DNA of 64,000 bases, from positions 8,979 to 72,978 of the forward strand of contig LBYH01000002.1 in assembly GCA_000996035.1 (NCBI GenBank), written 5' to 3'. The notes below the pieces were generated by a model. That model did not search any database, had not been told where the DNA came from, and saw only the letters and a list, made by a program, of their open reading frames with translations. This DNA is from Parcubacteria group bacterium GW2011_GWA2_40_143 (GTDB lineage: Bacteria > Patescibacteriota > Minisyncoccia > UBA9983). Shown piece after piece: positions 1-64,000 of this stretch (its first letter is position 1; each line of letters starts with the position of its first letter). The translations under genes were made by a program, and so were the position numbers.

Positions 1-73
1 CCACAATTATTTTCCCCCTTTCTTTATCAGAAGACTTATTTTTTTCTTGATTATTTTTTGGAAAATTTTCCAT
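1..73 (-). CDS. N-terminal fragment of a minus-strand gene running off the window start (MENFPKNNQEKNKSSDKERGKIIV...)
   Basis: ATG at 71-73 (minus) with an open frame to position 1; lies just downstream of the coupling-protein stop. Not in the ORF track because it is partial. Confidence 0.2.
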   Translation of the reverse strand, partial: MENFPKNNQEKNKSSDKERGKIIV

Positions 74-133
74 ACCCATAACATTTATATTATAAGCTTG
101 GCACGATTAAACCGCAACATCACTTGTGTGTAT

Positions 134-2851
134 TCAATACTTTTTTCTTATCTCTTCCTCCACTTCTCTTCTGTCTCTGCCGTATTTAAGCGAAGAAATT
201 TCCGCTACGCCAACGCCGTAAGCCAAGTCTCCTTTCTCAAATGGTGTTGTTTTTACGCTAAACGGCTTTGATATCTGGCCATCTATAAGTATTTTGAGGT
301 AAGCGTTGTAATTATCTATATTCATAATATCATGAGCGCTAAAAGTCGGGCTAAACTGCTTCTCCAAAAATTCGGCATCTTCCGCCCCCACCCTGAAAGC
401 GGCCATTGACCCCACATTGCCAAAAACGGATTTAGAAATACTTTCCTTGAGCTGACTTATAAATTGATGGGCGATTATCAAATTAAGTTTGTACTTTCTG
501 GCTTCAGAGAGAATTGAGGAAATGGAATCAGTGGTAATGTTTTGAAATTCGTCTATATAGAGATAAAAGTCTTTGCGATCTTCTTCCGATATATCTGTGC
601 GCGAAAGAGAAGCCATGAGAATCTTGCCTACCAGAATAAGGCCGAGTAGGCTAGCGTTTAATTCGCCCAACCTGCCTTTGGAGAGATTTACCAAAAGAAT
701 CTTGCCTTCATCCATCACATCTCTTATTTTGAAAGCGGATTTTTCCTGTCCGATTATCGGACGCATAATGTCGTTTGAGAGAAAATTATCAAACTTGGAA
801 GTGATGTACGGCACCATATTGGCTAGAGACGCCTCACCGCCGGCCTTATCGGCCACGTCCCGCCAGAAAGATTTTACTATCGGATTGCTTGCTCTGGAAA
901 GCTTAAATTCTCTAAAATCTTTATCGCTAAGCACTCGGCTTACTTCAAAAAGAGTGTTGCCGGAAGCCGGATCGTCCATTACCAGCAATACCGAATTTCT
1001 GAAATATTGTTCAAACATCGGGCCGCCAGATGTTTTCATATCAAAGAGCTTGTCAAAAATCATTAAAAGTTCGTTTACAATAAAGGTTTTCTGTTCCGGA
1101 AAGCGTGTATCGTACTCAAGCATGTTGAGTCCGAGCGGCCTGTTTACGTTGCCCGGGTCAAAATAGATAACATCGTCAATCCTGTGCTGAGGAATGCGGG
1201 AAAATATATCCTGCAAATCTTGTCCATGCGGATCCATAAAGCATACACCTTTACCGGCTTCTATGTCTTGAATTATCATATTTTTGAGCAGTACGGATTT
1301 ACCGGTGCCGGTTTGACCTATTACATAGAAATGCCTTCGTCTATCTTCGTCTTTTATAAAAACCGGTTTTTCTTCGCCGCGATATATATTTTTGCCAAGC
1401 ATTAAGCCGCTATGAGGCAGATTAAGCGGAGCGGAATGCTCTTTAGCCTTGTTTTGCTTGAGCTGATGAGACACCATGCCGTCTTCCTCAAAAGGCAAAT
1501 GCAAAATACCGGCCAGCTCGGACACATTAAGCTCTATCTCTTCGTCTTTGCTTGGTATCCTGTAAGAAAAATTATGGAAAAATTTTCTTAGTTTACCCCC
1601 TTTTGGTCTTGCAAAGGTTAAAGAATTACCCATCGGCTCGGCAAATTGAGCGAAAGATATTTCCAGCTCTTCCAGCATTTTCCTCGCCCTATCCTCACTC
1701 TCTTTGGCAGACACGGCCAGTCTGAAGTTTACTGGTGAAATTTGCTTTGAAGATTTAAATTCAAGGAGTTTAATGGTTTGCTCGTCTGCCGGATTTTTTT
1801 CTTCCGGCGCGTCTTTGCGTTTTTGCTTGCCTGAACCGAGAATAAGGTCGCTTATTACTCCAATAAAACCGCCGCCATTGCCGACAGCGGCGCTGAATGA
1901 TTCTCCCTTGCGCATCTCATGGATAACCGAACTTACTTTATAGCTTAGGCCACTTTTGCTCGGCATTACCACCATCTGTAAAGCCGCTCCCTCCCCGTCT
2001 TTTTGGAATTTGGTAAAAGCGTTTAAAACAACTCTCATGGGGTCTATGCCAAAATCATTATAATTCTTCAGCGGTAAAACTGGATTCTTTTTAAACTTTG
2101 CCACTGAGCCAAGCGAAAAGCCTTCCGGTTTAAAAATATTATAATCGCCGGATTTTCTGGTAATTTTAAGATTAGGGAAAACGCCTTGCGCCTGCTTTTC
2201 AAAAATATGGCCATTTTCTTCCGCCACCGCGCAATAGAAAGACACCTCGTCTCCCATAAATGGCAGTCCTATTTCCAAAACATAATAAATATTCATGGCC
2301 GACATGCCGGCATAAAACTGCTCCATGGCCGATATGGCTTTTTTAAAGTCATCTTCTCCACTCCTCATTTCCTTAGGCGCTCCGCTCGGCATGGAAATCT
2401 CATACAAAACAAACTCAAGAGATCGTTTAACCTTCTTGTTGCCAACTTTGGCGCCGGCCAATACTCCATGCAAGCTCTCCACTAAAGAATCATGGAAATC
2501 ATCCTCCAAATGAGGATCCAATCTGGCGGCAACCGTTATCGCGTTTAGAACGCCTTTTTCTCTGGCAAGAGACACCAGTTGAGCCACATGACCAAGATGC
2601 GTTTCTTCAGAAACGCCACCCGATCCGCCGAATATTCTTTCCGACTCGGCAGCCACTTCATCGGAGTGCATTTTATATTCTTCAGCCAAAAGATAATCCG
2701 GCTCTTCTTCGGCATAACCTTTTACGACTTCTCTTACCGCTTCATGGGAAGATTCATCGCCTCCGGCTTTAGACAGCTCAAGATCTTTTACTCTTTTTCT
2801 CAAGTACTCAAGCTCGTCTTCACGAGACATTATTTTAGGCTCTTGTTCCAT
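134..2851 (-). CDS. Type IV coupling protein-like ATPase (VirD4/TraG/TraD family) with a large N-terminal cytoplasmic domain
   Basis: 905 aa. The C-terminal half carries Walker A 'HFYVIGQTGTGKS', 'FMDPHGQD' (TraD-like DPxG box), Walker B 'YLYIDEFQN', and 'IIAHQFISQLKE...FGNVGSMAAFRVG' resembling the VirD4/TraG QS..QL motif. No N-terminal TM helices are evident. Confidence 0.55.
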   Translation of the reverse strand: MEQEPKIMSREDELEYLRKRVKDLELSKAGGDESSHEAVREVVKGYAEEEPDYLLAEEYKMHSDEVAAESERIFGGSGGVSEETHLGHVAQLVSLAREKGVLNAITVAARLDPHLEDDFHDSLVESLHGVLAGAKVGNKKVKRSLEFVLYEISMPSGAPKEMRSGEDDFKKAISAMEQFYAGMSAMNIYYVLEIGLPFMGDEVSFYCAVAEENGHIFEKQAQGVFPNLKITRKSGDYNIFKPEGFSLGSVAKFKKNPVLPLKNYNDFGIDPMRVVLNAFTKFQKDGEGAALQMVVMPSKSGLSYKVSSVIHEMRKGESFSAAVGNGGGFIGVISDLILGSGKQKRKDAPEEKNPADEQTIKLLEFKSSKQISPVNFRLAVSAKESEDRARKMLEELEISFAQFAEPMGNSLTFARPKGGKLRKFFHNFSYRIPSKDEEIELNVSELAGILHLPFEEDGMVSHQLKQNKAKEHSAPLNLPHSGLMLGKNIYRGEEKPVFIKDEDRRRHFYVIGQTGTGKSVLLKNMIIQDIEAGKGVCFMDPHGQDLQDIFSRIPQHRIDDVIYFDPGNVNRPLGLNMLEYDTRFPEQKTFIVNELLMIFDKLFDMKTSGGPMFEQYFRNSVLLVMDDPASGNTLFEVSRVLSDKDFREFKLSRASNPIVKSFWRDVADKAGGEASLANMVPYITSKFDNFLSNDIMRPIIGQEKSAFKIRDVMDEGKILLVNLSKGRLGELNASLLGLILVGKILMASLSRTDISEEDRKDFYLYIDEFQNITTDSISSILSEARKYKLNLIIAHQFISQLKESISKSVFGNVGSMAAFRVGAEDAEFLEKQFSPTFSAHDIMNIDNYNAYLKILIDGQISKPFSVKTTPFEKGDLAYGVGVAEISSLKYGRDRREVEEEIRKKY

Positions 2852-2924
2852 TGCTTAAATAATAGCAAATACCTTGCCTTTTTAAAAGCAAGGTATTTTG
2901 TCTGCCAATATAACCGCTTACGGA

Positions 2925-3125
2925 TTAAGCGGAGACGAATGGCAAGATTCCGATTACTCTGGCTCTTTTTATCGCCGTGGCAAGCTTTCTCTGATGCATG
3001 GCGCAAACGCCAGTCTCCTTCTTGGGAGAAATGCGCGCGTGATGCGAGAGAAAACGCTTTAAGACTTCCGTCTTTTTGTAATCTATCGTCTTTATATTAT
3101 TTGTACAAAAATAACACTGTTTCAT
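2925..3125 (-). CDS. rpsR: 30S ribosomal protein S18
   Basis: 66 aa; 'CYFC...IDYK..LKRFLS...ISPKKETGVCAMHQRKLATAIKRARVIGILPF' is the S18 signature. Sits directly downstream of ssb. Confidence 0.9.
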   Translation of the reverse strand: MKQCYFCTNNIKTIDYKKTEVLKRFLSHHARISPKKETGVCAMHQRKLATAIKRARVIGILPFVSA

Positions 3126-3127
3126 AA

Positions 3128-3577
3128 TTAAAATGGTATATCGTCAGGATTTATTTCTTCTTCCGGATATTCTATGGTTTCAAGTTCCTCAGCCTTCTGC
3201 GGTGTTCCGCCGGAAGCGGCGCCGCCGCCTTGAACGGAATCGCCACCCTGCTTCCTTGGACCAAACTGCACGCGTTCAGCCACAATCTCGGTACGGCTTT
3301 TCTTGGAGCCGTCTTGAGCGTTCCAGTTTCTGGTTTGTATCCTGCCTTCCACCAATACGGAATTGCCCTTTTTAAGATATTGGACTACTGAGTCGGCCTG
3401 CTTGCCAAACACCACCACGTTATGGAATTGGACTTCCTCTTTTTTCTGGCCTTGCTGGTCCCGCCAAACCCTATTGGTGGCTACGCTAAAAGATGCCACC
3501 GAAGCTCCGGACGGCAGAGATCTTGATTCCGGATCTCTGGTAAGATTGCCTATTATAAATGCTTTGTTTAAGTTCAT
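3128..3577 (-). CDS. ssb: Single-stranded DNA-binding protein
   Basis: 149 aa; OB fold 'FIIGNLTRDPE...VASFSVATN', Gly-rich linker, acidic C-terminal tail ending 'DDIPF'. Confidence 0.9.
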   Translation of the reverse strand: MNLNKAFIIGNLTRDPESRSLPSGASVASFSVATNRVWRDQQGQKKEEVQFHNVVVFGKQADSVVQYLKKGNSVLVEGRIQTRNWNAQDGSKKSRTEIVAERVQFGPRKQGGDSVQGGGAASGGTPQKAEELETIEYPEEEINPDDIPF

Positions 3578-3584
3578 GTTAATT

Positions 3585-4034
3585 TTATTTATTTAACATT
3601 TCTTCTAATTTTTCATCTATTTGCTCAGGTTTGATGTCCTCTTTTTCTTCTTTAACCGTCTGAGTTGAGCGCTTGGAAGATGACTGGGCTGACTGAGGAG
3701 TTTTGTCGTTAGTAACATCAGTAATCATGTGCCTTATGATTTTATCATTCAAATCAATAGCCTTTTTTATGCTTTCCACTGAAGACGGGTTTACGTAAAA
3801 CTTCATCCAACAGAAATAAGCGCTATCAAAATCGCTTGACTTGGAGCCGCTTTTGAGCTTCATGGGATACGAAAGCTTTTGCATTTTTGCCGGCTCTTCG
3901 CCCATGATAAAACCGCCATTTTTCTCAATAATTTCTCTCAAAACAGCAACATCCTCGCCGACTTTGTCTTCGGGAGTGAGAGGGTTGATAAGAAAACTTA
4001 TCTCGTATATTTTCTGATCCGGATTTATTGCCAT
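3585..4034 (-). CDS. rpsF: 30S ribosomal protein S6 (start assumed at internal Met 'MAINPDQKIYEISFLINP')
   Basis: S6-like N-terminus 'YEISFLINP' in the classical rpsF-ssb-rpsR arrangement. The track ORF (3585..4100) extends 22 aa further upstream; the internal start is inferred. Confidence 0.75.
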   Translation of the reverse strand: MAINPDQKIYEISFLINPLTPEDKVGEDVAVLREIIEKNGGFIMGEEPAKMQKLSYPMKLKSGSKSSDFDSAYFCWMKFYVNPSSVESIKKAIDLNDKIIRHMITDVTNDKTPQSAQSSSKRSTQTVKEEKEDIKPEQIDEKLEEMLNK

Positions 4035-4078
4035 TGATGGTATCCTATCATAAAAATCTCTAAATGCAAGCTTTTTGG

Positions 4079-5311
4079 TTATTTTAAAATTAGCGACCAA
4101 AGGATGCCGGTGGCCTTATCCACAAATATCAGATATTCACCGTTTTCGCTCAAAGACAGGTTTATGGCGTCAAACCCCAAATCTTTATACAAAAGCGCGG
4201 TGGATCCATCCGTAAAATCCTTCTTCCAAAGCGAATCATTGAAAGACACTTCTCCGCTGTACCACTCATCCGGATAATCGGCTTTGGGCAGAGATTTTGG
4301 CGCGGCGCAATAAATGGTTTTTGAGCTTGCGCCCCAAACGCATTTCTCCGGCAAGGTGTTAAAATCAAATTCAGGAGAAGAGTTGCTCGCGGTATCAAGT
4401 ATTCTCGTATTAAAATTACCGCTGCGGCTGTCACTCGCGCTGTATATAATCTTTGAAGCGTCGGGAGAAACTCTGGCCGTAAGGCCTTTTATTCCGCCCA
4501 AAATTCTTTCAAATTTTTCCGTTCTCTGGTTTAGAAAATAGAGATACCCGTCAGCCATGGCCGCCGGCTTGGTGATAAGAGTGATAATATCTCTGCTTGG
4601 CCATTCGGCGTTAAATTCGCCAAAGTTTAGACTAAAAATACTATTTTTATTTTCATTTTTAAAATTAGCCACGATTCCCTGATGTTCACCATCGGCAAGG
4701 ATAAGATAAAACACTTTATCCTCCACCGGCGACACGGCAGCCGCCTTGATGCCGGACGGCAAGAAAACTCCGCCAAGCTCTTTCGGCTCCCCAGATAAGC
4801 CGCTCAGATCGGCCAAAAAGTTTTTTACACTCCGTTCCGCCGCGGCGCCGGCTTCCTCAAAATATTTTATAAGAACTTTATTTGCTTTACTTGTCCAAAA
4901 CGTTTCAAAGCTTTTAAGTATAGTAGTATTGGTAAGGCGTTTTCTATTTTTGCCGGAATAGCCTACTTCGTAAACATTACCGGTGCTTCTTTCCATATAT
5001 CTTAAGGTGGTGCTGGAAACAGGCGCCGCCCCGCTTACTAAATCCTCCGTAAGCTGTATGAGCTGGCCTTTTTTAACAGGCGTATCTTGTCCGTCTTGAT
5101 CCACAAATCTGCCGGAACCGGTGCCGCCGCCGGGCTTAACGCTTGTTCTATCTTCTCCGCCGGAAGGAAATGGAGTGATACCGCCTTCGCTGCCACCAAC
5201 ATCAATCGGTGTCTTAAAAGTGTTTTGCCTTAGGAAAACAAAGAAGCCAAACCCCGCGAGAGCGAAGATTATTGCCGTTATTAAGATTATAAAAATTTCT
5301 TTTTTAGACAT
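4079..5311 (-). CDS. Secreted/membrane-anchored hypothetical protein, beta-propeller-like
   Basis: 410 aa; N-terminal TM/signal 'IFIILITAIIFALAGFGFFVFL'; the C-terminal half has a TolB/WD40-like repeat character. Part of the T4SS-like cluster. Confidence 0.4.
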   Translation of the reverse strand: MSKKEIFIILITAIIFALAGFGFFVFLRQNTFKTPIDVGGSEGGITPFPSGGEDRTSVKPGGGTGSGRFVDQDGQDTPVKKGQLIQLTEDLVSGAAPVSSTTLRYMERSTGNVYEVGYSGKNRKRLTNTTILKSFETFWTSKANKVLIKYFEEAGAAAERSVKNFLADLSGLSGEPKELGGVFLPSGIKAAAVSPVEDKVFYLILADGEHQGIVANFKNENKNSIFSLNFGEFNAEWPSRDIITLITKPAAMADGYLYFLNQRTEKFERILGGIKGLTARVSPDASKIIYSASDSRSGNFNTRILDTASNSSPEFDFNTLPEKCVWGASSKTIYCAAPKSLPKADYPDEWYSGEVSFNDSLWKKDFTDGSTALLYKDLGFDAINLSLSENGEYLIFVDKATGILWSLILK

Positions 5312-5339
5312 GGTTTAATCAAAATTAACTTGCCAAAAA

Positions 5340-5966
5340 TTAACTTCCATCCCAACCTTCAAGCTCTCCGGCCGGACTTTCATCATATGTATTATAACTT
5401 CCATCCTCATTTAGAATCTTTCCAGCTGAACCTTCATCGCGATCAATAATAACTTCATTTTTACCATCACCGCTATCGCTTCCACTAGTACTGCTACTAT
5501 CACCAGTACCGCTGCTGCTGGTGCTACTACTGTCGCTGCTATCACTACTACTCGTAACTTCATAATTTTCAAGAGTGTCAATGAATTTAAAGCTTACCAA
5601 TTGAGGGTTTATGGTATAAAGAAGAAGAAACGACGCAAAAGCCAAAAGCAACCCCCAAAGCGCGTTATTGATACGTTCTTTTGCTTTGGTCATTTGACTC
5701 TCGTTGCCACCGCTTGCCATATAGATAATACCGCCAACGGTTATCATCAGCACTGCCAAAAAACCTGCCATAGCCAAAGCAAATTTAAAAATCCAGCCCA
5801 AATATTCTGACAATGTTACATCGTCGCCATCACCGGCGGAAGGGAGTGACTCAAGCAGTGTATATTTCGGTTGAGAAGGCCCAACAAAATCATCATCCGC
5901 GGCCATGGCAAAAAACGGCATTAAACATAAACTTATTAAAATTGTGATAAATATTTTTTTAAACAT
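5340..5966 (-). CDS. Candidate VirB2/TrbC-like pilin with a Ser/Asp-rich C-terminal tail
   Basis: 208 aa; signal peptide 'MFKKIFITILISLCLMPFFAMAAD', then two hydrophobic helices separated by a short polar loop ('WIFKFALAMAGFLAVLMITVGGIIY...NNALWGLLLAFASFLLLY'), then a poly-Ser/Asp tail. Topology matches conjugative pilins. Confidence 0.35.
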   Translation of the reverse strand: MFKKIFITILISLCLMPFFAMAADDDFVGPSQPKYTLLESLPSAGDGDDVTLSEYLGWIFKFALAMAGFLAVLMITVGGIIYMASGGNESQMTKAKERINNALWGLLLAFASFLLLYTINPQLVSFKFIDTLENYEVTSSSDSSDSSSTSSSGTGDSSSTSGSDSGDGKNEVIIDRDEGSAGKILNEDGSYNTYDESPAGELEGWDGS

Positions 5967-6965
5967 TTAAAAATTGATTCTCAGAGAGCTGTTAGCGCTT
6001 TGAGAAATACTCCCGATATCGCCAGATATCAACGCTTTAACATCGGCAAGGCCGGAATCGTCAGCCGCCTTAAAATTAATAATATTACTATTTTCATTCT
6101 GTTGATTTATCTTTTTCCCATTTACCATCCATTTGTAAGTTAAGGCGGGCGGGCTTGATTTAATAAAGTTAAACGCCTCCGCGATCATGGACATATCCCT
6201 TGATGACATATTAAACGTTCTACCCAAAGCTTTTCCAAACAAAATGCCTTTCGTCGGACTATTTTCATAAATAACGGCTTTTGGCTTTACGCCTTGAGAG
6301 GATATTTCTATTGTTTTTTTGTATTTAACGCTTCTGTTTTTATTAGAAACTTCCACGCCAATACTGTATTCTCCATCATCATTCAAACGCACAATAATGC
6401 CTCGCTCGTTAAAGCCGGAAGCTTTTGGAATTTTTTTGTTGTTAACATACCAATCGTAAATAAGCGATGATGGCGACAGTTCAACCCCGCCGGAAAAGAC
6501 ATGAGGAATCGCGTAGAATCTGACGTATGATTTCTTTGCCGGCAAAGCTCTACCTTTATACCAATCCGGCGCGTCCGTGCCGGCTTCCCACAAAAGATCA
6601 ATATCGTCGCCGGAAAAATTCACGGTTTTTGAGACCTCCATTCCCTTGTCTGTAACAATACTCACAACCAAAGAATTGTTTGAGCCGAAATTTGGCGTTA
6701 CAAAATTTATTTTTCTTTTTCCAATGCCATCAGCCACTTTCTTGCCTCCCAGCACCCATGTGATAACGCTTCGGTCCACATCAAACTGATAACTCACAAC
6801 CTCGGCCAAAACTTGAGTCCCCGGCGCCGGATTATTCGGCGTAATTTCAATACTAAAGTCAGAATTAAAAGCATCCGTCTCTATGGCGTAAACTTGAGGA
6901 CTGAAAAGTGACACTAAAATCATCATTGCCAAGAAAATAATCTTATATGAAAAATCTTTCATCAT
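5967..6965 (-). CDS. Secreted hypothetical protein (T4SS-cluster component)
   Basis: 332 aa; cleavable signal peptide 'IIFLAMMILVSLFSPQVYA'; tightly packed between the pilin-like gene and the VirB4 operon. Confidence 0.4.
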   Translation of the reverse strand: MMKDFSYKIIFLAMMILVSLFSPQVYAIETDAFNSDFSIEITPNNPAPGTQVLAEVVSYQFDVDRSVITWVLGGKKVADGIGKRKINFVTPNFGSNNSLVVSIVTDKGMEVSKTVNFSGDDIDLLWEAGTDAPDWYKGRALPAKKSYVRFYAIPHVFSGGVELSPSSLIYDWYVNNKKIPKASGFNERGIIVRLNDDGEYSIGVEVSNKNRSVKYKKTIEISSQGVKPKAVIYENSPTKGILFGKALGRTFNMSSRDMSMIAEAFNFIKSSPPALTYKWMVNGKKINQQNENSNIINFKAADDSGLADVKALISGDIGSISQSANSSLRINF

Positions 6966-6980
6966 TATAAATATATTTTA

Positions 6981-7379
6981 TCATCCAATTTCTTTTATTA
7001 CTATCCTTGCCACGGTGGCGGCAAGATTAATCGGCAAAACCCCCACGAAAAAATCAAAAACGCTGCCAACACCAAGTACCATGAAACTGGCGGTTAATTT
7101 CTTCGGCCCGAAATACAAAAACAACACCAAGCCGAAACACAAGTTAATAACCACGCTTAAATAAGGGATAATGGCAAACAAATCAAAAACAGCCGCCATC
7201 GCGAGCACCGGCCAATACTTGGCAAACCTCGCGCCAAGAGACAATATCGCTTTTGGATTCTTGGCCACAACCGCCGAAGTTACATCTTTAGCCAGCTTGG
7301 CGGCGTTTCTCGCCTGATTGAGCCGACTCGCCTTGCTTTCTTCTTCCGGCGAAATTCCGTTGTTAAAATTATTTTCCAT
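6981..7379 (-). CDS. Small polytopic membrane protein (T4SS-cluster component)
   Basis: 132 aa; at least three hydrophobic segments after a charged N-terminus. Immediately downstream of VirB4. Confidence 0.4.
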   Translation of the reverse strand: MENNFNNGISPEEESKASRLNQARNAAKLAKDVTSAVVAKNPKAILSLGARFAKYWPVLAMAAVFDLFAIIPYLSVVINLCFGLVLFLYFGPKKLTASFMVLGVGSVFDFFVGVLPINLAATVARIVIKEIG

Positions 7380-7389
7380 ATTTTAAAAA

Positions 7390-9210
7390 TCAACCCTGCG
7401 CCATTTTAAATTCCTCCTTGGCCTTTTTTATAGCCAAAAGCTGAGCCGGATCGGAAGTAATAATCTGATCTTCAGTATAAGAAGCCAGTATCTTAATGGC
7501 CACGTGTTTTAAACCGGCAAAGAAGATTCCCTCGCCCACGTCAGACTCAAGCAAGAGGAACTTTTCTTCATCGGTAAGATTAAACGTTTTTTGCACGAGA
7601 TCTATGGTGGCCGGCGATTGCTTGAGAAGAATCTGAATGGAAGAGTTGGTGATAATCGGCACGCCATAAGGAGAATTAAGAAAGTCGCCCACGTCTTGAG
7701 TGATAGTGGCCAAACCAAGATAATATTTTCTGCCTCTTTTGGCCAAACCAAGAAGGAAGGAAGCCGTATCCTCGCTCTTCATCATCCACCACGCCTCATC
7801 TATCACCAACAACCTTTTTTTAATTTCTTTTCTTACTGAATTCCATATAAAATGAGTTACCAAATACATAGCGATTGGTCGCAATTCCGTTTCCATATCT
7901 CTGATGGAAAATACCACCAGTTTTTTATTTATATCCACGTTAGTGGGCTGATTGATAAAACCGGCCCACGTGCCTCTGATATATTTTGCCATTTTTTGCG
8001 TAAGAGACTCGGCGCCTTGCATGCCGGCAAGCACCAGCTCAAGATCAGTAAGCGTGGGCGCGGATATTTTAGAAAAATCGCTGTCCGGCGTAATGTCTTT
8101 AGCGGCGTAAGTTTCCGTAATGGCTCTGTCTATAATGGAATCTTCTTCCGGCGTAAGACCACCAAGCATGAGCCTAAAAAGACCCACCAAAGAAATAATA
8201 TTTGAGCGCAGCACATCGTCCGGCGACTCGTCTTCTCTTACCGGCGGCAGGTCAAATGGATTTATATGATGGTTGGATGTAAGAGAGATATTAAAATATC
8301 TGCCACCCACGGCTTCAGCCAAATACTCGTATTCTCTTTCCGGGTCTATTATCAAAACCTCCGTATCAAACATAAGCGACCGCAGAATCTCCAGCTTCAT
8401 GGCGTAAGATTTGCCGCTGCCGGCTTTGGCAAAAACCACGGAATTGTAATTTTCAAGAGAAAATCTGTCAAAAAGCACGAGACTGTTATTGTGCCTGTTT
8501 ATGCCATAGAGGATGCCTTTATCGGAAGATAGATCAAAAGAAACAAACGGGAAAAGACTTGAGACCGGCGAAGAATTGAGTTGCGTGCCAATATCCAACT
8601 TGTCGGTGCCGAGCGGAAAAACGGTTTCAATGCCCTCCTGTTGTTGGAAGAGGCTTGGTTTAAGGTAAACAAGTTTGGACTCAAGAATAGATTTGATTTC
8701 TCTCTCGGTTTGATTAAGTTCGTCCACATTGTCAGCATATATCGTAATATACAACCCCACGTTAAACAGCTTTTCTTGAGCCTGTTGAAGTTTATCTCTT
8801 AAATCTTCAAGATCCTGATGAGCGGTATCAAGCATAGGATCGCGCACAAAACCTTTTTCTTCTCTTATGCTTATTTGCGATTGCACCTCAGCCACCTTCC
8901 TCTGGAGCTGTCTGAGCACTGTGGCCGTATCTACAGGATGCACGAAAATGGAAATGTCAAAAACCTTATCCAAATTTATAATCGGCGCGAACCAGTTCAT
9001 AGACAAGTATCTGGGATAAGACATCGCGAAAAGAACTCTGGCCACTTTCTCGCCAAGCTTAATATGATTTGAGTTTATTTGAAGCGCTGAAGGAGCGATA
9101 ATATCTTGCAACCGCAAAATACCGGCATTATATATCTCATGCGGAATAACCGGCGTTACTTCGTTTTGCCCACTGATGCTGTCTCTTTTTTTAAATAATC
9201 CTTCTAACAT
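7390..9210 (-). CDS. VirB4/TrbE/CagE-family conjugal transfer ATPase, C-terminal 606-aa portion
   Basis: Walker A 'VVFAKAGSGKSYAMKLE', 'LIIDPEREY', Walker B 'LLVIDEAWWMM', 'ITQDVGD'. In the same frame as the upstream 213-aa ORF, separated from it only by a TAA. Confidence 0.8.
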   Translation of the reverse strand: MLEGLFKKRDSISGQNEVTPVIPHEIYNAGILRLQDIIAPSALQINSNHIKLGEKVARVLFAMSYPRYLSMNWFAPIINLDKVFDISIFVHPVDTATVLRQLQRKVAEVQSQISIREEKGFVRDPMLDTAHQDLEDLRDKLQQAQEKLFNVGLYITIYADNVDELNQTEREIKSILESKLVYLKPSLFQQQEGIETVFPLGTDKLDIGTQLNSSPVSSLFPFVSFDLSSDKGILYGINRHNNSLVLFDRFSLENYNSVVFAKAGSGKSYAMKLEILRSLMFDTEVLIIDPEREYEYLAEAVGGRYFNISLTSNHHINPFDLPPVREDESPDDVLRSNIISLVGLFRLMLGGLTPEEDSIIDRAITETYAAKDITPDSDFSKISAPTLTDLELVLAGMQGAESLTQKMAKYIRGTWAGFINQPTNVDINKKLVVFSIRDMETELRPIAMYLVTHFIWNSVRKEIKKRLLVIDEAWWMMKSEDTASFLLGLAKRGRKYYLGLATITQDVGDFLNSPYGVPIITNSSIQILLKQSPATIDLVQKTFNLTDEEKFLLLESDVGEGIFFAGLKHVAIKILASYTEDQIITSDPAQLLAIKKAKEEFKMAQG

Positions 9211-9225
9211 GGTAACTTGATGAAC

Positions 9226-9867
9226 TTATCTATTCGCCACTCCTTTGCCACTTTCCCCCGGATTATACAGCTCGTAGAAAAGCTCTATAAGCTCTTCCGT
9301 ATTAAGTGGAGCCACTCTTATACCGGCGCGCGCCAGACCTTGTTGCACCACATCCGATCTCTGCTGAAGCTGGATTTTATACTGCTCAAACTTCTCGCCC
9401 ATGGAACCGCTTTTACCGTCACCGGCAATGCCTCCAAACAATTTGCCAAAGCTTCCCTTTTTGACTTCTATGGATACGTTGGTGTATGGCACGGTAATAT
9501 AGAAGGTCTTAGACATCACATTGGTAACTTGCACAAAATTTTTTACGAATTCAGCGTACTCTTTGGTCTGAATCCGCAAAAGCTCATTATCATGACTTTT
9601 TTCCGCTTCGCTTAAAATAGCCAAGTAGGGACCTATATCCAATTTTCTGGATTGAATAAAAAATTGCACCGGAAAATCAAGGGAGTTTAAAAAGTTTTGA
9701 TACTGAAGCACGATGGCGCTCTGTTCTTCTTCAGATTTAAGGGCGAAGTTCAAAGTGGAAGCCATAAGAATCATTCTTAAAGAATTATCTTTAAGAATGA
9801 TTACGCCGTCTCTTATTTCCTTTATCGGCACGAACTCTTGCGTTGATTTTGATGATACCGGTGACAT
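9226..9867 (-). CDS. VirB4 N-terminal domain fragment (Gram-positive TcpF/PrgJ/Orf16-type N-terminus)
   Basis: 213 aa; 'FVPIKEIRDGVIILKDNSLRMILMASTLNFALKSEEEQSAIVLQYQNFLNSLDFPVQFFIQSRKLDI' matches the conserved N-terminal region of Firmicutes-type VirB4. Ends in TAA at 9226-9228, in frame with the next ORF. Confidence 0.65.
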   Translation of the reverse strand: MSPVSSKSTQEFVPIKEIRDGVIILKDNSLRMILMASTLNFALKSEEEQSAIVLQYQNFLNSLDFPVQFFIQSRKLDIGPYLAILSEAEKSHDNELLRIQTKEYAEFVKNFVQVTNVMSKTFYITVPYTNVSIEVKKGSFGKLFGGIAGDGKSGSMGEKFEQYKIQLQQRSDVVQQGLARAGIRVAPLNTEELIELFYELYNPGESGKGVANR

Positions 9868-9891
9868 TTTTTTATTTTACCATACTTTCAA

Positions 9892-10311
9892 TTATTTTAT
9901 CTTACTTTTTATATCCAAACTCCAAGAAAGATCTTTGAGTCGGCTCTTGGTGAGCTTGGGAATAAATTCCTCTTGCATTACTCCTTCTCTTTGCCGTCTC
10001 GCGTCGCTAACGGTAAAACTGGCGGTTTTCATTTTTTCCTTTTTCCAGAGATATATTTTCGGCGAAGCGTAATATTTAAGACCATGCTCCACAATTTTTA
10101 TAAATGGCTGATTGTTTACTTTGTAAAATGCCAACGCTATCACGAAACCGCCTATCGGCAGACCCAAAAAAACCACCACCGGAAATGGCAAAACCACGTA
10201 AAGAAGGAAAATAAGACCCGCGCCGCCGGCAAGGTAAACAAACTGTTTCCATGTAAGCGGCCCAAAAAGCTTACTCTCAATTTCTATAAATTGTGGAACT
10301 TGAAAACGCAT
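9892..10311 (-). CDS. PrgI/TcpE (VirB3-like) small membrane protein
   Basis: 139 aa; two adjacent TM helices 'FVYLAGGAGLIFLLYVVLPFPVVVFLGLPIGGFVIALAF'; sits immediately upstream of VirB4 as in Gram-positive T4SS. Confidence 0.5.
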   Translation of the reverse strand: MRFQVPQFIEIESKLFGPLTWKQFVYLAGGAGLIFLLYVVLPFPVVVFLGLPIGGFVIALAFYKVNNQPFIKIVEHGLKYYASPKIYLWKKEKMKTASFTVSDARRQREGVMQEEFIPKLTKSRLKDLSWSLDIKSKIK

Positions 10312-10315
10312 TTGT

Positions 10316-10960
10316 TTAATTTATCGGTTCACGATAAGGGTCTGCGTCGCCGTAACCCTTGCCATTTTCTAAGGGCGAGGAGGTCTTCGGTTCTACTTCT
10401 TCAGGCTTTTTATATTCCGCCACCTCCTTCGGCGCCCTGTATACGTCATCTTTGAGCTTGGCCTCAAACGGATTGGTAACGCCTTTAAAAATGTCCGGCA
10501 TTTTTTCTTCCTCATTTTTTACAGGCAAAGACGGCGCGGGAACATCTTCTTTTTCTATTTCTTTAAGTATATCACTTTTTGCGTCAGAAACAGCGGCAAC
10601 GATCCCCTCGCCATCGTCAAACGCGTCTTTATCGTCTCTTAAATTATGCACTCGTCGCAAAGAGTCTCTCACCTTCTTAAATATCCGCTCATTCACATCC
10701 GAGGCTATTTCTCCGGCTTTGGTTTTGTCAATTTCCAGCAGCTTGACTAGATTGGAGACAAACTCGCTTGACATGGTAACACCAAGCATTACCATGCCAG
10801 TTTCATTTCCAAGATTGCCGATTTTATCTATATTTAAATTATATTTTTTCCCAATCTTAACAATTTCTTCATCGGTTTCTATACTAAAAATAGCCGATCT
10901 TAAATCCTCCGGCAGATTGGAGTAAATATTTTCTATTTCTTGATCCGAATATTCTTTCAT
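10316..10960 (-). CDS. Acidic cytoplasmic hypothetical protein
   Basis: 214 aa, no TM segments, D/E-rich; adjacent genes are only 5 nt apart (10311/10316). Confidence 0.4.
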   Translation of the reverse strand: MKEYSDQEIENIYSNLPEDLRSAIFSIETDEEIVKIGKKYNLNIDKIGNLGNETGMVMLGVTMSSEFVSNLVKLLEIDKTKAGEIASDVNERIFKKVRDSLRRVHNLRDDKDAFDDGEGIVAAVSDAKSDILKEIEKEDVPAPSLPVKNEEEKMPDIFKGVTNPFEAKLKDDVYRAPKEVAEYKKPEEVEPKTSSPLENGKGYGDADPYREPIN

Positions 10961-10986
10961 GTTTTTTAAAAAATTATTTTTAAATA

Positions 10987-13077
10987 TTATAGCTTCTTGG
11001 AACCTCCGCCGCCACCACTTGAACCTATAGCGCCCTGAAGACCTTCTGTTTCTTTTCTTCTTTCTTCTTTATCTTCCAACTCCTTTTTCCTTGTTTCTTC
11101 TTTTTCAATTTGTTTTATATATCCTTCTCTTATCTTCTTTTCCGCATTTTTCTTTAATCTTGCTTGCTTAGTATCGTCAATGGCCTTTATGGCCGACGCT
11201 TCTCCGTCTGTGTCTCCATCATTTATTGCCTTAGACAGTTTGTAATTTTGAGTAACAAGTTTTGTTTCAAGCCCTTCCAAAACTTCTTCATTTTTTTCTA
11301 TTTCTTCTTTTAATTTATCTTTGGCAATACTTGCGTTAGACTGCACGGCTTTTAGATTCTTCAGCTCTTCTTTTTCTGATTCTATCCTTTTCTTCTTTTC
11401 TGTTTCAGCTGATCTTTTCGTTTCAATTCCTTCAATCGTTTTAGAAGCCGATTTTGTGAACACTTGCCCCTTCATCGCCGTTAAACCGGCATCACTGTAT
11501 GAACCAAATTTTTCCTTTCTTGATTTTTCTTCAGCCTTAAGTTGCTTCTCCCTCCATGTTGAAGCGCGAGCAAAGCCGCTGTTTACAAGAGGGATGGCTC
11601 CTATTATTTTGCCGAATTTGTTTTGTTTGCCGTCTTTATCCAATTGAGATCTGAGTAGACCCTCTCCGGCTAATCCAGCGGTTCTTTTTGCACCATATGT
11701 ACCCCATCTCATCGCCGCTCTGTCGCCAAATTTATTTCTCGCGAAATCGCCGGCTTGCTTGCCATACTTCATCGCCATGTCCGATCCGATCGCTCCCATC
11801 TGCTTGGCGACATATAAAGCCATTATCATAAGAAACGCAACCACCATAAAATGGAAAATCACTATGAGAGTTTCATCCACGTTAAATGGAAGAAATGAGC
11901 TGGCCGCGCTTTTTTCTGCGGCTATGATGGTTCCTTTCAAAAAATTGCTGTTTATAATCTCTGTTACTATTAAAAGCATAAAGAGATACGCGGGAGCGAA
12001 AAAAGATTGCCTTATTAAGGTATCCCACCATTTGCCGGCATGAGCCGCCAGCGCTTTTGGCATAATTGGCAAGATAAAACCAAGCGGCGCGAAAATCATA
12101 AGTATCCAAAGCACAACTACTCTTATAATAAAGAGGGCCGCGCTGGCAAAAAAGATAAAACCGGCAATAAAGTTAAGAGTGGCTGAGAGGATATACAAAA
12201 CTGACATCTGCATAAAAGTAACCGGCAATATTTCTTTTCCTTCCTCTACAGCTTCCATCAATTTCTCTTGATTGCTTTTTTTGGTTTCATCTTCCTCCGG
12301 CGCGCCAAACCACGCATTTTTAAATTCGCCAGCAAACAAAGACTTGCCTGTGTATTTCACAGATTCCAATAAATTTGTCCAACTTGACCATGTCCGATAG
12401 CTACCGGCTGTAACATCTGCCACACCCGTTCCAACAATTACAGCTGAGGAAATAACCTTAGCAACCCCGTCTTTTTTTATATCAACAATCTGAACAGCGC
12501 CGGGAATTTGCGGAAATTTAGCTTGCCCTTGCGTGTCTATTTTGTTGTAAAAACTCCATGCCAATACATGCGAAGCGTCAATAATCATTCTGGCAAACAA
12601 AAGGCTAAAATTTATAAGCACTGCCACCACTATAACTTTTACAAGCAATTCCTTGCCTCCGTAGGTGCCTATCTGCAAAATAGTGGCAATGGCGATATAT
12701 AAAATAATGAAGATAAAAAACAGATTGGCAAAATCTCTCATAAGCTTCCAGCCTTCCTCTATAATTCCTGCTTCAAATATGCTTCCTGAAATGCTAAAAA
12801 GCATCGCTCCGTCAAAAATCTCTCCGCCGGCCCACGTTACGAAAGTTGAAAGATAATGTATAAACTGAGTTATATAGTATATACCTGCTGTTATGCATCC
12901 CCAGACGGCAGTTACTCCACAGACACCTTCAATGTGCATAACAGTTTCATCGCTTGCCGTCTCCTCCGCGTAAGCAACGCCAATAACGCCAATTTGCGAT
13001 ATAGCCGGCGCGGAAGTCTGAAAAATGGTTACCGCCAGTATCAGACACAATATTATTTTTTTTATTTTACTTATCAT
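10987..13077 (-). CDS. VirB6/TrbL-like polytopic membrane protein with a C-terminal charged coiled-coil tail
   Basis: 696 aa; at least seven hydrophobic helices followed by a K/E-rich coiled-coil C-terminus and a poly-Gly end. Position and topology are consistent with VirB6-family channel proteins. Confidence 0.4.
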   Translation of the reverse strand: MISKIKKIILCLILAVTIFQTSAPAISQIGVIGVAYAEETASDETVMHIEGVCGVTAVWGCITAGIYYITQFIHYLSTFVTWAGGEIFDGAMLFSISGSIFEAGIIEEGWKLMRDFANLFFIFIILYIAIATILQIGTYGGKELLVKVIVVAVLINFSLLFARMIIDASHVLAWSFYNKIDTQGQAKFPQIPGAVQIVDIKKDGVAKVISSAVIVGTGVADVTAGSYRTWSSWTNLLESVKYTGKSLFAGEFKNAWFGAPEEDETKKSNQEKLMEAVEEGKEILPVTFMQMSVLYILSATLNFIAGFIFFASAALFIIRVVVLWILMIFAPLGFILPIMPKALAAHAGKWWDTLIRQSFFAPAYLFMLLIVTEIINSNFLKGTIIAAEKSAASSFLPFNVDETLIVIFHFMVVAFLMIMALYVAKQMGAIGSDMAMKYGKQAGDFARNKFGDRAAMRWGTYGAKRTAGLAGEGLLRSQLDKDGKQNKFGKIIGAIPLVNSGFARASTWREKQLKAEEKSRKEKFGSYSDAGLTAMKGQVFTKSASKTIEGIETKRSAETEKKKRIESEKEELKNLKAVQSNASIAKDKLKEEIEKNEEVLEGLETKLVTQNYKLSKAINDGDTDGEASAIKAIDDTKQARLKKNAEKKIREGYIKQIEKEETRKKELEDKEERRKETEGLQGAIGSSGGGGGSKKL

Positions 13078-13097
13078 TAAGAAACAAAATTAAAAAC

Positions 13098-15704
13098 TTA
13101 AGCATCCGCTAAAATATCTTCGCAATCTTTCGCGTCAACATCTTCGTTGTCTGTATATTTATTCAACACGCAAGTGTATTGCTCAACTTGGTCTTTTGTC
13201 TTATTCTCTTGATTACTCGTGTCTTCGTTTACTTCTTTCGCCTTTTTCTCCCCCTTGGTGGTGTATTCTTTTTTACCAAGAGCGCCTGCTGATATTGTAA
13301 CACTGTCGGAGAATTTTTCCCCATCGGCGTCCTGACAAATAAACTTATAAGACACTTCGTATGAGCTATCGCCTTCTTCTCCTTCAAACTCTATTGTTTC
13401 TTTACCTTTGTAATTGCTCGCGTCAACTTCCAAATAATACCCCTCGCCGACATATTGCCAATTATCTGCGATACCATCTCCATCCGCATCCACTACCTCA
13501 TCATCTTCATCAAGCCTTGTCAGACTGCCGCTTAAGCCTTCCATATAATCTTTTTCTTCCGCGTACAAATAACAGCTTCCCGAAACATTTGAAGCGCTCC
13601 ATCTTAGTTTGGAACTTTTACCGAAAGCCACCTCCGAAGGCGAAGTCGTTATATCCACGGCGGTAACGACTTCAGCGTCATCGTAAGAAGAAATCGCCAC
13701 AGACACGGTATCATAATCTCCGTCTTCGCTATAGCAGGTAATGGAATATTCTCTTTCTTCGCTTTCATATTCTCCGTCTTCATCTTTAATGCCAAAATCT
13801 TTTGTTCGGTAAGAACCGGATGTGCTCTCGCTAAAATCCATATCCCAATCGTTATCACCGGAACCTTCTTCTTTTTCGCAATAATCGGCGCCGGTAGCGT
13901 ACCAATACACGTAAGTGTCTTCTCCATTCTCCACCGCCGTTTCTTTTGCCCAGATATTTACGGCAAATTCTTCCGATCCGCTAATTTCTCCGCAAATATC
14001 GCCTTTTTCTTGATTGGCATTGTAATTCTCATTACTGAAGCAATAATTCTTTTTAATCTCGTTTATTTTCTTTTTTGATTTGGCTTTAAGCACATCATTG
14101 TCAAAATTTTCAAGCACTTCCAGCGCCCACTCGGATATGCCTATGTAATCTTGGCCCCAGTCAGAATCAAAATACTCCCCACCAGACTCAAAATCGCCAA
14201 GCTTGCTTTCCGCTTTGCTAATTTTTTCGTCAATATCTTTTATTTCGCAGGTTATTGTATCATCATCACTATTGTCGTCATCATCACACGATGTCACAGT
14301 TTCAACCTCACCCAAATCAATATACTTAAAAACTTCTATATCATTCAAATCGGTTATATCGCCACTGTCTTCGTCAAGCAAGTCGGCGCAATATTCATTA
14401 TCATTCAAAATATCCCCTCTATTATCTTTGCCATATTGGATGCATTTAAGCTTGTTGGCGATTTCTCCAAGTTTTTCCATTCTTTCCTTCAAGGTACTCT
14501 TCATCTCCTCAAGCGAGTTCTTAAACTTCTTTTCCCACTTGCTCATATTGCCTATCTTTTCAGATAAGTTAAGTTTCGTTGCGTTTGCGTCTTGACTGTC
14601 CTCAAGCGCGCCATATTGATCCCTGTTGCCGGCTCTGTCCGGACTGCTCGTGTAGGCACTCAAGCCTTCTCCGCCAGATCCGCCGGTAACAATCCAGCTT
14701 ACTAATTGGGTGGCCAGCGCGCCGATTATTTCGTCTATTTCATCGGCTACTTGTAATCTACCTTCATCACCGCCGAGGGTTTTATCCAATTTCCCTTGCA
14801 CTATGGCGCCGGGAGTGGTGGTTTTGTACTCAGCACATGTGCTGATGGGAGCAGTGGAGGGAGAAGAAACTGGATCAAAAGCATTATAATTGTTGCCAAG
14901 ACTTGTTGGCTCGCTATACTTCACGCACTGCCTTATACCCAAGAAACCTCTGCCGAGCTGCGCGCCAAATTTTTCTTGCTCTCGGCCTTTTTGCGCTTCT
15001 TTAATGGCGTCGTTGTAGGCCATACCAAATGCTCCGGCTTTATTATTTTTCGGGTTTGATGTAAAAAGCCACATCCCCCAGCCGCCATTTCTAAAATCAC
15101 TACCATATTCTCTTACTATGTTTTCCTGATTTATATTTATATCTATGTCAATCCAATCACTAAAACTCCTACCAAGTCCTTCTTCAAATTTATCTACAAC
15201 ATCTTCAAAAGTACATCTATATTTAGTTTTGCTTGTGCCAGGTAAAAATAGATCTAAACTAAAACTAAACTTTCCAAATGGATCGCATAACCACTCAAGA
15301 TTCAGGTCACTTATAACCGCCCCGCTCAATTGATTGCCAAATTCTCCAAAGAACTGCTCCGGGTTCTCAAGAAACATCGGGCTCCCTTCAAAGCCGCTGT
15401 TTATCCAATCCACTATCTGATCGGTAAATGTGTCTATGAGTACGTTGATAGCCGTCCACGCAAAACCATCAAGGACGTACTCTTTGATTTCAAGTGCCCC
15501 TGCGGAAATAGCTGTAGCAGCACCAGTAACAGCGCTCTCAACAGACGCCCATGCCCCTTGGCTCACGTCAGAATTAACATTTACGGAGTAGGCCTCCGCT
15601 TTTGTCGCATTAAAAGAAAAAGTTGCCGCCAAAAAAACAGCAAACACACTCATTATCCATCTTGTTATTTTTTTATTTTTTTTCCAAAAAAACATTTTAT
15701 TCAA
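13098..15704 (-). CDS. Large secreted acidic surface protein (candidate adhesin/tip protein of the T4SS-like cluster)
   Basis: 868 aa; signal anchor 'WIMSVFAVFLAATFSFNA', highly D/E-rich, scattered Cys. Overlaps the upstream gene by 8 nt. Confidence 0.45.
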   Translation of the reverse strand: MNKMFFWKKNKKITRWIMSVFAVFLAATFSFNATKAEAYSVNVNSDVSQGAWASVESAVTGAATAISAGALEIKEYVLDGFAWTAINVLIDTFTDQIVDWINSGFEGSPMFLENPEQFFGEFGNQLSGAVISDLNLEWLCDPFGKFSFSLDLFLPGTSKTKYRCTFEDVVDKFEEGLGRSFSDWIDIDININQENIVREYGSDFRNGGWGMWLFTSNPKNNKAGAFGMAYNDAIKEAQKGREQEKFGAQLGRGFLGIRQCVKYSEPTSLGNNYNAFDPVSSPSTAPISTCAEYKTTTPGAIVQGKLDKTLGGDEGRLQVADEIDEIIGALATQLVSWIVTGGSGGEGLSAYTSSPDRAGNRDQYGALEDSQDANATKLNLSEKIGNMSKWEKKFKNSLEEMKSTLKERMEKLGEIANKLKCIQYGKDNRGDILNDNEYCADLLDEDSGDITDLNDIEVFKYIDLGEVETVTSCDDDDNSDDDTITCEIKDIDEKISKAESKLGDFESGGEYFDSDWGQDYIGISEWALEVLENFDNDVLKAKSKKKINEIKKNYCFSNENYNANQEKGDICGEISGSEEFAVNIWAKETAVENGEDTYVYWYATGADYCEKEEGSGDNDWDMDFSESTSGSYRTKDFGIKDEDGEYESEEREYSITCYSEDGDYDTVSVAISSYDDAEVVTAVDITTSPSEVAFGKSSKLRWSASNVSGSCYLYAEEKDYMEGLSGSLTRLDEDDEVVDADGDGIADNWQYVGEGYYLEVDASNYKGKETIEFEGEEGDSSYEVSYKFICQDADGEKFSDSVTISAGALGKKEYTTKGEKKAKEVNEDTSNQENKTKDQVEQYTCVLNKYTDNEDVDAKDCEDILADA

Positions 15705-16686
15705 AAACTTCTATGTCATAATCGTCAAAAAATTCCTGCATACTTAGACCGGCGTAATAAACTCTCTTTGCCTGATTTTTGTAAATATTGAAACCCGCCA
15801 AAGCCGATATGGGGTCGCTTGCAATCTTAGTCATATCATTTACTGCCGAACCGACATTGTTAATTCCATTCAAAATATCTAAATGTTGAGCCGACAAGCT
15901 TTTTGGAATATTTTTAATTTCCGAAATCTGCGTCGCGATTGTTTCATAAAAATTCGCCGAATCTTTCAAAAGGGAAATTTCTTCATCAATGTTTTCATCA
16001 TTTTTCTTTTTCCCAAGCATGCGTTCAAATATTTGACCTTCGTTTTCTTGAGTATTTTTTTTCTCGTCAAACATTGTTTTTTTTATTTCATCGGCGTAGG
16101 CTTTTATAGCCGCGCTCGTTTCGCTTTTGGTGAAATTTATATCAGAAGAATCGTAAGCATCTTTAATATTTTCTCCGGCCGATTCAATGTCGCCCATAAA
16201 CATATTTACCAACTCATTTTTGTCGTCTTCCGTAAGCGTTCCCTTTGCCGTTTTGAGCGCCAAATAATTAAGCATCATTTTTCTGGCTGATATTTGGGTT
16301 TTAGAATCGCTTATCCATTCATTCACGTCCGCGCCATTTGTTTTGTTTACAGGTAAATTACCGGAAAGCTCATCATCGGGGCCGGCTACGGTGGGATTGC
16401 GGCCGGCGGCAATTTCTTCTCCATCGCTCATGCCATCGCCATCGGTATCAGGATTTTTAGGATCTGTTTTCCAAAGCGCTTCTTCCCAATCAGCCAAACC
16501 GTCTCCGTCCGCGTCTTTGACCAATATTTCTTTGGCGGTCATGTTCACCGCCAAAAGAGAGTCGTCTTTCTCTGCCTCGTATGAAAGACTGGTGTTTTTG
16601 ATTGATTTATAGTAAAACCACCCTCCAAAAAGAAGGATAATAATTATCAAGAAAAGAACTATTTTTTTATTTGGTAAGATAGCCAA
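15697..16686 (-). CDS. Membrane-anchored protein with DxDxDG (thrombospondin type-3-like) calcium-binding repeats
   Basis: 329 aa; N-terminal TM 'IVLFLIIIILLFGGWFYY'; 'DADGDGLADWEE...DPKNPDTDGDGMSDGEE' repeats. First gene of the minus-strand cluster. Confidence 0.45.
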   Translation of the reverse strand: MAILPNKKIVLFLIIIILLFGGWFYYKSIKNTSLSYEAEKDDSLLAVNMTAKEILVKDADGDGLADWEEALWKTDPKNPDTDGDGMSDGEEIAAGRNPTVAGPDDELSGNLPVNKTNGADVNEWISDSKTQISARKMMLNYLALKTAKGTLTEDDKNELVNMFMGDIESAGENIKDAYDSSDINFTKSETSAAIKAYADEIKKTMFDEKKNTQENEGQIFERMLGKKKNDENIDEEISLLKDSANFYETIATQISEIKNIPKSLSAQHLDILNGINNVGSAVNDMTKIASDPISALAGFNIYKNQAKRVYYAGLSMQEFFDDYDIEVFE

Positions 16687-16767
16687 AGATTACGGCATCC
16701 GCCGTAATTAAATTATACCACTTACTTAAAATATTTTATACACGCAATAAGCCTTTTTGTGGATAAC

Positions 16768-17535
16768 TTATTTGCTTATCAAACATTTCCAATTCTCAAT
16801 ACTCAGATCTTCCGCTCTCGCTTTTTCGCTTACGCCGCAACCGGTCAGAAAATCGGCATCAACTCCAAGATTACCTTTCAACATTTTTCTTTTGCTGGCA
16901 AAACCTTTTTTAACTATTTCAAAAAACTTTTCTTCAGAAATGTCTCTAAAAAATTCCTTGGAAATGTTTGAGATTTTTAAAACCGCCGAATCCACCTTGG
17001 GCTTGGGAGAAAAATTGCCGGCCGGCACCCTTCTCGCTATCTCCGGCCGGCCATAAACCTTAACGCTGATTGAAAGAAGACTCTCTTTTGTTCCCACAAT
17101 CCTCTCCGCCACTTCTTTTTGCACCATTAAAACTATCATTGAAGGCTGTTCGCTTTCCGGTTTATCGCTTAAAAAATTTCTTAAAAACTGAGAAGTGATG
17201 TAATACGGAATGTTAGCCACTACCTTATATCCCCCACCCACCATCAAGGCGTCGCCTTGATGGTGTAAAATATCGTCAAAAAGGAGTTCCAGTTTCCCGT
17301 TTTTTATTTCTGACGCAAATTTTTCTTTTAAAAACTCCGCAAATCTCTCATCTTTCTCCATCGCTATCACTTTTTTAGCCTTATTTAGCAAAGCTTCAGT
17401 AAGAATGCCCTTACCCGGTCCCACTTCCAAAATCACGTCGTTTCCATTTATTTCAGCGGCATTTACAATATCCTCCACCACCTTGCGTGAAGTTAAAAAA
17501 TTCTGCCCCAAACTTTTTTTAGCTTTTATCATCAT
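16768..17535 (-). CDS. rsmA: 16S rRNA (adenine1518/1519-N6)-dimethyltransferase RsmA/KsgA (start assumed at internal Met)
   Basis: 'KSLGQNFL' hallmark and SAM motif 'ILEVGPGKGILTEAL'. The track ORF extends to 17592 through the REP palindrome; the internal Met 'MMIKAKKSLGQNFL' is the more plausible start. Confidence 0.85.
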   Translation of the reverse strand: MMIKAKKSLGQNFLTSRKVVEDIVNAAEINGNDVILEVGPGKGILTEALLNKAKKVIAMEKDERFAEFLKEKFASEIKNGKLELLFDDILHHQGDALMVGGGYKVVANIPYYITSQFLRNFLSDKPESEQPSMIVLMVQKEVAERIVGTKESLLSISVKVYGRPEIARRVPAGNFSPKPKVDSAVLKISNISKEFFRDISEEKFFEIVKKGFASKRKMLKGNLGVDADFLTGCGVSEKARAEDLSIENWKCLISK

Positions 17536-17553
17536 CAGCAATTGCACCAAGGT

Positions 17554-17580
17554 TTGCACCAAGGTTAAACCTTGGTGCAA
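17554..17580. repeat. REP-like perfect palindrome TTGCACCAAGGTT-A-AACCTTGGTGCAA (REP copy 1; partial direct copy at 17543-17553)
   Basis: 27-bp self-complementary sequence overlapping the RAYT 3' end; the same sequence recurs at 18235-18290 and 19325-19350. Confidence 0.8.
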
Positions 17581-18230
17581 TAACTTAGCCAAAAATCAAG
17601 ATATTTTCTAAGCTCCAAAGTATCATCAAAATATTCAGGCAGAACGTTTTTATCTATAATCAATCCTTCTTTTCTTTCTAACCCTAAATAATCAATAAAA
17701 CTGGAGTATTTATATTGTTTTAAAAAATCATCGACTTTATCTTTATTAGAAATACCATTTTCTTTCCAGTGAGGATCGACCATTTTTACCGGATTTAGAT
17801 GAATATAAGCTAAAAGATACTTGAGATGATTGTCGTCATTAGCATGAATAGACTTGAAGCTACTTTCAAAAAGCGAGCCTGTTCTCTCATATTTTTTATT
17901 AAAAAACATAGTATAACCAGTCATCATTTTTTGCATAAACTTACTTACTCCACCCTCCCTAATTTCTTGAACTAGTACATGAAAATGATTGGGCATAAGA
18001 CAATAAGCCGATATCTTCACGATATCATCTTCTTTTTTCAAATTTAAAACACCCTCAAGAGTACTATCGCGCAAGTTGCTTATATGGACAGTGTCTTTAT
18101 TGTTGCAGATATACAAAAGAGAAATAAATCTTTCGTAGTCATCCTTTTTCAAAAAAATTTTTCTCTTATCCGTACCTCTTCCGTATAAGTGATAATTTTC
18201 TCCTATTGAAAAATCAATATTTCTAGCCAT
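17565..18230 (-). CDS. IS200/IS605-like Y1 HUH transposase, REP-associated tyrosine transposase (RAYT)-like
   Basis: 221 aa; HUH motif 'YCLMPNHFHVLVQE'; C-terminal 'AYIHLNPVKMVDP' resembling the RAYT catalytic-Tyr region; flanked on both sides by REP-like palindromes. Confidence 0.7.
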   Translation of the reverse strand: MARNIDFSIGENYHLYGRGTDKRKIFLKKDDYERFISLLYICNNKDTVHISNLRDSTLEGVLNLKKEDDIVKISAYCLMPNHFHVLVQEIREGGVSKFMQKMMTGYTMFFNKKYERTGSLFESSFKSIHANDDNHLKYLLAYIHLNPVKMVDPHWKENGISNKDKVDDFLKQYKYSSFIDYLGLERKEGLIIDKNVLPEYFDDTLELRKYLDFWLSYCTKV

Positions 18231-18234
18231 TTTT

Positions 18235-18290
18235 TTGCACCAAGGTTAAACCTTGATATAATTGGTTAAACCTTGCATTTTGGTGCTGAT
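18235..18290. repeat. REP-like palindrome, degenerate copy with an internal 20-bp partial duplication
   Basis: TTGCACCAAGGTTAAACCTT[gatataattggttaaacctt]GCATTTTGGTGC, immediately upstream of the RAYT start codon. Confidence 0.6.
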
Positions 18291-19264
18291 AAGCCTTTGA
18301 AAAACTCAACGACCTCAACAAAATCAGCTTCGTTGTACTTACAAGAGTTATCTAGGAAGCATCTGTCATCTTTTGATATTGGAAATTTATTACTTGATAT
18401 TAAATTAGATATTTTAATATCAGCCCCATTCCAATATCTTTCGCAAGAAAGATCTAGATTTTCCTTATCTACACCTAAAGCTGAGAGCGCTTCATCTGTG
18501 TTTCTAAAGCAAAAGATATTTCCATTATTTATAGTTTCTTTTTGAGCCGGCTCAAAACAAATTTTGCCGAAAGCATATTCCTCAAAACCCCTTGGTAAAG
18601 AGTTTTTGTTCATAAAATATAAATATGATCCAGTGGCTTTTGTACTATTTTCATTTATAAACTTAAAACTAGACAGGATATTGTTATATACCGCCTGCTG
18701 CTCTTTTTCTTTTGGATTATTAACCCCAGGATAAACAGAATAAAATATTTTAAATATTTTTACCCCTCTATTTATATAGATCTCCTGACTAACACTGTCT
18801 CCACCGCGCTGTGTTATATAAAAAGCATCATGATCGTTAAACGATTTTTCTTCTCCATGAGATACATCTCTTAATGTAAATGGTAAATCTTTTTCTCCGC
18901 TTTTATCAAATTCTTTTTTATAAAATTCCGAGTACCAATCTTTCGGACTTAATTTATTCAAATTATCATAAATGTATACACTTAAACGGTACGGGATACC
19001 TTCGTAGGGAATGCCATCTTCTTGATCCGTTATGCGTACATGATTGTTATCCCCAACAACAAGCTTTAAAAAATCTGGATATCTAATTTCAAATAAAAGT
19101 CTGTTGTCTTTATATGTTTGCCATCCTATATTTTCAATAACATGAATGTCACGCCCAGCTGATGTGGTGCTTTTTTCACTATTAATTTTGTCTCTCTCCT
19201 CTAAAAAATAAATAAAAAGAACACCAACAATAATCGCCACTAAAAATAAAATTATTTTTTTCAT
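18266..19264 (-). CDS. Secreted hypothetical protein with a Cys-rich C-terminus, located between REP copies (possible REPtron cargo)
   Basis: Start assumed at 'MKKIILFLVAIIVGVLFIYFL' (signal anchor); the track ORF extends to 19294. No recognisable domain. Confidence 0.45.
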   Translation of the reverse strand: MKKIILFLVAIIVGVLFIYFLEERDKINSEKSTTSAGRDIHVIENIGWQTYKDNRLLFEIRYPDFLKLVVGDNNHVRITDQEDGIPYEGIPYRLSVYIYDNLNKLSPKDWYSEFYKKEFDKSGEKDLPFTLRDVSHGEEKSFNDHDAFYITQRGGDSVSQEIYINRGVKIFKIFYSVYPGVNNPKEKEQQAVYNNILSSFKFINENSTKATGSYLYFMNKNSLPRGFEEYAFGKICFEPAQKETINNGNIFCFRNTDEALSALGVDKENLDLSCERYWNGADIKISNLISSNKFPISKDDRCFLDNSCKYNEADFVEVVEFFKGLSAPKCKV

Positions 19265-19324
19265 ATTTTTACATTTTTTACAATAAAAAATCACCTAATC
19301 GTATTTTATCATATTTTTGATTTC

Positions 19325-19350
19325 TGCACCAAGGTTAAACCTTGGTGCAA
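19325..19350. repeat. REP-like palindrome TGCACCAAGGTT-A-AACCTTGGTGCA (REP copy 3)
   Basis: Perfect 25-26-bp palindrome identical to REP copy 1, in the 7-nt-wide gap before pcrA. Confidence 0.8.
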
Positions 19351-19356
19351 ATTTTC

Positions 19357-21288
19357 TCAATCGTATCTTATCACGTCTTCCACTTCACGGTTAAATTCTT
19401 CCATCTTGAATAAATATTCAGGAATATCGGATAAAAATCTGGAAGGCATATTGGCTTGCCTGCTGCCAAAGATCATTCTCATCACACTGAAAGTAAGAAA
19501 CAACTTTTTCCTGGCTCTTGTTAAAGCCACATAGAAAAGTCTTCTCTCCTCCTCGTCTTTATCCACAGAATTCCCCATGCCAGAATGCGGAAACAATCCA
19601 TCTTCCAAACCGGTGATGAAAACGTAAGCAAATTCAAGACCTTTGGCGGCGTGCGCCGTCATGAGTCTGGCGCTATTTTCCTTTTTCTCCAAAGAATCCT
19701 GCGCCGCCATTAAAGCGAAGTCTTCCACCATTTTCTCCACTCCTTCAGATAAAGGCAGCCCGTCATAACGAGCGGCGATGCTGGCCAACTCTTTAACGTT
19801 TTCCAATCTCTCCGCGTCAGCAGGGTCGCCGCTCTCCAGAAACTTCTGCATGCCGCTTTCTCTTAAAACAAATTTTATAAAAGACGACGGTCTCTCTTTC
19901 TCAGATGATTCTTTGATTTTATCAAGCAATGCGTTAAATTCGGCAAATTTGGCTTCCGTCGCCACAGGAAGCTTCTTGCCGGCAAACTTATTCAACACCG
20001 ACACTTTACCCAAACCTCTTGGCGGCACATTTATAATTCTTTTTATACTCACCGCGTCTTCTCTGTTTAGAGCCGCTTTGATATAAGAGAAGATATCTTT
20101 AATCTCTTTGCGGTCATAAAACTGAGTGCCGAGCATCTGATATGGCACGTCATGCTTAAGACAAGCTTCTTCCAGAACCCGTGACTGGAAGTTGGCTCTA
20201 AAAAGCACCGCTATTTCCGAAGGCTCCACGCCTTCGCGGATAAGCTCTTTGATTTTATGAGCCACGAATTCCGCCTCCTCTTGTTCTCCCATGGCCTCAA
20301 ACAAGGATATTTCCGCGCCTTTGATATTTTTAGTAAATAAACCTTTCGGCTTTCTTACTTTGTTTTTTTCTATTATTTTGGCAGCAGCCTCAAGAATATT
20401 CTGCGTACTGCGATAATTCTCTTCAAGCGACACCGACACAAGATCGGGATAATCATTTTCAAAATTTATAATATTTCTGAAGTCGGCTCCGCGAAAAGCG
20501 TAAATGCATTGATCCATATCGCCCACGGCGCAAATATTTTTGCTTTTAGCGGCGAGAATTTTGGAAAACTCGTACTGGCTTTTATTAGTATCCTGATACT
20601 CGTCTATGATGATATACTTCCAGAGATTTTGATAATACTCTCTCACGGCGGCATCTTGCTTTAACAAAAAAACAGTTTTAGACACCAAGTCGTCAAAGTC
20701 TAAAGCTTTATGAGCAACTAAATACTCTTCATACTTTCTCCAAATCTTAGCAAGCATGGTGGGGAAAAAGTCGCCGGCAAAATCCGTTTCGTAAGTATCC
20801 ACGCTCATAAGCTCGCCTTTGTTTTTGGAAATTATTGATTGCATTTTGGACGGCTGGAACTGTTTGGGATCAATGTTTAGCTCTTTTATGGCTTCTTTGA
20901 TAAGCCCAAGGCTCTCTTCTTTATCAAGAATGGAAAATCCTTTGGTCACCCCGACTGCCTTGCCGCTATTCTTTAACATATACACTCCGAGTGAGTGGAA
21001 AGTGCTTATGAAGGGAGTTTTGTTTTTTTGTTCTGTCGGATTGTCAGCAATTTGTTTTAATAAGGATAACGTTCTTTCTTTCATCTCTCCCGCCGCTTTG
21101 TTTGTAAAAGTTATCGCTAAAATATTTTCCGGAGCAACACCGGAGCTCACAAGATAGGCTACGCGATGGGTGATACTCTTTGTCTTACCGCTGCCGGCGC
21201 CGGCAAGCACCAAGAGCGGCCCATCTTTGTGCAAAACCACTTTCTTCTGAGCTTCATTAAGCCCGTCAAGTAAAAAATTCTCAATCAT
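19357..21288 (-). CDS. pcrA: ATP-dependent DNA helicase PcrA/UvrD (SF1)
   Basis: 'LLDGLNEAQKKVV...GPLLVLAGAGSGKTKSITHRVAYLV', 'ILAITFTNKAAGEMKER', 'IIIDEYQDTN'. Start assumed at 'MIENFLLDGLN' (track ORF starts 18 nt upstream). Confidence 0.85.
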   Translation of the reverse strand: MIENFLLDGLNEAQKKVVLHKDGPLLVLAGAGSGKTKSITHRVAYLVSSGVAPENILAITFTNKAAGEMKERTLSLLKQIADNPTEQKNKTPFISTFHSLGVYMLKNSGKAVGVTKGFSILDKEESLGLIKEAIKELNIDPKQFQPSKMQSIISKNKGELMSVDTYETDFAGDFFPTMLAKIWRKYEEYLVAHKALDFDDLVSKTVFLLKQDAAVREYYQNLWKYIIIDEYQDTNKSQYEFSKILAAKSKNICAVGDMDQCIYAFRGADFRNIINFENDYPDLVSVSLEENYRSTQNILEAAAKIIEKNKVRKPKGLFTKNIKGAEISLFEAMGEQEEAEFVAHKIKELIREGVEPSEIAVLFRANFQSRVLEEACLKHDVPYQMLGTQFYDRKEIKDIFSYIKAALNREDAVSIKRIINVPPRGLGKVSVLNKFAGKKLPVATEAKFAEFNALLDKIKESSEKERPSSFIKFVLRESGMQKFLESGDPADAERLENVKELASIAARYDGLPLSEGVEKMVEDFALMAAQDSLEKKENSARLMTAHAAKGLEFAYVFITGLEDGLFPHSGMGNSVDKDEEERRLFYVALTRARKKLFLTFSVMRMIFGSRQANMPSRFLSDIPEYLFKMEEFNREVEDVIRYD

Positions 21289-21542
21289 AAAAAAATAATA
21301 GCACACAAAACCGCCTGTGGATAAAAAATTTTACAAACATTGACATTTTATCAAAAATACATATCATTAGTATAAAGGTTGTGGTACTGATTTTTCTAGA
21401 AAATCCTTATTTATAGCCACAGAATCACAGAGACATCTGAAAAACCCTTTAATTTAGGCTTATTACTACTCACAAACAAAGTTCCACTGAGCCAAGCAGT
21501 AAAAGATTAGGCCGGTGGACCCAAATATTCGCTTTTAATGTT

Positions 21543-22544
21543 TTGGCTTTATTCATAGCCATTTTTGCAGTTTATAACACCGCAAATGCCAGCTTTTTCT
21601 CTTTTTTTGAGAAACTGATGTCTTCAGACAATTATATCGGTGCGAGTGAAAATACCGCCAATATTCAAACAGCCCAACTTTTGGAAGGCGCGGCAAATTA
21701 TGACGCAAACGCGGCAAAAGGCGGCGGTGATGTTACCATAGTAAACAACAGTTCTCTACTCTCAGAATCAGGTCCGCTCGGCACAATTTTGGATATAGAG
21801 GAAGGAATTGCTCACAGTGACCAGATAAGCGTTTATGTGGTCAGAAGCGGCGACACTCTTTCTCAGATAGCCGCCATGTTCAACGTATCGGTAAATACCA
21901 TTATGTGGGCCAATGACATAAGTAAAGGTAATAGTATCAAGATAGGCCAAACTCTTGTGATCTTGCCGGTGTCAGGCATTAGATACACAATTAAAAAAGG
22001 AGATACTCTCGCCAGCATAGCCAAGTCTTTGCACGGCGAAGTGGAAGAGATAAAGAACTTCAATGGCATCACGAGCGATAAGCAGCTTGTCATCGGAGAG
22101 ATACTTATTGTGCCGAATGGAGAAGTGCCGGCGCCAAAAGTTTCAGCTCCTTCTAAAAAAACAACGAGTCCGTTGCGCGGCGCGAATGGTCCGGATTATT
22201 CCGGATACTATATAAGGCCGATTGTGGGCGGCGTAAAATCTCAAGACCTGCACGGTTACAATGGTGTGGATTTGGCCGATTCCTGCGGTACGCCCATTCT
22301 GGCGGCCGCTTCAGGAAACGTGATAATAAGCAGATCGGAAGGTTACAATGGCGGCTATGGAAATTATATAGTAATAGATCACTCAAACGGCACTCAAACT
22401 CTATATTCTCATTTAAATAAGAACATTGTCTTTCAAGGTTGGAGCGTAGTGCAAGGTCAGGTTATAGGTTATATGGGTTCCACCGGCCGTTCCACCGGCT
22501 GCCATTTGCACTTTGAAGTGCGCGGCGCCAAAAATCCTTTTTAA
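21543..22544 (+). CDS. LysM-LysM-M23 family peptidoglycan endopeptidase
   Basis: Two LysM repeats ('YVVRSGDTLSQIAAMFNVSVNTIMWAN', 'YTIKKGDTLASIAKSL') and an M23 domain ('HGYNGVDLA...GNYIVIDHSNGTQTLYSHL...GSTGRSTGCHLHFEV'). The N-terminus may begin upstream at a non-ATG start. Confidence 0.85.
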   Translation: MALFIAIFAVYNTANASFFSFFEKLMSSDNYIGASENTANIQTAQLLEGAANYDANAAKGGGDVTIVNNSSLLSESGPLGTILDIEEGIAHSDQISVYVVRSGDTLSQIAAMFNVSVNTIMWANDISKGNSIKIGQTLVILPVSGIRYTIKKGDTLASIAKSLHGEVEEIKNFNGITSDKQLVIGEILIVPNGEVPAPKVSAPSKKTTSPLRGANGPDYSGYYIRPIVGGVKSQDLHGYNGVDLADSCGTPILAAASGNVIISRSEGYNGGYGNYIVIDHSNGTQTLYSHLNKNIVFQGWSVVQGQVIGYMGSTGRSTGCHLHFEVRGAKNPF

Positions 22545-22644
22545 CGCGTCTTCTCAAAATCCTTGACAAAATAATACTTTCGTGTATTATAATAAATAGT
22601 TTCTTGTTCTTATAAATTCTTAAAATTTTTTAGGAGAAAGAAAA

Positions 22645-22854
22645 ATGGTTAGGATTGAAAAATGGTTGAAGTTTTTTATTATTGTCGGCAGCGTGTCGGC
22701 GGTAGTAGTAAGCGTTCTCTCCTTGATTGACATCAAGCGAGAGGTAAGAGAAAAAATTGCCGCTGCTGAGATTACAATTCTTGAAGCAGAGGATACCATC
22801 CGCAACGGAAAGGAGGGGAGGGAGTATAGAATCATACGTCGTATGGGAGAATAA
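22645..22854 (+). CDS. Small membrane protein (69 aa; N-terminal TM plus a charged helix)
   Basis: Has its own promoter (TTGACA-17/19-TATAAT at 22563-22593), a strong RBS 'AGGAGAAAGAAAAATG' and an intrinsic terminator at 22874-22908. Confidence 0.5.
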   Translation: MVRIEKWLKFFIIVGSVSAVVVSVLSLIDIKREVREKIAAAEITILEAEDTIRNGKEGREYRIIRRMGE

Positions 22855-22873
22855 ATACAACATACGGCGTTTA

Positions 22874-22908
22874 GAGGGCAGAGTAATATACTTTGCCCTC
22901 TTTTTTAT
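22874..22908 (+). terminator. Intrinsic terminator (AGAGGGCA...TGCCCTCT + T-run)
   Basis: 8-bp GC-containing stem followed by TTTTTT, directly after the small ORF stop. Confidence 0.5.
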
Positions 22909-22925
22909 TGTTATAATACATAACT

Positions 22926-24458
22926 CTACTTAGGCCTGTACTGCAACGCTTCCAGCAGATGTTCTTGTTTGATGTTTTCTTCGCCGGCCAGATCGGCAAT
23001 GGTGCGAGCCAGTTTTATAACCCGATGATACGCCCTGCCGGAAAGATTAAGCCGTGTGGCCGCTTGGTTTAAAACTTCTTTAAGCTTGTCTCCAAGCGGA
23101 GCAAACTTCTTAAGCTCTTTAACGCCCATCTCGCTATTTGAAATAATTTTACCCCCTCTTTCTTTAGAAAATCTTTCCCTTTGTTTTTCCCGCGCTTTAA
23201 TAACCCTTTCTCTTATAATCTCGGATGATTCACCAGAGATGGAATCATCCGATAATTTGTTGTAATCAACCTGCGGCACTTCAAGCCAGAGATCTATTCT
23301 GTCCACAATGGGTCCGGAAATTTTCCTTTGATAACGCATGAGCGCGCCCTGTGAGCAAATGCATTCCTTAATTTTTGAACTGGCGTTACCGCAAGGACAC
23401 GGGTTCATGGCGCAAATCATTATAAATCTGGCGGGGAAAGATACTGTGCCTCTGGCTCTTGATACGTTTACCAAGCCATCTTCAAGGGGTTGTCGCATAG
23501 CCTCTATCACTCGTCTGTCAAATTCCGGAAACTCATCCAGAAAAAGCACGCCCCTGTGGCTCAAGGTAATCTCGCCGGGACGCGGATACGCGCCGCCGCC
23601 CACAAGGGCCACATAAGACGAAGTATGATGCGGACTCCTAAACGGCCGGTTAATAAGAAAGTCGCCGGCAAGCGCGCCGGCAACACTGTGGATAGCGGTG
23701 GTTTCAAGCATCTCATCAAAAGAAAGCGGCGGTAAAATATGCGGAAAAGCCTTGGCCAGCATAGTTTTACCGGTGCCAGCCGGGCCAACCATTAAGATAT
23801 TATGCCCGCCGGCGGCGGCAATCTCCAAACCGCGCTTGGCTGTCTCCTGCCCTTTAATGTCGGCAAAATCAAATAAAATATCTTCTCTTAATTTATCTAA
23901 ATTTATTTTCGTAACATTTTGCGCGTTTAAATTAAAATTATTTTGGATGCTAAAGTGGTCGGTAATCTCTTTAAGGCTGCCGCAGCCGTATATTTTAATA
24001 CCTTCTATCAAAGCCGCTTCTTTGGCATTCTCTCTAGGCAAGAATATCTCTTTAAAACCGGCTTTCATAGCCTTTTGAGTAAGCGGCAAAATACCTTTTA
24101 TGGGTCTTAGATCTCCGCCGAGAGCCAATTCACCCAAAAAGATTTTATTCTCCGCGATGAAATTTATCTGCTTTGCCGCCAATAAATACGCCAAAGCCAT
24201 GGCCAAATCAAAAGCCGGTCCTTCTTTTTTAAGATCTGCCGGCGCGAGAGAAATGGTAATTTTTTGATTTTTCTTTTTCGGAGAAGTGAAGCCGGAATTT
24301 TTTATTGCCGCGGAGATTCTGTCTCTTGACTCTTCTACCGCCTTATCCGGCAAACCAACCACGGAAAAAGAATGAAGCCCTTGGATAATGTCCGCTTCCA
24401 CGTCAACTATATGCGCGTTAAGACCGGTTACTTGCGCCGAATAAACTTTAACAGCCAT
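22926..24458 (-). CDS. comM: Mg-chelatase-like AAA+ ATPase ComM/YifB
   Basis: 510 aa; N-terminal Lon-like domain, 'NILMVGPAGTGKTMLAKA', C-terminal 'LSGRAYHRVIKLARTIADLAG'. Confidence 0.85.
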   Translation of the reverse strand: MAVKVYSAQVTGLNAHIVDVEADIIQGLHSFSVVGLPDKAVEESRDRISAAIKNSGFTSPKKKNQKITISLAPADLKKEGPAFDLAMALAYLLAAKQINFIAENKIFLGELALGGDLRPIKGILPLTQKAMKAGFKEIFLPRENAKEAALIEGIKIYGCGSLKEITDHFSIQNNFNLNAQNVTKINLDKLREDILFDFADIKGQETAKRGLEIAAAGGHNILMVGPAGTGKTMLAKAFPHILPPLSFDEMLETTAIHSVAGALAGDFLINRPFRSPHHTSSYVALVGGGAYPRPGEITLSHRGVLFLDEFPEFDRRVIEAMRQPLEDGLVNVSRARGTVSFPARFIMICAMNPCPCGNASSKIKECICSQGALMRYQRKISGPIVDRIDLWLEVPQVDYNKLSDDSISGESSEIIRERVIKAREKQRERFSKERGGKIISNSEMGVKELKKFAPLGDKLKEVLNQAATRLNLSGRAYHRVIKLARTIADLAGEENIKQEHLLEALQYRPK

Positions 24459-24482
24459 AGTGCAAGTATTATATCACGCAAT

Positions 24483-24517
24483 AAAAAATTCCGCTTGCGA
24501 GCGAGCGGAATTTTTTA
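24483..24517 (-). terminator. Bidirectional intrinsic terminator (A6-ATTCCGCT-loop-AGCGGAAT-T6)
   Basis: 8-bp stem with an 8-nt loop flanked by A- and T-runs, immediately downstream of the dksA-like gene. Confidence 0.55.
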
Positions 24518-24518
24518 T

Positions 24519-24890
24519 TTAAACTTGTTCGGCGTGTTCTACGCAAGTGGCCGCGGCCGGATTGGCTTCAAGTCTTTTTTCGTCTATCGGCTTGCCATCA
24601 ACTTTGCAAACTCCATAGTTGTCGCTCTCTATTCTTTCTAAGGCGGCACTCACCTGCATTAAACGTTCTTCCAAAGAATCTTGTATGGCCACCTTATTGT
24701 CCAGCTCTTCAAAGTTTTTGGCCAAGTCGGCAACATCGGGCACTTCACCCAGAGCTTCGCCTGCTACTTCCCAGTCACCCGGAATACTTGGGTTTTTCCT
24801 GCCCACACCGGAAAGTTCGTCCTCCAAAATCTTCTTTTCCTCTTCAAGCTTATCTTTAAAATGTTTTAATTTTTCTTTAGTTAATTTCAT
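24519..24890 (-). CDS. DksA/TraR-family protein
   Basis: 123 aa; coiled-coil N-terminus, C-terminal 'YGVCKVDGKPIDEKRLEANPAAATCVEH' (degenerate C4 finger). Confidence 0.55.
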   Translation of the reverse strand: MKLTKEKLKHFKDKLEEEKKILEDELSGVGRKNPSIPGDWEVAGEALGEVPDVADLAKNFEELDNKVAIQDSLEERLMQVSAALERIESDNYGVCKVDGKPIDEKRLEANPAAATCVEHAEQV

Positions 24891-24946
24891 AGTGGCTTTA
24901 TGCTAGCAGAAAAAAATAAAAAAGGCAATATTTACTTTTAGATTAT

Positions 24947-25945
24947 TTACTCATTAAAATATCTTGGCGAAGCAAATCTCTTAAACATCTCCAACATAGG
25001 GGCTTCGCTGTTTGTAATGACAAGATACTTTCTGTTTATAAAAGAGTAGATAAGAGCGATATCTTCGCCTTCGTCGTAGAGAACCCTTGTGTCCCTATTT
25101 TGGACAACATGATCTTTAAAATTACCTCTGCCCATTTCGGCATCTTCAAAAATTTTTACCAAATCCTGCGACATACTTTTCTCCCACTTCAAAGCGCCAG
25201 TATAGGCGTAATCATAAGCATCTGTTTTAAACAACAGAATCGGCCATTCGCCATCAAAAGTGGATAAGATAAAAAACTCAAATTGTCCATCAAGATAATC
25301 GGTAATAATTTGCGGCGTCTTCGCGCCAATCAAACTAAAAAAATCATTGGTCTTTATATATTGCTTTGCCTCACCGCTTTCTTTTATCACTGCCAATTTA
25401 GTAAGACCGACATCAACTTCTCCAATAGAGTCTTCCAGATCATTCAAAAAATTTTTCTGTAATTTTACCAAACTTAAATCCCCCGTATAAACAATAACGT
25501 CTTTTGTTTCATCCGCGGCGATGATGGAAGAACGAACAATTTCTCCAATCCGGCTTTGATTGCCAATATTCTTCTTGCCAAATTGTTCATTGTAGAGATA
25601 ATAACCGACAATACCAACGGCAAAAATAATAAGCGCCACGGCACCAAAAGCGCCAAGCTTAAGCCAGCCGGCTTTAGTCTCTTCCGCCTCAAATCTTTTT
25701 GCCTTAGTCTCTTCCGCCGCCACATCTATAAGGGAAACATTCTTATTTTTAACATAACCTGCGATGTCGGCCTTATACGTGCGGATTGGACTTATGCCAT
25801 TTGACGAGTCGCTCGTTGGCCTATCTTCCACCTCCAAACCTTTTATGATTTGATCTTTCTCCTCCATTGTTGCGATGATTATTGCCTCTTCCGAATCCAT
25901 TTGGACTATTTCTTTGTTCGTCTTCCGGTTTATAGTTCGGATCAA
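24947..25945 (-). CDS. Single-pass membrane hypothetical protein (start uncertain; track ORF overlaps the pnp 3' end)
   Basis: 332 aa; TM 'WLKLGAFGAVALIIFAVGIVGYYLY' followed by an extracytoplasmic domain. Confidence 0.4.
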   Translation of the reverse strand: MIRTINRKTNKEIVQMDSEEAIIIATMEEKDQIIKGLEVEDRPTSDSSNGISPIRTYKADIAGYVKNKNVSLIDVAAEETKAKRFEAEETKAGWLKLGAFGAVALIIFAVGIVGYYLYNEQFGKKNIGNQSRIGEIVRSSIIAADETKDVIVYTGDLSLVKLQKNFLNDLEDSIGEVDVGLTKLAVIKESGEAKQYIKTNDFFSLIGAKTPQIITDYLDGQFEFFILSTFDGEWPILLFKTDAYDYAYTGALKWEKSMSQDLVKIFEDAEMGRGNFKDHVVQNRDTRVLYDEGEDIALIYSFINRKYLVITNSEAPMLEMFKRFASPRYFNE

Positions 25946-28022
25946 GCTGCTTTATGGATAAATTAATCCTGCCTTTTTCATCTATAATTATAACCTTTGC
26001 TTTCACAATGTCGCCTTCTTTTACCACATCGGTAACTTTATTTACTCTAAACGGAGCAAGTTCGGAAATATGCACGAGTCCTTCCTGCCCATAACCCACC
26101 TCCATCATGGCGCCAAAATCAAAGAGTCTGGTAACAGGTCCTTCTACAATCTCGCCGGGCTGATAATCATGAGTCAAATCTTCTATTATATTTTTAGCCG
26201 CGTCGGCTTCACTTAAATTTTTGCCGGTTATGAATATTGATCCGTCCTGCTCTATGTCTATATTGGCGCCGGTTTTTTCTATGATACTGTTTATCATTTT
26301 GCCGCCCGGACCTATCACTTCTCTTATCTTGTCCGGATTTATTTTCATGGTAATTATTCTCGGCGCGGTTGGCGAAAGCTCTTTGCGCGGTTCGGGTATG
26401 GCCGCCAGCATCACCTCCATTATTTTGTCTCTGGCTTCTTTGGCCTGACCTAAAGCTTCTTTCAAAACTTTAACCGGTATACCCCCCAGTTTTATATCAA
26501 GCTGAATGGCCGTAAGTCCTTCTTTACTGCCGGCGCATTTAAAATCCATATCGCCGAAATGATCTTCAAAACCCTGAATATCCGTGATTATCTTATATTC
26601 ATTGTCATTTCTCATCATAAGACCCACTGAAACTCCGGCAATCGGATTCTTGATCGGCACGCCGGCATCCATAAGAGCCAAAGTGGAAGCGCAAACTGAA
26701 CCCTGTGAAGTGGATCCGTTTGAAGCCATTGATTCTGATACTATTCTGATGGTGTAAGGAAAATCTTCTTTAGATGGAATCACGGCTAACAGAGCTCTTT
26801 CCACAAGAGCGCCATGACCTATTTCTCTTCTGCCCGGACTACCCATTCTACCTGTCTCGCCCACCGAAAAGGGCGGAAAATTATAGTGATGCATGAAATG
26901 CTTCGTAGTTTCCACTTCCATGCCATCTATAAGTTGAGCATCACCCGGGCCACCAAGCGTAATAGTGGAAAGTATATGCGTTTCTCCTCTATAGAAAACG
27001 CTTGAACCATGAATCGCCGGCAAATAATTCACTCCGGCATAAACTTTTCTAAGCTCATCAATGGCTCTTCCATCCGGCCTCTTGCCTTCGTCTATGGCCT
27101 TATCATGCACCAATTTATCCACACTTTCTTCAAAAACATTGGCAGCCAAAGAAGGCTGAGTCTCCGGAAATTTATCTTTGGCCAAAATTATCCATTCATC
27201 TTTGAGTGAACCTGTATTTGATTTCTTGCCGATATTATCTTGAGAATAAATGGCTTCTTCCAGTTTTGCCTTAAAATTATTGGCAAAAAAATCTTTCATC
27301 TCTTGCGGCGCGTCTTTGGTTTCAATTTTTATTTTTTCTTTGCCAATTTCCGATATGATTTTTTTCTGAAAGTCTTCAATAACCGCGATCTCTTTCATCG
27401 CCGCGTCAAAAGATTCGGCGACAACTTCTTCAGGCACTTCTTTGGCGCCGGCCTCAACCATGTTTATATAACCGTCTTTGCCGCAAACCACGCTGTCCAG
27501 ATCAGAATTTTCTCTTTCTGTGTAAGTTGGGTTTATTACAAACTTACCATCTATTCTACCCACGCGCGCGGCTCCAATCGGCCCATCCCAAGGTATATCG
27601 GAGATACCAAGCGCGAGTGAAGCGCCTATAATAGCCGGAACATCCGTATCGTTTTCGCCATCCACGGAAAGAGTCGTTACCACCACCTGCACTTCGTTTC
27701 TTATTTTATTATCAAAAAGCGGTCTTATGGTGCGATCAATTATACGGCCCGTCAATACCGCCTCCTCTGAGGGGCGGCCTTCACGCTTTATAAATCGGCT
27801 GCCTGATATTTTACCGGCGGCGTAAAGTCTTTCTTCGTAATCCACCACTAAAGGGAAAAAATCTATGTCTTCTCTCTTTCTGCCCGATATAACGGCCGTG
27901 GCAAACACTGCCGTTTCGCCGTATCTTACCAATACTGAGCCATTGGCTTGATTGGCCAAATCGGAAATCTCCACCTTTAATTTTTTACCACCATACTCCG
28001 TTTCGTATTTTTTTATCTGCAT
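25821..28022 (-). CDS. pnp: Polynucleotide phosphorylase
   Basis: 733 aa; two RNase PH domains, KH ('IGPGGKMINSIIEKTGANIDIE') and S1, Gly/Arg-rich tail. Confidence 0.9.
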   Translation of the reverse strand: MQIKKYETEYGGKKLKVEISDLANQANGSVLVRYGETAVFATAVISGRKREDIDFFPLVVDYEERLYAAGKISGSRFIKREGRPSEEAVLTGRIIDRTIRPLFDNKIRNEVQVVVTTLSVDGENDTDVPAIIGASLALGISDIPWDGPIGAARVGRIDGKFVINPTYTERENSDLDSVVCGKDGYINMVEAGAKEVPEEVVAESFDAAMKEIAVIEDFQKKIISEIGKEKIKIETKDAPQEMKDFFANNFKAKLEEAIYSQDNIGKKSNTGSLKDEWIILAKDKFPETQPSLAANVFEESVDKLVHDKAIDEGKRPDGRAIDELRKVYAGVNYLPAIHGSSVFYRGETHILSTITLGGPGDAQLIDGMEVETTKHFMHHYNFPPFSVGETGRMGSPGRREIGHGALVERALLAVIPSKEDFPYTIRIVSESMASNGSTSQGSVCASTLALMDAGVPIKNPIAGVSVGLMMRNDNEYKIITDIQGFEDHFGDMDFKCAGSKEGLTAIQLDIKLGGIPVKVLKEALGQAKEARDKIMEVMLAAIPEPRKELSPTAPRIITMKINPDKIREVIGPGGKMINSIIEKTGANIDIEQDGSIFITGKNLSEADAAKNIIEDLTHDYQPGEIVEGPVTRLFDFGAMMEVGYGQEGLVHISELAPFRVNKVTDVVKEGDIVKAKVIIIDEKGRINLSIKQLDPNYKPEDEQRNSPNGFGRGNNHRNNGGERSNHKRFGGGR

Positions 28023-28036
28023 AATTATTATTATTT

Positions 28037-28561
28037 TTATTTCAAACCTCTTATCAAAAATCTTTTTTGATTTTCGCTTAAATCCATAAATTCATCGGCC
28101 TCCTCCTTAAGCTTGCTTGAAGCCGATTTGCCAAAGGCCATCACCTCCACTCTTCTGCCTTGATTTTTAAGATATTCCACTAAAGGAATATAGTCGCCAT
28201 CGCCGCTGGCAAGCACTATCACATCCACAATACTGAGTGTTTTAATAGCATCTACCGCTATGCCCACGTCCCAATCCGCTTTCTTCATGCCGCCATAATA
28301 CTCTTGTAGATCTTTAACCCTCATCTCTATGCCTAGCTTGTCTAAAGCTTCAAAAAACGGTCTTTCTTCACCTGTTTTAGTGCGTACCACATAAGCAAAA
28401 GCTCTTATCAGTTTTCTCTCGCCAAGCGCGGCTGTTAAAAGTTCTTTAAAATTTACTCTTCTTTGAAAGAGCGCTTTGGCTGAATGATATAAATTCTGCA
28501 CATCAATAAGCACAGCCACCCGCTGATTTTTATATTGAGAAGAATTGAACTTTGAAGACAT
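28037..28561 (-). CDS. NYN-domain (LabA/DUF88-like) putative RNase
   Basis: 174 aa; 'VAVLIDVQNLYHSA', 'VDVIVLASGDGDYIPLVEYLKNQGRRVEV'. Confidence 0.65.
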   Translation of the reverse strand: MSSKFNSSQYKNQRVAVLIDVQNLYHSAKALFQRRVNFKELLTAALGERKLIRAFAYVVRTKTGEERPFFEALDKLGIEMRVKDLQEYYGGMKKADWDVGIAVDAIKTLSIVDVIVLASGDGDYIPLVEYLKNQGRRVEVMAFGKSASSKLKEEADEFMDLSENQKRFLIRGLK

Positions 28562-28618
28562 GAGGAGTTTATAAAGTTGAAAAGTTGTAAAATTTGAAAA
28601 TAACTGAGGTGAAAAAAA

Positions 28619-28912
28619 TTACTTGGCTTTTAGGTCAAGCTTCTTGGCAAGGGCATTGTATCTTTTGAGATCTTTTTTGGCAAGGTAGCCGGACAAAGAC
28701 CTTCTATCAGCCACCATTTTGAGCAAACCTCGCCTTGAATGATTATCTTTCGGATGAGCCTTAAGATGTTCCACAAGCTCACTTATTCTCTCGGTAATAA
28801 TGCCAATCTGAACATCAGTAGAGCCGGTGTCCGTTTTATGAACCCTAATATCCTCTATTATTTTCTGCTTTTTCTTTGTGTCTAACATTTTTTGTAATAT
28901 ATCATACTTCAT
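28619..28912 (-). CDS. rpsO: 30S ribosomal protein S15 (start at internal Met 'MKYDIL')
   Basis: 'TGSTDVQIGIITERISELVEHLKAHPKDNHSRRGLLKMVADRRSLSGYL'. Upstream of pnp in the classical rpsO-pnp arrangement. Confidence 0.85.
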   Translation of the reverse strand: MKYDILQKMLDTKKKQKIIEDIRVHKTDTGSTDVQIGIITERISELVEHLKAHPKDNHSRRGLLKMVADRRSLSGYLAKKDLKRYNALAKKLDLKAK

Positions 28913-28929
28913 CTTATTCTGCAAGCAGT

Positions 28930-30159
28930 TTATACACTTAACTCTTCTCTCGCCACCGTGGCATCGTCCCACGGTTCTTTGGCGCCGTTTGACCCCATTA
29001 TGTATGGGTCGGTGCCTTTGCCGGTAATTATAACGGCTGGATTTTGGCTGTTGTTTTTAGCCAATTTAGTTATTTTTATAGCCTCTCTTATAGCTTCCCG
29101 CCTATCCATAATTATTTTGGCGCACTTACTGGTAATGCCTTCTTTCATCTCATTTACTATTTTAACAGGATCTTCATCATAAGGATCTTCGTTTGTAAGG
29201 ATGATCTCCGCGCAATACTTACCGGCAATCTCTCCCATTACCTTGCGCTTCCAAGTGTCTCGACCGCCACCCGTATTGCCTAAAACGCAAACAAGTTCAT
29301 GCCGACTCGCTAAGGATTTATATGCCGCTTCCAATGAATCCGGCGTGTGAGCATAATCTATATAAACAGGAAATGCCCCCTCTTCATTTACATTTTCCAT
29401 TCTGCCACGCACGCCTTTAAACTTATCCAAAGCTTTTTGGATTACTTCCTTGTTCAATCCCAAGCCTTCAGCCACGGTGGCGGCGGCAAGCGCGTTGTAA
29501 ATATTAAACTCCCCGATAAGATATGGGACTTTATAGCCCTTGGTGTCGCTCAAAGAATATGCCAACTTCTTATCGGCCGAGACGCTCAAAAAACTTTCCG
29601 CCTCTTTATCATCTTTATTTACCACTAAGACACGCGGTCTTTTGCTTGAACGAGCAAGGGTTCTGGCAATGCTCAGTTTGGCTTGTTTGTATTTCTCATA
29701 AGAACCGTGGCTTTCAATATGCTCCGGTGCCAAATTGGTAAAGATGAGAGCATCCATAGAAATAAATCTCTGGCGAAATTGCTTGGCGCCTTCCGAGGTC
29801 ATTTCCACAATCGTATAATCACATTTATCTCTTACCGCTTTTCTTAAAAACTTTTGGACAAATAGCCGCCCGGGCATAGTCATTTTGAAAAGATTACGTT
29901 CATCCTTATCCCCTATTTTAAAACGCAAAGTGCCTAAAATGGCTGTTTTATAGCCGGCTTCTTCCAAAATGGCATTTACCAGTTCCGCCACCGTAGTTTT
30001 ACCTTTAGTGCCGGTTACACCTATTATTTTAATTTTACGAGAAGGAAAGCCGTAAATCAGCGCGGCTAAAAAGGCCAGAGCGAGATGATAAACCGGCTGA
30101 AAAAATTCAAAAACCGTCTTGGGGATTATTTTGCGGCCAATATTTAGAAGGCTTTCCAT
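28930..30159 (-). CDS. Mur ligase family protein (MurE/MurT-like) with a short N-terminal region
   Basis: 409 aa; 'IIGVTGTKGKTT', 'MTSEGAKQFR', 'FTNLAPEHIESHGSYEKYKQAK', 'YIDYAHTPDSLEAAYKSL'. Confidence 0.65.
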   Translation of the reverse strand: MESLLNIGRKIIPKTVFEFFQPVYHLALAFLAALIYGFPSRKIKIIGVTGTKGKTTVAELVNAILEEAGYKTAILGTLRFKIGDKDERNLFKMTMPGRLFVQKFLRKAVRDKCDYTIVEMTSEGAKQFRQRFISMDALIFTNLAPEHIESHGSYEKYKQAKLSIARTLARSSKRPRVLVVNKDDKEAESFLSVSADKKLAYSLSDTKGYKVPYLIGEFNIYNALAAATVAEGLGLNKEVIQKALDKFKGVRGRMENVNEEGAFPVYIDYAHTPDSLEAAYKSLASRHELVCVLGNTGGGRDTWKRKVMGEIAGKYCAEIILTNEDPYDEDPVKIVNEMKEGITSKCAKIIMDRREAIREAIKITKLAKNNSQNPAVIITGKGTDPYIMGSNGAKEPWDDATVAREELSV

Positions 30160-30271
30160 TTTTTTCTACCATATACTTAAACTCTCTTTAAACTTATTAG
30201 AAATTTTGATTTCGTGGGTATGTTTTAAAGCAATTTAATAAATTCCTCGGTTGTTAAACCTGATTGCAAAT

Positions 30272-30520
30272 TTAGCAAGAAACTTCGGCTGGAATTTTGG
30301 TGATAATGACTTTATTGGATTCAAAAGGAATTTCTTGTTTCAATTCTTTAAGAACTTCCAAACACCCTTCAATGGCGTCCTTGGCCATTATCTCAGCTTC
30401 TTCAAATGTTTCTCCTTGTGTCACACAACATGGAATAGCCGGGATATAAACAATATACCCACCTTCTTCAGCTGGTTCAAATATAGCCGTAAAATTGTAG
30501 ATTTTTTTAACTTTTTTCAT
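30272..30520 (-). CDS. hicB: HicB-like antitoxin (UPF0150/YcfA partner family), orphan
   Basis: 82 aa; 'IYNFTAIFEPAEEGGYIVYIPAIPCCVTQGETFEEAEIMAKDAIEGCLE'. No hicA ORF in any frame within 300 nt on either side. Confidence 0.65.
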   Translation of the reverse strand: MKKVKKIYNFTAIFEPAEEGGYIVYIPAIPCCVTQGETFEEAEIMAKDAIEGCLEVLKELKQEIPFESNKVIITKIPAEVSC

Positions 30521-30608
30521 ATTGCTATTTTAGCACGAAATGATTTTTTTTCATTATTTTCATGCCTATCACTATCAGCGATTTCTGCTTCGCAGAATCG
30601 GGCACATT

Positions 30609-30660
30609 GCAAAGCAGTTTGCCTGCTCATCCCTTGCTACGCTGCGGGATGGGAGAATCG
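30609..30660. repeat. 52-bp direct repeat of the tRNA-Gly 3' end plus downstream flank (att-like scar); the second copy is at 30726-30777
   Basis: GCAAAGCAGTTTGCCTGCTCATCCCTTGCTACGCTGCGGGATGGGAGAATCG occurs twice 117 bp apart. Copy B continues into the intact tRNA; copy A diverges exactly after ...GAGAATCG (the T-arm). Confidence 0.6.
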
Positions 30661-30759
30661 CCTATTGCATAGGCAGGCTGTTTTTGGCCTTACGGCAACA
30701 AAAACACTTTCGATTCTCCACGCAGGCAAAGCAGTTTGCCTGCTCATCCCTTGCTACGC

Positions 30760-30830
30760 TGCGGGATGGGAGAATCGAACTCCCGACCTCGGTTTGGAAA
30801 ACCGATATTATACCATTTAACTAATCCCGC
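30760..30830 (-). tRNA. tRNA-Gly (anticodon UCC), no encoded CCA
   Basis: Cloverleaf read by hand: acceptor GCGGGAT/ATCCCGC, anticodon stem TCGGT/ACCGA, loop TTTCCAA, T-arm GGGAG-TTCGATT-CTCCC. Confidence 0.8.
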
Positions 30831-30900
30831 TTATTTTACAATCCAAATATTATATCTTGAATTTTAAAGCAAAAATTAAATAAAAACAACCACGCAAAAG

Positions 30901-30936
30901 AAAAACCCCTTAATAATTTATATAAGGGGGTTTTCT
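30901..30936 (-). terminator. Bidirectional intrinsic terminator (AAAAACCCC...GGGGGTTTT)
   Basis: G/C stem flanked by A5 and T4-5, immediately downstream of the small Cys-rich ORF on the minus strand. Confidence 0.5.
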
Positions 30937-30949
30937 TAATTAGTCTTGT

Positions 30950-31096
30950 TTAGTTGCAACCGCCGCAAACTCCACAAGCGTCATCTTGGCTACTACTAGC
31001 AGGCTCTTCGCCTGTGGCAGCTCCTTCAGAAGAAGCTTCTCCTCCTTCTGTTGTTTCTGCTCCGGTAGCTTCTGTGTTTATGTTTTGATCTTCCAT
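30950..31096 (-). CDS. Small acidic peptide with a C-terminal Cys motif (MEDQNINTEATGAETTEGGEASSEGAATGEEPASSSQDDACGVCGGCN)
   Basis: 48 codons, has its own terminator, absent from the ORF track (<60 aa). No strong Shine-Dalgarno sequence. Confidence 0.3.
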   Translation of the reverse strand: MEDQNINTEATGAETTEGGEASSEGAATGEEPASSSQDDACGVCGGCN

Positions 31097-31237
31097 TTTA
31101 TTGTTTTTAGCCTTATAAATCCGAATCCTGCCAAAGCAGGATGAGATAATTTAAAGCCGTTTAAATTAAAGCTTTCAATGACGACCTTTTCTACCTTAGT
31201 ATTTATATTATATTCATAAAGACAAAAATGTCAAGGT

Positions 31238-31308
31238 TCGGGCTGCTGGGAATTGAACCCAGTCTACCTGCTCCCAAAGCAGGCGTACTACCGGTATACG
31301 ACAGCCCG
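31238..31308 (-). tRNA. tRNA-Pro (anticodon UGG), no encoded CCA
   Basis: Acceptor CGGGCTG/CAGCCCG (C1-G72, typical of bacterial tRNA-Pro), anticodon stem CCTGC/GCAGG, loop TTTGGGA, T-arm CTGGG-TTCAATT-CCCAG. Confidence 0.75.
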
Positions 31309-31390
31309 CTACAATTTGGCATAATGCCAATAACACAATATCTACTCTACTATATTTAAGACATAATAACCAGCGCATCGTGTTTACTCA

Positions 31391-31765
31391 TCAAAAAACA
31401 TTCTCTGTTATTCTAAATTTAACCTTTCTTTCTTTAAGATTGGCAAAAACAGCGATTACATCTATTTGCCACTCTGTTTCATGTGCAACATTATTTTCCA
31501 TCAGATATGTCTCTATCGCTCGATGTAATCTTTTAATTTTCCAAGGATGAACGTTTTCTTCCGGCATGTAACCATTCTCTTGAGTTTCATATGAAACAGT
31601 TTTAACTTCCACAAAATGAATTGTTTTGTCTTTTTTAGCCACAATATCTATTTCGCCCCATTTTTTACGATAATTAAGGCTTAAAATATTAAACTTTTGT
31701 TTCATAAGAAACTTTTTAGCCATTTTTTCTCCCATGGCTCCGAGCTTTTGTTTTTCGGTTTGCAT
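31391..31765 (-). CDS. yraN: YraN/UPF0102-family endonuclease
   Basis: 124 aa; 'GAMGEKMAKKFL...GEIDIVAKKDKTIHFVEVKTVS'. Confidence 0.8.
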   Translation of the reverse strand: MQTEKQKLGAMGEKMAKKFLMKQKFNILSLNYRKKWGEIDIVAKKDKTIHFVEVKTVSYETQENGYMPEENVHPWKIKRLHRAIETYLMENNVAHETEWQIDVIAVFANLKERKVKFRITENVF

Positions 31766-32121
31766 AGTAATTTTAAACTATTTCTTAAGTAAAAAGTTGC
31801 ACGTGCAACTTTTTATGCTCTTATTTTACCTTTTATCCGATTGTTTCACTGCGTGTGAAACAATCGGATAAAAGGTTGTCATATGAAGAATATCTTTAAT
31901 TAAAAATTTAAATAAAGGCTCTAAATAAGGTTGTTTTTTCTTTTTTTATATTATAAAAGACGAACTATTAGATATTTTATGGTCACTTATTGGACACTCT
32001 ACAAACATCTAATGTACATAACCTGTGGATAGTGTGGATAACTTCTTTATTTTAAGCCTTTTCTAAAAGACGTTATTTCTAACAGACATACATATTTAAA
32101 GGACAAACTCGCTTCATTCGT

Positions 32122-32195
32122 GTGTCCTCGGAGGGACTCGAACCCCCAACAACAGGTTCGAAGCCTGTCATGATATCCATTTCACCACGAGGACA
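32122..32195 (-). tRNA. tRNA-Arg (anticodon UCG), no encoded CCA
   Basis: Acceptor GTCCTCG/CGAGGAC, anticodon stem ACAGG/CCTGT, loop CTTCGAA, T-arm GGGGG-TTCGAGT-CCCTC. End positions are +/-1 nt. Confidence 0.65.
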
Positions 32196-32250
32196 AAATA
32201 TTTTAATCTCCTACCATTTTAACATAAAAGTGCTAAAATAACAGGGAAGT

Positions 32251-33765
32251 ATGAAAGATAAAATAAAAGAGATCCCGGTAATAGTTACAGAGACACTCAC
32301 CGCGCTTACAAGCGCTGGCTTTGAAGCGTATCTGGTGGGTGGGTGCGTAAGAGATCTTCTTTTGGACATAAAGCCTAAAGACTGGGACGTTACCACTAAC
32401 GCCAATCCGGAAGAAATCCAAAAGCTTTATAAAAAAACAGTTTATGAAAATAAATATGGGACAGTTGGGGTTATAAATGAATCAGTAAAGGACATCACAC
32501 TAAGAGAGATCCAAATAACTCCGTATCGGACAGAAACAACATACTCAGACAAAAGAAGGCCGGATAATGTAGTTTTTACTACGGACATTAAAGATGACTT
32601 AAAAAGACGTGACTTCACTATAAATGCCATGGCTTTAAGTCTGCCTAATGTGTCCATTAACGAAAAATCTAAAGGACAAATTGGATATATTCTATTGGAC
32701 ATATTTAATGGACAAGAGGATTTAGCTCAAAAAATCATACGTACCGTAGGCAACCCGAAAGATAGGTTTAATGAAGATGCCCTTAGAATGCTCAGGGCGG
32801 TAAGGCTGGCCTCCGAGCTTGGCTTTAAAGTTTCTCATGAAACAGAAAATGGGATTAAAGAGAACGCTAAGCATATTAAAGAAATCGCCCCTGAAAGAAT
32901 TAAGGACGAGCTGGCAAAAATCATAATGAGTTTTAGAGCCGGCGAGGGGATAAGGATGATGCAATATTACGGCTTGCTTGAATATATAATGCCTGAGCTG
33001 GAAGAGGGTATTGGCATAGAACAAAATAAGGCTCATAAGTTTACCGTATGGGATCACAACATAAAAGCTCTGGAGCACGCAGCCTCTAAAGAAAATTGGC
33101 CTCTTGAAATACGCATGGCGGCGCTTCTGCACGACGTGGGTAAACCAAAATCCAGACGCTGGAGCGAAGAAAAAGGGGATTGGACTTTCTACGGTCATGA
33201 TGTATTAGGCGCCAAGATGGCGACTAAGATGCTTGCTCGTTTGAAGTTTTCCAAAGATACCATTGATTTGGTGGCTAAATTCGTAAGACATCATCTTTTT
33301 TTCTCCGACACGGAAAAAATCACCCTCTCGGCCGTGAGACGCACAGTTAGAAACGTGGGCAAAGATCATGTATGGGATTTAATGAAAGTGCGTTTTGCGG
33401 ATAGAATAGGCATGGGTAGACCAAAGGAAACACCCTACCGGCTAAGGAAGTATGAAGCCATGATAGAAGAAGCAATGCGATCGCCGCTTTCCGTAACCGC
33501 TCTTAAAATAGGCGGCCAAGAGATAATGAAACTTATTAAAATCAATCCCGGGCCGAAAATAGGCTATATTCTGCATATTTTACTGGATGAAGTTCTAGAT
33601 GATCCTAAAAAAAATACTACGGAATATCTACAAAAAAGAACCATTGAACTCGGCGCTCTTGCGGATAAGGATCTGGAAAAACTCGCCAAACAAGCTAAGG
33701 ACAAGAAAAACGAGCTGGAACAAGCCGAAATCAAACAAATCCGCCAAAAATGGTGGGTGAAATGA
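32251..33765 (+). CDS. cca: CCA-adding tRNA nucleotidyltransferase with an HD domain
   Basis: 504 aa; 'GGCVRDLLLDIKPKDWDVTTNA', 'RRDFTINAMAL', HD motif 'LLHDVGKP'. Confidence 0.85.
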   Translation: MKDKIKEIPVIVTETLTALTSAGFEAYLVGGCVRDLLLDIKPKDWDVTTNANPEEIQKLYKKTVYENKYGTVGVINESVKDITLREIQITPYRTETTYSDKRRPDNVVFTTDIKDDLKRRDFTINAMALSLPNVSINEKSKGQIGYILLDIFNGQEDLAQKIIRTVGNPKDRFNEDALRMLRAVRLASELGFKVSHETENGIKENAKHIKEIAPERIKDELAKIIMSFRAGEGIRMMQYYGLLEYIMPELEEGIGIEQNKAHKFTVWDHNIKALEHAASKENWPLEIRMAALLHDVGKPKSRRWSEEKGDWTFYGHDVLGAKMATKMLARLKFSKDTIDLVAKFVRHHLFFSDTEKITLSAVRRTVRNVGKDHVWDLMKVRFADRIGMGRPKETPYRLRKYEAMIEEAMRSPLSVTALKIGGQEIMKLIKINPGPKIGYILHILLDEVLDDPKKNTTEYLQKRTIELGALADKDLEKLAKQAKDKKNELEQAEIKQIRQKWWVK

Positions 33766-33818
33766 GAAATTAAATAAGCCCGTTTGCCTCTAGAATATGC
33801 CTCAAATATACACCATCT

Positions 33819-34127
33819 TTATTTTCCTCCATAAATAAGTTCCGCTTCTTTAACAACTTTTTCTCTGAAAAATTTACTAATCGCTTCCGGCGTTAAAAGA
33901 TCAACTTTTTTGCCGACAAAATCGCTTAATCGCCTCTGGAGACGCACAAACTCAAAAAAACCTATTTTTGCCATTGGTTTAAACTCAACAAGTATGTCCA
34001 CATCGCTGTTGTTTCCCGCCTCGTCGCGCAAATAAGAGCCGAACAAAGAGACTTTTTCAATATTATTTTTTGCCGGGTCGTTTGATATGGCTTCCGATAT
34101 TTTCTTTTTTATTTCCTCTTTTTGCAT
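33819..34127 (-). CDS. Nucleotidyltransferase (MNT/Pol-beta superfamily), stand-alone
   Basis: 'LFGSYLRDEAGNNSDVDILVEF' GS..D.D motif. Start assumed at 'MQKEEIKK' (track ORF extends to 34187 into ung). No HEPN partner adjacent. Confidence 0.65.
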   Translation of the reverse strand: MQKEEIKKKISEAISNDPAKNNIEKVSLFGSYLRDEAGNNSDVDILVEFKPMAKIGFFEFVRLQRRLSDFVGKKVDLLTPEAISKFFREKVVKEAELIYGGK

Positions 34128-34173
34128 TGCTTGAATGATAACAAAAAAAACAGCTAAAACAAGGTGACTACAC

Positions 34174-34881
34174 TCACACCCACTCAATCGGCTTTTGGCC
34201 GGTTTTGAGAAGGTATTCGTTGGTTTTGGAGAAATGCTTGCAGCCGAAGAAGCCGGAATTGGCGGAGAAGGGAGAAGGGTGAGGGGCTTTAAGGATAAGG
34301 TGTTTGCTTCCGTCTATCAAACTTTCTTTTTCTTGAGCGAATTTACCCCAAAGAAGGAAAACGATATTTTCTCTTTTGTCGGAAAGTGCTTTAATGGCGG
34401 CATTGGTCAATTTTTCCCAGCCGAGATTGCGATGAGAAGCGGGAGAATTGGCGCGAACGGTAAGGATTACATTAAGAAGCAAAACACCCTGCGTTGCCCA
34501 GCCTTCCAGATTGCCATTTTGCCTTATCCAAGGACTGTCCTTGGATTTTTTTATACCCAAGTCGCTTTCTATTTCTTTAAATATATTTATAAGTGATGGT
34601 GGAGGGTTAACACCACTTGGCACTGAAAAAGACAATCCATGCGCTTGCCCTTGACCATGATATGGGTCCTGTCCAAGAATAACGACCTTAACTTTATCAA
34701 AAGGCGTGAGATTGAAAACGTTGAAAATCTGTTGGGGCGGGGGATAAACAATAATGCCGGACTCCAATTCCTCCGCCAGTTTCTTCTTCAACTCTTTCAT
34801 ATATTCCGCCCCAAATTCATCGGACAAGACCTTTTTCCAGCTTTCTTCAATTTGAGGGTTAAGTGAATTATCTGCTTGCAT
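34174..34881 (-). CDS. ung: Uracil-DNA glycosylase (family 1)
   Basis: 'KVVILGQDPYHGQGQAHGLSFSV', 'GVLLLNVILTV', 'HPSPFSA'. Confidence 0.9.
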   Translation of the reverse strand: MQADNSLNPQIEESWKKVLSDEFGAEYMKELKKKLAEELESGIIVYPPPQQIFNVFNLTPFDKVKVVILGQDPYHGQGQAHGLSFSVPSGVNPPPSLINIFKEIESDLGIKKSKDSPWIRQNGNLEGWATQGVLLLNVILTVRANSPASHRNLGWEKLTNAAIKALSDKRENIVFLLWGKFAQEKESLIDGSKHLILKAPHPSPFSANSGFFGCKHFSKTNEYLLKTGQKPIEWV

Positions 34882-34938
34882 ATCAGTAGTTTATCAGCAT
34901 AAATACGTATGGGCAAAGATATTTTTAACTCAAAATGC

Positions 34939-34967
34939 TTGACATTATTATAATAATGGTATATACT
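34939..34967 (+). promoter_or_regulatory. Sigma-70-like promoter TTGACA-17-TATACT, followed by a 6-bp inverted repeat ATGTAC-gttg-GTACAT (34980-34995)
   Basis: Consensus -35 with exact 17-nt spacing upstream of the pentapeptide-repeat gene; the small palindrome sits between the promoter and the RBS. Confidence 0.45.
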
Positions 34968-35036
34968 ATAATAATAAAAATGTACGTTGGTACATTAAAA
35001 ATTAAATAAAAAACTTTTAAAAAGGAGGTCAGCAAA

Positions 35037-35723
35037 ATGGAAAAAGTTAGCCAATCGGAATTTTTAGAAAGACTAGATGGCGGCCAAGAGAATTTTAAGA
35101 ATTTTGTATTTGAAGATTTAGTTTTGAAAGACATTACCATAAGAAACAACATTGACTTTAGTGGGTCAAAGTTTATTACCGTTAAATTAGAAAGAATGAA
35201 ATTTGAAAAACCTGTTAATTTTACAAATTGTGAATTTGAATACGGTTTTGACATTGATAGCGCTGAATTTTTTGATAAAGTGATTTTTCGTAAGACTGTA
35301 TTCCCAGATTCTTGTTTCTTGGATATTACTGAGGTTAGATTTCACGATGATGTTTTTTTTAATCAAGCTATCCTAGCAGGCGGTGTTTCATTTTTTGAGA
35401 CTTCTTTTGAAGGTTCGTTGTCGTTTAAAGATGCATTAATATCTCCTCTTTTCCACATTCGAAATTCTTCTGTGAGACATCTAAGTTTTGATTTGACTGC
35501 ATATGAAGATGGCGATGATTCTGACTTAGAAATTAGTTTTGAGGGTACAAAATTTGAAGGATTCTTAGAGATGAGTTTTAAAAATAATCCCAGAAAAATA
35601 GTGTGCTCCATTGAAAACGCAAGGATTATCCATTGTGCCGCGCCAACAATTCCGCTTGTGGTAAATTACGGCGCTGAAGACGAAAAAAGAAGTATTTATG
35701 ATAGCATGTTTTTTACTTTTTAA
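35037..35723 (+). CDS. Pentapeptide-repeat-like protein
   Basis: 228 aa; F/L recurring with 5-residue periodicity ('NFKNFVFEDLVLKDITIRNNIDFSGSKFITVKLERMKFEKPVNFTNCEFEYGFDIDSAEFF'). Strong RBS 'AAAGGAGGT'. Confidence 0.5.
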   Translation: MEKVSQSEFLERLDGGQENFKNFVFEDLVLKDITIRNNIDFSGSKFITVKLERMKFEKPVNFTNCEFEYGFDIDSAEFFDKVIFRKTVFPDSCFLDITEVRFHDDVFFNQAILAGGVSFFETSFEGSLSFKDALISPLFHIRNSSVRHLSFDLTAYEDGDDSDLEISFEGTKFEGFLEMSFKNNPRKIVCSIENARIIHCAAPTIPLVVNYGAEDEKRSIYDSMFFTF

Positions 35724-35772
35724 TTTAATCACTCATGCTAAAGCCAAGCAGCGCAAACTGTTTGGCTTTTTT

Positions 35773-36864
35773 TTATTTCCTACCTTTTCCATGGAAATTT
35801 TTATGCACATCGCGGAGTTGTTTGTCGGTGATGTGGGTGTAAATCTGGGTGGTGGAGATGCTGGAGTGGCCAAGCATGGTTTGCACCGCACGGATGTCGG
35901 CGCCATTGCCCAGCAGATCCGTGGCAAAGCAATGACGGATAACGTGCGGGGTAACCTTCTTGGAAATACCGGCTTTAATGGCATAACCTTTGATAATCCT
36001 TTCCACCGATCGGGGGGTAAGACGGGAAGAAGGAGTAAGAAAGTTAGTCCCCGTAGGATTTCCCTTATTGTCCGTCCTTAAGGGGAAAACTTTCTTACTC
36101 CTGAATACCTCGCCGGATTTGGAAAGCTGGTTTCCTTGAGAACGGTCATGACGGGAAATTCTCCGGAAACCAGCTTTCCCGAATCTGGCTGACACAAACA
36201 GCGCGTCTTCCGTATCTGTTCTTTTATCTAAATAATTTTTAACCGCTTCCTTAGCACTATCCGACAAGAAAACAACCCTTATCTTGCCACCCTTACCTCT
36301 TATGGAAAATTCACCGGTTTTGGTTTCTTCCAATGTTTCTCTATTTAGAGAGCAAAGTTCGGACACGCGCAAGCCGGTAGAGAAAAGCAGCTCAAGGATG
36401 GCCTTATCGCGCAAACTTCTTAAGTGATTATCGCTTCGGATGGAGGGAGAAAAAGATGCCTCCGTAGAATTTCCCGTCTTAAGCGGCGCGTCCAACAAGC
36501 GCGCCAGTTCTTCCGGCGTTATCAGATCCAAATCGCGCTCCGGCACCTTGGCCAACTCAATCCGCTCAGGCGCGAGCGATTCAATGCCACGTCTGGCCAT
36601 ATATTTAAGAAAGACTCGCAAGGCGATAAGATGATAATTTTGTGTCTTTCTGCTTATCTGTTCGCCGCCCGCTGTTTGAGAACGGTTTAAACGCATTCTG
36701 AATTTACGCACAATGTCGTCTGTAATTTGAGAAGGGGAATTTATCTTTGAGAATTCTAAAAACTTTTTAAGATACCTGTCATAATTTTCAATAGTCTTAA
36801 CGCTTCGCCCTTTTTCCACTTCCAGATATTCTAAAAATTCTCTATGTAGATTATTGATGTTCAT
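35773..36864 (-). CDS. xerD: Tyrosine recombinase XerC/XerD-like with an ~50-aa insertion before the catalytic C-terminus
   Basis: N-terminal 'LEYLEVEKGRSVKTIENYDRYLKKFLEF'; C-terminal 'HVIRHCFATDLLGNGADIRAVQTMLGHSSISTTQIYTH' (R...H..R...Y). Confidence 0.8.
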   Translation of the reverse strand: MNINNLHREFLEYLEVEKGRSVKTIENYDRYLKKFLEFSKINSPSQITDDIVRKFRMRLNRSQTAGGEQISRKTQNYHLIALRVFLKYMARRGIESLAPERIELAKVPERDLDLITPEELARLLDAPLKTGNSTEASFSPSIRSDNHLRSLRDKAILELLFSTGLRVSELCSLNRETLEETKTGEFSIRGKGGKIRVVFLSDSAKEAVKNYLDKRTDTEDALFVSARFGKAGFRRISRHDRSQGNQLSKSGEVFRSKKVFPLRTDNKGNPTGTNFLTPSSRLTPRSVERIIKGYAIKAGISKKVTPHVIRHCFATDLLGNGADIRAVQTMLGHSSISTTQIYTHITDKQLRDVHKNFHGKGRK

Positions 36865-37090
36865 AAATACAATTATTATATCACCTTGAATTACGAAATA
36901 GTATTAAAAGAAGAATATTATATCATATCCAACATAAGGAAAAGGAAAATTCATTTCTCCCTCCCAGCCATAACTGGAAAGTCGTCCGAAATAAACTTCC
37001 CTTTTCCTTATGTAATTATTTCAACACGTCAGAAAATTATGAGTGCTGAGCAAATGATATTATTTCGTAATTCAAAGAACATCACAAAAG

Positions 37091-37124
37091 AAAACCTCAT
37101 CGCGCTTGGCAACGAGGTTTTCCA
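37091..37124 (-). terminator. Intrinsic terminator of hup (AAACCTC...GAGGTTT + T-run)
   Basis: Hairpin 30 nt after the hup stop, followed on the minus strand by TTTTCTTTTGT. Confidence 0.5.
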
Positions 37125-37149
37125 ACCTAGGTTTTTAAAATATAAAAGA

Positions 37150-37422
37150 CTATCTTACCGCGTCTTTGAGGTGCTTGCTCGGTTTAAACTTTGGCACCTT
37201 CATGGCCGGCACATTTACCATTTCTCCGGTTCTCGGATTTCTGGCTTGCCTGGCGGCTCTCTGCTTGGCTGTAAAAATGCCAAGTCCGGCGATTGATACA
37301 TCGTCTCCTTTTTTGAGAGTGTTTGTTATTGTCTCTATAACCTTTTCCATGGCTTGTTCGCAAGCCGCTTTTGTGCCTCCAACTGATTCGTGGATTATTT
37401 CCACTAGTCCAGCTTTGTTCAT
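37150..37422 (-). CDS. hup: DNA-binding protein HU
   Basis: 90 aa; 'GLGIFTAKQRAARQARNPRTGEMVNVPAMKVPKFKPSK'. Confidence 0.9.
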   Translation of the reverse strand: MNKAGLVEIIHESVGGTKAACEQAMEKVIETITNTLKKGDDVSIAGLGIFTAKQRAARQARNPRTGEMVNVPAMKVPKFKPSKHLKDAVR

Positions 37423-37569
37423 GTTTTTAATTATTTAGCGGTCAGATTTGAATAAAAATCATATATTCCAACCCAACTGCTTAATTATTTTATAATCCTT
37501 CGACCCTTGTATAATACACCATTATTATATATTAAGCCATTTAAATTAGCCACCATCATGCAAACTGAC

Positions 37570-39099
37570 CTATCTGGCGTATTCTATAATCCTTGTTTCT
37601 CTTATTATGTGCACTTTAATTTCGCCTGGGTATTTAAGATCTTTTTCTATTCTATCGGCTACATCTCTGGCCATTTTCTTGGCTTCTATCTCAGAAACAT
37701 CCATCGGGGTTACGAAAATCCTTATTTCTCTTCCGGCCTGTATGGCGTAACTCTTCTCTACGCCTTTGAAAGAATTAGCGATATTTTCAAGATCCTCAAG
37801 TCTCTTGAGATAATTCTCCAAAGAATCGCGTCTGGCACCCGGTCTTGAAGCTGAGATGGCATCAGCCGCCTGTACAATCATTGACTCCGTAGTCTCAAAC
37901 GGGTATTCCTCATGGTGAGATTGCATAGCTTTGATTATGTCTTCTTTTATATTGAATTTCTGCAAAATTCTTCTGCCGATATCCACGTGGGTGCCTTGCA
38001 CGTCGTGATCCATAGCCTTACCTATATCATGCAAAAGCGCGCCTTTCTTGGCTACGTTTACATCCGCGCCAAGCTCAGCGGCAAGCATGCCGGCAATGTG
38101 AGTAGCCTCTATGGAATGCTGGAGCACATTCTGACCATAGCTTGTTCTAAAATACAATCTGCCGAGCACCACCAATAATCTCGGATCAAGATCTATAATA
38201 CCTGTTTCATACGCGGCTGCTTCACCTTTCTGCTTAGCCGTCTTGTCCACTTCAATTCTGGCTTTCTCCACTACCTCTTCTATCCTGGCCGGCTGGATTC
38301 TGCCATCAAAAATAAGGTTCTCAAGAGCCACTTTCGCCACCTGCCTTCTTATGGGATCAAAACCGGAAATAACTATGGAGCCCGGGGTGTCATCCACGAT
38401 TACCTCCACACCGGCAGCTCTCTCAAGTGCCCTGATATTTCTACCCTCCTTGCCTATAATTTTGCCTTTTATATCATCGGAAGGTATGGAAACAGACGTA
38501 GTGGTAACCTCAGATGCCGTGGAAGACGCCAGTCTTTGGATTGATGTAATGAGTATATCTCTGGCTTTTTTCTCAAACTCATCTCGTCCGAGTGTCTCCA
38601 ATTTGTTCATCCTGGCAAGAAGGTCTTGTTCGTACTTCTTTTCAATAGAGCTGAGAAGTTCCTGTTTGGCTTCTTCTTCCGAAAGGGAAGCCACTTTTTG
38701 CAGCTCTGTTCTCTTTTTCTCTTCCATAGCCAAAATCTCCTCCTTTTTTTCTTTGAGTTTTTCTATCTTTTCTCTTATATCAGAGCTTTCTTTATCTAGA
38801 GATACCCTTTGTTTCTCAAGATTTTCTTCCTTCTGAATTACCCTTTCTTCAAGCTTGCGCACTTGAGCAATGGTGGTTTTTTCTTCATTCTTGGCGTTGT
38901 CTAATATAGACTGCGCCTTATGATTGGCTTCTTCTATTGTTTCATGAGCCTTATCTTTAGCTTCAAGAAGAAGCTGTTTAATTTTAAGGTCTATTGAGCT
39001 TTTCTTCTGCAGTGTGATAAGCACATGGAAGAAATACCCTATTGCCAAGCCCCCGACCCCCGAGAAGCCAGCCAAAAGAAATACTTTGGTTAAGTCCAT
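37570..39099 (-). CDS. rny: Ribonuclease Y
   Basis: 509 aa; N-terminal TM, coiled coil, KH 'IIGKEGRNIRALERAAGVEVIVDDTPGSIVISGFDPIRR', HD 'ATHIAGMLAAELGADVNVAKKGALLHDIGKA'. Confidence 0.9.
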   Translation of the reverse strand: MDLTKVFLLAGFSGVGGLAIGYFFHVLITLQKKSSIDLKIKQLLLEAKDKAHETIEEANHKAQSILDNAKNEEKTTIAQVRKLEERVIQKEENLEKQRVSLDKESSDIREKIEKLKEKKEEILAMEEKKRTELQKVASLSEEEAKQELLSSIEKKYEQDLLARMNKLETLGRDEFEKKARDILITSIQRLASSTASEVTTTSVSIPSDDIKGKIIGKEGRNIRALERAAGVEVIVDDTPGSIVISGFDPIRRQVAKVALENLIFDGRIQPARIEEVVEKARIEVDKTAKQKGEAAAYETGIIDLDPRLLVVLGRLYFRTSYGQNVLQHSIEATHIAGMLAAELGADVNVAKKGALLHDIGKAMDHDVQGTHVDIGRRILQKFNIKEDIIKAMQSHHEEYPFETTESMIVQAADAISASRPGARRDSLENYLKRLEDLENIANSFKGVEKSYAIQAGREIRIFVTPMDVSEIEAKKMARDVADRIEKDLKYPGEIKVHIIRETRIIEYAR

Positions 39100-39285
39100 A
39101 GTTTTTAAGAGATATAGTGTTCGATTCCAAAAAGTCCTTTGTTTTAAGCATTTTTATGATAAATTGAACAAAATAACATAAAGTTAAATAAATAAAATAC
39201 AAAATCTACATTATTATCTTACTAGATTTTAACAATTTTGTCCACTTTTTGTGTGTGCCTTTCATTTCTGTGTTAAAATAATAAA

Positions 39286-40932
39286 ATGTCATGGCTTTCA
39301 AAAGTTTTCAAGAAAAAAGAAGTACCATTGTCAAGGTTGAACCTTGACAATGGAGTCAATATTGAGCAGTCCAAGCCACTGGTGCTGGTTATTATAGACG
39401 GCTATGGCGTGCCTCAAGACGGATCGGAATCACCATGGCGAAACGCCGCCAAGCCTAATTTTGAAGAAATAGAGAAGCATTATCCATTTACCACACTGCA
39501 AGCCTCGGGCATAGCGGTAGGCTTGCCATGGGGAGAGGCCGGCAATAGCGAAGTGGGGCATCTCACTATTGGTGCCGGCAAGGTTATTTATAATTATCTG
39601 CCAAAAATATCAACGACTATCAAAGACGGTTCTTTCTATGAAAATAAGGCTTTCATGAAAGCGGTTTCTCAAACAAAGGCCGGCGACGGCGCTTTGCATT
39701 TTCTCGGTCTTTTTTCCAGCGGCACTGTTCATGCTTATTTTGAACACCTCTACGCGCTTCTTGAGCTGGCCAAGCGAAATGGTGTAGATAATAAAACATA
39801 TCTTCATCTTTTCACTGACGGCAAAGACGCCTATGAACGCGAAGGAGCAGACTTCTACGACAAGCTGGAAGATGATCTTAAAAAAGATTTTCCAAATATT
39901 AAAATCGCCTCCATAATGGGCCGCAGCTTTGCCATGAATAGAAATGAAGAATGGGGGAAAACAGAAAAAGCCTATAATCTTCTTATTAAAGGCGAAGGAG
40001 AAAATTTTTCTTCGGTAAAAAGTTATATTGAAAACAATTATGCCGAAGGAATCACCGACAGCGCCATAGCTCCAGCCGCCGTTATAGACAGAGAAGGAAG
40101 AATTAAAAGCGGCGATAGCGCGATCTTCTTTAACTTCAGAGAAGACAGCGCTCGCCAACTCACGGAAGCTTTTATTAAGCCGGATTTTGATAAGTTTAAT
40201 AGAGAAAAGCTGAATGATCTCACCTTTGTTACTATGACGGAATATGATAAAAACCTTCCAACACTTGCCGCTTTTAAATCCGCCGAAGTGGCTAACCCGC
40301 TGGCAAAACTGGTATCTGAAAGCGGTTTATCCCAACTTCACATCGCTGAAACCGAGAAATACGCGCATATAACCTTTTTCTTAAACGGTGGCAGGGAAAC
40401 GCCTTTTAAGGGCGAAGACAGGCTTCTTGTGCCATCACCTAATATACACCCGTACAGTCAAGCGCCAGCCATGTCTTCTTCTGAAATAGCAAAAAGGATA
40501 ATAAGCAATCTTGGTAATTATGATTTTATTGCCGCAAACTTCGCCAACGCGGATATGGTGGGACACACCGGCGACTTTGATGCCACCACTAAAGCCATAG
40601 AAACCATAGATTCTCGGATAGGTGAGCTTAAAAAAGCGGTTTTGGACATTGGCGGAACACTTATTGTAACGGCCGATCATGGCAACGCGGAAGAAAAATT
40701 ATACAAATCCACGGGTAACAAAAAATCTGAGCACTCTTTAAATCCGGTGCCTTTTTACGTAATTGGCAATGATTTTAAAAAAGAAACAGCTAAAACTCCG
40801 GAAGAAATATCGGCAAATTATAGAAAAACAAAAGGCGCTCTCATTGATGTGGCTCCAACAGTATTAAGCTTGCTTAAAATACAAACTCCCGCCGAGATGA
40901 CTGGCAGGAGTTTGTTGGAGAAATTGTTTTAA
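39286..40932 (+). CDS. gpmI: 2,3-bisphosphoglycerate-independent phosphoglycerate mutase (the N-terminal ~25 aa contain a REP-like palindrome; the true start may be at a downstream GTG)
   Basis: 'LVLVIIDGYGV', 'GNSEVGHLTIGAG', 'ADMVGHTGDFDATTKAIETID', 'TADHGNAE'. Confidence 0.9.
   Translation: MSWLSKVFKKKEVPLSRLNLDNGVNIEQSKPLVLVIIDGYGVPQDGSESPWRNAAKPNFEEIEKHYPFTTLQASGIAVGLPWGEAGNSEVGHLTIGAGKVIYNYLPKISTTIKDGSFYENKAFMKAVSQTKAGDGALHFLGLFSSGTVHAYFEHLYALLELAKRNGVDNKTYLHLFTDGKDAYEREGADFYDKLEDDLKKDFPNIKIASIMGRSFAMNRNEEWGKTEKAYNLLIKGEGENFSSVKSYIENNYAEGITDSAIAPAAVIDREGRIKSGDSAIFFNFREDSARQLTEAFIKPDFDKFNREKLNDLTFVTMTEYDKNLPTLAAFKSAEVANPLAKLVSESGLSQLHIAETEKYAHITFFLNGGRETPFKGEDRLLVPSPNIHPYSQAPAMSSSEIAKRIISNLGNYDFIAANFANADMVGHTGDFDATTKAIETIDSRIGELKKAVLDIGGTLIVTADHGNAEEKLYKSTGNKKSEHSLNPVPFYVIGNDFKKETAKTPEEISANYRKTKGALIDVAPTVLSLLKIQTPAEMTGRSLLEKLF
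39325..39353. repeat. REP-like 29-bp perfect palindrome CCATTGTCAAGGTT-G-AACCTTGACAATGG inside the gpmI 5' region
   Basis: 14-bp arms around a single centre base; the same sequence occurs in tsaE at 57084-57110. The core CAAGGTT-N-AACCTTG is shared with the RAYT-flanking REPs. Confidence 0.75.
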
Positions 40933-40935
40933 GCC

Positions 40936-41526
40936 TTATTTTTTAGAATTTTTTGCCTTAAGAACAGAGTCTATCATGCCGTATTTCTTAGCTTCATCAG
41001 CATCCATATAGAAATCCCTATCGGAATCTTTCTCTATTTTATCCAAAGGCTGGCCGGTGCGCTCAGCGAGAATATTATTAAGTCTATCTTTAATTTTGAG
41101 CATATGCTTAGCCGTTATTTCAATCTCTGAAGCTTGTCCTTCCGCTCCGCCCATCACTTGATGAATCATCACTTCAGCATTTGGTAAAGAGAATCTTTTG
41201 CCTTTCTCACCGGCGGCCAAAATAATAGCAGCGCCAGAAGCGGCTATGCCAACGCACACGGTAGCCACATTCGGCTTAATGTGATTCATTGTATCGTACA
41301 TAGCCAGAGTGGATGTTACCGAACCGCCAGGAGAATTGATATATAAATAAATATCATCTTTTGGGTTTTGGGACTCCAAAAAAAGAAGCTGAGCGATTAC
41401 GGAATTAGCCACCGCATCGTTAATAGGGCCAGAGAGGAAAATTATTCTGTCTTTTAAAAGGCGGGAATAAATATCATAAGCTCTCTCTCCGAATTGTGAT
41501 TTTTCTATGACTGTTGGTATTAACAT
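40936..41526 (-). CDS. clpP: ATP-dependent Clp protease proteolytic subunit
   Basis: 196 aa; '[25 protein letters not shown]', '[18 protein letters not shown]', catalytic Ser/His/Asp context. Confidence 0.9.
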
Positions 41527-41574
41527 AATTGATTAAAATATAAAGGAATATTCAAATACAGTCAAATTTTGCCA

Positions 41575-42630
41575 CTATTTCTCCTCCTCCAAAATTTTCC
41601 AGACTTTGTTGTTGCGGAGGATACCATAGAGATAATTTTTCAGCTGGTTTTTATCTACTTTATGGCCATGATTTTCATAATGAATGACGGTTTTTTCCAC
41701 TTCATCGCTTAATTCTTCTTCTTTTACTTCAATCTTTTCCTCATCCGCTATTTTATTGAGCGCTAAGCCATATTTTACTCTTTTCAGAGCGTCTGCTTCC
41801 CAATCTTTTTTAAGATCATCTTCCGTTTTATTTATATGTTTAATATAATCTTCCCACTTCATCCCCATATTCACAATCTGAGATCGCATATCAGCCAACA
41901 TTTTATCTTGCTCGCTTTGCGTCATAATACAAGGAATCTCTGTTTCCATTTTCTCCGCTATTTTATCAAGAATCTCCACGCGGATGCGTTCTTTTTCTTT
42001 GTTCTTTTTATCAAAAACAATATTTTCTTTAATAGCAGATTTAAGCTCTTCAAGATTATTAAATTTACCGACAGACTTGGCAAAATCATCATTTATTTCC
42101 GGCAAAGCGTTTTGATTGTCATCTTTAATTTTATCTTCAGGCTCGTCACTCCCTTTTTCCTTCTGGCCGGCGCGCGCTTTGCGCAAGTTTTCCAAAACTT
42201 CATTAACCTCCTTCTCATCAACTTCAAATTTATCTTTTTTTAATGAATTTATTTTTCCGGCAATACTTTTATAATCCGGCAGTACCACTTCCGGCATTAC
42301 AGCTGTTTTTAACTTAAAACCCAGCGGATTATTTTCCGCCATTTTAGTAATGGTCAATTCCGGTCGGCCGATTGGATCAAGATTGTGCTCTTTGATAATT
42401 TCTTGATATGTATTTTCTAAAGCCATTATAGCCATTCTTTCAAGTAGAACGTGTTGGCCTATTTTACTTATTAAAATACTTTCCGGAGCTCGTCCTTCTC
42501 TAAAACCATCTATTTTAAGCCCTTTTGACAATTCTTTGAACGCATCTTCTTTGAAAGACATAAAAATCTCCGGAGCTATTTCTCCGGTTATTTCTACTTC
42601 AGAATCTGGAAGTTTTTTAATTTCAGTCAT
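41575..42630 (-). CDS. tig: Trigger factor (short form, no obvious PPIase domain)
   Basis: 351 aa; ribosome-binding N-domain 'IDGFREGRAPESI'; sits upstream of clpP. Confidence 0.65.
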   Translation of the reverse strand: MTEIKKLPDSEVEITGEIAPEIFMSFKEDAFKELSKGLKIDGFREGRAPESILISKIGQHVLLERMAIMALENTYQEIIKEHNLDPIGRPELTITKMAENNPLGFKLKTAVMPEVVLPDYKSIAGKINSLKKDKFEVDEKEVNEVLENLRKARAGQKEKGSDEPEDKIKDDNQNALPEINDDFAKSVGKFNNLEELKSAIKENIVFDKKNKEKERIRVEILDKIAEKMETEIPCIMTQSEQDKMLADMRSQIVNMGMKWEDYIKHINKTEDDLKKDWEADALKRVKYGLALNKIADEEKIEVKEEELSDEVEKTVIHYENHGHKVDKNQLKNYLYGILRNNKVWKILEEEK

Positions 42631-43110
42631 TTAAATTATTACGTTTTCATTAAGCTTAATAATTATTCTCCTGTGAGGTTCTTCGCCCACGCTCTCGGTT
42701 TTAATATTGGGATACTCGCTCAAAATGGAATGTACTATTCTCCTGTCATAAGAACACATCGGCTCCATTTCTACTTCTCTTTTAAAATAAATGGCTCTTT
42801 GAGCGTTTACCCTAGCTTCATTTTTGACATCTTCTATTTTTTTAGCTTGATAGTCGTTAACATCAAGAATATATACGAATCTTTCTTCAATACCATCTCT
42901 TCTCAGTAAATTGTCGGCCATTTTCTTTATTAAAGAATTAAGCGCCATAAGATTTTTACCCTCCTCGCCAATGAGCAGACCGGCTTCTTTAGTTCTTATC
43001 ACAAACCTCGGACAGTCAACTTCTTCCATTATTTCCACGCTTCCTTCAACGGACATTTTATCAATTACTTCCGCAATTAATGTTTTTATAAGATTTTTTT
43101 GCCTTTCCAT
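42631..43110 (-). CDS. jag: Jag/KhpB RNA-binding protein (KH + R3H)
   Basis: KH 'AGLLIGEEGKNLMALNSLI', R3H 'MCSYDRRIVHSILSEYPNIKTESVGEEPHRRIIIK'. Downstream of yidC. Confidence 0.8.
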   Translation of the reverse strand: MERQKNLIKTLIAEVIDKMSVEGSVEIMEEVDCPRFVIRTKEAGLLIGEEGKNLMALNSLIKKMADNLLRRDGIEERFVYILDVNDYQAKKIEDVKNEARVNAQRAIYFKREVEMEPMCSYDRRIVHSILSEYPNIKTESVGEEPHRRIIIKLNENVII

Positions 43111-43150
43111 GTCGCATAAACATATCGCGAAAAGGTATTTTTGGTTTTTC

Positions 43151-43900
43151 TTAAGCGTTTTCCTTAAGAAGTTTGTCAGCTTTTCTCTTCACGACTATTT
43201 CATGTACTATAGCAAAAACATTCATAGTAGTCCAATAAATAGCTATGGCTGATGATAATTTAAGAGCGATAAAAAAGATGAAAAATGGCATTACATAACG
43301 CATTTGGATACTCATGCTTTTAGCTAAATTATCTTTAAAACTCTCTTGTCCGGCTGGTTTCTTGGTATTGCTTAACGGTGGGATAGCCAGCCTCATTTGG
43401 AAAAATTGAGAAAAAGCGGCTAAAAATGCCATCACATAACTACTCTTAGTTACATCTATTAAGCCGAGAAACATGGTGCTTATCTGTTCAGGAACGGCTA
43501 TAAATGAATAAAGTTTAGAAGTATCAAAGTCCATACCTCCCAGAAAAACCTTATACAAAGCTAAAATTATAGGTATTTGAATAAGCAGAGTAAGAAAGCC
43601 GGACATCGGATTGATGCCGTGCTTTTTATAAAGCTCCATGGTTTTTTTGGCTTTTTCACGCGGATCATTCTTGTGTTTGCTTTTTATATCTTCAATCTCC
43701 GGCGCCAAGTGCTTAATTTTCCTTTGCGCTATTACGGATTTGTGATTGAAAGGGAAGATAATAAGCCTTACCACTAAAGTAAGGATTATTATAGCCAGCC
43801 CCATGTCATGAAGGGGAACATGGCCAACAAGAAAGACTAGGCCGTTTAAAAGCGGCTCTAAAAATGCAGTGTTATATATATAAGATATAAAAGAAAACAT
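43151..43900 (-). CDS. yidC: YidC/Oxa1-family membrane protein insertase (short Gram-positive-type form)
   Basis: 249 aa; five TM segments, 'AIIILTLVVRLIIFPF', 'QRKIKHLAPEIEDIKSKHKNDPREKAKKTMELYKKHGINPMSG'. Confidence 0.85.
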   Translation of the reverse strand: MFSFISYIYNTAFLEPLLNGLVFLVGHVPLHDMGLAIIILTLVVRLIIFPFNHKSVIAQRKIKHLAPEIEDIKSKHKNDPREKAKKTMELYKKHGINPMSGFLTLLIQIPIILALYKVFLGGMDFDTSKLYSFIAVPEQISTMFLGLIDVTKSSYVMAFLAAFSQFFQMRLAIPPLSNTKKPAGQESFKDNLAKSMSIQMRYVMPFFIFFIALKLSSAIAIYWTTMNVFAIVHEIVVKRKADKLLKENA

Positions 43901-43914
43901 AAATTGGTTTAAAA

Positions 43915-44256
43915 TTAAAAAGTTATAATGCCGGCTTTTTTAAAAAGTTTTGTCATTTCTTCTTTAATTTCAGAAAAACCTTTATTTATTGCCGTTTTTT
44001 GGAAAAAGACCACAACCGCCAGACCACCTTTAATATTTCCCATAAGACACTTGGCTGCATATCTTGCCCTTCTTTTAAGCTTATTTCTTGTTGTTGCTTT
44101 TTTTGTAGCGCCGGAAAGCACCACAAAGGTAAAAAGACTATCCTTTTGGCCAATCTTAGATACCTTGAGAAAGATATTATCAGTAGAAAAACGTTTTCCT
44201 GTCTTAATAACTCCTTCTATTAAGTCTTTAGTGAGTCTGTTTTTTTTAGACAACAT
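43915..44256 (-). CDS. rnpA: RNase P protein component
   Basis: 113 aa; 'ATTRNKLKRRARYAAK'. No rpmH found upstream. Confidence 0.85.
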   Translation of the reverse strand: MLSKKNRLTKDLIEGVIKTGKRFSTDNIFLKVSKIGQKDSLFTFVVLSGATKKATTRNKLKRRARYAAKCLMGNIKGGLAVVVFFQKTAINKGFSEIKEEMTKLFKKAGIITF

Positions 44257-44381
44257 TCAATTACTACTTAACTACAGTTAATTCTAAAATATTTAAACAA
44301 TAAGGTCAATGTTATGTTTTTTGTTTTTAGTGTAAAATAAAAAGTAAGTATCTATAAAATCTTATTTGCATTATTCACCAG

Positions 44382-44401
44382 TTATCCACACCTTATCCAC
44401 T
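44382..44401. promoter_or_regulatory. oriC upstream DnaA-box pair (TTATCCACA, TTATCCACT)
   Basis: One perfect consensus box and one 8/9 box in tandem, 70 nt upstream of the dnaA start. Confidence 0.75.
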
Positions 44402-44469
44402 TTATTCCTAAAAAACTCTTATTTCTCTGATTTTCGTTTTATTCTTATAACTTGTTATAATAAACACAA

Positions 44470-45852
44470 ATGCAAACCAACGAAGAAACAAACTACGATC
44501 AACTTTGGAAAGATGTTCTTTCTGAGATAGAGATGACTACATCAAAAACAAGTTTTTCCATGTGGTTTAAGGATACCGGCATTTCAAATTTCAATGATGG
44601 AGTTGTATATATCGGCGTGCCTAATAATTTTGTCAAAGACTGGCTTCTTAATAAATATCATAAATTTATAATTGGCGCTCTTAGAAACAATAATCCGGCT
44701 ATAAGAGGCGTGGATTATATTATTGTTTCTAAAGATCATCAGGACATAATAACTAAAAACACGGCTCCTCATAAGTTTACTTATACCCCAAGTAGCGGCG
44801 AACAGCTTGGTTTTAATGAATTTAACACAGACAAAGAAGCTAATTTAAACCCTAGATACACTTTTGATTCTTATGTGGTGGCGCCTTTTAATGAGATTGC
44901 TCATGCCGCGGCCATAAGTGTGGCAAAAAACCCTGGCAATTTATATAATCCGCTCTTTATTTATGGCGGTGTTGGTCTTGGCAAAACCCATTTACTCCAA
45001 TCCATAGGCAATGAAATGAAGAAAAACAACCCCAGCGCCAAGGTTTATTATCTTACTTCCGAGAAATTCGCCAATGAATATGTTTCTTCCATTCAAAACA
45101 AAACAACCAATTCTTTTAAGGAAAAATATAGAAAATACAATCTTTTAATAGTTGATGATATTCAATTTTTTTCCGATAAATTAAAAATTCAGGAAGAGTT
45201 TTTCCATGTTTTTAACTCTCTTTATGAGTCCGGCAATCAAATTGTGTTTTCTTCCGATAAGTCGCCTCAACATATAGTCGGCCTTGAAGAAAGGTTGAGA
45301 TCAAGATTTGAAGGCGGAATGATGATAGATGTTTCACCTCCTGAATATGAGGAAAGATTGGCTATATTGAAGGTTAAAGTAAGTCAAAAAAACTTTACTT
45401 TAGATGAAGATGTAATTAATTATATCGCTGAAGTTATAAAAGAAAACATAAGAGAGCTTGAGGGAGCGCTTAATTCCATAATAGGCCAATCAAAAATAAG
45501 AGGTAGAATTCTTACCTTAAGTGAAGTTGAAGAAATTTTAAGAAAAAAAATCAAACCTATAAAAGTGGTTGATGCGGAACATGTTATAAAAACAATACTT
45601 AATTACTACAAAATAAACGAAAAAAACCTTACAGAAAGAACGAGAAGAAAGGAAATTGTAAAACCTCGTCAAATAGCCATGTATATTTTAAGAAACGATT
45701 TAAACACTTCTTATCCGCATATAGGTAGAAGATTCGGACAAAAAGATCACACTACCGTAATTCACGCGTACAAAAAAATAAGTGAAGACATAAGAAGAGA
45801 CAAGAAACTTGAGCAAGAGATAAATAACATTAGAGATATTATTTATAAATAA
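44470..45852 (+). CDS. dnaA: Chromosomal replication initiator DnaA
   Basis: 460 aa; 'NPLFIYGGVGLGKTHLLQSIGN', box VII, C-terminal HTH 'IGRRFGQKDHTTVIHAYKKI'. Confidence 0.95.
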   Translation: MQTNEETNYDQLWKDVLSEIEMTTSKTSFSMWFKDTGISNFNDGVVYIGVPNNFVKDWLLNKYHKFIIGALRNNNPAIRGVDYIIVSKDHQDIITKNTAPHKFTYTPSSGEQLGFNEFNTDKEANLNPRYTFDSYVVAPFNEIAHAAAISVAKNPGNLYNPLFIYGGVGLGKTHLLQSIGNEMKKNNPSAKVYYLTSEKFANEYVSSIQNKTTNSFKEKYRKYNLLIVDDIQFFSDKLKIQEEFFHVFNSLYESGNQIVFSSDKSPQHIVGLEERLRSRFEGGMMIDVSPPEYEERLAILKVKVSQKNFTLDEDVINYIAEVIKENIRELEGALNSIIGQSKIRGRILTLSEVEEILRKKIKPIKVVDAEHVIKTILNYYKINEKNLTERTRRKEIVKPRQIAMYILRNDLNTSYPHIGRRFGQKDHTTVIHAYKKISEDIRRDKKLEQEINNIRDIIYK

Positions 45853-46080
45853 AGTGGATAAATATGTGGATAATTTGTTGATAAAAAACATGATTCTAAT
45901 GGACACTAAAAATAATATTTTTTATCCACTTTTAATATTAGTTTTTTACACAAGTTACGCACAATAGAAAAGTTAAAAAAATATTATTTAAAGCCATTTT
46001 TTTAACTTTTCCACTTATCCACATAGTATAATAATAATGAAAAATTTAAATATATTAAAAAATAAAACTATTATAATTAA
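45853..46080. promoter_or_regulatory. oriC downstream region: four DnaA boxes (45853, 45866, 45922, 46015) plus an AT-rich putative unwinding element
   Basis: AGTGGATAA, TGTGGATAA, TTATCCACT, TTATCCACA; >85% AT stretch at 46025-46080 just before dnaN. Confidence 0.7.
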
Positions 46081-47187
46081 ATGAAATTCATCTGCAATAG
46101 ACAAAATTTAAAGGAAGCAATAGGACTTTGTGAAAAAAATACAGGCAAACATGTGAATATGCCTATCTTGAGTGATGTGCTTATTGAGACGGATGGTAAG
46201 TTCGTGAAGTTGTCATCCACCAATCTTGAGGTTGGTTTGGAAATTAAAATAGCCGCCATCGTGGAAGAGGGTGGAAAAGTAGCGGTGCCGGCCAGTGTAA
46301 TTGGCGGTTTTTTATCAAACTTAACCGGAGAGGAAAAAATAACAATAGAATCTCAAAATAGCAATATTGTTATTTCTTCTTTAAACAGCTCTACGATGAT
46401 TAAGAGCCACTCTCCTGAGGAGTTCCCCATAATTCCAAAAATAGATGAGAAAACAGCCGTAGAGGCTCAAATAACCGCATCTGATCTGACACTTGGTCTT
46501 AAGTCTGTGATGTACGCCTGCTCCTTCTCAACTATTAAGCCTGAAATATCTTCTGTCTATATATTTTCCAATAATGGAGAGAATGTTACTTTTGTGGCCA
46601 CTGATTCTTTTCGTTTGGCCGAGAAAAAACTTAATTACCCCATAAATAACTTCGGTCCGATTTTAATTCCAATTAAAACGGTTTTGGAGATAATAAGAAT
46701 TTTTGACGATAAAACCGAAAATTTAAAAATAAGTTTTGATAAAAATCAAATTAATTTTGAGCTTGATAATATAAGATTTATTTCCAGAATAGTGGACGGA
46801 GTTTTTCCTGATTATAAGCAAGTTTTGCCAAAAAGCTTTAAAACAGATGTAATTGTAAATAAAACAGTTTTCACAAATTCTCTTAAAACAACAGGTATTT
46901 TTTCCGGAAAACTTAATGATCTTAATATTTCAATAGATAGTGATAATAATTCAATGATAATTAAGACTCATAATAATGATGTGGGGGAGAGCACCACTAA
47001 AGTGCCTTCTAAAATAAACGGCGAAAGCATGAAAGCGACTTTTAACCATAAATATATTTTTGATTGTTTATCAAGTATAAGTTCAGATGAGATTATTTTA
47101 AGATTTTCCGGTGAAGGTAAGCCGCTCGTTATAAGTGGCGCTAATGATGGCAGTTTCCAATATTTGGTAATGCCGATGAATGTTTAA
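46081..47187 (+). CDS. dnaN: DNA polymerase III beta sliding clamp
   Basis: 368 aa; three-domain clamp; begins 'MKFICNRQNLKEAIGLCEKNTGKHVNMPILSDVLIE'. Confidence 0.9.
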   Translation: MKFICNRQNLKEAIGLCEKNTGKHVNMPILSDVLIETDGKFVKLSSTNLEVGLEIKIAAIVEEGGKVAVPASVIGGFLSNLTGEEKITIESQNSNIVISSLNSSTMIKSHSPEEFPIIPKIDEKTAVEAQITASDLTLGLKSVMYACSFSTIKPEISSVYIFSNNGENVTFVATDSFRLAEKKLNYPINNFGPILIPIKTVLEIIRIFDDKTENLKISFDKNQINFELDNIRFISRIVDGVFPDYKQVLPKSFKTDVIVNKTVFTNSLKTTGIFSGKLNDLNISIDSDNNSMIIKTHNNDVGESTTKVPSKINGESMKATFNHKYIFDCLSSISSDEIILRFSGEGKPLVISGANDGSFQYLVMPMNV

Positions 47188-47190
47188 AAG

Positions 47191-47469
47191 ATGGCGTGGA
47201 ACACAATATCTAATTATTTAGCCAAATTTTCAAATTTAAAACTCTCAAGAGATTTTTACAAAGAAGAGGTTGTGAAAACCGTGGAAGAAGTTATTGGTGT
47301 AACTTTAAAAAATGAAGATACTGAATACCGAAATGGAATAATATACATAAAAACAAGCAATCAAATGCTAAAAAACGAAGTTTTTATAAAAAAACGCCAA
47401 ATTATTGAAACCTTCGCAAAAAAACTAAACTTTCATAAAAACAAACCACAGGATGTAAGATTTGGGTGA
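47191..47469 (+). CDS. DUF721/DciA-like small protein downstream of dnaN
   Basis: 92 aa; synteny (dnaA-dnaN-DUF721) and size; 'GIIYIKTSNQMLKNEVFIKKRQIIETF' resembles the DUF721 C-terminal strand pattern. Confidence 0.3.
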   Translation: MAWNTISNYLAKFSNLKLSRDFYKEEVVKTVEEVIGVTLKNEDTEYRNGIIYIKTSNQMLKNEVFIKKRQIIETFAKKLNFHKNKPQDVRFG

Positions 47470-47611
47470 TGGATTATGTAAAAGTAAATATTTCACATAT
47501 AAGTAAATTTTTTTTGACAAAATAATCTGAGTATGTTACACTAACAGGTAGATTAAAAAGGGAAAGAGTTTCCCTAAATTGTTCTTTAATTTATTTTTTA
47601 AGGGGTGTAGA

Positions 47612-48028
47612 ATGAATATTTTAGTAGAAGTTAAACATAGAAGAATAAGGTATTTTCTTGAAATGAGGGTGTATGAATCATTAATTGAAGAAGTTAATGA
47701 AAAGTATTGTTTAAAATTAAAGAAAAATAAACGGTGCACAGAATGTGGGAGACCTTATTTATCAGATTTAGCGCCAATATTAGAGAGTAAAGACGGAATA
47801 GAAATAAATGACGAATTTTTTCCATTTTATAATATTTACGTTAAAAATAAAAAAACCTTAGACTTTTGCCATAATGAGATTATAGCAAAAGAAATTGAAG
47901 TCAGATTTTTTCAAGGAGATTTTTGTAAAAATATTTCTAAAGCTTTAAAGGAGTATTTCCTCATAGAATATTCACTCTGTGAGGAATGTTCAAAAGAAAA
48001 ACATAATCCAAATTCTTGGAATTATTAA
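47612..48028 (+). CDS. Hypothetical protein with two CxxC pairs (zinc-ribbon-like)
   Basis: Start assumed at 'MNILVEVKH' (RBS 'AAGGGGTG'); 'CTECGRP...CEECSKEKH'. Promoter TTGACA-17-TACACT at 47512-47540; terminator at 48034-48090. Confidence 0.4.
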   Translation: MNILVEVKHRRIRYFLEMRVYESLIEEVNEKYCLKLKKNKRCTECGRPYLSDLAPILESKDGIEINDEFFPFYNIYVKNKKTLDFCHNEIIAKEIEVRFFQGDFCKNISKALKEYFLIEYSLCEECSKEKHNPNSWNY

Positions 48029-48033
48029 TAAAT

Positions 48034-48090
48034 AAGGCAGAGATGATATTTTAGCGACAAAAGGCTAGTTATCATCTCTGCCTTTTGTTG
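48034..48090 (+). terminator. Intrinsic terminator (15-bp stem AAGGCAGAGATGATA / TATCATCTCTGCCTT + TTTTGTTG)
   Basis: Long perfect hairpin 6 nt after the stop of the zinc-ribbon ORF. Confidence 0.55.
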
Positions 48091-48155
48091 TATCTAATCT
48101 GAATAAAAACCCTATTAATCAAGCAGTATTTATGCTATTATATTAATAATAGTAA

Positions 48156-48386
48156 ATGAAAATTAAATTCAGACCAACGCTATTTTGGGATGTAAACCCC
48201 AAGAAAATAGATCCAAAAAAGAACGCTCAATATGTCATTGAGCGTATTGCCGATTTCGGTAACGATAAAGAGGCGCGCTGGGCATTAAATCATTATGACA
48301 AAAATTTATTGAGAAAGGCCATTGCTAAATCAAGATGCCTGCGACCTGAAACAAAAAAATTATGGACGCTTCTGATCAAAAAATAA
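48156..48386 (+). CDS. Small protein, putative partner (antitoxin-like) of the downstream nucleotidyltransferase-fold protein
   Basis: 76 aa; overlaps the next ORF by 25 nt (operon coupling). No family recognised. Confidence 0.3.
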   Translation: MKIKFRPTLFWDVNPKKIDPKKNAQYVIERIADFGNDKEARWALNHYDKNLLRKAIAKSRCLRPETKKLWTLLIKK

Positions 48387-48838
48387 ATCTGAAGAAAAAG
48401 CTTGCTTCTTATGGTTTAAACTGGCATTATGAAATTTTACCTCGCCAAACCAAGAAAGCCTTGATGTTTTTATCCGAGGAAAAATGGCTTAAAGAATCAA
48501 ACTGGTATCTTGCTGGCGGGACGGCGTTAGTGCTTCAAGCCAGAGACATCGCTGTTATGAAAATAACCGCCATCTCTCAAAGAGGAAGAAAGAGGGACTT
48601 TTTTGATCTCTACTGGTGCGCTAAAAACATAGAGCCATTAGAAGAAATTATCAAACGGCTTAAAGTCCAGTATCCGTCAGTGGCGCATGATTATCACCAT
48701 ATTTTAAAAAGTCTGGTCTATTTTGAAGACGCGGAAAGCGACCCTGAGCCGGAAATAAATTTTGACACAGGCTGGAAAAAGGTGAAAAATTTTTTCATTA
48801 AAGAAATACCGGAAATTGCGGATAAGATAATGAAGTAA
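48362..48838 (+). CDS. Nucleotidyltransferase-fold protein, AbiEii/DUF1814-like (short)
   Basis: 158 aa; 'WYLAGGTALVLQARD' resembles the AbiEii 'KGGTAL' motif; 'RKRDFFDLYW'. Confidence 0.35.
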   Translation: MDASDQKINLKKKLASYGLNWHYEILPRQTKKALMFLSEEKWLKESNWYLAGGTALVLQARDIAVMKITAISQRGRKRDFFDLYWCAKNIEPLEEIIKRLKVQYPSVAHDYHHILKSLVYFEDAESDPEPEINFDTGWKKVKNFFIKEIPEIADKIMK

Positions 48839-48842
48839 TTTT

Positions 48843-51368
48843 TTATTGAACGATATTGAGCCTTATGGACGCGGTCGCTTCTGATTTGTTTTTGTATTTA
48901 TCGTAAGCGACTATTTTTACTTGAGAGTCGTTTATGGCACGGCCGGTTTCGTTTGGGATAAAAGAAAAATTGAAGGGAGCCTTTATGGATGAGCCCACAT
49001 AAATATTATTGAAGAAGTAATCAACCTGACCGATTTCAAACTTAGATGTTATGTTGGCGGAAATATCCATAACCATATTTGAATTATAAATAATTTCATT
49101 TTTAGGACTTAATATCTGAATTTTAGGCGCGTATTCAGGTTTATGAATATCATCTTTTTCTTTAGGTAAATCTTCCGGCGATTGGTCTTTTAAATTACGT
49201 TCTTCAGCCCATTTTTTTACCGCCGCTTCCCAGTTTTCGTATTGGGAATCGTTTTCCGGATGTTCAGGAAACGGACCGTCCGGATTTTCTTTATCCACCC
49301 AGCTTAAAATAGACCTTACTTCTATGATAGGTTTCTCTATTATCAATTCCGGCGGGGTGTATTCCGTGGCTAATTTGCCGGAGGCGCTATCCACTTGATA
49401 AGTTCTGCTGCCAAGCCATTCTCCTTTAAGCACCGGTTTTTTTGTTTCTTTTTTCTTTGGTCTTTCAAAGTCTTCTTTCGGTAAATTTTTTAACATGTCG
49501 TTCATAAACTCGTTCCACATAGGAGCCACTATGAAGCCGGCGGTTTCCTTTACCATTGGCGTATTATCATTATTACCAACCCATGATCCCACCACTATAT
49601 TGGGCGTGTAACCTACAATCCACGCGTCTCTTGAATTATTGGTTGTACCGGTTTTGGCGGCCACTTGGAAGCCGTCAAAATAGAGAGGAGATCTTGATCC
49701 GAATGCCGGCGCGCGCAAGTCGTTGTCTGAGAGTATGTCCGTAACTGTTAAGGCTATGTTTTTATCCAAAACTTGCTTAGCTTCACTTTTATACTCTTCC
49801 AATATGTTGCCGTTTTTATCTTCTATCTTAAGAATCATGGTGGTCGGATTCCTTAAGCCGTTATTTGCAAGCGTGGCGTAAGCTCCAGTAAGTTCCAAGA
49901 GACTCACTTCGCCGCCGCCAAGCACGAGAGTAAGGCCGTAGCGATTAGGGTCGTTTAAAGTGGTGATGCCTACATTTTTTATTGTTTTGAGAGAATCCAT
50001 GATACCTGCCAGATATAGTGTTTTTACTGAAGGCACGTTAAGAGATTCCGCCAAAGAACTTTTGAGGCTTATCGGCCCTCTGAATTTATCGTCATAATTG
50101 CCGGGCATGTAGCACTTGTCCGCTTCCATTTTTATTCCTTCTTTCGGCACTCCTTCCGGCGCGCAGCTTGGATTAAACTCCGTTTGCAAATCAAAAACGA
50201 CGGTTTCCGGCGTGTAACCTTTTTCAAAAGCGGTGGCATAGATGAAAGGCTTGATGGCGGATCCCGGTTGGCGCTGAGCTATTGCCACGTTGTAATTACC
50301 ATCTTCTTCTTTGTCAAAATAATCTTTAGAGCCGACCATTACCAAGAGCTGTCCGGTCTTGGGATCTATGGCCACCATGGCGCCATTTGTAGCGCTAAAC
50401 TTTTCTTTGTTTTCCTTTGTGTATCTGGCCACAAGATCCTCGGCTTTTTCTTGTAATGGATAATCAAGTGTCGTGATTACTTTAAGGCCGCCTTGTTCCA
50501 CCACGTCTTGGCCGTATTTTTCTTCCAAGTATGATCTTATTAAAATGGAAAAATGAGGAGCCTTTATGGAATTATTGCCCTTTTGAAGAAAATTCACTTC
50601 TTCTTTTTTGGCTTCATCGGCTTCTTTTTGGGCAATGAAGTTTAAACTAACCATTCTGTCTAAAACAATATTTTTCCTCGCCTCCAATTTATCCAAGTGA
50701 TTGCCGTAAGGGGAGTAGTAGGTGGGAGCCTTTGGTAAGCTGGCAAGATAAGCAGCTTCTGCCAAAGAAATATCTTCGGCGGTTTTACCGAAGAAATTTT
50801 TGCTGGCCGCTTCTATGCCATAATTGCTGCCACCGTAAGGTATTTCATTTAGATACAATTCAAGAATCCGATCTTTACTTAAAGATTTTTCCAGTTTTAA
50901 GGTTAAAATTATTTCTTTTATTTTTCTGGCGAAAGTCTTGTCCGTGGTGAGGAAGGTGTTTTTTACAAGCTGCTGACTTATGGTGGATCCGCCTTGGGTA
51001 AGGTCGCCGGATTTGATATTTACCAAAAGCGCCCTAAACATGCCAGTCGGGTCTATGCCTTTATGTTGGTAGAAAGCGGAGTCTTCTATGGCCACGGTGG
51101 CGTTTTTGATGTGCCTTGAGATGTCTTCTTTTGATACCACTGTCCTTTGCACGTCTTCGTGCACGTCCCATAAAACTATCTCGCCCGAGCGGTCATATAT
51201 TTTGGTTGATTGGATAATTTTTCTGTCTCCCAATGAGCCGGTGTCCGGAAGCTTTAGCGTGCTCATCCAAAAAATGATAATTCCGGCGCCTATGAAGATG
51301 CCAGCTACAAAAAGGGATATGAAGATGGAGATAATCCTTAGAATTTTGTGCTTTGTCTTTGTGGCCAT
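48843..51368 (-). CDS. Class A penicillin-binding protein (glycosyltransferase GT51 + transpeptidase) with a C-terminal extension
   Basis: 841 aa; 'ATVAIEDSAFYQHKGIDPTG', 'GGSTISQQLVKN', transpeptidase 'SAIKPF', 'KTGTT'. Confidence 0.9.
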   Translation of the reverse strand: MATKTKHKILRIISIFISLFVAGIFIGAGIIIFWMSTLKLPDTGSLGDRKIIQSTKIYDRSGEIVLWDVHEDVQRTVVSKEDISRHIKNATVAIEDSAFYQHKGIDPTGMFRALLVNIKSGDLTQGGSTISQQLVKNTFLTTDKTFARKIKEIILTLKLEKSLSKDRILELYLNEIPYGGSNYGIEAASKNFFGKTAEDISLAEAAYLASLPKAPTYYSPYGNHLDKLEARKNIVLDRMVSLNFIAQKEADEAKKEEVNFLQKGNNSIKAPHFSILIRSYLEEKYGQDVVEQGGLKVITTLDYPLQEKAEDLVARYTKENKEKFSATNGAMVAIDPKTGQLLVMVGSKDYFDKEEDGNYNVAIAQRQPGSAIKPFIYATAFEKGYTPETVVFDLQTEFNPSCAPEGVPKEGIKMEADKCYMPGNYDDKFRGPISLKSSLAESLNVPSVKTLYLAGIMDSLKTIKNVGITTLNDPNRYGLTLVLGGGEVSLLELTGAYATLANNGLRNPTTMILKIEDKNGNILEEYKSEAKQVLDKNIALTVTDILSDNDLRAPAFGSRSPLYFDGFQVAAKTGTTNNSRDAWIVGYTPNIVVGSWVGNNDNTPMVKETAGFIVAPMWNEFMNDMLKNLPKEDFERPKKKETKKPVLKGEWLGSRTYQVDSASGKLATEYTPPELIIEKPIIEVRSILSWVDKENPDGPFPEHPENDSQYENWEAAVKKWAEERNLKDQSPEDLPKEKDDIHKPEYAPKIQILSPKNEIIYNSNMVMDISANITSKFEIGQVDYFFNNIYVGSSIKAPFNFSFIPNETGRAINDSQVKIVAYDKYKNKSEATASIRLNIVQ

Positions 51369-51411
51369 TTGATAAGAACATATTAACCGCCAAAGGGAGT
51401 TTTGTCTATAG

Positions 51412-51454
51412 AAAAAGCCGTGATGGCCAAATGGGCGCCACGGCTTTTTCTTTT
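51412..51454 (-). terminator. Bidirectional intrinsic terminator (AAAAAGCCGTG...CACGGCTTTTT)
   Basis: 7-bp GC stem with A5/T5 flanks, about 30 nt downstream of the acidic mini-ORF. Confidence 0.5.
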
Positions 51455-51483
51455 AAAAATTTTTATCGTAAATGCGTCTAAAA

Positions 51484-51588
51484 TTATTCACTGTCGCTGT
51501 CTGTATCCAAATCCATGTCATCATCCTCATCCATTACATCTTCGTCATCGCTCAATGTGAGCAAATCATCATGAAGTAAATCTTCCAT
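51484..51588 (-). CDS. 34-aa hyper-acidic peptide (MEDLLHDDLLTLSDDEDVMDEDDDMDLDTDSDSE)
   Basis: 35 codons between the pbp1A promoter region and ruvC; followed by its own terminator; a DnaA-box-like motif lies about 155 nt upstream. Confidence 0.25.
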   Translation of the reverse strand: MEDLLHDDLLTLSDDEDVMDEDDDMDLDTDSDSE

Positions 51589-51755
51589 TTTTTTGTTTTA
51601 TCGCTTCGCCTTTTCCGCTACGCGGCAGTGGCAAATAGCGAATGCTTATAAAAAATAACCGACCTGATAATTTCCCGTTTTCGGCGGGACTTTTATATAT
51701 TTAGCAGAAAGAAAAAAATTTGTCCAGAGGTTATTATTAGGGTGTGGATAAACTC

Positions 51756-52229
51756 CTAATTCAAGCTTCTGGTGGGGCAGGCGATAGCCGCCGCGATGGC
51801 GTCTATTTCATCATCTATTTTTTGGGAAATATCTATTTTTAAAATAGCGGCAACCATTTTTTGCACCTGGAATTTTTCCGCTTTGCCGTATCCGGTCAAG
51901 GCCATTTTAATTTCCAAGGGAGTAAGTTCCACGACTCTTAGGCCGTATTTTGCCGCCACATACAAAGCTGTTCCGCGAGCCTCGGAAACTTTTATGGCTG
52001 TTTTTTGGTTTGTGGTAAAAAATAATTTTTCAATAGCCATTACATCCGGTTTGTGCTTTAGTGCGGCGTTCTCTATACTTTTGCCTATTTGAAGCAATCT
52101 TTTTTCATGAGAGTCTTTTCTGTTTGTTTTAACGCACTCGGAACAAAGGAGAGTTTCTTTGCCGTTGTTTTTTTCTAAAACAGCCAAGCCCATTCTATCG
52201 TAACCGGGGTCTATGCCGAGAATTATCAT
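51756..52229 (-). CDS. ruvC: Holliday junction resolvase RuvC
   Basis: 157 aa; 'IILGIDPGYDRMGLAVL', 'AIEKLFF', 'EIDAIAAAIA'. Confidence 0.9.
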   Translation of the reverse strand: MIILGIDPGYDRMGLAVLEKNNGKETLLCSECVKTNRKDSHEKRLLQIGKSIENAALKHKPDVMAIEKLFFTTNQKTAIKVSEARGTALYVAAKYGLRVVELTPLEIKMALTGYGKAEKFQVQKMVAAILKIDISQKIDDEIDAIAAAIACPTRSLN

Positions 52230-52232
52230 TAT

Positions 52233-52766
52233 TTATTTTGCGTTGGTAAAAACTTCCTGCGTATCATCATGCTCTTCCAGCGCCTCTGTGAGCGCGGATA
52301 AGAGTTCTTTGTCTTGTTCGCTTATCTCCACTTCCGTTACCGGTTTTGGTTTGCCGTCTGTAAAATTGAACGCCCAAAGCACGGATCCTTGCTGTGCGAA
52401 TTTGCCGCCATTTTGAGAGAGTAGGTGTTTGATTTCTGAAACCGTTCTGTTTGTATTGTCTGTAATAGAGTCTATTATAATCGCCGCGCCACCATGACCA
52501 TAAGCTTCATAGCGAACACTTTCCAACGCCGCGCCGCCAAGCTTACCGCTGCCTTTATCTATTGCTCTTTGGATGTTGTCCATGGGCATGTTCTCAGCCT
52601 TGGCTTTATCCACTACAGTTCTCAGGTCTGGATTCATACTTAAATCAGCCCCTTTTCTCGCCGCCAAAGATATTAGCTTTGAATATTTTGAGAAAACTTT
52701 GCTTTTTTTAATGTCGTTTACTCCTTTTTGACGCTTAATCTGCGCCCATTTGCTATGTCCTGCCAT
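52233..52766 (-). CDS. yebC: YebC/PmpR-family transcriptional regulator (short form; start at 'MAGHSKWAQIKRQK')
   Basis: 'AGHSKWAQIKRQKG' hallmark. The track ORF has a 15-aa hydrophobic N-terminal extension, probably untranslated. Confidence 0.85.
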   Translation of the reverse strand: MAGHSKWAQIKRQKGVNDIKKSKVFSKYSKLISLAARKGADLSMNPDLRTVVDKAKAENMPMDNIQRAIDKGSGKLGGAALESVRYEAYGHGGAAIIIDSITDNTNRTVSEIKHLLSQNGGKFAQQGSVLWAFNFTDGKPKPVTEVEISEQDKELLSALTEALEEHDDTQEVFTNAK

Positions 52767-52830
52767 AGAGATAGAATATATAATTAAAAGAACAGAATCA
52801 AGGATACTCACGAAGACTTGTTTTTTGTAA

Positions 52831-53850
52831 CTACAACAAACCCTCTTGTTTCGGCTTTTTGCCTAAGTGTTCGTATGCGCGAGGAGTGGCCACACGGCCG
52901 CGAGGCGTGCGGTCTATGAAGCCGAGTTGAAGAAGGTAAGGCTCATATACTTCTTCTATGGTAGCCTCTTCTTCCGAGGACGCGGCCGCGAGAGTCTGAA
53001 CGCCTACCGGCCCGCCGCCGAATTTTTCTATAAGTATCTCAAGCATGCGTCTGTCGTGAGGGTTAAGGCCCACGCTGTCTATTTCCATCATGCTTAAGGC
53101 TTGCTCAACTGAGTTAAGATCAAGTTCTTTTTGACCGTGCACTTGAGCGAAGTCTCTACATCTTTTCAAAAAATGATTGGCTATTCTGGGGGTGAAGCGG
53201 CTTCTTTTGGCAATCTCAGTGGCGGCATCGCTCGCGATATTCATACCCAGAATATTGGCCGAACGTATAATAATGTTTTTTGTTTCCTCGGGAGTGTAGA
53301 ATTCAAGGCGAAAGGTACCGCCGGAAAAGCGAGATCGGAGAGGGGAAGAGAGTAAAGCTATTCTTGTCGTGGCGGATATGAGTGTAAAAGGAGGCAACTC
53401 AAGTTGGATGCTGCGCGCCGACGGACCTTTGCCGATTATAATATCCAAAACGCGCGACTCCATGGCCGGGTATAAAACTTCTTCAATATTTTTGTTTAAG
53501 CGATGAATCTCGTCTATAAAAAGAATATCACCCGGAGAAAGATTGGTGAGAATGGAAGCTAAGTCACCCACTTTGTCTATCGCTGGGCCGGAAGTGATTT
53601 TTATTTGCGCGCCAAGCTCCTTGGCGATAAGATGAGCGAGTGTTGTTTTGCCCAAACCGGGTGGTCCATAGAAAAGAAGATGTTCTATCGGCTCTTTTCT
53701 CTCAGAAGCGGCTTGGATAAGTATCCGAAGATTCTTTTTTATGTGCTCTTGGCCGATATATTCCGCCCATTTTTGCGGGCGTAGAGCTTGGTCAAGCGAT
53801 TTGTCGGCGAATTGGCCGCTTTTAGGCGCGGCTTTATCAGGGCTTGACAT
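52831..53850 (-). CDS. ruvB: Holliday junction branch-migration helicase RuvB
   Basis: 339 aa; 'HLLFYGPPGLGKTTLAHLIAKELG', 'ILFIDEIHRL', sensor and winged-helix C-terminus. Confidence 0.9.
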   Translation of the reverse strand: MSSPDKAAPKSGQFADKSLDQALRPQKWAEYIGQEHIKKNLRILIQAASERKEPIEHLLFYGPPGLGKTTLAHLIAKELGAQIKITSGPAIDKVGDLASILTNLSPGDILFIDEIHRLNKNIEEVLYPAMESRVLDIIIGKGPSARSIQLELPPFTLISATTRIALLSSPLRSRFSGGTFRLEFYTPEETKNIIIRSANILGMNIASDAATEIAKRSRFTPRIANHFLKRCRDFAQVHGQKELDLNSVEQALSMMEIDSVGLNPHDRRMLEILIEKFGGGPVGVQTLAAASSEEEATIEEVYEPYLLQLGFIDRTPRGRVATPRAYEHLGKKPKQEGLL

Positions 53851-53920
53851 TTTGATATTTATTTGCTATATTATTAACGAAATATAATTTTTTAATAATT
53901 TTCCCGATTAGTTTGATTTT

Positions 53921-54093
53921 AATCGGTCGCGTAATTCTCTAAGCAACATCCCGCTTTTGCGGGATATCGGAGTTCTTTCTAAGGACGTTCTGGTGTCTCG
54001 CTTTTGTGATATTCCTGGGGCTATCCTCGGAATGTTCTCTAAACTTTTGGTACCCATATTAAAAGAGTTGCTTAGAGAATTACGCGGCCGATT
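53921..54093. repeat. 173-bp element bounded by 27-bp inverted repeats (26/27 match), candidate MITE or structured ncRNA
   Basis: AATCGGTCGCGTAATTCTCTAAGCAAC at 53921-47 and its reverse complement at 54067-93; 119-bp core containing the ATCCCGC-TTTT-GCGGGAT hairpin. Confidence 0.4.
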
Positions 54094-54108
54094 TTATTTT
54101 TAAAGTTT

Positions 54109-55782
54109 TCAAATACTTACCACTCTTTCCAATTCTTCAAGCGACGTGATTCCCGAAAGCACTTTCATTATACCATCTTGACTCATATTGAGAATATCTT
54201 GCTCCTTGGCTCCTTCCAATATGGCGGTTTCGCTCGGACTGCTTAAAATTAATTTTTCTATTTTGTCGTCTATTAGTATGGCTTCATAAATACCGATTCT
54301 TCCTTTATAACCTATGCCATTGCATTTGTTGCAGCCGGTTGGTTTCCATATCATAATTTTTTCTTTGGCCGGCTTTTCTCTGTTTGATGGAAGGGAGTTT
54401 AAAACTTTCTCTATCTTCGTAATTTCTTCTTCATTTGGCGCGTGTTTCGTTTTGCAGTCATTGCACAATTTTCTTACGAGTCTTTGAGCCATGGCTATAT
54501 TTATAGCCGGCGCTATGATATTGGGATTTACTCCAAGATCTATAAGGCGGGGGATGGTGCCGGCGGCGTGATTGGTGTGGAGGGTGGAAAGCACCATGTG
54601 GCCAGTGAGAGCGGCATTTAGAGCGGTATCGGCCGTTTCAAAGTCTCTGATCTCACCCACCATTATTATGTCTGGGTCTTGTCTTAAAATAGATCTGAGT
54701 CCATCCGCGAAATCATAACCTGCCGATTTTTTAATCTGAGTCTGCACGATGCCTTTAAGGTGATATTCAATCGGATCTTCCAGTGTAACAATCTTTGAGC
54801 TGGAATTTTTTACTTTGCTCAAGAAAGCGTAGAGCGTGGTGGTTTTTCCGCTGCCGGTCGGGCCGGTAGTGAGAATCATGCCGTTTGGCTTTCCCAATTC
54901 TTTCGTCACTATTTGCTGGAGTTTTTCTTCCATGCCAAGCTGGCTGAAGTCCACGGCGATTGATTCCGGATTCAAAATTCTTAGCACGATAGATTCGCCG
55001 TAAGCTTCGGGGATGACAGAGGCGCGCACCTCCACATCGGTATTGCGAGTTTTGATACTGAATCTTCCGTCTTGCGGACTATCTTTGATGTTGAGCTTGA
55101 GGCCGGAGATAAGTTTGACGCGAGATAAAAGAAGGTTGTAAATTTTATATTCAATCTCATAAATATCATGCAATACGCCATCCAACCTGAAACGCAATCT
55201 TACCTTTTCTTCTTGTGGCTCAAGATGTATGTCGGACGCGTCAAAACTAATTGCTCCAGCCAATATTATTTCCAATATTTCAGAGATTTTTCTGTTATTT
55301 GATGAAGCGTCCGCGATGGAAGCAAAAAGCCCCTGAAGCTCTTCTATAGCATTTGTTTCTTGGATGAATTTTTCCAGTTTGTCTTGAGAAACTTCTATTA
55401 TGCCAGCGGTAGTCTCCATATACTCCGGCACTTCTTTGTATAATTTCCACGCCCGCTTTAAACTTTCTTCCGACACGATGTACAGACTTAACGCGTAACC
55501 TTGTTTTCCTAAATTTTCTATGATGAACTTTGTTTTTTCCGGATTAGGGCTTTCTATGGCTACTTGCAGCTTTTTGCCAGTCTTTTGGAAAACGACGAGC
55601 TTGCCTTCAAGAGCATCTTTTTCAGGCACTATTTTAATGGCATCTATTTCCACGGTCATTCTGGAAAGATCAAGATAGGGAAGAGAGTATCTTTGAGAAA
55701 GAATCATTGCGAGATCTTCCGCTTCTTTTTTTCTGATCCCGTCCACTTGCTCTTCTCTTTCTTTGTCTTTAAAAAATACCAT
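54109..55782 (-). CDS. pilB: Type II/IV secretion ATPase GspE/PilB family (type IV pilus assembly ATPase)
   Basis: 557 aa; 'ILTTGPTGSGKTTTLYAFL', 'IMVGEIRD', tetracysteine 'CNDCK...GCNKCNGIGYKGRIGIYE'. Confidence 0.85.
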   Translation of the reverse strand: MVFFKDKEREEQVDGIRKKEAEDLAMILSQRYSLPYLDLSRMTVEIDAIKIVPEKDALEGKLVVFQKTGKKLQVAIESPNPEKTKFIIENLGKQGYALSLYIVSEESLKRAWKLYKEVPEYMETTAGIIEVSQDKLEKFIQETNAIEELQGLFASIADASSNNRKISEILEIILAGAISFDASDIHLEPQEEKVRLRFRLDGVLHDIYEIEYKIYNLLLSRVKLISGLKLNIKDSPQDGRFSIKTRNTDVEVRASVIPEAYGESIVLRILNPESIAVDFSQLGMEEKLQQIVTKELGKPNGMILTTGPTGSGKTTTLYAFLSKVKNSSSKIVTLEDPIEYHLKGIVQTQIKKSAGYDFADGLRSILRQDPDIIMVGEIRDFETADTALNAALTGHMVLSTLHTNHAAGTIPRLIDLGVNPNIIAPAINIAMAQRLVRKLCNDCKTKHAPNEEEITKIEKVLNSLPSNREKPAKEKIMIWKPTGCNKCNGIGYKGRIGIYEAILIDDKIEKLILSSPSETAILEGAKEQDILNMSQDGIMKVLSGITSLEELERVVSI

Positions 55783-55807
55783 TGTTGTTTATTGTTATTT
55801 TATCTTT

Positions 55808-56914
55808 TTAGAGGATTTCTTTCAACATGTCTTTTATTTTTATCTCCGCTTCGGAGAAATTTTTGTACGGACCGGAGATTAGCAATCCGTTTTTTTCTTC
55901 CATTACCATCTTCGCGTTTAGTTTCGTTGTCGTCTCGCTGCTTCCTTTGGCGTTCATGCCCGCCCGAATGTTTCCTTGTTGATCTTGCCAAATTAAGAAG
56001 ATGGTTTTTTGACTGTTTATGATATTGCCTATGCGAGTGATTATTTTATAAATTGTTTCATAATCATCTCCCATTGTCCCCGATTTCTCAAAATCGGCAT
56101 ATTGGAGAAACGACCAGACGCTTTTTAGAGGTTCGTTTATGGTCATTCTTGCCAGCGCTCGGCCGAAGAGGCGATTAAGAGACTGATTGTTCTCTTTGGC
56201 TAAAGCGTTTCTTACCGTTCGCTTATCCGCCCCGATTTTTATAAGCGTGCTGGCCAAATCAAGATTTTCCGCCGTAAGGTCTCCGGAGAGATTATCTGTT
56301 TCCACCAGCAACGAAGCGAGCAAGATGCTCGGAATTTTTGTTTCTTCATAAGAGCCGGCATTGTCGGCTGCCCGTATCAGCTCAAAGGTTTTATCAGCTA
56401 TTGATCGCCCTCCTTTTTCCATAAAAATTATATTTTCTCTGTTTGGCAGAGATATTTTTTCTGAAAGTTCTTCAAAAATGGTTTCGTCTGACGATGATTG
56501 GTCGTTGCGCAAGAAACAAAAAGCAATGTCCGCTTGGATAGGATTATGTCTGAAGATTATGTCTTCTTTTTTAATTCTCTCGGTTGAAGAATTTATGTCT
56601 ATACTCACGTAGCCGTTTTCTTCGGTGTAGGAAATTTCTTTTAAGTTTATTTTATTTTTCGGTATAAGTATGGATGTTGAATAAAAGAATGGCGCTTCCT
56701 CAAATGGCGGTAATATGTCGGTCCATTTTTTCAAAATTGACGATCTGGAGTTTTCCGGAAGTTTATATGTTTTGGCGTTTATGTTTTTAAGAGCGGTTAG
56801 AAGCGCTTCTTTGGCAAGCAAACTTTCTTCCGGAGTTTTTTCATCGGAAATCAAAACAAACGATCCTCCAGCAGCGACTGTTTTTTGGATGTTTGTTTCT
56901 TGTTCCCGAGTCAT
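55808..56914 (-). CDS. Hypothetical cytoplasmic protein upstream of pilB
   Basis: 368 aa, no TM segments; only 26 nt upstream of pilB, so possibly co-transcribed. Confidence 0.4.
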   Translation of the reverse strand: MTREQETNIQKTVAAGGSFVLISDEKTPEESLLAKEALLTALKNINAKTYKLPENSRSSILKKWTDILPPFEEAPFFYSTSILIPKNKINLKEISYTEENGYVSIDINSSTERIKKEDIIFRHNPIQADIAFCFLRNDQSSSDETIFEELSEKISLPNRENIIFMEKGGRSIADKTFELIRAADNAGSYEETKIPSILLASLLVETDNLSGDLTAENLDLASTLIKIGADKRTVRNALAKENNQSLNRLFGRALARMTINEPLKSVWSFLQYADFEKSGTMGDDYETIYKIITRIGNIINSQKTIFLIWQDQQGNIRAGMNAKGSSETTTKLNAKMVMEEKNGLLISGPYKNFSEAEIKIKDMLKEIL

Positions 56915-57013
56915 ACTAGCATTCCTAGCATTTTGACTCTACGGTTGCAAGATTGACTCTCTCCTGATTGTGTTTGGTTTGTTTGATTTTTAAAAAATGC
57001 TAGAATTTGCCTA

Positions 57014-57496
57014 ATGAAAAAAAGGATAATCACAAAGAATCTTGAGGAGTTTATCAGCCTCGTTCAAATTATCGCCAAGAACTCATTGTCAAGGTTGAAC
57101 CTTGACAATGGAGGTGGCGCGACCGTGCTGGCGCTTTATGGCGAATTGGGCGCGGGTAAAACCACTTTCGCGCGCGCGTTTGCCGAAACATTGGGAGTAA
57201 AAGAAAAAATTAAAAGTCCGACTTTTATAATTTTCAGAAAATCAAAAATAGAAAATAAGGAATGGAGCGAGAAAGTTTTTGAAAATTTTTATCATTTTGA
57301 TGTTTACAGAATTCATAATGAAAAAGAAATTTTAAATCTCGGCTGGGAAGAAATAATTTCTAATCCACGCAATATTGTTTTGGTGGAGTGGGCGGATAAA
57401 ATAGAAAGTATCTTGCCTAAAAACCATATTGAGGTAGTCCTCAAACATAAAGAAGAGGGAAAAAGAGAAGTGGAGGTGATGATGGCAAAGGTGTGA
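57014..57496 (+). CDS. tsaE: tRNA threonylcarbamoyladenosine biosynthesis protein TsaE, carrying an in-frame 9-codon palindrome insertion
   Basis: 'VLALYGELGAGKTTFARAFAETLGV', 'SPTFIIF', 'HFDVYR', 'VLVEWADK'. The palindrome-encoded SLSRLNLDN precedes the P-loop. Confidence 0.8.
   Translation: MKKRIITKNLEEFISLVQIIAKNSLSRLNLDNGGGATVLALYGELGAGKTTFARAFAETLGVKEKIKSPTFIIFRKSKIENKEWSEKVFENFYHFDVYRIHNEKEILNLGWEEIISNPRNIVLVEWADKIESILPKNHIEVVLKHKEEGKREVEVMMAKV
57084..57110. repeat. REP-like 27-bp perfect palindrome CATTGTCAAGGTT-G-AACCTTGACAATG inside tsaE
   Basis: Identical to the gpmI copy (39325-39353); in the coding frame it reads LSRLNLDNG. Confidence 0.75.
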
Positions 57497-57506
57497 TAGA
57501 ATTATA

Positions 57507-59783
57507 GTGATGACTAATAAAGATCGCAAAATCCTCGTTCTCTTGGATGCTCATGCCATTTTGCACAGGGCGTTTCATGCGCTTCCTGATTTTACTTCGC
57601 CAAATGGCGAGCCGACGGGAGCGCTTTACGGTTTCACCGCCTTTTTAATAAAAGTTATTCGCGAACTAAAACCGGATTACATTGCCGCTTGTTATGATTT
57701 GCCGGAGCCGACTTTTCGCCATGTCGCGTACAAAAATTACAAGGCCGGTCGAGCGAAAATGGATGACGCTTTGGCTAAGCAGATCAATCGTTCGCGCGAC
57801 ATTCTGAAGAACTTCAATATTCCCGTTTATGACGCGCCCGGGTTTGAAGCGGACGATGTGCTTGGCACGATTGTAGAAAAAGTCAAAAGTCAAAAGTCAA
57901 AAATCAAAACGATCGTGGCTTCCGGAGATATGGATACGCTCCAGCTTGTAAGCGGCAATGATGTGGTGGTGTACACTCTTAGAAAAGGCATTCAAGATAC
58001 TATCGTGTATAACGACAAGACGGTGAAAGAGCGATACGGCTTTGGGCCGAAGCTGGTGCCGGATTTTAAGGCGCTCAAAGGCGATCCATCGGACAACATT
58101 TTAGGCGTGCCGGGCATAGGCGATAAAACAGCCACGGAGCTTATCGTAAAATACGGCAATATAGAAAATTTATACAAGAAACTTAAAAAAGGAGAAGTGG
58201 AAGCGAAGCCGCGAATTTTAAAACTGCTTGAGGAAAATGAAGAAGAAGCCGAGTTTAGTAAAACTTTGGCGGAGATTAGAAAAGACGCGCCGATAAAGTT
58301 TAATCTTGAAGACACTGAATGGAAAAATGGCTTCAGCGAAAGTGAGGTAAGAAATATTTTCGACGAACTTGGTTTCAGGAGTTTGGCCGCAAGATTGTTT
58401 AATCAAAAAACAGAAGAGAAGGCTGGTGACGCGACGAGAGGCGACACCACACCAGTTGGCAATGGAGATGTCGTGGACGATCTTAAAGAAAGATTTAAAA
58501 AAGTAAATTCCGAATTGCCGGAAAAGTTATATAAGGAAGTGGAAATTCCGCTTATAAAAATTCTGGAAGAGATGCAGGAAACCGGCATATTACTTGACGT
58601 GAAATATTTAGAAAAGCTTTCCGCTGAGAGTCACAAGGAATTAACCGCTTTGGAGAAAAAGATTTGGAAAATGGCCGACGAAGAATTTAATATTTCTTCA
58701 CCTAAACAAATGGGACAGATTCTTTTTGAAAAGCTCAATTTGGCGGCAGGAAATAAAATTAAAAAAACAGCCACCGGCGCGTATTCCACAAATATTTCCG
58801 AGCTCACCAAGCTTAAAGGCAAACATCCCATTATAGATGAAATTATTTTTTACAGAGAACTTTCCAAGCTCGTGTCCACATATATAGACGCGTTGCCGAA
58901 GCTCGCGGATAAAAATAATCGGTTACACACTACCTTTGATCAAGCCGGCACGGCCACCGGCAGAATTTCTTCTCAAGAGCCGAACTTGCAGAATATCCCG
59001 AAGAGATCAGATAAAGGCAAAGAAGTCAGAAGAGCTTTTGTGTCCGACAAAGGATTTAAGCTCGTGGCCTTTGACTACTCGCAAGTAGAGCTTAGGGTGG
59101 CCGCCATTTTAAGCGGTGATGAAAAACTCATTGAAGTTTTTAAAAAAGATGAAGACGTACACGCGGCGGTGGCCAGCGAAGTTTTTGGCGTAACTTTGGC
59201 GCAAGTAACGCCGGAGATGAGGCGAGTGGCCAAGGTGATAGATTTCGGTATTATCTACGGCATGGGTATAAACGCGCTTAGACAAAACATAGGTTGTTCT
59301 AAAGAAGAGGCGCAGAAATTTTATAATGAGTATTTTAAAAAATTTGCCGGCGTGGCGAAATACATGGAAAAAATTAAGAAAGAAGTTTACGTCAAAGGCT
59401 GCACTGAAACACTCTTCGGCAGAAAAAGATTTTTTCCGGAAATAAAATCACATATGGAATATGTGAGAAAGGAGGCGGAGCGCATGGCGATAAACGCGCC
59501 TATCCAAGGCACGGCGGCGGATATGGTGAAGATGGCTATGGTGGCGGTGAACAGAGCTTTGGAAAAAGAAGGGTTCAAAGGCGATGTGAAGATGCTTCTT
59601 CAAATTCATGATGAACTGCTCTTTGAAATAAAAGAGGAGAAAATCAAAGTTGCCACGCCTATTATAATAGAAGCGATGGAAGGTGTGTATAAAGGGGAAG
59701 TACCTATAAAAGTGAACGCGGAGATAGGGGATAATTGGGACGAGATGGTTCTTACCCAAAAAAGACAGACTTTGACAAAGTGA
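57507..59783 (+). CDS. polA: DNA polymerase I (5'-3' exonuclease + polymerase; no 3'-5' proofreading domain apparent)
   Basis: 758 aa; N-terminal FEN-like 'ILVLLDAHAILHRAFHAL', polymerase motifs 'DYSQVELRVAAILSGD', 'RRVAKVIDFGIIYGMG', 'LLQIHDELLFE'. Confidence 0.9.
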   Translation: MMTNKDRKILVLLDAHAILHRAFHALPDFTSPNGEPTGALYGFTAFLIKVIRELKPDYIAACYDLPEPTFRHVAYKNYKAGRAKMDDALAKQINRSRDILKNFNIPVYDAPGFEADDVLGTIVEKVKSQKSKIKTIVASGDMDTLQLVSGNDVVVYTLRKGIQDTIVYNDKTVKERYGFGPKLVPDFKALKGDPSDNILGVPGIGDKTATELIVKYGNIENLYKKLKKGEVEAKPRILKLLEENEEEAEFSKTLAEIRKDAPIKFNLEDTEWKNGFSESEVRNIFDELGFRSLAARLFNQKTEEKAGDATRGDTTPVGNGDVVDDLKERFKKVNSELPEKLYKEVEIPLIKILEEMQETGILLDVKYLEKLSAESHKELTALEKKIWKMADEEFNISSPKQMGQILFEKLNLAAGNKIKKTATGAYSTNISELTKLKGKHPIIDEIIFYRELSKLVSTYIDALPKLADKNNRLHTTFDQAGTATGRISSQEPNLQNIPKRSDKGKEVRRAFVSDKGFKLVAFDYSQVELRVAAILSGDEKLIEVFKKDEDVHAAVASEVFGVTLAQVTPEMRRVAKVIDFGIIYGMGINALRQNIGCSKEEAQKFYNEYFKKFAGVAKYMEKIKKEVYVKGCTETLFGRKRFFPEIKSHMEYVRKEAERMAINAPIQGTAADMVKMAMVAVNRALEKEGFKGDVKMLLQIHDELLFEIKEEKIKVATPIIIEAMEGVYKGEVPIKVNAEIGDNWDEMVLTQKRQTLTK

Positions 59784-60026
59784 TTGATGAAGAAATCAAA
59801 AGAGTCGAATATCTTTTGAACATTTGTCCCAGAAAAAGCTGGCGGAAAAACTCCACTTGAAGTATTCTATGATAGAATAGGTAATATATGATGTATTGAA
59901 TGTACCATCATAAAAAAAGTGATTACTTAAAAAAGAAGTTTAATAGATCTATACAACCTACCGCCTGCTAACAAGTAAAGAACCACATAAATTTGCTTTT
60001 CTTTTAACTTCTGGTAATATATTTTT

Positions 60027-60173
60027 ATGAAAAAACAAATTAAAAATAAAGTTTTATCGTTTTCTGTGATTTATGAAGCTGATCCAAACGGCGGCTATGT
60101 TGCTTATAATATTCAATTCCTCAAGAGCAAAGAATTTTACAAGGAAGAGTTGAGATTTCGGTTTAAATTATGA
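60027..60173 (+). pseudogene. Truncated HicB-like fragment (48 aa)
   Basis: 'MKKQIKNKVLSFSVIYEADPNGGYVAYNIQFLKSKEFYKEELRFRFKL' parallels the intact HicB N-terminus 'KKIYNFTAIFEPAEEGGYIVYIPAIP' (30272..30520); stops after about 48 of the expected ~80 aa. Confidence 0.4.
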
Positions 60174-60334
60174 AAAAACTGCCTAGTCTAAAAGCAAAAG
60201 ATGTTGTTAGGATTTTAAAGAAATTGGGTTTTGAAGAAGATCGTCAAAAAGGCAGTCATTTGATTTTAATTTTTACATTATTCACCATAGTAATGTTTAA
60301 AGAATCGCAAAAATTTGACAAAACTTATTTTTAA
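60170..60334 (+). pseudogene. HicA-like toxin remnant (54 aa, diverges after the conserved GSH)
   Basis: 'MKKLPSLKAKDVVRILKKLGFEEDRQKGSHLIL...' matches the HicA/YcfA N-terminal pattern (L.K.L...GW...R..GSH), then loses similarity. ATGA start/stop overlap with the upstream fragment. Confidence 0.4.
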
Positions 60335-60442
60335 AGTATAATTTTAAGCAGAAATTGAAACTTATTTTTGTTTTCAAACTTGGTTCTGGTCAATCGGGTT
60401 TGATACTTTTAAAAAGCGGACCAGCGCGAGAAGGAGGAATAA

Positions 60443-60844
60443 ATGTTTAAAGGAAGAAACAGATTTTTAATTTTATTTTTGATTATTTGTTTAGCCGGTG
60501 TTGGTTGCGCCAGTAACACCGGGAAATACGGTGGCGGTGGTGCGGCTGGAGGAGCGGCTATTGGAGCTCTTGCAGGACAAGCACTTGGTGGAAATACGGC
60601 TGCCACACTGATGGGCGCTGGCGCTGGCGCTGTAGCTGGAGCTATCGGAGGCATGATCTACGGAACCGGCAAAGACAAAAAAGAAACTCAGGCGCAGATT
60701 AACCAACAACAACAATACCAATCTGTACAGACTCAAGGCACCACGATGCAAGCACCACCCGGCCAATGGGTAAAAATATCAGGCCAATGGATCAATGGAG
60801 TCTGGGTGCCCGAGCACTTGGAATGGCGCGCGGTCCAACCGTAA
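60443..60844 (+). CDS. Glycine-zipper (17-kDa-antigen/SlyB-like) putative lipoprotein
   Basis: 133 aa; signal peptide with Cys22, 'GAAIGALAGQALGGNTAATLMGAGAGAVAGAIGG' glycine-zipper 2TM pattern, Gln-rich tail. Strong RBS 'AAGGAGGAATAAATG'. Confidence 0.55.
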   Translation: MFKGRNRFLILFLIICLAGVGCASNTGKYGGGGAAGGAAIGALAGQALGGNTAATLMGAGAGAVAGAIGGMIYGTGKDKKETQAQINQQQQYQSVQTQGTTMQAPPGQWVKISGQWINGVWVPEHLEWRAVQP

Positions 60845-60925
60845 GGCCATAAAATTAAAAAAAACAAAAGCAGGCCGTTTAATATAACGCAACCTGCTTT
60901 TTCTTTTTTATGCTAAAATTGAATC

Positions 60926-61813
60926 ATGTTTTATCTCCTCCACGGCCAAGACACATATAGAAGCAGAAATAAGCTCAATGAGCTTATTTCGCATTTTAAA
61001 ACCAAAGTTTCCGGCTTGGGTTTCTTTGATATGGACAAAGAGAGTTTTAGCGAAGCCGACTTTGAGGAGTTGCTTAAAACCAAAAATCTTTTTGAGAGAA
61101 AATACGTGACGGTGTGTCGCCGGCTTTTAGAAGATAAAATTTCGTCCGGATTTATAATTAAAAATTTGGAACTTTGCGCCGGCTCGGAAAATATCTTTCT
61201 GTTTTGGGAAGGGGATCTTGAGCAAGAACTGGTGGAAGCGGCGGAAAAGCGCGCTGTCAAAACGCAAAAGTTTGACTTACTAGACGGAACGCGTTTGGCT
61301 AAGTGGTACGCGGATAAAAAATTACCGGTCAAAGTTGCCGAAGCCATTAAGAAAGAGTGTGGAGCCGATTTGAGCCGCGCGGAAAAGGAGATAGAAAAAT
61401 ACGAACTTGGAGACCCCTGTTTTGGAGACTTAGTCTCCAAAACAGGGGGAGTGCCGGCTTACAATCCTTTTGCCATTTGCGACGCTTTCGCGGAGAAAAA
61501 TAAAATGAAGGCGTGGATTATTTATCATCAAGCGTTAAGACAGGGTGTTTCGGCTGAAGAAGTGTTTTTTAAAATCGCATGGCAGATAAAAAATTTACTT
61601 TTGGTAAAGGGGCTACAAAAGTTTGGCTCGCCAAATATGGAAAAAAGTTCAGGCTTGCATCCATTTGTATTTAAAAAAACTTTGCGGGCGGCGCAAAATT
61701 TTACCGAAGGAGAATTGGAAAAATATTCTTATGAGATGCTGAAAATTTATCACGAAGAAAGAAGAGGGAGAGCGGAGTTGTCGGTAGAATTTGAAAAAAT
61801 GCTCATTAGTTGA
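60926..61813 (+). CDS. holA: DNA polymerase III delta subunit
   Basis: 295 aa; 'FYLLHGQDTYRSRNKLNELI' is HolA-like; clamp-loader fold length. Confidence 0.55.
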   Translation: MFYLLHGQDTYRSRNKLNELISHFKTKVSGLGFFDMDKESFSEADFEELLKTKNLFERKYVTVCRRLLEDKISSGFIIKNLELCAGSENIFLFWEGDLEQELVEAAEKRAVKTQKFDLLDGTRLAKWYADKKLPVKVAEAIKKECGADLSRAEKEIEKYELGDPCFGDLVSKTGGVPAYNPFAICDAFAEKNKMKAWIIYHQALRQGVSAEEVFFKIAWQIKNLLLVKGLQKFGSPNMEKSSGLHPFVFKKTLRAAQNFTEGELEKYSYEMLKIYHEERRGRAELSVEFEKMLIS

Positions 61814-61817
61814 AATT

Positions 61818-62249
61818 TTACTCTATTTTATCTATCCTTCTTTTGTATTTTTCTCCGTTGGAAAATGGCGTTTGGAGCCAAGCAGAAATTATTTTTTTGG
61901 CCAGCTCAAAATCCACTTCATCGGCGGGAAGAGACAGGACGTTGGTGTCGTCATGCTCGCGAGATTGTCTGGCGGTTTCTATGTCGTCCGCCAAAGCGGA
62001 GCGGATACCGCGAAATTTGTTGGCCGTAATATCCACTCCCACTCCTGATCCGCAGATAAGGATGCCTTTGTTGTTTTGCGGATTTTGAGAAACTTTTTCC
62101 GCCACCGCTTTGGCGAAGTCGGTGTAATCATCGTTTGGGTCAAAGATATTATTCCCCAAATCGGCAAAGTCATAACCGCTCTCTTTTAAGAAAGCCCTTA
62201 AATCTTCTTTTAATTTATAGCCACGGTGATCCGCGCCGATATATAGCAT
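61818..62249 (-). CDS. rpiB: Ribose-5-phosphate isomerase B
   Basis: 143 aa; 'MLYIGADHRGYKLKEDL', 'GILICGSGVGVDITANKFRGIRSAL'. Confidence 0.9.
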   Translation of the reverse strand: MLYIGADHRGYKLKEDLRAFLKESGYDFADLGNNIFDPNDDYTDFAKAVAEKVSQNPQNNKGILICGSGVGVDITANKFRGIRSALADDIETARQSREHDDTNVLSLPADEVDFELAKKIISAWLQTPFSNGEKYKRRIDKIE

Positions 62250-62418
62250 AAGTTTATTTTAATTGTTTTAAAATAAAACACCACTATCGCTCGTTTACAA
62301 TGAAATCCCCCCCCCATATCCTTTTTCTTGTTTGCGTGGTATATTTAGAATTACAAACAAAGACACCAAGTTACAAGCAAGATTAATTTAATAAAGTTAT
62401 TTCTAAAAAATTAAACCA

Positions 62419-62871
62419 ATGACACGACATCTAAAAATCGCCGCCATTATTTTTCTCATCATAAGCGCGCTTGGCTTTCTTGATGCCGCTTATCTCGCGA
62501 TTGATCACTATCGCGGAAATATACCCCCTTGCACGATACAGGGATGTGAAATCGTGCTTACCAGTGCGCAGAGCAAGATTGCCGGCGTTCCCGTGGCTCT
62601 TTTGGGGGCGTTGTATTATTTTACGCTTCTTATTTTATCCATCGCGTATTTGGATAAAAAGAATGAGATGCTCATTAAGATTGCTTCAAAGCTTACTCCA
62701 CTGGGATTTGTCGCTTCTTTGTATTTTGTTTATCTTCAATTTTTTACAATTAAAGCAATTTGCCAATATTGCATGGCATCCGCCACTACTTCAACACTCC
62801 TTTTTATTACAGGCATGTACATTATCGTCAAAATGCGTCATAGGTCTGGTGGTGTAGAAATTAAAAAATAA
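62419..62871 (+). CDS. Vitamin K epoxide reductase (VKOR) family membrane protein
   Basis: 150 aa; four TM segments, loop Cys pair 'CTIQGCE', active-site 'CQYC' at the start of the last TM. Confidence 0.7.
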   Translation: MTRHLKIAAIIFLIISALGFLDAAYLAIDHYRGNIPPCTIQGCEIVLTSAQSKIAGVPVALLGALYYFTLLILSIAYLDKKNEMLIKIASKLTPLGFVASLYFVYLQFFTIKAICQYCMASATTSTLLFITGMYIIVKMRHRSGGVEIKK

Positions 62872-62880
62872 TTTACCAAT

Positions 62881-63504
62881 ATGAATAAAATAAAAACTTT
62901 TGTTATCACTGTTACTGTTTCTGCCTTGGTCGGCAGTTTGGCAACCTTTGGCATGATGAATTTGTTCGTCGGCTCAAAAGAGAAAACAAGCAATGAGCTT
63001 ATTAAAGAATTTTATGCGGTTGAGACTGCTGCGCATGTGAGCCCTCACGGCCTGCGTGGCAAACTTGATAAGGGCGGCACCACGGTTCTTTTGATTGACC
63101 TGCGAAGTGCGCAAGAATATGAGCGTGAACACATTATTGGCGCTATCAACATTCCCGCTTATTCAGATCCTAATACGCCGGCGTACGAGGATGTTGATCG
63201 AATTGTGAGACAATTTAAAGAGGCTATTGCCGCAAATCCTAATAAAGAAGTTGTTACTTATTGTTACAGCCTTCCTTGTATGACTGGAAGAAAAATCGGG
63301 AAAATGTTGTCTGAGCACGATATTTATGTGAGAACACTTGGTATTGGCTGGAATGAATGGCGGTATTTTTGGACATTATGGAATCATGAGCATGAATGGG
63401 AAGTTACAAAACCGGAAGATTATGTTTGGAAAGGAAAGGAGCCTGGCGTTCCTGTTCAGCGAGAATTACCTTCTCCGTGCGGTGAAGGAGAGTTTAGCTG
63501 CTAG
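62881..63504 (+). CDS. Secreted rhodanese-domain protein
   Basis: 207 aa; signal anchor, 'VLLIDLRSAQEYEREHIIGAINIP', catalytic-loop Cys 'TYCYSLPCMTGRK', C-terminal 'CGEGEFSC'. Confidence 0.7.
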   Translation: MNKIKTFVITVTVSALVGSLATFGMMNLFVGSKEKTSNELIKEFYAVETAAHVSPHGLRGKLDKGGTTVLLIDLRSAQEYEREHIIGAINIPAYSDPNTPAYEDVDRIVRQFKEAIAANPNKEVVTYCYSLPCMTGRKIGKMLSEHDIYVRTLGIGWNEWRYFWTLWNHEHEWEVTKPEDYVWKGKEPGVPVQRELPSPCGEGEFSC

Positions 63505-63647
63505 TCGTTCTTAGTATGACATCAAGGCGTTTAACTGCTTGTCGTCACACTTCGTGTGGAATTATACAACTCTGCTCGAACATTTTTTGAACGGAACTGA
63601 CCGCCTCGCCGCGCCCTCGCGGAAGGCCAGAATTTTTTCGCCGCCAA

Positions 63648-63944
63648 TCATCTTATCCCTGTATCAAATAAAATCGTGTATTCAGATATTTCGCCCGCTA
63701 TCACATTTACCAACTGACCCTGAATTCCCGGACCCAATGGTTCTGCCCATGTGATGTAGTATTCTCCTGCCGGAAGTGATACCGAGAAACTGCCGTCTCT
63801 CTGGGTTGAAAATCTTGTGAACTCAACATTTCCCATGGCGTTTTGGACAATGAATTCCCTGAATATGGGTTTGTCGGCGCATTTCGGATCGGGCGGGTTT
63901 TTTACAACTGGGCATGTCGGACCGAGCAATATCGTGCCGCTCAC
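63648..63944 (-). CDS. Hypothetical protein (possibly N-terminally incomplete near the window end)
   Basis: 98-aa track ORF; no recognisable motifs. Confidence 0.25.
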   Translation of the reverse strand: MSGTILLGPTCPVVKNPPDPKCADKPIFREFIVQNAMGNVEFTRFSTQRDGSFSVSLPAGEYYITWAEPLGPGIQGQLVNVIAGEISEYTILFDTGIR

Positions 63945-64000
63945 GCGGCCGATTCCTTCTGCAGTGATCCCCCTTACTATTTCGTCTACGGAAAGATTGT

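What the first reader, a model, noticed from the sequence alone, without database searches (positions are those of the whole stretch)
134..16686. Chromosomally embedded, Gram-positive-type type IV secretion-like cluster with rpsF-ssb-rpsR inside it
Thirteen co-directional, tightly spaced minus-strand genes make up the cluster. They encode a DxDxDG calcium-binding anchor protein, an 868-aa acidic surface protein, a VirB6-like polytopic protein, a PrgI/VirB3-like protein, a VirB4 ATPase, small membrane and secreted proteins, a VirB2-like pilin candidate, and a VirD4/TraG-family coupling ATPase with an unusual ~500-aa N-terminal cytoplasmic domain. No relaxase, integrase or oriT-like repeats are visible. 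The housekeeping rpsF-ssb-rpsR operon sits between the pilin-side genes and the coupling protein, so this looks like a domesticated core-genome T4SS rather than an ICE. Systems like this are proposed to mediate DNA uptake or host-cell interaction in episymbiotic small-genome bacteria, and most of the component ORFs have no recognisable family.
Basis: partly seen in the sequence, partly recalled or inferred. Interest (0 to 1): 0.7.

Follow-up and report, generated by a model that had tools for sequence, protein, structure and literature searches.

The report
Known patescibacterial type IV secretion cluster
This is the chromosomal, relaxase-free type IV secretion gene cluster already described as a near-universal feature of ultra-small Patescibacteria (CPR) bacteria. 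The ribosomal-protein operon and coupling-type ATPase next to it got there through a local genome rearrangement and are not a built-in part of the machine.

Summary
The gene row is real: 15 co-directional minus-strand ORFs (not 13) from 16686 to 134. HMMs confirm a VirB4 ATPase (NCBIfam CD1110 family, above cut-off), PrgI/VirB3, a VirB2-like pilin, TSP3 calcium-binding repeats, rpsF-ssb-rpsR and a T4CP-type ATPase. The 696-aa polytopic protein is VirB6/TrbL through its orthologues. No relaxase lies in the window or within 10 kb beyond it. The genome is a Parcubacteria/Paceibacteria (Terrybacteria-like) chromosome.

This system is already published (Quiñonero-Coronel 2025, PMC12102498; Wang 2023, PMC10633639).

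Comparative loci show the conserved module is 11 genes (16686 to 4079). In 26 of 27 relatives it abuts jag-yidC/dnaA, which in this window lie about 38 kb away. rpsF-ssb-rpsR follows it in 1 of 27 relatives. The T4CP lies within 10 kb of virB4 in none of 26 VirB4-anchored and none of 80 T4CP-anchored loci, where it usually follows secY-adk-map.

The parts
15697..16686 (-). First gene of the conserved module. 329-aa membrane-anchored protein with bacterial TSP3 (DxDxDG calcium-binding) repeats at about residues 58-100. The C-terminal ~230 aa has no recognised family.
   Evidence: Pfam TSP3_bac E 5e-12, 45.9 bits against cut-off 25. N-terminal hydrophobic helix at 2-20. Orthologue found in 18/27 loci with enough flank. 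The orthologue profile hits a biofilm-associated surface protein only in the repeat region.
13098..15704 (-). 868-aa acidic secreted or surface protein of unknown family. The start codon is uncertain: gene callers give 849-865 aa.
   Evidence: D+E 174 against K+R 83 and one N-terminal hydrophobic segment. No Pfam family. Positional orthologues in 24/28 loci, 22-36% identical and 312-1318 aa long.
10987..13077 (-). Extended VirB6/TrbL-like polytopic membrane protein (696 aa) with a long charged C-terminal tail.
   Evidence: About 6-7 hydrophobic helices. The window protein itself has no Pfam hit, but 5 of 25 aligned positional orthologues hit Pfam TrbL/VirB6 (best E 1.9e-7). Present in 32/32 loci. 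The tail gives only low-complexity TolA-like matches.
10316..10960 (-). 214-aa soluble acidic protein of unknown family. It has a conserved ~110-aa helical N-domain and a nearly invariant C-terminal DPYRE motif.
   Evidence: No TM helices. No Pfam, NCBIfam or PDB match. Orthologues in 34/45 loci. Conserved columns are listed in alignment A5.
9892..10311 (-). PrgI/VirB3-like small membrane protein (139 aa).
   Evidence: Pfam PrgI E 7.9e-11, 42.8 bits against cut-off 27. Hydrophobic hairpin region at about 33-60. Present in 61/61 loci.
9226..9867 (-). TrsD-like protein: the N-terminal part of VirB4 encoded as a separate 213-aa polypeptide.
   Evidence: NCBIfam conju_CD1110 profile positions 2-127 (E 2.6e-8), VirB4_plasma positions 101-237 (E 2.1e-9), TrsD NF041427 (E 2e-4). 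Precomputed Pfam PF26593 TraC-like. TAA stop, then 15 nt before the VirB4 ATG. Present as a separate gene in 71/71 loci.
7390..9210 (-). VirB4-type ATPase (606 aa), lacking the N-terminal ~185 profile positions that the preceding gene supplies.
   Evidence: NCBIfam conju_CD1110 E 4.5e-113, 379 bits against cut-off 325, profile positions 185-733. Pfam P-loop_TraG E 4e-24 and AAA_10. 71-85% identical across Parcubacteria lineages, while UvrD and KsgA in the same loci are about 50% identical.
6981..7379 (-). 132-aa small membrane protein of unknown family, with 2-3 C-terminal TM helices.
   Evidence: Hydropathy. No family. A 100-170 aa membrane ORF sits in this position in about half of the loci, but sequence similarity is detectable in only 4/73. 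Not related to the pilin or PrgI by hhalign.
5967..6965 (-). 332-aa secreted protein made of three tandem Ig-like beta-sandwich domains.
   Evidence: N-terminal signal-like helix. AlphaFold2 model with mean pLDDT 68 is all-beta in three blocks. Foldseek hits are Ig/BIg/FnIII arrays such as SiiE, Hoc and NCAM, at E 3e-9 and weaker. Present in 54/55 loci.
5340..5966 (-). VirB2-like T4SS pilin candidate (208 aa): a signal-like segment, two hydrophobic helices, then an acidic Ser/Asp/Gly-rich C-terminal tail.
   Evidence: Pfam T4SS_pilin PF18895, 31.5 bits against cut-off 26.6. NCBIfam Mbov_0395 pilin-like, 22 bits, below its cut-off of 40. Hydropathy. Present in 33/42 loci.
4079..5311 (-). Last gene of the conserved module: a 410-aa membrane-anchored protein with a TolB-like beta-propeller.
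   Evidence: N-terminal TM helix at 6-24. The orthologue profile hits TolB beta-propeller chains at E 2e-4. Present in 29/29 loci.
2925..4100 (-). Housekeeping rpsF-ssb-rpsR operon. It is adjacent to the T4SS module but not part of it. rpsF most likely starts at the ATG at 4034.
   Evidence: Pfam Ribosomal_S6, SSB (E 5e-40) and Ribosomal_S18. It follows the T4SS module in only 1 of 27 relatives. It is absent within 10 kb of the T4CP in 80 species.
2867..2898 (-). Terminator-like hairpin between rpsR and the T4CP gene, overlapped by a promoter-like site.
   Evidence: 14-bp stem in the terminator scan and a promoter-like TTTAAA-16-TATTAT with TG. The RNA fold gives -23.8 kcal/mol, z = -4.0.
134..2851 (-). 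905-aa soluble T4CP-type ATPase. Its parts are a helical segment (residues 1-140), a DUF8128 domain predicted to have the VirB4 N-terminal-domain fold (about 145-450), and a TrwB/VirD4-like nucleotide-binding domain (about 485-830). It is a conserved core gene that is normally unlinked to the T4SS.

Best explanation
Window 16686 to 4079 (minus strand) is the Paceibacteria/Parcubacteria version of the Patescibacteria-clade type IV secretion system. This is a chromosomal, vertically inherited, relaxase-free derivative of the monoderm (MPF-FATA) conjugation machinery.

Shown here: the gene content.
- A VirB4 motor split into a TrsD-like N-terminal protein and a 606-aa ATPase.
- A PrgI/VirB3 protein and an extended VirB6/TrbL protein, which would form the membrane platform.
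- One VirB2-like pilin.
- A set of anchored or secreted surface proteins: a TSP3 calcium-binding protein, an 868-aa acidic protein, a protein of three Ig-like domains and a TolB-like beta-propeller protein.

Inferred from homologous systems: VirB4 docks on VirB3/VirB6 and powers the extraction and polymerisation of the pilin into a pilus or conduit through the cell wall. The surface proteins would span the envelope or contact a host cell. By analogy with the essential T4SS of the saccharibacterium Southlakia epibionticum, the machine serves the epibiotic lifestyle by exchanging macromolecules or signals with a host cell, rather than conjugating.

rpsF-ssb-rpsR and the T4CP-type ATPase are not part of the conserved module. 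An inversion or rearrangement next to the replication origin, which lies in this window at about 44 kb, replaced the ancestral jag-yidC/dnaA neighbour with the rps operon. In this genome that operon happens to be followed by the T4CP gene. The T4CP is a separate core gene, soluble and with a VirB4-N-domain-like fold. It may still feed or dock onto the T4SS in trans.
For: HMM identities: (VirB4 above the NCBIfam CD1110 cut-off; PrgI, T4SS_pilin and TSP3 above Pfam cut-offs).
VirB6 through orthologues.
Split VirB4; conserved in 71/71 loci.
Taxonomy and conservation: 71-100% identical VirB4 in Terry-, Giovannoni-, Niyogi-, Yonath- and Tagabacteria; median VirB4 identity 74%, against about 50% for UvrD and KsgA in the same loci.
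Synteny.
Module ends at the 410-aa gene and abuts jag-yidC/dnaA in 26/27 loci.
The origin genes are in this window at 42.6-47.2 kb, with the cumulative GC-skew minimum there.
No relaxase or ICE integrase.
T4CP unlinked elsewhere.
Hairpin before the T4CP gene.
Published description and essentiality of the homologous system: PMC12102498, PMC10633639, PMC12857230.
Against: The function is inferred, not shown. No Paceibacteria T4SS has been tested, and the Southlakia data come from a different class whose cluster composition differs (a pilin array and VirB1-like hydrolases).

No VirB8-like and no VirB1-like component was identified inside the module. The only candidate hydrolase is the LysM-M23 peptidase about 5 kb upstream.

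The 696-aa protein has no direct VirB6 hit.

The inversion model is inferred from gene order in relatives, not reconstructed from breakpoints.

The T4SS genes and rpsF are only 44 nt apart with no predicted terminator, so co-transcription of the rps operon with the cluster cannot be excluded.
Confidence: 0.85

Rival explanations
1. The whole row 16686 to 134 is one functional unit. In this reading it is a DNA-translocating T4SS (uptake or export of single-stranded DNA) in which SSB and the T4CP are dedicated parts.
For: The genes are physically contiguous and co-directional with small gaps. SSB binds ssDNA, and T4CPs couple DNA to T4SSs (established knowledge). There are weak NCBIfam similarities to the archaeal DNA-import proteins CedB (47 bits) and CedD (22 bits).
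Against: The linkage is not conserved. rpsF-ssb-rpsR follows the module in 1 of 27 relatives, and a T4CP lies within 10 kb of virB4 in none of 26. No T4SS or rps gene lies near the T4CP in any of 80 species.

The ssb gene is the ordinary rpsF-ssb-rpsR housekeeping copy. A hairpin separates rpsR from the T4CP gene. The Ced scores are far below their cut-offs of 600-700 bits.

In Southlakia, competence depends on ComEC and type IV pili, and the T4SS is essential independently of ComEC. The t4cp was not essential (PMC12857230; PMC12102498).
Confidence: 0.08
2. The cluster is an integrated conjugative element or its recent remnant, with the relaxase and integrase lost or lying elsewhere.
For: VirB4 is closest to VirB4s of Firmicutes conjugative elements (CD1110 family). 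A T4CP-type gene is nearby. An HUH-type Y1 transposase (17565-18230) and a tyrosine recombinase (35773-36864) are in the window.
Against: The same gene order sits at the same chromosomal site (UvrD-KsgA on one side, jag-yidC/dnaA on the other) across many genera.

VirB4 is more conserved than the flanking housekeeping genes.

The GC content of the cluster (0.40-0.43) falls within the range seen across the window.

No relaxase was found in the window or 10 kb beyond it. No flanking direct repeats were found.

The Y1 transposase is a REP-flanked, sporadically distributed insertion. The recombinase has the XerC/D domain pair and lies among housekeeping genes.
Confidence: 0.03
3. The 905-aa protein is not a coupling protein for this T4SS at all. 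It would be a housekeeping HerA/FtsK-superfamily translocase with another role, for example in chromosome or nucleic-acid handling, that merely shares ancestry with T4CPs.
For: It lies in housekeeping surroundings in 80 species, typically after secY-adk-map and before ndk. It has no membrane anchor. It falls far below all curated NCBIfam T4CP cut-offs. The t4cp homologue was not essential in Southlakia while the T4SS genes were (PMC12102498).
Against: Three T4CP-specific Pfam families pass their gathering cut-offs. The best solved relatives by sequence are TrwB and DotL. Its N-terminal domain is predicted to have the VirB4 N-domain fold, which in R388 contacts VirB3 and the inner-membrane complex. 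That argues for docking onto a T4SS platform.
Confidence: 0.3

Closest known systems
Patescibacteria-clade T4SS, as catalogued by Quiñonero-Coronel et al. 2025 (Microb Genom, PMC12102498), class Paceibacteria arrangement
   Same: Shared features: a VirB4 of MPF-FATA ancestry; a separate TrsD-like gene beside virB4; PrgI/VirB3; VirB6; a VirB2-like pilin; no relaxase; a chromosomal location next to ksgA and near dnaA/dnaN/rnpA; and a T4CP that is usually encoded far from virB4 (compared).
   Different: In this genome the module has been separated from jag-yidC/dnaA by about 38 kb. It is now followed by rpsF-ssb-rpsR and then the T4CP, which places it among the minority of cases (148 of 5,713 in that paper) where a T4CP is near virB4. 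The paper does not discuss the DUF8128 domain or its fold.
Southlakia epibionticum ML1 T4SS (SEML1_0006-0019; Wang et al. 2023 Cell, PMC10633639)
   Same: Both are monoderm-type T4SSs with VirB4, a TrsD-like protein, PrgI, VirB6 and VirB2-like pilins, and without a relaxase or a linked coupling protein. The T4CP-like proteins encoded elsewhere in that genome also carry about 360-400 residues ahead of the ATPase domain.
   Different: Southlakia belongs to Saccharimonadia, has an array of six divergent pilins and has peptidase/lysozyme genes beside virB4. This window has one recognisable pilin and a different set of surface proteins (TSP3, acidic 868 aa, three Ig-like domains, TolB-like propeller). 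Essentiality has been shown only for Southlakia.
Conjugative MPF-FATA T4SSs of Firmicutes (pCF10 Prg/Pcf, pGO1 Trs, Clostridioides CTn CD1110 family)
   Same: VirB4 passes the CD1110 equivalog cut-off. There is a PrgI family protein, a TrsD-like protein as in pGO1, and no outer-membrane core components.
   Different: This locus has no relaxase, no oriT and no element boundaries. It has a VirB2-like pilin, which Gram-positive conjugative systems lack. No PrgB-type adhesin or VirB8-like PrgL was recognised. Inheritance is vertical, as core-genome genes.
TrwK/VirB4 of plasmid R388 (PDB 7o42, 8rtd) and TrwB (PDB 1e9r)
   Different: There is no detectable sequence similarity between DUF8128 and the VirB4/TrsD of this same genome (hhalign probability below 1%). 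TrwB has an N-terminal transmembrane domain, which this protein lacks. The combination of a VirB4-like N-domain with a T4CP-like ATPase domain is found in neither TrwK nor TrwB.

Membership tests
Patescibacteria-clade T4SS (MPF-FATA-derived) | VirB4-type ATPase of the monoderm (FATA) lineage whose nearest relatives are patescibacterial | tested here: met
   NCBIfam conju_CD1110, 379 bits against cut-off 325. All named proteins among the best 120 homologues are Patescibacteria/Parcubacteria. No phylogenetic tree was built.
Patescibacteria-clade T4SS (MPF-FATA-derived) | Separate TrsD-like (VirB4 N-terminal) gene adjacent to virB4 | tested here: met
   ORF 9226-9867 matches CD1110 profile positions 2-127 and TrsD NF041427. 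TAA plus 15 nt precede virB4. Present in 71/71 relatives.
Patescibacteria-clade T4SS (MPF-FATA-derived) | VirB3/PrgI homologue near virB4 | tested here: met
   Pfam PrgI, 42.8 bits against cut-off 27. Present in 61/61 relatives.
Patescibacteria-clade T4SS (MPF-FATA-derived) | VirB6/TrbL polytopic membrane protein | tested here: met
   The evidence is indirect. The window protein has no Pfam hit, but 5 of 25 aligned positional orthologues hit TrbL/VirB6 with a best E of 1.9e-7. It has about 6-7 hydrophobic helices.
Patescibacteria-clade T4SS (MPF-FATA-derived) | VirB2-like pilin gene near virB4 | tested here: met
   PF18895, 31.5 bits against cut-off 26.6, with a signal segment plus two hydrophobic helices.
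Patescibacteria-clade T4SS (MPF-FATA-derived) | No associated relaxase; chromosomal site near ksgA and the dnaA region | tested here: met
   No relaxase in the window or 10 kb beyond it. KsgA lies 81 nt upstream. dnaA lies at 44470-45852 in the window.
Patescibacteria-clade T4SS (MPF-FATA-derived) | Required for epibiotic growth | not testable with these tools
   Shown only for Southlakia epibionticum by Tn-seq (PMC10633639).
Integrative conjugative element / conjugative T4SS | Relaxase (MOB) and oriT | tested here: not met
   No relaxase family appears in any Pfam or NCBIfam scan of the cluster, the rest of the window or the downstream 10 kb. The only repeat structure found is the REP-like palindromes around the Y1 transposase.
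Integrative conjugative element / conjugative T4SS | Integrase at a boundary, flanking att repeats, variable presence among relatives | tested here: not met
   The nearest tyrosine recombinase is XerC/D-like and lies 19 kb away among housekeeping genes. No flanking direct repeats were found. The locus and its flanks are conserved across genera.
VirD4/TrwB-type coupling protein (T4CP) | T4CP-type nucleotide-binding domain with Walker A and B motifs | tested here: met
   T4SS-DNA_transf at 32.9 bits (cut-off 20.1), TrwB_AAD_bind at 32.4 (20.5) and TraG-D_C at 25.7 (22). GQTGTGKS and YIDEFQ are invariant in the family. TrwB and DotL are the best PDB sequence hits.
VirD4/TrwB-type coupling protein (T4CP) | N-terminal transmembrane anchor | tested here: not met
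   There is no hydrophobic segment in residues 1-700. The N-terminal 480 residues are predicted to be a soluble alpha/beta domain.
VirD4/TrwB-type coupling protein (T4CP) | Membership of a curated T4CP equivalog, and genetic linkage to a T4SS or relaxase | tested here: not met
   The best NCBIfam hit is SXT_TraD at 52.5 bits against cut-off 366. The gene is unlinked to T4SS genes in 80 of 80 T4CP-anchored loci, and no T4CP lies within 10 kb of virB4 in 26 of 26 VirB4-anchored loci.
DNA-import T4SS-like systems (archaeal Ced; Helicobacter ComB) | CedB/CedD-type or ComB-type components above family thresholds | tested here: not met
   CedB scores 47 bits against cut-off 700, and CedD scores 16-22 bits against cut-off 600. 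CedA-like and ComB-specific components were not searched for separately.

The most novel reading that the evidence does not exclude
The DUF8128 'T4CP' would be a distinct third kind of T4SS motor. It would be a soluble hybrid that joins a VirB4-type N-terminal docking domain to a VirD4/TrwB-type ATPase domain, and it is conserved as a core gene throughout Paceibacteria (and, with similar architecture, in Saccharimonadia). It would dock on the PrgI/VirB6 platform in place of, or beside, the split VirB4 and recruit substrates without a relaxase. If so, it could be an evolutionary intermediate between VirB4 and VirD4, and the missing substrate-selection step of the patescibacterial T4SS.
Probability: 0.2. 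Interest if true: 0.55.

Novelty: already known. Interest (0 to 1): 0.22.

Why it matters
This T4SS is one of the few envelope machines conserved across the CPR radiation. In the one tractable species it is essential for growth on a host, yet its substrate is unknown. This window adds no new kind of system.

It does give a clean Paceibacteria example with every gene delimited. It shows that the apparent inclusion of rpsF-ssb-rpsR and a coupling ATPase is a rearrangement artefact and should not be read as a functional link to DNA handling.

It also yields one testable lead. The widespread soluble T4CP-type ATPase carries a predicted VirB4-like N-terminal domain, which suggests how a coupling-type motor without a membrane anchor could dock on the machine.

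Tried and rejected
1. In-frame stop or recoding in VirB4. The 213-aa and 606-aa ORFs are in the same frame, but the stop is TAA and the split is conserved in 71/71 relatives. It is therefore a genuine two-gene arrangement, not a pseudogene or an alternative genetic code.

2. Conserved ssb-T4CP or rpsR-T4CP linkage. None was found in 80 T4CP-anchored species loci.

3. The 903-aa gene downstream of the T4CP, off the window, as a hidden relaxase or partner. It has no family and is found beside the T4CP in only 1 of 80 loci, at 25% identity.

4. Direct VirB6 assignment by profile against PDB sequences. This gave only low-complexity tail matches.

5. The 132-aa membrane protein as a second pilin or a VirB3. 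hhalign probabilities were 2% or lower.

6. Sequence-level homology between DUF8128 and the genome's own TrsD/VirB4. hhalign probability was below 1%, so the link rests on predicted structure only.

7. The 214-aa protein and the TSP3 protein's C-terminal domain as VirB8-like. There was no sequence signal.

8. Literature search for DUF8128 (no papers) and for cryo-ET of a patescibacterial T4SS (none).

Full report
**1. What is in the sequence**

The ORF scan shows an uninterrupted row of minus-strand ORFs from 16686 down to 134. Intergenic gaps are 0-44 nt, except 73 nt before the last gene. There are 15 ORFs, not 13.

Pfam and NCBIfam scans give the following:
- 15697-16686: TSP3 calcium-binding repeats (E 5e-12), on a protein with an N-terminal TM helix.
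- 9892-10311: PrgI (42.8 bits, cut-off 27).
- 7390-9210: a VirB4 ATPase that passes the NCBIfam CD1110 equivalog cut-off (379 against 325 bits).
- 5340-5966: T4SS_pilin PF18895 (31.5 against 26.6 bits), with a signal segment plus two hydrophobic helices.
- 3585-4100, 3128-3577, 2925-3125: ribosomal S6, SSB and S18.
- 134-2851: three T4CP families above their cut-offs, confined to residues ~485-830.

The 868-aa protein is indeed acidic (D+E 174, K+R 83) with one N-terminal hydrophobic segment.

ORF 9226-9867 (213 aa) matches positions 2-127 of the CD1110 VirB4 profile and weakly matches TrsD, while the 606-aa ORF matches positions 185-733. The two are separated by a TAA stop and 15 nt.

**2. 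Whose genome, and is it an element?**

The VirB4 protein is identical to proteins annotated from Parcubacteria/Terrybacteria assemblies. It is 71-85% identical to ~600-aa proteins from Giovannoni-, Niyogi-, Yonath- and Tagabacteria.

The same-genome contig DPHK01000012.1 extends beyond window position 1. After the T4CP come a 903-aa protein without a family, then RelA/SpoT, EF-P, a sigma factor, dCTP deaminase, MazG and IleRS.

The rest of the window is housekeeping. It includes PNPase, a Mur ligase, the CCA enzyme, RNase Y, ClpP, trigger factor, PBP1, RuvB, Pol I and a XerC/D-type recombinase.

No relaxase was found anywhere. The ICE reading is therefore rejected.

**3. Comparative anatomy**

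Eighty metagenome loci anchored on VirB4, plus Giovannonibacteria loci, share this order:

UvrD - KsgA - TSP3 protein - large surface protein - VirB6-like - 214-aa protein - PrgI - TrsD - VirB4 - (small membrane protein) - three-Ig-domain protein - pilin - TolB-like protein.

Counts among loci with enough flank:

| Gene | Present |
|---|---|
| TrsD | 71/71 |
| PrgI | 61/61 |
| VirB6-like | 32/32 |
| 332-aa protein | 54/55 |
| 410-aa protein | 29/29 |
| pilin | 33/42 |

Within the same loci, VirB4 has a median identity of 74% to the window protein, while UvrD and KsgA are about 50%. This points to strong constraint on the motor.

Identities of the previously unassigned components:
- Five of 25 orthologues of the 696-aa protein hit Pfam TrbL/VirB6 (best E 1.9e-7). 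It is therefore an extended VirB6.
- The 410-aa protein's family profile hits TolB beta-propellers (E 2e-4).
- The 332-aa protein is predicted, at moderate confidence (pLDDT 68), to consist of three Ig-like sandwiches.
- The 214-aa and 132-aa proteins remain without any family.

**4. The rps operon and the T4CP are neighbours by accident**

In 26 of 27 relatives with 10 kb of downstream flank, the gene after the TolB-like protein is jag, followed by yidC, (rnpA) and the divergent dnaA-dnaN. The only exception is the closest relative, L088. There rpsF-ssb-rpsR follows, but the next genes are unrelated and no T4CP is present.

No T4CP lies within 10 kb of virB4 in any of 26 loci. Conversely, 80 species loci anchored on the T4CP contain no T4SS gene and no rpsF, ssb or rpsR within 10 kb. 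In those loci the T4CP typically follows the spc ribosomal operon-secY-adk-map and precedes ndk.

The window itself holds these origin-region genes:
- jag: 42631-43110
- yidC: 43151-43900
- rnpA: 43915-44256
- dnaA: 44470-45852
- dnaN: 46081-47187

The cumulative GC skew has its minimum there, and G+C drops to 0.30. The simplest reading is an inversion or rearrangement beside the origin. It would have detached the T4SS block (together with UvrD, KsgA and the LysM-M23 gene) from jag and joined it to the rps operon. This is an inference from gene order.

A 13-14 bp hairpin (-23.8 kcal/mol, z = -4.0), overlapped by a promoter-like site, lies between rpsR and the T4CP start. This suggests a separate transcription unit for the T4CP.

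**5. The T4CP-type protein**

It belongs to a large family. More than 1500 hits are 43-62% identical over the full ~900 aa. Scored against 50%-identity cluster representatives, the N-domain alone finds 664 clusters, always at the N-terminus of the protein.

It has no transmembrane helix. By sequence profile, its ATPase domain is closest to TrwB (E 1.5e-6) and DotL among solved structures. It falls far below all curated T4CP equivalog cut-offs.

The query contains no P-loop, and no other P-loop ATPase appears in either list. The match is therefore to the VirB4 N-terminal domain; this is inferred, because aligned ranges were not reported. Profile-profile comparison finds no sequence similarity to this genome's own TrsD or VirB4.

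T4CP-like proteins of Southlakia likewise carry ~360-400 residues ahead of the ATPase domain and are encoded away from the T4SS cluster.

**6. Comparison with the literature**

Quiñonero-Coronel et al. 2025 (PMC12102498) surveyed 3,035 Patescibacteria genomes. Their findings:
- VirB4 is present in 2,417 genomes, and most form a monophyletic clade nested in MPF-FATA.
- TrsD, PrgI/VirB3, VirB6 and VirB2-like pilins lie near virB4.
- Relaxases are almost absent.
- Only 148 of 5,713 T4CP homologues lie near virB4.
- In Paceibacteria, dnaA, dnaN, rnpA, ksgA and rpmH are the common neighbours.

Wang et al. 2023 (PMC10633639) showed by Tn-seq that the homologous cluster is essential for the epibiotic growth of Southlakia epibionticum. 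They noted the pilins and the lack of a recognisable relaxase and coupling protein. A 2025 review (PMC12857230) lists these systems as a recognised T4SS group and speculates that the machine and its pilus serve as a conduit to the host.

The finding is therefore an instance of a described system. The public annotation of these very proteins already reads 'Type IV secretory pathway VirB4 component-like'.

**7. Mechanism**

Shown here: the parts list, its conservation and its chromosomal setting.

Inferred from homologous T4SSs:
- TrsD plus VirB4 assemble on PrgI/VirB3 and the VirB6-like protein in the membrane.
- VirB4 drives extraction and polymerisation of the VirB2-like pilin.
- The anchored TSP3, acidic, Ig-like and propeller proteins build or decorate the wall-spanning or host-contacting part.

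The substrate is unknown. Conjugation is unlikely because there is no relaxase. A dedicated DNA-uptake role finds no support in conserved linkage.

**8. Verdict**

It is wrong that the rps operon and the T4CP belong to it.

Novelty: already known. The only lead worth following is the predicted VirB4-like N-domain on the soluble, unlinked T4CP-type ATPase.

Noticed in passing
window 17553-17581, 18234-18262, 19323-19351 (repeats); 17565-18230 and 18266-19294 (genes): Three copies of a 27-29 nt perfect palindrome (TTTGCACCAAGGTTAAACCTTGGTGCAA) flank an IS200-like Y1 (HUH) transposase gene and a 342-aa membrane protein without a family. The pair is inserted between UvrD and KsgA, which are directly adjacent in Giovannonibacteria. 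This looks like a REP/RAYT-type or IS200-type element. Homologues of the transposase turn up sporadically in other loci.
   Followed up: partly
window 42631-47187: The replication-origin region is in the window: jag, yidC and rnpA on the minus strand, dnaA and dnaN on the plus strand. The cumulative GC-skew minimum is there and G+C falls to 0.30-0.31 at 44-48 kb. In nearly all relatives the T4SS module abuts this block. Here it lies about 38 kb away in the opposite relative orientation, which suggests an origin-proximal inversion.
   Followed up: partly
L007-L086 (T4CP-anchored loci from 80 species): The DUF8128 T4CP-type gene usually sits directly after the spc ribosomal-protein operon-secY-adk-map and before ndk and an RNase J-like metallo-beta-lactamase gene. 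That is a housekeeping, presumably highly expressed, context.
   Followed up: partly
window 21543-22544 (+): A LysM-LysM-Peptidase_M23 protein is conserved next to UvrD, on the upstream side of the T4SS block, in Giovannonibacteria as well. PMC12102498 counts LysM/M23-containing proteins among the VirB1-like candidates associated with virB4 in Paceibacteria.
   Followed up: no
window 10316-10960 (-), alignment A5: The 214-aa soluble protein between the VirB6-like gene and PrgI has a nearly invariant C-terminal motif, DPYRE, after a poorly conserved acidic linker. This could be a short docking peptide.
   Followed up: no
window 5341-5438 (-), within the pilin gene: The pilin's C-terminal tail is Ser/Asp/Gly-rich and contains a 44-nt direct repeat spaced 54 nt apart at 73% identity. 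Pilin orthologues vary widely in length, from 132 to 882 aa.
   Followed up: no
L004 12773-15484 (same genome, just beyond window position 1): A 903-aa lysine/glutamate-rich protein follows the T4CP. It has one central hydrophobic segment and no family. It is not conserved beside the T4CP in other species, being found in 1 of 80 loci at 25% identity.
   Followed up: partly
window 54109-55782 (-) and 55808-56914 (-): A PilB/GspE-type T2SSE ATPase (E 3e-122) lies next to a 368-aa protein without a family. This is presumably part of the type IV pilus apparatus, which Patescibacteria also conserve.
   Followed up: no
window 35773-36864 (-): A tyrosine recombinase with the Phage_integrase plus SAM_1 domain pair typical of XerC/XerD lies among housekeeping genes about 19 kb from the cluster. 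It was not treated as an element integrase.
   Followed up: no
window 134-2851 (-), family alignment: The DUF8128 family has two length classes. Proteins of about 900-930 aa carry an extra N-terminal helical segment of ~135 residues. Proteins of about 790-820 aa start directly at the VirB4-like domain.
   Followed up: no

What the first reader, a model, noticed from the sequence alone, without database searches (positions are those of the whole stretch)
9205..9231. VirB4 ATPase split by a single in-frame TAA
The 213-aa ORF (9226..9867) encodes the conserved N-terminal domain of Firmicutes-type VirB4, and the 606-aa ORF (7390..9210) encodes the rest. They are in the same reading frame and separated only by TAA plus five sense codons (...GVANR*VHQVTM-LEGLF...). 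Read through, they would give an ~824-aa protein, the normal VirB4 length. The split could be a recent nonsense mutation (pseudogenising the whole T4SS), a sequencing/assembly error, programmed readthrough, or a genuinely split two-chain VirB4.
Basis: seen in the sequence. Interest (0 to 1): 0.65.

Follow-up and report, generated by a model that had tools for sequence, protein, structure and literature searches.

The report
Naturally two-gene VirB4 secretion ATPase
The "broken" VirB4 gene is the normal, conserved two-gene form of this secretion motor in Patescibacteria (a small TrsD-like N-terminal protein plus a roughly 600-aa ATPase), already described in the literature, so the in-frame TAA is an ordinary stop codon.

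Summary
The sequence observation is correct. On the minus strand a 213-aa ORF (9867..9226) ends in TAA. Fifteen bases later, in the same frame, a 606-aa VirB4-type ATPase ORF starts (9210..7390).

It is not a lesion. All 80 species-level relatives fetched (all Patescibacteria) end the first ORF at the same place. In 79 of them the ATPase gene follows:
- Frames differ in 63 of 79.
- Spacers run from -17 to +485 nt.
- All three stop codons are used.

The best 120 database homologues of each half are 207-229 aa and 589-629 aa. Exactly these two proteins occur in at least four independent NCBI records. dN/dS is 0.06 for the small ORF and 0.02 for the ATPase.

The two ORFs tile full-length VirB4 models, and a rare fused 797-aa Colwellbacteria protein, colinearly. 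The same split point occurs in Bacillota plasmids and in pSK41 TrsD/TrsE.

A 2025 paper (PMC12102498) already reports TrsD, a protein homologous to the VirB4 N-terminus, beside virB4 in most Patescibacteria.

Verdict: a genuine two-chain VirB4. Nonsense mutation, sequencing error and readthrough are rejected. The in-frame arrangement is coincidence. Already known, low interest.

The parts
9892..10311 (-). PrgI-family (VirB3-like) small membrane protein, directly upstream of ORF-N
   Evidence: Pfam PF12666 PrgI, E=7.9e-11, 42.8 bits against a cutoff of 27. The same gene order PrgI > small TraC-like protein > ATPase is seen in L086, in C. botulinum pCBG, and as trsC-trsD-trsE in pSK41.
9226..9867 (-). 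ORF-N: 213-aa TrsD-like / 'TraC-like' protein, the first half of the VirB4 N-terminal domain, ending in a genuine TAA stop (9228..9226)
   Evidence: It matches TraC_F_IV positions 17-174 of 375, CD1110 VirB4 model positions 2-127 of 752, and weakly TrsD NF041427. PF26593 TraC-like is precomputed for the identical protein P0001. There are 6886 homologues; the best 120 are 207-229 aa, and 149 of 150 50%-cluster representatives are short. It aligns to residues 2-210 of a fused 797-aa Colwellbacteria VirB4. dN/dS is 0.056-0.068.
9211..9225 (-). 15-nt non-coding intercistronic spacer (GTTCATCAAGTTACC), in frame by coincidence
   Evidence: The spacer is 39 nt in a relative with 95% identity and 38 nt, out of frame, in a relative with 86% identity, while the flanking coding sequence is conserved. 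Across 79 loci it ranges from -17 to +485 nt. The region has no significant RNA structure (z=0.32).
7390..9210 (-). ORF-C: 606-aa VirB4 ATPase chain, comprising the second half of the N-terminal domain and the RecA-like ATPase domain. Walker A is G264-S268 and Walker B is D471-E472.
   Evidence: NCBIfam NF045971 (VirB4-like, CD1110 family) scores 379 bits against a cutoff of 325, covering model positions 185-733. Pfam gives P-loop_TraG, AAA_10 and DUF87. The solved VirB4 ATPase domain 4AG5 matches at E=5.6e-51 over residues 231-585, and TrwK residues 446-733 match residues 256-550. The best 120 homologues are 589-629 aa. The start M-x-L-x-x-[FL]-F-K-K is conserved in 79 loci. dN/dS is 0.018-0.020.
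5340..5966 (-). T4SS pilin-like protein (VirB2-like) in the same operon
   Evidence: Pfam PF18895 T4SS_pilin, 31.5 bits against a cutoff of 26.6. NCBIfam Mbov_0395 pilin-like hit is below its cutoff.
134..2851 (-). VirD4-like coupling protein (T4CP), downstream of rpsF-ssb
   Evidence: Pfam T4SS-DNA_transf, TrwB_AAD_bind and TraG-D_C, all above their cutoffs.
10316..15704 (-). Three upstream co-oriented, tightly spaced ORFs (868, 696 and 214 aa) of unknown family, presumed T4SS operon members
   Evidence: ORF list with spacers of 4-26 nt. No Pfam or NCBIfam family was found. Their membership of the operon is inferred from arrangement only.

Best explanation
These are two ordinary, separately translated genes of a chromosomal Patescibacteria type IV secretion operon. 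ORF-N is a TrsD-like 213-aa protein that corresponds to the first half of the VirB4 N-terminal domain. ORF-C is a 606-aa chain carrying the second half of that domain and the ATPase domain.

The TAA is a true stop. ORF-C is initiated at its own conserved ATG 15 nt downstream. Given the very short spacers, this is probably by coupled or re-initiating ribosomes (inferred).

The two polypeptides are inferred to associate non-covalently and rebuild a complete VirB4 protomer. That protomer would dock on the PrgI/VirB3-like protein at the membrane and power the T4SS. The same frame in this genome is a coincidence.

The gene architecture, its conservation and the selection on it are shown here. The physical assembly of the two chains and the mode of translation initiation are inferred.
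For: 1. Conservation of the split. All 80 species-representative loci end ORF-N at the equivalent place (209-238 aa). In 79 of them ORF-C (553-639 aa) follows directly.
2. The junction behaves as intergenic. The frame differs in 63 of 79 loci, spacers run from -17 to +485 nt (61 of 79 within 0-20 nt, 8 overlapping), and stops are TAA 68, TGA 7, TAG 6. The spacer has indels even among relatives of 86-95% identity, while TAA and both coding flanks are kept.
3. Database lengths. The best 120 homologues of ORF-N are 207-229 aa and those of ORF-C are 589-629 aa. Of the 150 best 50%-cluster representatives for ORF-N, 149 are short.
4. Both halves are under purifying selection, with dN/dS of 0.056-0.068 for ORF-N and 0.018-0.020 for ORF-C.
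5. The two ORFs are colinear pieces of one ancestral protein. ORF-N aligns to residues 2-210 and ORF-C to residues 225-796 of a fused 797-aa Colwellbacteria protein. They also tile CD1110 VirB4 model positions 2-127 and 185-733. The lengths add up: 213 aa plus about 255 aa before the ATPase domain is close to the 445-aa N-terminal region of TrwK.
6. The same split point occurs elsewhere: Pontibacillus plasmid (274 + 621 aa), C. botulinum pCBG (PrgI, 257 + 620 aa) and pSK41 TrsD (227 aa) + TrsE (672 aa).
7. Literature. TrsD, remotely homologous to the VirB4 N-terminus, is the most abundant T4SS component in Patescibacteria, with 1,664 copies next to virB4, and is essential in S. epibionticum ML1 (PMC12102498).
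8. Foldseek places the AF2 model of ORF-N nearest to TrwK/VirB4 chains. The top 13 hits are all TrwK/VirB4, best E=0.015.
Against: - No direct evidence here that the two chains bind each other.
- ORF-N scores far below the curated TrsD cutoff, 21 bits against 200. hhalign against pSK41 TrsD gives only 5.7% probability.
- No Shine-Dalgarno sequence precedes ORF-C. However, none precedes ORF-N or the homologous genes in this clade either.
Confidence: 0.93

Rival explanations
1. A recent nonsense mutation split a once-continuous virB4 gene and pseudogenised the T4SS.
For: The two ORFs are in frame and only 5 codons apart. Fused versions of about 800 aa exist in Colwellbacteria and in CD1110-type Firmicutes elements.
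Against: The stop sits at the equivalent position in 80 of 80 species-level relatives, mostly out of frame. dN/dS is 0.02-0.07 on both parts. The start of ORF-C and the variable C-terminal tail of ORF-N are conserved features of separate proteins.
Confidence: 0.01
2. A sequencing or assembly error created a false TAA.
For: None beyond the fact that the window is probably a metagenome-assembled genome.
Against: The identical 213-aa and 606-aa proteins occur in at least 4 independent NCBI records and on 21 and 14 contigs from several sources. Relatives of 95% and 86% identity keep the same TAA.
Confidence: 0.01
3. Programmed stop-codon readthrough, or frameshifting in relatives, yields a full-length fused VirB4 as the functional product.
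For: The arrangement here is in frame with a short spacer. A natural fusion in Colwellbacteria shows that a fused protein is viable.
Against: The in-frame arrangement is not enriched: 16 of 79 loci against 1/3 expected. Spacer length and sequence are not conserved, and some spacers carry insertions, including a whole 23S_rRNA_IVP gene. TAA is the main genuine stop in this window, ending 22 of 36 long ORFs. The junction has no RNA structure (z=0.32), and no conserved slippery site is possible with such variable junctions.
Confidence: 0.03
4. ORF-N is an independent accessory factor, a diverged paralogue of the VirB4 N-terminus with its own role, and not the missing piece of ORF-C.
For: The literature treats TrsD as a separate component of unknown function. 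In Gracilibacteria the TrsD homologues are reported not to be linked to virB4. Many homologues carry extra C-terminal extensions of up to about 440 aa.
Against: ORF-C lacks the region that ORF-N supplies: model positions 1-184 of CD1110 VirB4 are absent from ORF-C and positions 2-127 are present in ORF-N. Both align colinearly, without overlap, to a fused homologue. The genes are adjacent in 79 of 79 loci.
Confidence: 0.04

Closest known systems
TrsD + VirB4 of the Patescibacteria T4SS (Quinonero-Coronel et al. 2025, PMC12102498; essential cluster in Ca. Southlakia epibionticum ML1)
   Same: It has the same phylum and the same gene set: PrgI/VirB3-like protein, TrsD-like protein, VirB4 and a VirB2-like pilin. 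It is chromosomal and lies near dnaA. The TrsD homologue is adjacent to virB4.
   Different: Nothing substantive differs. The paper calls TrsD a separate component with no assigned function. Here the two genes are shown to tile a full-length VirB4 colinearly.
TrsD (227 aa) / TrsE (672 aa) of Staphylococcus plasmids pSK41 and pGO1 (the NCBIfam name 'TrsD/TraD family' also implies TraD of related Gram-positive plasmids)
   Same: The gene order is VirB3-like (trsC), then a small protein, then a VirB4 ATPase of about 600-670 aa, with a 14-nt spacer. The split point is the same: ORF-C residue 22 aligns with TrsE residue 14.
   Different: ORF-N is only marginally similar to TrsD: NF041427 scores 21 bits against a cutoff of 200, and hhalign probability is 5.7%. 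The pSK41 system is a plasmid conjugation system with a relaxase. The system here is chromosomal.
Split VirB4 on Bacillota megaplasmids (Pontibacillus sp. ALD_SL1; C. botulinum pCBG)
   Same: A small 'TraC family' or hypothetical protein of 257-274 aa overlaps by 11 nt a VirB4 of about 620 aa in the CD1110 family, preceded by PrgI. ORF-N is 26-31% identical over more than 90% of its length, and ORF-C is 25-35% identical from residue about 25 onward.
   Different: These are plasmid-borne in Firmicutes, and their N-proteins are 45-60 aa longer at the N-terminus.
Single-chain VirB4 (CD1110 family of CTn2-type ICEs; TrwK of R388; the fused 797-aa Colwellbacteria protein)
   Same: The domain content and order are the same. 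The ATPase domain matches the solved VirB4 structures 4AG5 and 7O41.
   Different: In those proteins the domains form one polypeptide. Here they are two, cut in the middle of the N-terminal domain, at about position 175 of the 375-position TraC_F_IV model.

Membership tests
VirB4-type T4SS ATPase (NCBIfam NF045971, CD1110 family) | Whole-protein score above the curated cutoff | tested here: met
   ORF-C scores 379 bits against a cutoff of 325, covering model positions 185-733 of 752.
VirB4-type T4SS ATPase (NCBIfam NF045971, CD1110 family) | Walker A and Walker B motifs in a RecA-like C-terminal domain homologous to solved VirB4 structures | tested here: met
   GSGKS at residues 264-268 and DE at 471-472 are invariant in alignment A4. 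4AG5 matches at E=5.6e-51, and TrwK residues 446-733 also match.
VirB4-type T4SS ATPase (NCBIfam NF045971, CD1110 family) | Complete N-terminal domain on the same polypeptide | tested here: not met
   Model positions 1-184 are missing from ORF-C. Positions 2-127 are matched by the separate ORF-N, and TraC_F_IV is split in the same way.
TrsD/TraD family (NCBIfam NF041427) | Score above the curated cutoff of 200 bits | tested here: not met
   ORF-N scores 21.3 bits (E=2e-4) over positions 13-68 of 201. hhalign of A1 against pSK41 TrsD gives 5.7% probability. ORF-N is a distant relative, not a member at the curated threshold.
TrsD/TraD family (NCBIfam NF041427) | Protein of about 200-230 aa encoded between a VirB3-like gene and a short VirB4 gene, with homology to the VirB4 N-terminus | tested here: met
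   The gene order is shown. The split point is equivalent. ORF-N matches the N-termini of VirB4 models.
Pfam PF26593 'TraC-like' | Match to the family model | tested here: met
   The hit is precomputed for the identical protein P0001 and for all 120 best homologues. The local Pfam copy did not return this model, so the score itself was not seen.
Patescibacteria MPF_FATA-like T4SS cluster (PMC12102498) | VirB4, TrsD, PrgI/VirB3 and a VirB2-like pilin clustered on the chromosome, often near dnaA, usually without a relaxase | tested here: met
   VirB4, the TrsD-like protein, PrgI and the pilin are. dnaA and dnaN lie at 44.5-47.2 kb. No relaxase family was seen among the operon ORFs scanned, but not every ORF of the window was scanned.
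Patescibacteria MPF_FATA-like T4SS cluster (PMC12102498) | VirB6-like polytopic membrane protein | not tested
   The 696-aa and 868-aa upstream ORFs had no family hit. No profile-profile or transmembrane analysis was done.
Programmed stop-codon readthrough (recoding) | In-frame downstream ORF conserved across relatives, with a conserved stop context or stimulatory RNA structure | tested here: not met
   Only 16 of 79 loci are in frame, spacers vary from -17 to +485 nt, and all three stop codons are used. The fold z-score is 0.32.
Pseudogene (recent nonsense mutation) | Stop absent from close relatives, and relaxed selection (dN/dS near 1) on the fragments | tested here: not met
   The stop is present in all relatives. 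dN/dS is 0.018-0.068.

The most novel reading that the evidence does not exclude
Encoding the first half of the VirB4 N-terminal domain as a separate chain could be functionally meaningful, not neutral. It would let the cell load the VirB3-binding piece at a stoichiometry other than 1:1, for example only on the inner ring of the VirB4 double hexamer, or exchange it. The motor of Patescibacteria and pSK41-type monoderm T4SSs would then be built differently from the single-chain TrwK motor. A weaker variant is that, in this genome, occasional readthrough of the in-frame TAA adds a minor fused isoform.
Probability: 0.08. Interest if true: 0.45.

Novelty: already known. Interest (0 to 1): 0.12.

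Why it matters
The main value is for annotation. In Patescibacteria, and in some Bacillota plasmids, a virB4 that looks truncated and is preceded by a gene of about 210 aa is the intact native state. Such loci should not be flagged as pseudogenes, frameshifts or recoding candidates.

A minor added point is that the TrsD-like protein, listed in the literature as having no assigned function, is colinear with the first half of the VirB4 N-terminal domain. It has the same split point in Patescibacteria, Bacillota plasmids and pSK41. That gives a concrete, testable hypothesis for its role: it completes the VirB4 protomer and contacts VirB3/PrgI. This T4SS is reported to be essential for the epibiotic lifestyle.

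Tried and rejected
- A model of the hypothetical readthrough or fused protein could not be made.
- The AF2 model of ORF-C from a shallow alignment of 76-99% identity was poor (mean pLDDT 50.4). No fold search was run on it.
- A PDB sequence search with the ORF-N profile found nothing.
- hhalign of the ORF-N alignment against pSK41 TrsD was weak.
- The Shine-Dalgarno analysis was uninformative, because neither gene nor its homologues carry such a motif in this clade.
- A literature search for the phrase 'split VirB4' found no paper. The relevant description is under the name TrsD.
- Alternative genetic code (TAA as sense) was rejected, because TAA ends 22 of 36 long ORFs in the window.
Full report
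**Observation.** On the minus strand, ORF-N (9867..9226, 213 aa) ends with TAA at 9228..9226. Fifteen bases follow (9225..9211), and then ORF-C (9210..7390, 606 aa) starts with ATG in the same frame.

Both ORFs are parts of VirB4:
- Pfam TraC_F_IV, the N-terminal domain of TraC/VirB4, is matched at positions 17-174 of 375 by ORF-N and at positions 299-351 by ORF-C. ORF-C then carries P-loop_TraG, AAA_10 and DUF87.
- The NCBIfam full-length VirB4 model NF045971 (CD1110 family) is matched at positions 2-127 by ORF-N and at positions 185-733 by ORF-C. ORF-C scores above the curated cutoff, 379 bits against 325.
- The ATPase domain of ORF-C (residues 231-585) matches the solved VirB4 C-terminal domain 4AG5 at E=5.6e-51, and it matches TrwK residues 446-733.
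- Walker A (GSGKS, 264-268) and Walker B (DE, 471-472) are invariant among homologues.

**Context.** The genes sit in a co-oriented, tightly packed operon with spacers of 0-28 nt. It contains a PrgI/VirB3-like gene immediately upstream (9892..10311) and a T4SS pilin-like gene (5340..5966). A VirD4-like coupling protein (134..2851) lies beyond rpsF and ssb. dnaA (44470..45852) and dnaN (46081..47187) lie about 30 kb away, at the minimum of the cumulative GC skew. The identical proteins are deposited from Patescibacteria/Parcubacteria MAGs, and the closest named relatives are Candidatus Terrybacteria.

**Is the split a lesion?** No.
- The best 120 of 6886 homologues of ORF-N, down to 59% identity, are all 207-229 aa.
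- Of the 150 best representatives in an exhaustive search of 50% clusters, 149 are short and one is 797 aa.
- The best 120 homologues of ORF-C are all 589-629 aa.

A scan of one genome per GTDB species returned 80 loci, all Patescibacteria. In all 80, ORF-N stops at the equivalent place (209-238 aa). In 79 the ORF-C homologue (553-639 aa) follows; the remaining locus ends at a contig edge. At these junctions:
- The two ORFs are in different frames in 63 of the 79 loci.
- The distance from stop to start ranges from -17 to +485 nt, with 61 of 79 within 0-20 nt and 8 overlapping.
- The stop codon is TAA in 68 cases, TGA in 7 and TAG in 6.
- The N-terminus of ORF-C (M-[AS]-[LF]-[LF]-D-[FIL]-[FL]-K-K) is conserved.

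The tail of ORF-N after ...NPGE is variable in length and sequence, as expected for a real C-terminus.

The two closest relatives retrieved (95% and 86% protein identity) keep the TAA. Their spacers are 39 nt (in frame) and 38 nt (out of frame), against 15 nt here, while the coding flanks are conserved. dN/dS against these two relatives is 0.056 and 0.068 for ORF-N, and 0.018 and 0.020 for ORF-C. The exact 213-aa and 606-aa proteins are present in at least four independent NCBI records and on 21 and 14 contigs.

TAA is the main genuine stop codon in the window, ending 22 of 36 long ORFs. The junction RNA has no unusual structure (z=0.32). Together these results reject a recent nonsense mutation, a base-call error, a reassigned codon and programmed readthrough. 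The in-frame state here is the coincidence expected in about one arrangement in three, and it is not enriched among relatives (16 of 79).

**What it is.** ORF-N and ORF-C are colinear, non-overlapping pieces of a VirB4.
- Against a rare fused 797-aa protein found in three Candidatus Colwellbacteria MAGs, ORF-N aligns to residues 2-210 (41% identity) and ORF-C to residues 225-796 (57% identity).
- The lengths add up. ORF-N (213 aa) plus the roughly 255 residues of ORF-C that precede the ATPase domain is close to the 445-residue N-terminal region of TrwK.
- The cut therefore lies in the middle of the VirB4 N-terminal domain.

The same cut exists outside Patescibacteria:
- A Pontibacillus megaplasmid has 274 aa + 621 aa ('VirB4-like, CD1110 family'), overlapping by 11 nt.
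- C. botulinum pCBG has PrgI, then a 'TraC family' protein of 257 aa, then an ATPase of 620 aa.
- Staphylococcal pSK41 has trsC, trsD (227 aa) and trsE (672 aa) with a 14-nt spacer.

In all three, the alignments to ORF-C begin within the first 14-39 residues of both partners.

**Literature.** Quinonero-Coronel et al. 2025 (PMC12102498) searched 3,035 Patescibacteria genomes and found the following:
- 2,474 VirB4 homologues, forming a clade nested in the monoderm MPF_FATA class.
- A TrsD homologue that is essential in Ca. S. epibionticum ML1.
- T4SS clusters that often lie near dnaA.

The present locus is a typical example. A recent review (PMC12857230) summarises that VirB4 N-terminal domains join the protomers of each dimer, embed in the membrane and contact VirB3 and VirB8.

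**Mechanism.** Shown here: two genes, both under strong purifying selection, always adjacent, which together cover a full VirB4.

Inferred:
- ORF-C is translated from its own ATG. Initiation is probably coupled to termination of ORF-N, given that the typical spacers are 1-12 nt. No Shine-Dalgarno motif precedes ORF-N, ORF-C or their homologues in this clade, so its absence is uninformative.
- The two chains associate to form a complete VirB4 protomer.
- ORF-N provides the part of the N-terminal domain that contacts the PrgI/VirB3-like protein.

**Membership.**
- ORF-C meets the curated VirB4 (CD1110) threshold and the motif criteria, but fails 'complete N-terminal domain on one chain'.
- ORF-N is below the curated TrsD/TraD cutoff (21 bits against 200). 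It shares the size, position, split point and VirB4 N-terminal homology of TrsD, and it carries the precomputed Pfam family PF26593 'TraC-like'.
- I therefore file it as a TrsD-like (TraC-like) protein, not as a strict TrsD family member.

**Verdict.** The interpretation as a genuinely split two-chain VirB4 is correct, and the other three interpretations are rejected. The arrangement is the norm for the phylum and is already published. Interest is low.

Noticed in passing
window 44470..47187, with the AT-rich stretch at 44000..48000: dnaA (44470..45852) and dnaN (46081..47187) lie at the minimum of the cumulative GC skew, where G+C drops to 0.30. This is probably oriC. The T4SS operon lies about 28-40 kb away and is co-oriented with the leftward replichore, in line with the published remark that Patescibacteria T4SS clusters sit near the origin.
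   Followed up: partly
window 134..4100: A VirD4-like coupling protein gene (134..2851) follows rpsF (3585..4100) and ssb (3128..3577) directly downstream of the T4SS operon on the same strand. The published survey found the T4CP near virB4 in only a minority of Patescibacteria.
   Followed up: no
window 17565..18230: An IS200-like Y1 transposase domain ORF (221 aa) lies between the rRNA adenine dimethylase (ksgA-like) gene and an unassigned 342-aa ORF, just upstream of the T4SS region.
   Followed up: no
L056:2160-2632; L008:6380-6492; L009:1074-1196: In three related genomes the spacer between the TrsD-like gene and virB4 carries an AT-rich imperfect inverted-repeat pair of about 52-58 nt (AAAATGCAAA..TCAAAA). 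In L056 the repeats flank a 128-aa gene of the 23S_rRNA_IVP family (PF05635, E=1.7e-16). In L008 and L009 only the repeats are present. This looks like a small mobile cassette or MITE-like element that has targeted the same junction.
   Followed up: partly
P0253, P0271, P0272 (Candidatus Colwellbacteria, 797 aa): These are the only fused, full-length versions among the 150 best cluster representatives. They come from three MAGs and have a linker of about 15 residues where other lineages have the stop, spacer and start. This is an apparent secondary re-fusion.
   Followed up: partly
Homologues of ORF-N, P0125-P0270: About a third of the more distant ORF-N homologues are 280-443 aa, with the TraC-like region at the N-terminus. 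They therefore carry C-terminal extensions of unknown nature that are not the ATPase.
   Followed up: no
Plasmid hits of ORF-N: ORF-N homologues also occur on plasmids of Haloplanus (archaea, 4 records) and Miltoncostaea (Actinomycetota). Of the 90 plasmids, 77 are typed 'non-mobilizable', which suggests that T4SS-like clusters with the split VirB4 are under-recognised by plasmid mobility typing.
   Followed up: no

What the first reader, a model, noticed from the sequence alone, without database searches (positions are those of the whole stretch)
17543..19350. REP / RAYT (REPtron-like) unit: HUH Y1 transposase bracketed by identical 27-bp palindromes
The 221-aa protein has the IS200/IS605 HUH motif (YCLMPNHFHVLV) and a RAYT-like 'HLNPV' C-terminus. 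It is flanked by three copies of the perfect palindrome TTGCACCAAGGTT-A-AACCTTGGTGCAA (17554, 18235 degenerate, 19325). A secreted Cys-rich hypothetical gene lies between the second and third copies. The first copy overlaps the RAYT stop and generates a spurious N-terminal extension on rsmA. RAYTs domesticate and disperse REP hairpins, and related palindromes are found elsewhere in this window.
Basis: partly seen in the sequence, partly recalled or inferred. Interest (0 to 1): 0.75.

Follow-up and report, generated by a model that had tools for sequence, protein, structure and literature searches.

The report
REP-like hairpins with tyrosine transposase gene
A single-copy HUH/tyrosine "transposase" gene in a tiny-genome Patescibacteria (CPR) bacterium is bracketed by copies of a perfect DNA palindrome, and the same gene-plus-palindrome arrangement, with the same conserved palindrome core, recurs across CPR phyla, so it looks like a REP/RAYT-type system of a form I found no description of for this group.

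Summary
The 221-aa ORF at 17565-18230 (-) is a Y1 HUH protein: Pfam PF01797, an NHFH motif and a YIHLNP motif, and a predicted fold whose best match is E. coli TnpAREP bound to a REP hairpin. It is bracketed by TGCACCAAGGTT-A-AACCTTGGTGCA, perfect at 17554-17580 and 19325-19349, with a degenerate composite at 18235-18289 and an extra half-site at 17542-17554. None is expected by chance.

- **Conserved core:** the core YCAAGGTT-N-AACCTTGR occurs in 116+ loci, about 98 of them Patescibacteria. The outer arms vary but stay complementary.
- **Flanking of homologues:** every Y1 homologue examined (39-75% identity) has such palindromes at its ends. Divergent paralogues carry divergent palindromes.
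- **Dispersed copies:** solo copies are scattered, often in frame inside genes, where they encode xSR[LF]NLDx.
- **Loss in a relative:** a 95%-identical relative lacks exactly Y1 plus one palindrome.

It is not a canonical RAYT/REP. There is no GTAG foot, and it scores below the NCBIfam RAYT cutoff. Its motifs match TnpAY1 subclass 2.1, which was reported to lack REPs. I rate it a new variant of a known kind, of moderate interest.

The parts
17565..18230 (-). Y1 HUH tyrosine nuclease/transposase gene (221 aa). HUH is NHFH at residues 81-84 and the catalytic-Tyr motif is YIHLNP at 142-147. The last four codons plus the stop (C-T-K-V-*) are encoded by palindrome pal1.
   Evidence: PF01797 E 3.9e-10. 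NF047646 REP_Tyr_transpos 45 bits, below cutoff 80. More than 2,193 homologues of ~220 aa, mostly CPR. Invariant residues in alignment A1. AF2 model pLDDT 89, best PDB match 4ER8 TnpAREP.
17554..17580 (.). pal1: perfect 27-bp palindrome TTGCACCAAGGTT-A-AACCTTGGTGCAA. Its apex is the Y1 stop codon.
   Evidence: The ssDNA fold of 17540-17585, which also contains the adjacent half-site, gives -15.9 kcal/mol, z -5.3, and pairs that half-site with the right arm.
17542..17554 (+). Extra direct half-site TTGCACCAAGGTT abutting pal1, 6 nt upstream of the rsmA ATG. It is one of the two 13-nt direct repeats bounding the 693-bp Y1 presence/absence polymorphism.
18235..18289 (.). pal2: degenerate composite palindrome between the orphan-gene stop and the Y1 start. 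It consists of the left arm plus apex, a duplicated GGTTAAACCTTG, and a distal right-arm remnant TTGGTGC. Its first 13 nt are the second direct repeat.
   Evidence: The same structure is present in the relative L145.
19325..19349 (.). pal3: perfect 25-bp palindrome TGCACCAAGGTT-A-AACCTTGGTGCA, 8 nt downstream of the uvrD stop and upstream of the orphan gene.
   Evidence: In L145 the orthologous copy is CCGCACCAAGGTT-A-AACCTTGGTGCGG with an extra half-site.
18266..19264 (-). Orphan 332-aa gene (N-terminal hydrophobic segment, Cys-rich C-terminus, 31.5% GC) lying between pal3 and pal2. Whether it belongs to the unit is unproven.
   Evidence: No Pfam or NCBIfam hit. The only homologue cluster in 5.8 billion proteins is the one that includes the L145 relative. 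GC.
16768..17535 (-). rsmA (16S rRNA dimethyladenosine transferase), immediately downstream of Y1. The true start is ATG 17535/17532; the ORF from TTG 17592 is an artefact of reading through pal1.
   Evidence: PF00398 E 3.5e-53. Alignment to solved KsgA starts at KKSLGQNFL. The Y1-rsmA adjacency is conserved in L155.
17239..17265 (.). Perfect 27-bp palindrome CACCATCAAGGCG-T-CGCCTTGATGGTG inside rsmA, in frame (HHQGDALMV). It has a related stem and a different apex.
   Evidence: rsmA of L162 carries CCAATGTCAAGGTT-G-AACCTTGACATTGG at the same relative position.
39325..39353 (.). Second-family palindrome CCATTGTCAAGGTT-G-AACCTTGACAATGG inside the annotated 5' end of gpmI (codons 14-23). It may be 5' UTR or an N-terminal extension.
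   Evidence: GpmI homology begins at residue 29.
57084..57110 (.). Second-family palindrome CATTGTCAAGGTT-G-AACCTTGACAATG inside tsaE, in frame (LSRLNLDNG), between the N-terminal helix and the P-loop strand.

Best explanation
This is a REPtron-like unit. It has a single-copy, largely vertically inherited Y1 HUH tyrosine nuclease of the RAYT/TnpAREP class (class 2 'Y...NP'), with motifs matching published subclass 2.1. The gene sits between copies of its cognate repeat, a perfect odd-length palindrome with a conserved apex-proximal core (Y-CAAGGTT-N-AACCTTG-R) and variable but complementary outer arms.

Inferred mechanism: when DNA is single-stranded, for example on the lagging-strand template, the palindrome folds into a hairpin. 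The Y1 enzyme recognises the conserved distal stem and loop rather than a GTAG foot. It then cleaves and rejoins ssDNA through a 5'-phosphotyrosine intermediate (HUH metal site plus Tyr142), copying or moving the short hairpins to new sites. The result is dispersed solo copies in intergenic spacers and, where the frame stays open, inside genes. The Y1 gene itself is normally immobile, but it can be lost through the direct half-site repeats that flank it.

What is shown:
- The protein family and fold.
- Conserved flanking of Y1 genes by these palindromes across phyla.
- Matching divergence of paralogue and palindrome.
- Dispersed and intragenic copies.
- Genome-specific concerted variants.
- The presence/absence polymorphism.

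What is inferred:
- Catalysis on these hairpins.
- Apex recognition.
- ssDNA timing.
- That Y1 is what spreads the copies.
For: **Protein**
- PF01797 is above cutoff.
- HUH, Y...NP and 45 further columns are invariant across 35 homologues.
- AF2 model pLDDT is 89, and the top PDB match is 4ER8, RAYT bound to a REP hairpin (E 3.9e-6), ahead of IS608 and ISDra2 TnpA.

**Association**
- In pattern-found loci, Y1 homologues of 42-53% identity are flanked on both sides (L047, L049, L059, L077, L108) or on one side (L081, L017, L092, L025, L103).
- In a Y1-anchored sample chosen without regard to palindromes, 9 Y1 genes in seven loci (L125 x2, L155, L156, L158, L160, L162, L165 x2) all have palindromes abutting the start and/or overlapping the stop.

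**Cognate specificity**
- L125 has two paralogues. One is flanked by TGTCAAGGTT-N-AACCTTGACA and the other by TGCCGAGGCT-A-AGCCTCGGCA, each with extra copies nearby.
- The most divergent paralogue (39% identity) has the most divergent palindrome.

**Dispersal**
- 99 of 116 core-palindrome loci have no Y1 within the stretch held, at most 8 kb.
- The exact 23-mer is at 11 distinct metagenome sites.
- One more copy lies between convergent relA and efp, just outside the window.

**Hairpin constraint**
- Arms extend beyond the 10 nt forced by the search pattern in 75% of cases, against 25% expected.
- L145 has CGCACC..GGTGCG where the window has TGCACC..GGTGCA at every copy of the locus. T..G intermediates occur in L141 and L150.

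**Domestication-like behaviour**
- All 23 contigs read that carry this protein show it in one context, uvrD-orphan-Y1-rsmA.
- The Y1-rsmA adjacency is kept in L155, where Y1 is 74% identical. That is more conserved than the RsmA N-terminus, which I estimate by eye at about 60%.
- No relatives were found in viral contigs.
Against: - No biochemical evidence exists for this family.
- The protein scores below NCBI's RAYT equivalog cutoff. A sequence profile of the family finds neither E. coli TnpAREP nor anything else in the PDB with confidence (best hit ISDra2 TnpA, E 0.26).
- The GT[AG]G guide tetranucleotide, essential for all characterised TnpAREP/REP pairs, is absent (5 of 326 half-sites).
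- Copy numbers look modest. There are 5 core palindromes in 64 kb here, and a few per genome in the truncated scan, rather than hundreds.
- Within the window the exact palindrome is confined to the Y1 locus, so dispersal within this particular genome is not demonstrated.
- Related lineages have Y1 on different sides of rsmA (L162), and a 95% relative lacks it. The gene is therefore not strictly immobile.
- The published survey of subclass 2.1, whose motifs this protein matches, found no REPs (PMC6006769).
Confidence: 0.72

Rival explanations
1. It is an autonomous IS200-type insertion sequence. The Y1 gene plus its terminal hairpins transposes as a unit by peel-and-paste, inserting 3' of ...CAAGGTT, for example into the apex of an existing palindrome. 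The solo palindromes are targets or footprints.
For: - A 95%-identical relative (L145) lacks exactly 693 bp, pal1 plus Y1. The empty site reads ...GCACCAAGGTT|AAACCTTGATAT, and the filled site reads H|[full palindrome...Y1...H]|h'. This fits the IS200/IS605 rule that both cleavages follow the same short sequence.
- Y1 lies on the other side of rsmA and on the other strand in L162.
- Some genomes have two paralogues within 5-8 kb.
- Half-plus-full arrangements recur.
Against: - The same junction is what recombination or slippage between two 13-nt direct repeats would produce.
- L155 (Y1 74% identical) keeps Y1 directly upstream of rsmA, so the L145 state is more simply a loss.
- There is a single context in all 23 contigs read.
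- Paralogues within a genome are only 36-55% identical and have different palindromes, with none of the near-identical copies seen in active ISs.
- The Y motif is Y...NP (RAYT class), not the Y...Q of IS200.
- Both ends are the same perfect palindrome, not distinct imperfect LE and RE hairpins.
- The many solo and intragenic copies are too uniform to be footprints.
Confidence: 0.12
2. The palindromes are host regulatory elements, such as bidirectional terminators, mRNA-stabilising hairpins or an operator for a dimeric DNA-binding protein. They are unrelated to Y1 activity, and Y1 simply sits in hairpin-rich spacers.
For: - pal3 is called terminator-like.
- Most of the 11 metagenome sites read AAAA-[palindrome]-TTTT.
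- Each of the three spacers in the co-directional uvrD-orphan-Y1-rsmA array holds one copy.
- Perfect dyad symmetry is what a dimeric dsDNA binder would use.
Against: - At least 27 copies sit deep inside long ORFs in a single reading frame, where a terminator would be harmful.
- The identical 27-29-nt sequence is in two unrelated genes of this window.
- Adjacency to Y1 ends is systematic across phyla, and the palindromes co-vary with the paralogue.
- Outer arms differ between copies in one genome yet each copy stays self-complementary. That points to a hairpin rather than a fixed protein half-site.
- Secondary use as terminators is compatible with the main explanation, as it is for classical REPs.
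Confidence: 0.06
3. Y1 is a domesticated site-specific ssDNA-processing enzyme with a host function, such as replication-fork or recombination processing at the hairpins. The palindromes are its fixed recognition sites and are spread by ordinary mutation and conversion, not by Y1-mediated transposition.
For: - There is strong purifying selection on Y1. It is 74% identical between the window and L155, against roughly 60% (my estimate by eye) for the RsmA N-terminus. 47 columns are invariant.
- The core has persisted across CPR phyla.
- Quentin et al. suggest non-transposition roles for REP-less subclasses.
Against: - Identical copies in unrelated genes and genome-specific concerted variants need a copying process.
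- Y1 is dispensable in a close relative (L145).
- It carries a 19-aa deletion of invariant residues in one assembly of the same strain (L124).
- It is split by its own palindrome in L062.
Confidence: 0.1

Closest known systems
REPtrons: TnpAREP/RAYT with flanking REP/BIME (E. coli, Pseudomonas, Stenotrophomonas; Nunvar 2010, Ton-Hoang 2012, Messing 2012, Corneloup 2021)
   Same: - Single-copy Y1 HUH protein with the class-2 Y...NP motif.
- The gene is flanked by its own short palindromic repeat.
- The same repeat is dispersed as solo copies, mostly intergenic.
- Each paralogue has its own repeat family.
- Inheritance is mostly vertical.
- The predicted fold is closest to 4ER8.
- Perfect-palindrome REPs are known for one RAYT group (PMC8266576).
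   Different: - There is no GT[AG]G guide at the hairpin foot.
- The conserved part is the apex-proximal stem and loop.
- The core is shared across phyla instead of being species-specific.
- The protein is ~220 aa with a ~70-aa helical C-terminal extension, and scores below the NCBIfam RAYT cutoff.
- The copy number appears modest.
- No inverted-pair REPIN organisation was noticed.
TnpAY1 subclass 2.1 (Quentin et al. 2018) = Bertels group 1 = most TIRYT/TIRtrons (Di Nocera et al. 2013)
   Same: - The key motifs match the published table: NH[YF]H, FQ in place of WQ, Y[IV]HLNP, and an SS motif in the proximal tail.
- Length is ~220-240 aa.
- Copy number is low.
- Some TIRtrons have self-complementary TIRs that form small repeat families.
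   Different: - That subclass was reported to have no REP-like sequences, or to have TIRs with a GGGGWSAS motif. That motif is absent here.
- Pfam detects no HTH-like C-terminal domain.
- CPR genomes are not mentioned in that survey.
- Assignment here is by motif comparison only, not by phylogeny.
IS200/IS605 insertion sequences (IS608, ISDra2)
   Same: - Y1 HUH fold.
- Hairpins at both ends of the gene.
- A presence/absence polymorphism whose junctions fit 'cleave 3' of the same short sequence at both ends'.
   Different: - The motif is Y...NP, not Y...Q.
- There is no tnpB.
- Copies are not multiple and near-identical.
- The ends are identical perfect palindromes that also exist alone in many places.
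Rickettsia palindromic elements (RPE) and intragenic REPs (Ogata 2000; Di Nocera 2013)
   Same: Short palindromic repeats are found in frame inside protein-coding genes, including replication and repair genes, adding a recurrent peptide.
   Different: - The elements here are much shorter (21-29 bp, 7-10 codons) than RPE-1.
- They use a single dominant frame, giving xSR[LF]NLDx.
- They are associated with a Y1 gene. In Di Nocera et al. the intragenic R. conorii repeats (RPE-4, RPE-6) are counted among the CGTC repeats, which are not associated with transposase genes.

Membership tests
Y1 HUH transposase superfamily (Pfam PF01797) | Profile match above the curated cutoff | tested here: met
   E 3.9e-10, 40.3 bits against 23, residues 40-144.
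Y1 HUH transposase superfamily (Pfam PF01797) | HUH metal-binding motif and a single catalytic Tyr on a C-terminal helix; ferredoxin-like core fold | tested here: met
   N81-H82-F83-H84 and Y142 are conserved across 35 homologues: N81, H84 and Y142 invariant, H82 and F83 in at least 90%. The AF2 model (pLDDT 89) matches 4ER8, 2A6O, 2XM3 and 2F4F at probability 1.00. The geometry of the active site itself was not inspected.
RAYT / TnpAREP (class 2 TnpAY1) | Y motif of the form Y-x-x-x-N-P (class 2) rather than Y-x-x-x-Q (IS200) | tested here: met
   YIHLNP is invariant. The class definition comes from PMC6006769.
RAYT / TnpAREP (class 2 TnpAY1) | NCBIfam equivalog NF047646 REP_Tyr_transpos above cutoff | tested here: not met
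   45.4 bits against a cutoff of 80.
RAYT / TnpAREP (class 2 TnpAY1) | Gene flanked by its cognate palindromic repeats (REPtron arrangement) | tested here: met
   Seen in the window. The same arrangement occurs in L047, L049, L059, L077, L108, L125, L155, L156, L158, L160, L162 and L165.
RAYT / TnpAREP (class 2 TnpAY1) | Single copy per genome, vertical inheritance | tested here: inconclusive
   One context in the 23 contigs read, one Y1 in 64 kb, and Y1-rsmA synteny kept in L155. Against this, Y1 is absent in the 95% relative L145, placed differently in L162, and present as two divergent paralogues in L125 and L165. The whole source genome was not available.
Canonical REP / BIME | Conserved GT[AG]G tetranucleotide at the 5' foot of the hairpin | tested here: not met
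   5 of 326 half-sites have it. The feet here are caatTTGCACC and ttcTGCACC.
Canonical REP / BIME | High copy number (over 100 per genome), extragenic, mostly at 3' ends of genes, often in inverted pairs | tested here: inconclusive
   5 core copies in 64 kb, plus 1 more in a further ~20 kb. The exact 23-mer is at 11 distinct sites in related contigs. Roughly a fifth of copies are intragenic. No full genome count was possible.
TnpAY1 subclass 2.1 / TIRYT | Motif set NH[YF]H, FQ, Y[IV]HLNP, SS tail; length ~238 aa | tested here: met
   The alignment A1 consensus has PNHFH, LFQG/LFES, YIHLNP and YSS, at 218-230 aa, compared with Table 1 of PMC6006769. This is motif comparison only, with no phylogeny or subclass HMM.
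TnpAY1 subclass 2.1 / TIRYT | Flanking TIRs with GGGGWSAS, or no repeats; HTH-like C-terminal domain | tested here: not met
   GGGGWSAS is absent near the gene. Perfect palindromes are present instead. Pfam finds no HTH domain. The model shows a small helical C-terminal region that was not compared separately.
IS200/IS605 insertion sequence | Multiple near-identical copies; distinct imperfect LE/RE hairpins; Y...Q motif; frequent tnpB | tested here: not met
   There is no tnpB-like ORF at the locus.
Intragenic palindromic elements (RPE-like) | Same short palindrome in frame within unrelated genes | tested here: met
   tsaE and the gpmI 5' end in the window. At least 27 long ORFs in other genomes encode xSR[LF]NLDx. 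Whether they are insertions relative to ancestral genes is inferred. Alignments to solved TsaE and KsgA show no clean gap.

The most novel reading that the evidence does not exclude
This may be an ancient REP-like system spanning much of the Candidate Phyla Radiation. A subclass-2.1-type Y1 enzyme, of a class thought to have no repeats, would recognise the apex-proximal core of a perfect hairpin (CAAGGTT-N-AACCTTG and its co-varying derivatives) instead of a GTAG foot. It would propagate 21-29-bp hairpins into intergenic and coding DNA of minimal genomes. The half-plus-full arrangements next to some copies, and a recurrent SR[LF]NLD peptide in dozens of unrelated, often essential proteins, would be by-products. 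Cleavage and insertion may occur at the hairpin apex, a mode not described for RAYTs.
Probability: 0.35. Interest if true: 0.75.

Novelty: new variant of a known kind. Interest (0 to 1): 0.58.

Why it matters
**Extends REP/RAYT biology.** REP/RAYT systems have been characterised almost only in Proteobacteria and a few other phyla, with GTAG-footed, species-specific repeats. Here the same logic (a domesticated Y1 nuclease plus its cognate hairpin) appears across Patescibacteria. This huge radiation has ~1-Mb genomes where repeats are assumed to be scarce. The Y1 protein type was reported to lack repeats, and the hairpin core is conserved across phyla.

**Offers a testable substrate.** This gives a concrete enzyme-substrate pair for a poorly understood Y1 subclass, and a different recognition mode to test.

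**Practical consequences.** The palindromes create spurious N-terminal extensions, as for rsmA here. They may explain the many ~1-kb contigs that carry little besides a Y1 homologue (not tested). They also insert a recurrent 7-10-residue peptide into proteins, so annotators and structural modellers of CPR proteins should know about them. The 15-nt core is a simple search handle.

Tried and rejected
- **Rfam, 16500-19800:** only sub-threshold chance hairpin matches such as mir-8186 at 26.6 bits against 80. This is not a known RNA family.
- **Single-sequence PDB search of Y1:** nothing. The profile search gave only weak ISDra2 hits at E 0.26. A fold comparison was needed.
- **Viral contigs searched with the Y1 profile:** no relatives, so it is not phage-borne.
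- **Orphan 332-aa protein:** no homologues beyond its own lineage. It could not serve to find an outgroup for the Y1 presence/absence polarity. L155 served instead.
- **GGGGWSAS TIR motif of TIRYTs:** absent near the gene.
- **Restriction-site or Shine-Dalgarno explanations for the core:** considered and dropped. The core sits inside ORFs and at 3' ends, and the second family lacks the CCWWGG site.
- **Clean 9-codon gap test for intragenic copies:** alignments to solved TsaE and KsgA structures gave no clear gap. I therefore report 'in-frame intragenic' as observed and 'insertion' as inferred. The gpmI copy may be in a 5' UTR.
- **AlphaFold-database fold search:** unavailable.
- **Whole-genome count in the source genome:** not possible. 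Walking 10 kb off each end of the window added one copy.


Full report
**1. The observation**

All genes lie on the minus strand. In transcription order they are:
- uvrD (21306..19357)
- pal3 (19349..19325)
- an orphan 332-aa gene (19264..18266)
- pal2 (18289..18235)
- a 221-aa ORF (18230..17565)
- pal1 (17580..17554) plus an extra half-site (17554..17542)
- rsmA (from ATG 17535/17532 to 16768)

pal1 is a perfect 27-bp palindrome, TTGCACCAAGGTT-A-AACCTTGGTGCAA. pal3 is perfect over 25 bp. pal2 keeps the left arm and apex and then becomes a composite with a duplicated GGTTAAACCTTG and a distal TTGGTGC.

No such match is expected by chance (0.00 in 100 shuffles). The window as a whole has 8 perfect palindromes with arms of at least 11 nt, against none in 30 Markov simulations.

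The Y1 stop codon is the apex of pal1, so the protein ends C-T-K-V. The 274-aa 'rsmA' ORF from TTG 17592 is an artefact of reading through the palindrome. RsmA homology begins at KKSLGQNFL.

**2. The protein**

- It passes Pfam Y1_Tnp (40 bits against 23).
- It does not reach NCBI's RAYT equivalog cutoff (45 against 80).
- It has more than 2,193 word-index homologues, nearly all ~220 aa, and the hits that carry a source name are named as Patescibacteria or unclassified bacteria.
- A profile finds 1,146 clusters at 50% identity with E at or below 1e-30.
- In an alignment of 35 homologues, N81, H84 and Y142-I-H-L-N-P147 are invariant, as are 39 other positions. H82 and F83 are conserved in at least 90%.
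- An AlphaFold model (pLDDT 89) is closest to 4ER8, E. coli TnpAREP bound to a REP hairpin, followed by IS608 and ISDra2 TnpA.

The motif set is NHFH, F-Q/E, YIHLNP and a YSS tail, at ~220-230 aa. It matches the published signature of TnpAY1 subclass 2.1 (Bertels group 1, most TIRYTs). The authors reported no REP-like sequences for that subclass (PMC6006769; PMC3733652). This assignment rests on motif comparison, not phylogeny.

**3. The palindrome is part of a wide, conserved system**

Two further palindromes in the window (39325-39353 and 57084-57110) share the 15-nt core CAAGGTT-N-AACCTTG.

By my count of the record titles:
- About 98 are Patescibacteria (Saccharibacteria, many Parcubacteria lineages, Gottesmanbacteria).
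- 7 are unclassified 'bacterium' MAGs.
- 11 are other bacteria, 7 of which are Bathymodiolus/Thiodubiliella-type or other thiotrophic Gammaproteobacteria MAGs.

Outside the core the arms differ from copy to copy but remain self-complementary. 75% extend beyond the 10 nt the pattern forced, against 25% expected, and 39% reach at least 13 nt. The central base is free. No GT[AG]G occurs at the foot (5 of 326 half-sites).

**4. Link to Y1**

Seventeen of the 116 loci encode a Y1 homologue (25-64% identity over the aligned stretch). In ten of them the palindrome sits within ~70 nt of the gene's start or stop:
- Both sides: L047, L049, L059, L077, L108.
- One side: L017, L025, L081, L092, L103.

I then took homologues chosen only for lying on long contigs, which is an unbiased sample. 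Every one is flanked:
- L155: ATCAAGGTT-A-AACCTTGAT.
- L156 and L160: CAAGGT-TCG-ACCTTG.
- L158: GAGGTT-A-AACCTC.
- L162: CAAGG-CGAGA-CCTTG.
- L165: degenerate AAGGTT-N-AACCTT.
- L125.

L125 and L165 each carry two paralogues with different palindromes. In L125, TGTCAAGGTT-N-AACCTTGACA and TGCCGAGGCT-A-AGCCTCGGCA each have additional copies nearby. The paralogue most divergent in sequence (39% identity) has the most divergent palindrome. This is the cognate-pair behaviour known for RAYT/REP.

**5. Dispersal and turnover**

The exact 23-mer GCACCAAGGTTNAACCTTGGTGC occurs at 11 distinct sites in JGI metagenome contigs. Only one overlaps the window, and only one has a Y1 nearby. Most read AAAA-[palindrome]-TTTT.

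One of these contigs, L145, is a 95%-identical relative of the window. At the orthologous pal3 and pal2 it carries CGCACC..GGTGCG where the window has TGCACC..GGTGCA. This is a change on both arms, shared by the copies of that genome, and T..G intermediates exist at other sites (L141, L150). That is concerted, hairpin-preserving evolution.

Extending the source genome by ~10 kb at each end added one more second-family copy, between the convergent relA and efp genes.

**6. Y1 presence/absence**

L145 aligns to window 22521-18237 and then jumps to 17554-16775. It therefore lacks exactly 693 bp: pal1 plus the Y1 gene.

- The empty site reads aat-CGCACCAAGGTT|AAACCTTGATAT.
- The filled site reads TTGCACCAAGGTT|[TGCACCAAGGTTAAACCTTGGTGCAA...Y1...TTTGCACCAAGGTT]|AAACCTTGATAT.

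The junction lies within a 13-nt direct repeat (11 nt of it shared with L145). It is therefore compatible with Y1-type cleavage 3' of GGTT at both ends, with cleavage at the hairpin foot, or with plain recombination between repeats.

L155, a more distant relative whose Y1 is 74% identical, has Y1 in the same place directly upstream of rsmA. Loss in L145 is therefore the simpler reading.

Other signs of decay or movement:
- L124, the same strain in another assembly, has a 57-bp in-frame deletion removing invariant residues 105-123.
- In L162, Y1 lies on the other side of rsmA and on the other strand.

**7. Intragenic copies**

The two second-family copies in the window are inside ORFs in the same frame...PLSRLNLDNG... 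near the annotated start of gpmI, and ...SLSRLNLDNG... in tsaE.

Across the fetched loci, at least 27 long open frames (250 or more codons, with the palindrome at least 40 codons from either end) carry the core in that one frame. It encodes xSR[LF]NLDx, sometimes at the same position in what appear to be orthologues in different genomes.

rsmA itself carries a perfect 27-bp palindrome with a different apex (17239-17265). rsmA of L162 carries a core palindrome at the same relative position. holA (60926-61813) has two unrelated perfect palindromes.

Alignments to solved TsaE and KsgA do not show a clean gap, and GpmI homology starts after the palindrome. 'In frame and intragenic' is therefore observed, while 'inserted' is inferred from the DNA identity between unrelated genes. 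Intragenic REPs and Rickettsia RPEs are the known precedent.

**8. Interpretation**

The best-supported model is a REPtron-like system: a domesticated Y1 nuclease and its cognate hairpin repeat. The enzyme presumably acts on the folded single strand, as TnpAREP and IS608 TnpA do.

Two features suggest recognition of the distal stem and loop rather than a guide tetranucleotide: the conserved part lies next to the apex, and the GTAG foot is missing. This is inference.

Rivals:
- An autonomous IS200-like element. The polymorphism fits, but the single context, the lack of near-identical copies and the Y...NP motif do not.
- Purely regulatory hairpins. Intragenic copies and paralogue-specific co-variation argue against this.
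- A non-transposing host function for Y1.

**9. Novelty**

Full-text searches linking RAYT, REP or tyrosine transposases with Patescibacteria/CPR found no description of such repeats. The one paper holding both 'REP-associated tyrosine transposase' and 'candidate phyla radiation' only reports a KEGG K07491 hit, and that hit is in an archaeon.

The kind of system is known. The variant is new in four respects:
- Its taxonomic home is the CPR.
- Its protein is of a subclass reported to lack repeats.
- Its hairpins are apex-conserved, lack GTAG and share a core across phyla.
- It has frequent in-frame copies encoding one peptide.

I rate it a new variant of a known kind, with moderate interest.

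Noticed in passing
window 39325-39353 and 57084-57110: An identical 27-29-nt palindrome (CATTGTCAAGGTT-G-AACCTTGACAATG) sits in frame in two unrelated genes, encoding LSRLNLDNG. One is near the annotated start of gpmI and the other is in tsaE. The same frame and peptide (xSR[LF]NLDx) recur in at least 27 long ORFs of other CPR genomes.
   Followed up: yes
window 17239-17265 (inside rsmA); L162 11227-11255: rsmA carries a perfect 27-bp palindrome with a CG-rich apex (CACCATCAAGGCG-T-CGCCTTGATGGTG, encoding HHQGDALMV). rsmA of a related organism has a core-type palindrome at the same relative position. This could be independent hits on one loop or an old copy that evolved while staying palindromic.
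   Followed up: partly
window 60966-60990 and 61414-61448 (inside holA, 60926-61813): Two further perfect palindromes lie in frame within the DNA polymerase III delta gene: GAAATAAGCTCA-A-TGAGCTTATTTC and CCCCTGTTTTGGAGACT-T-AGTCTCCAAAACAGGGG. They do not share the CAAGG core, and their family and origin are unknown.
   Followed up: no
window 18266-19264: The 332-aa gene between pal3 and pal2 is an orphan. It has no Pfam or NCBIfam hit, its only homologue cluster is the one that includes the L145 relative, and it has unusually low GC (31.5% against ~40%). It may be a recent acquisition sitting between palindromes.
   Followed up: partly
L124 (GCA_000994355.2) against window 17861-17916: Another assembly of the same strain has a 57-bp in-frame deletion in the Y1 gene that removes invariant residues 105-123. 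The cause could be population-level decay of Y1 or an assembly variant.
   Followed up: partly
L062 5034-5716 (Bathymodiolus heckerae thiotrophic gill symbiont): A Y1 homologue (~37% identity) in a gammaproteobacterial symbiont is split into two ORFs by a TGTCAAGGTT-G-AACCTTGACA palindrome. The downstream ORF begins MSRFNLD. Several more copies are in this genome and in Thiodubiliella, so the system also exists outside CPR.
   Followed up: partly
window 60107/60108 against L167 and L168 7122-7227: The window lacks 106 nt that two other assemblies of the same population have inside the hicB antitoxin gene. The hicB reading frame is disrupted in the window.
   Followed up: no
window 1-15700 and L162: The Y1 locus lies next to a conserved block of type IV secretion / conjugation-like genes (TraG-like ATPase, TraC-like, PrgI, T4SS pilin, coupling protein). 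This block is syntenic between distant Parcubacteria.
   Followed up: no
L130, L145, L150, L158; window 17542-17580: Full palindromes are often accompanied by an extra adjacent half-site (half+full or full+half). The origin is unexplained. Candidates are nested insertion at the hairpin apex, arm duplication by slippage, or a remnant of a deleted neighbour.
   Followed up: partly
L052 360 against L065 5320: What look like orthologous intragenic copies in two Zambryskibacteria genomes (same left flank ggatga) differ at the central base (G against C). A flip of the whole palindrome would produce this difference.
   Followed up: no
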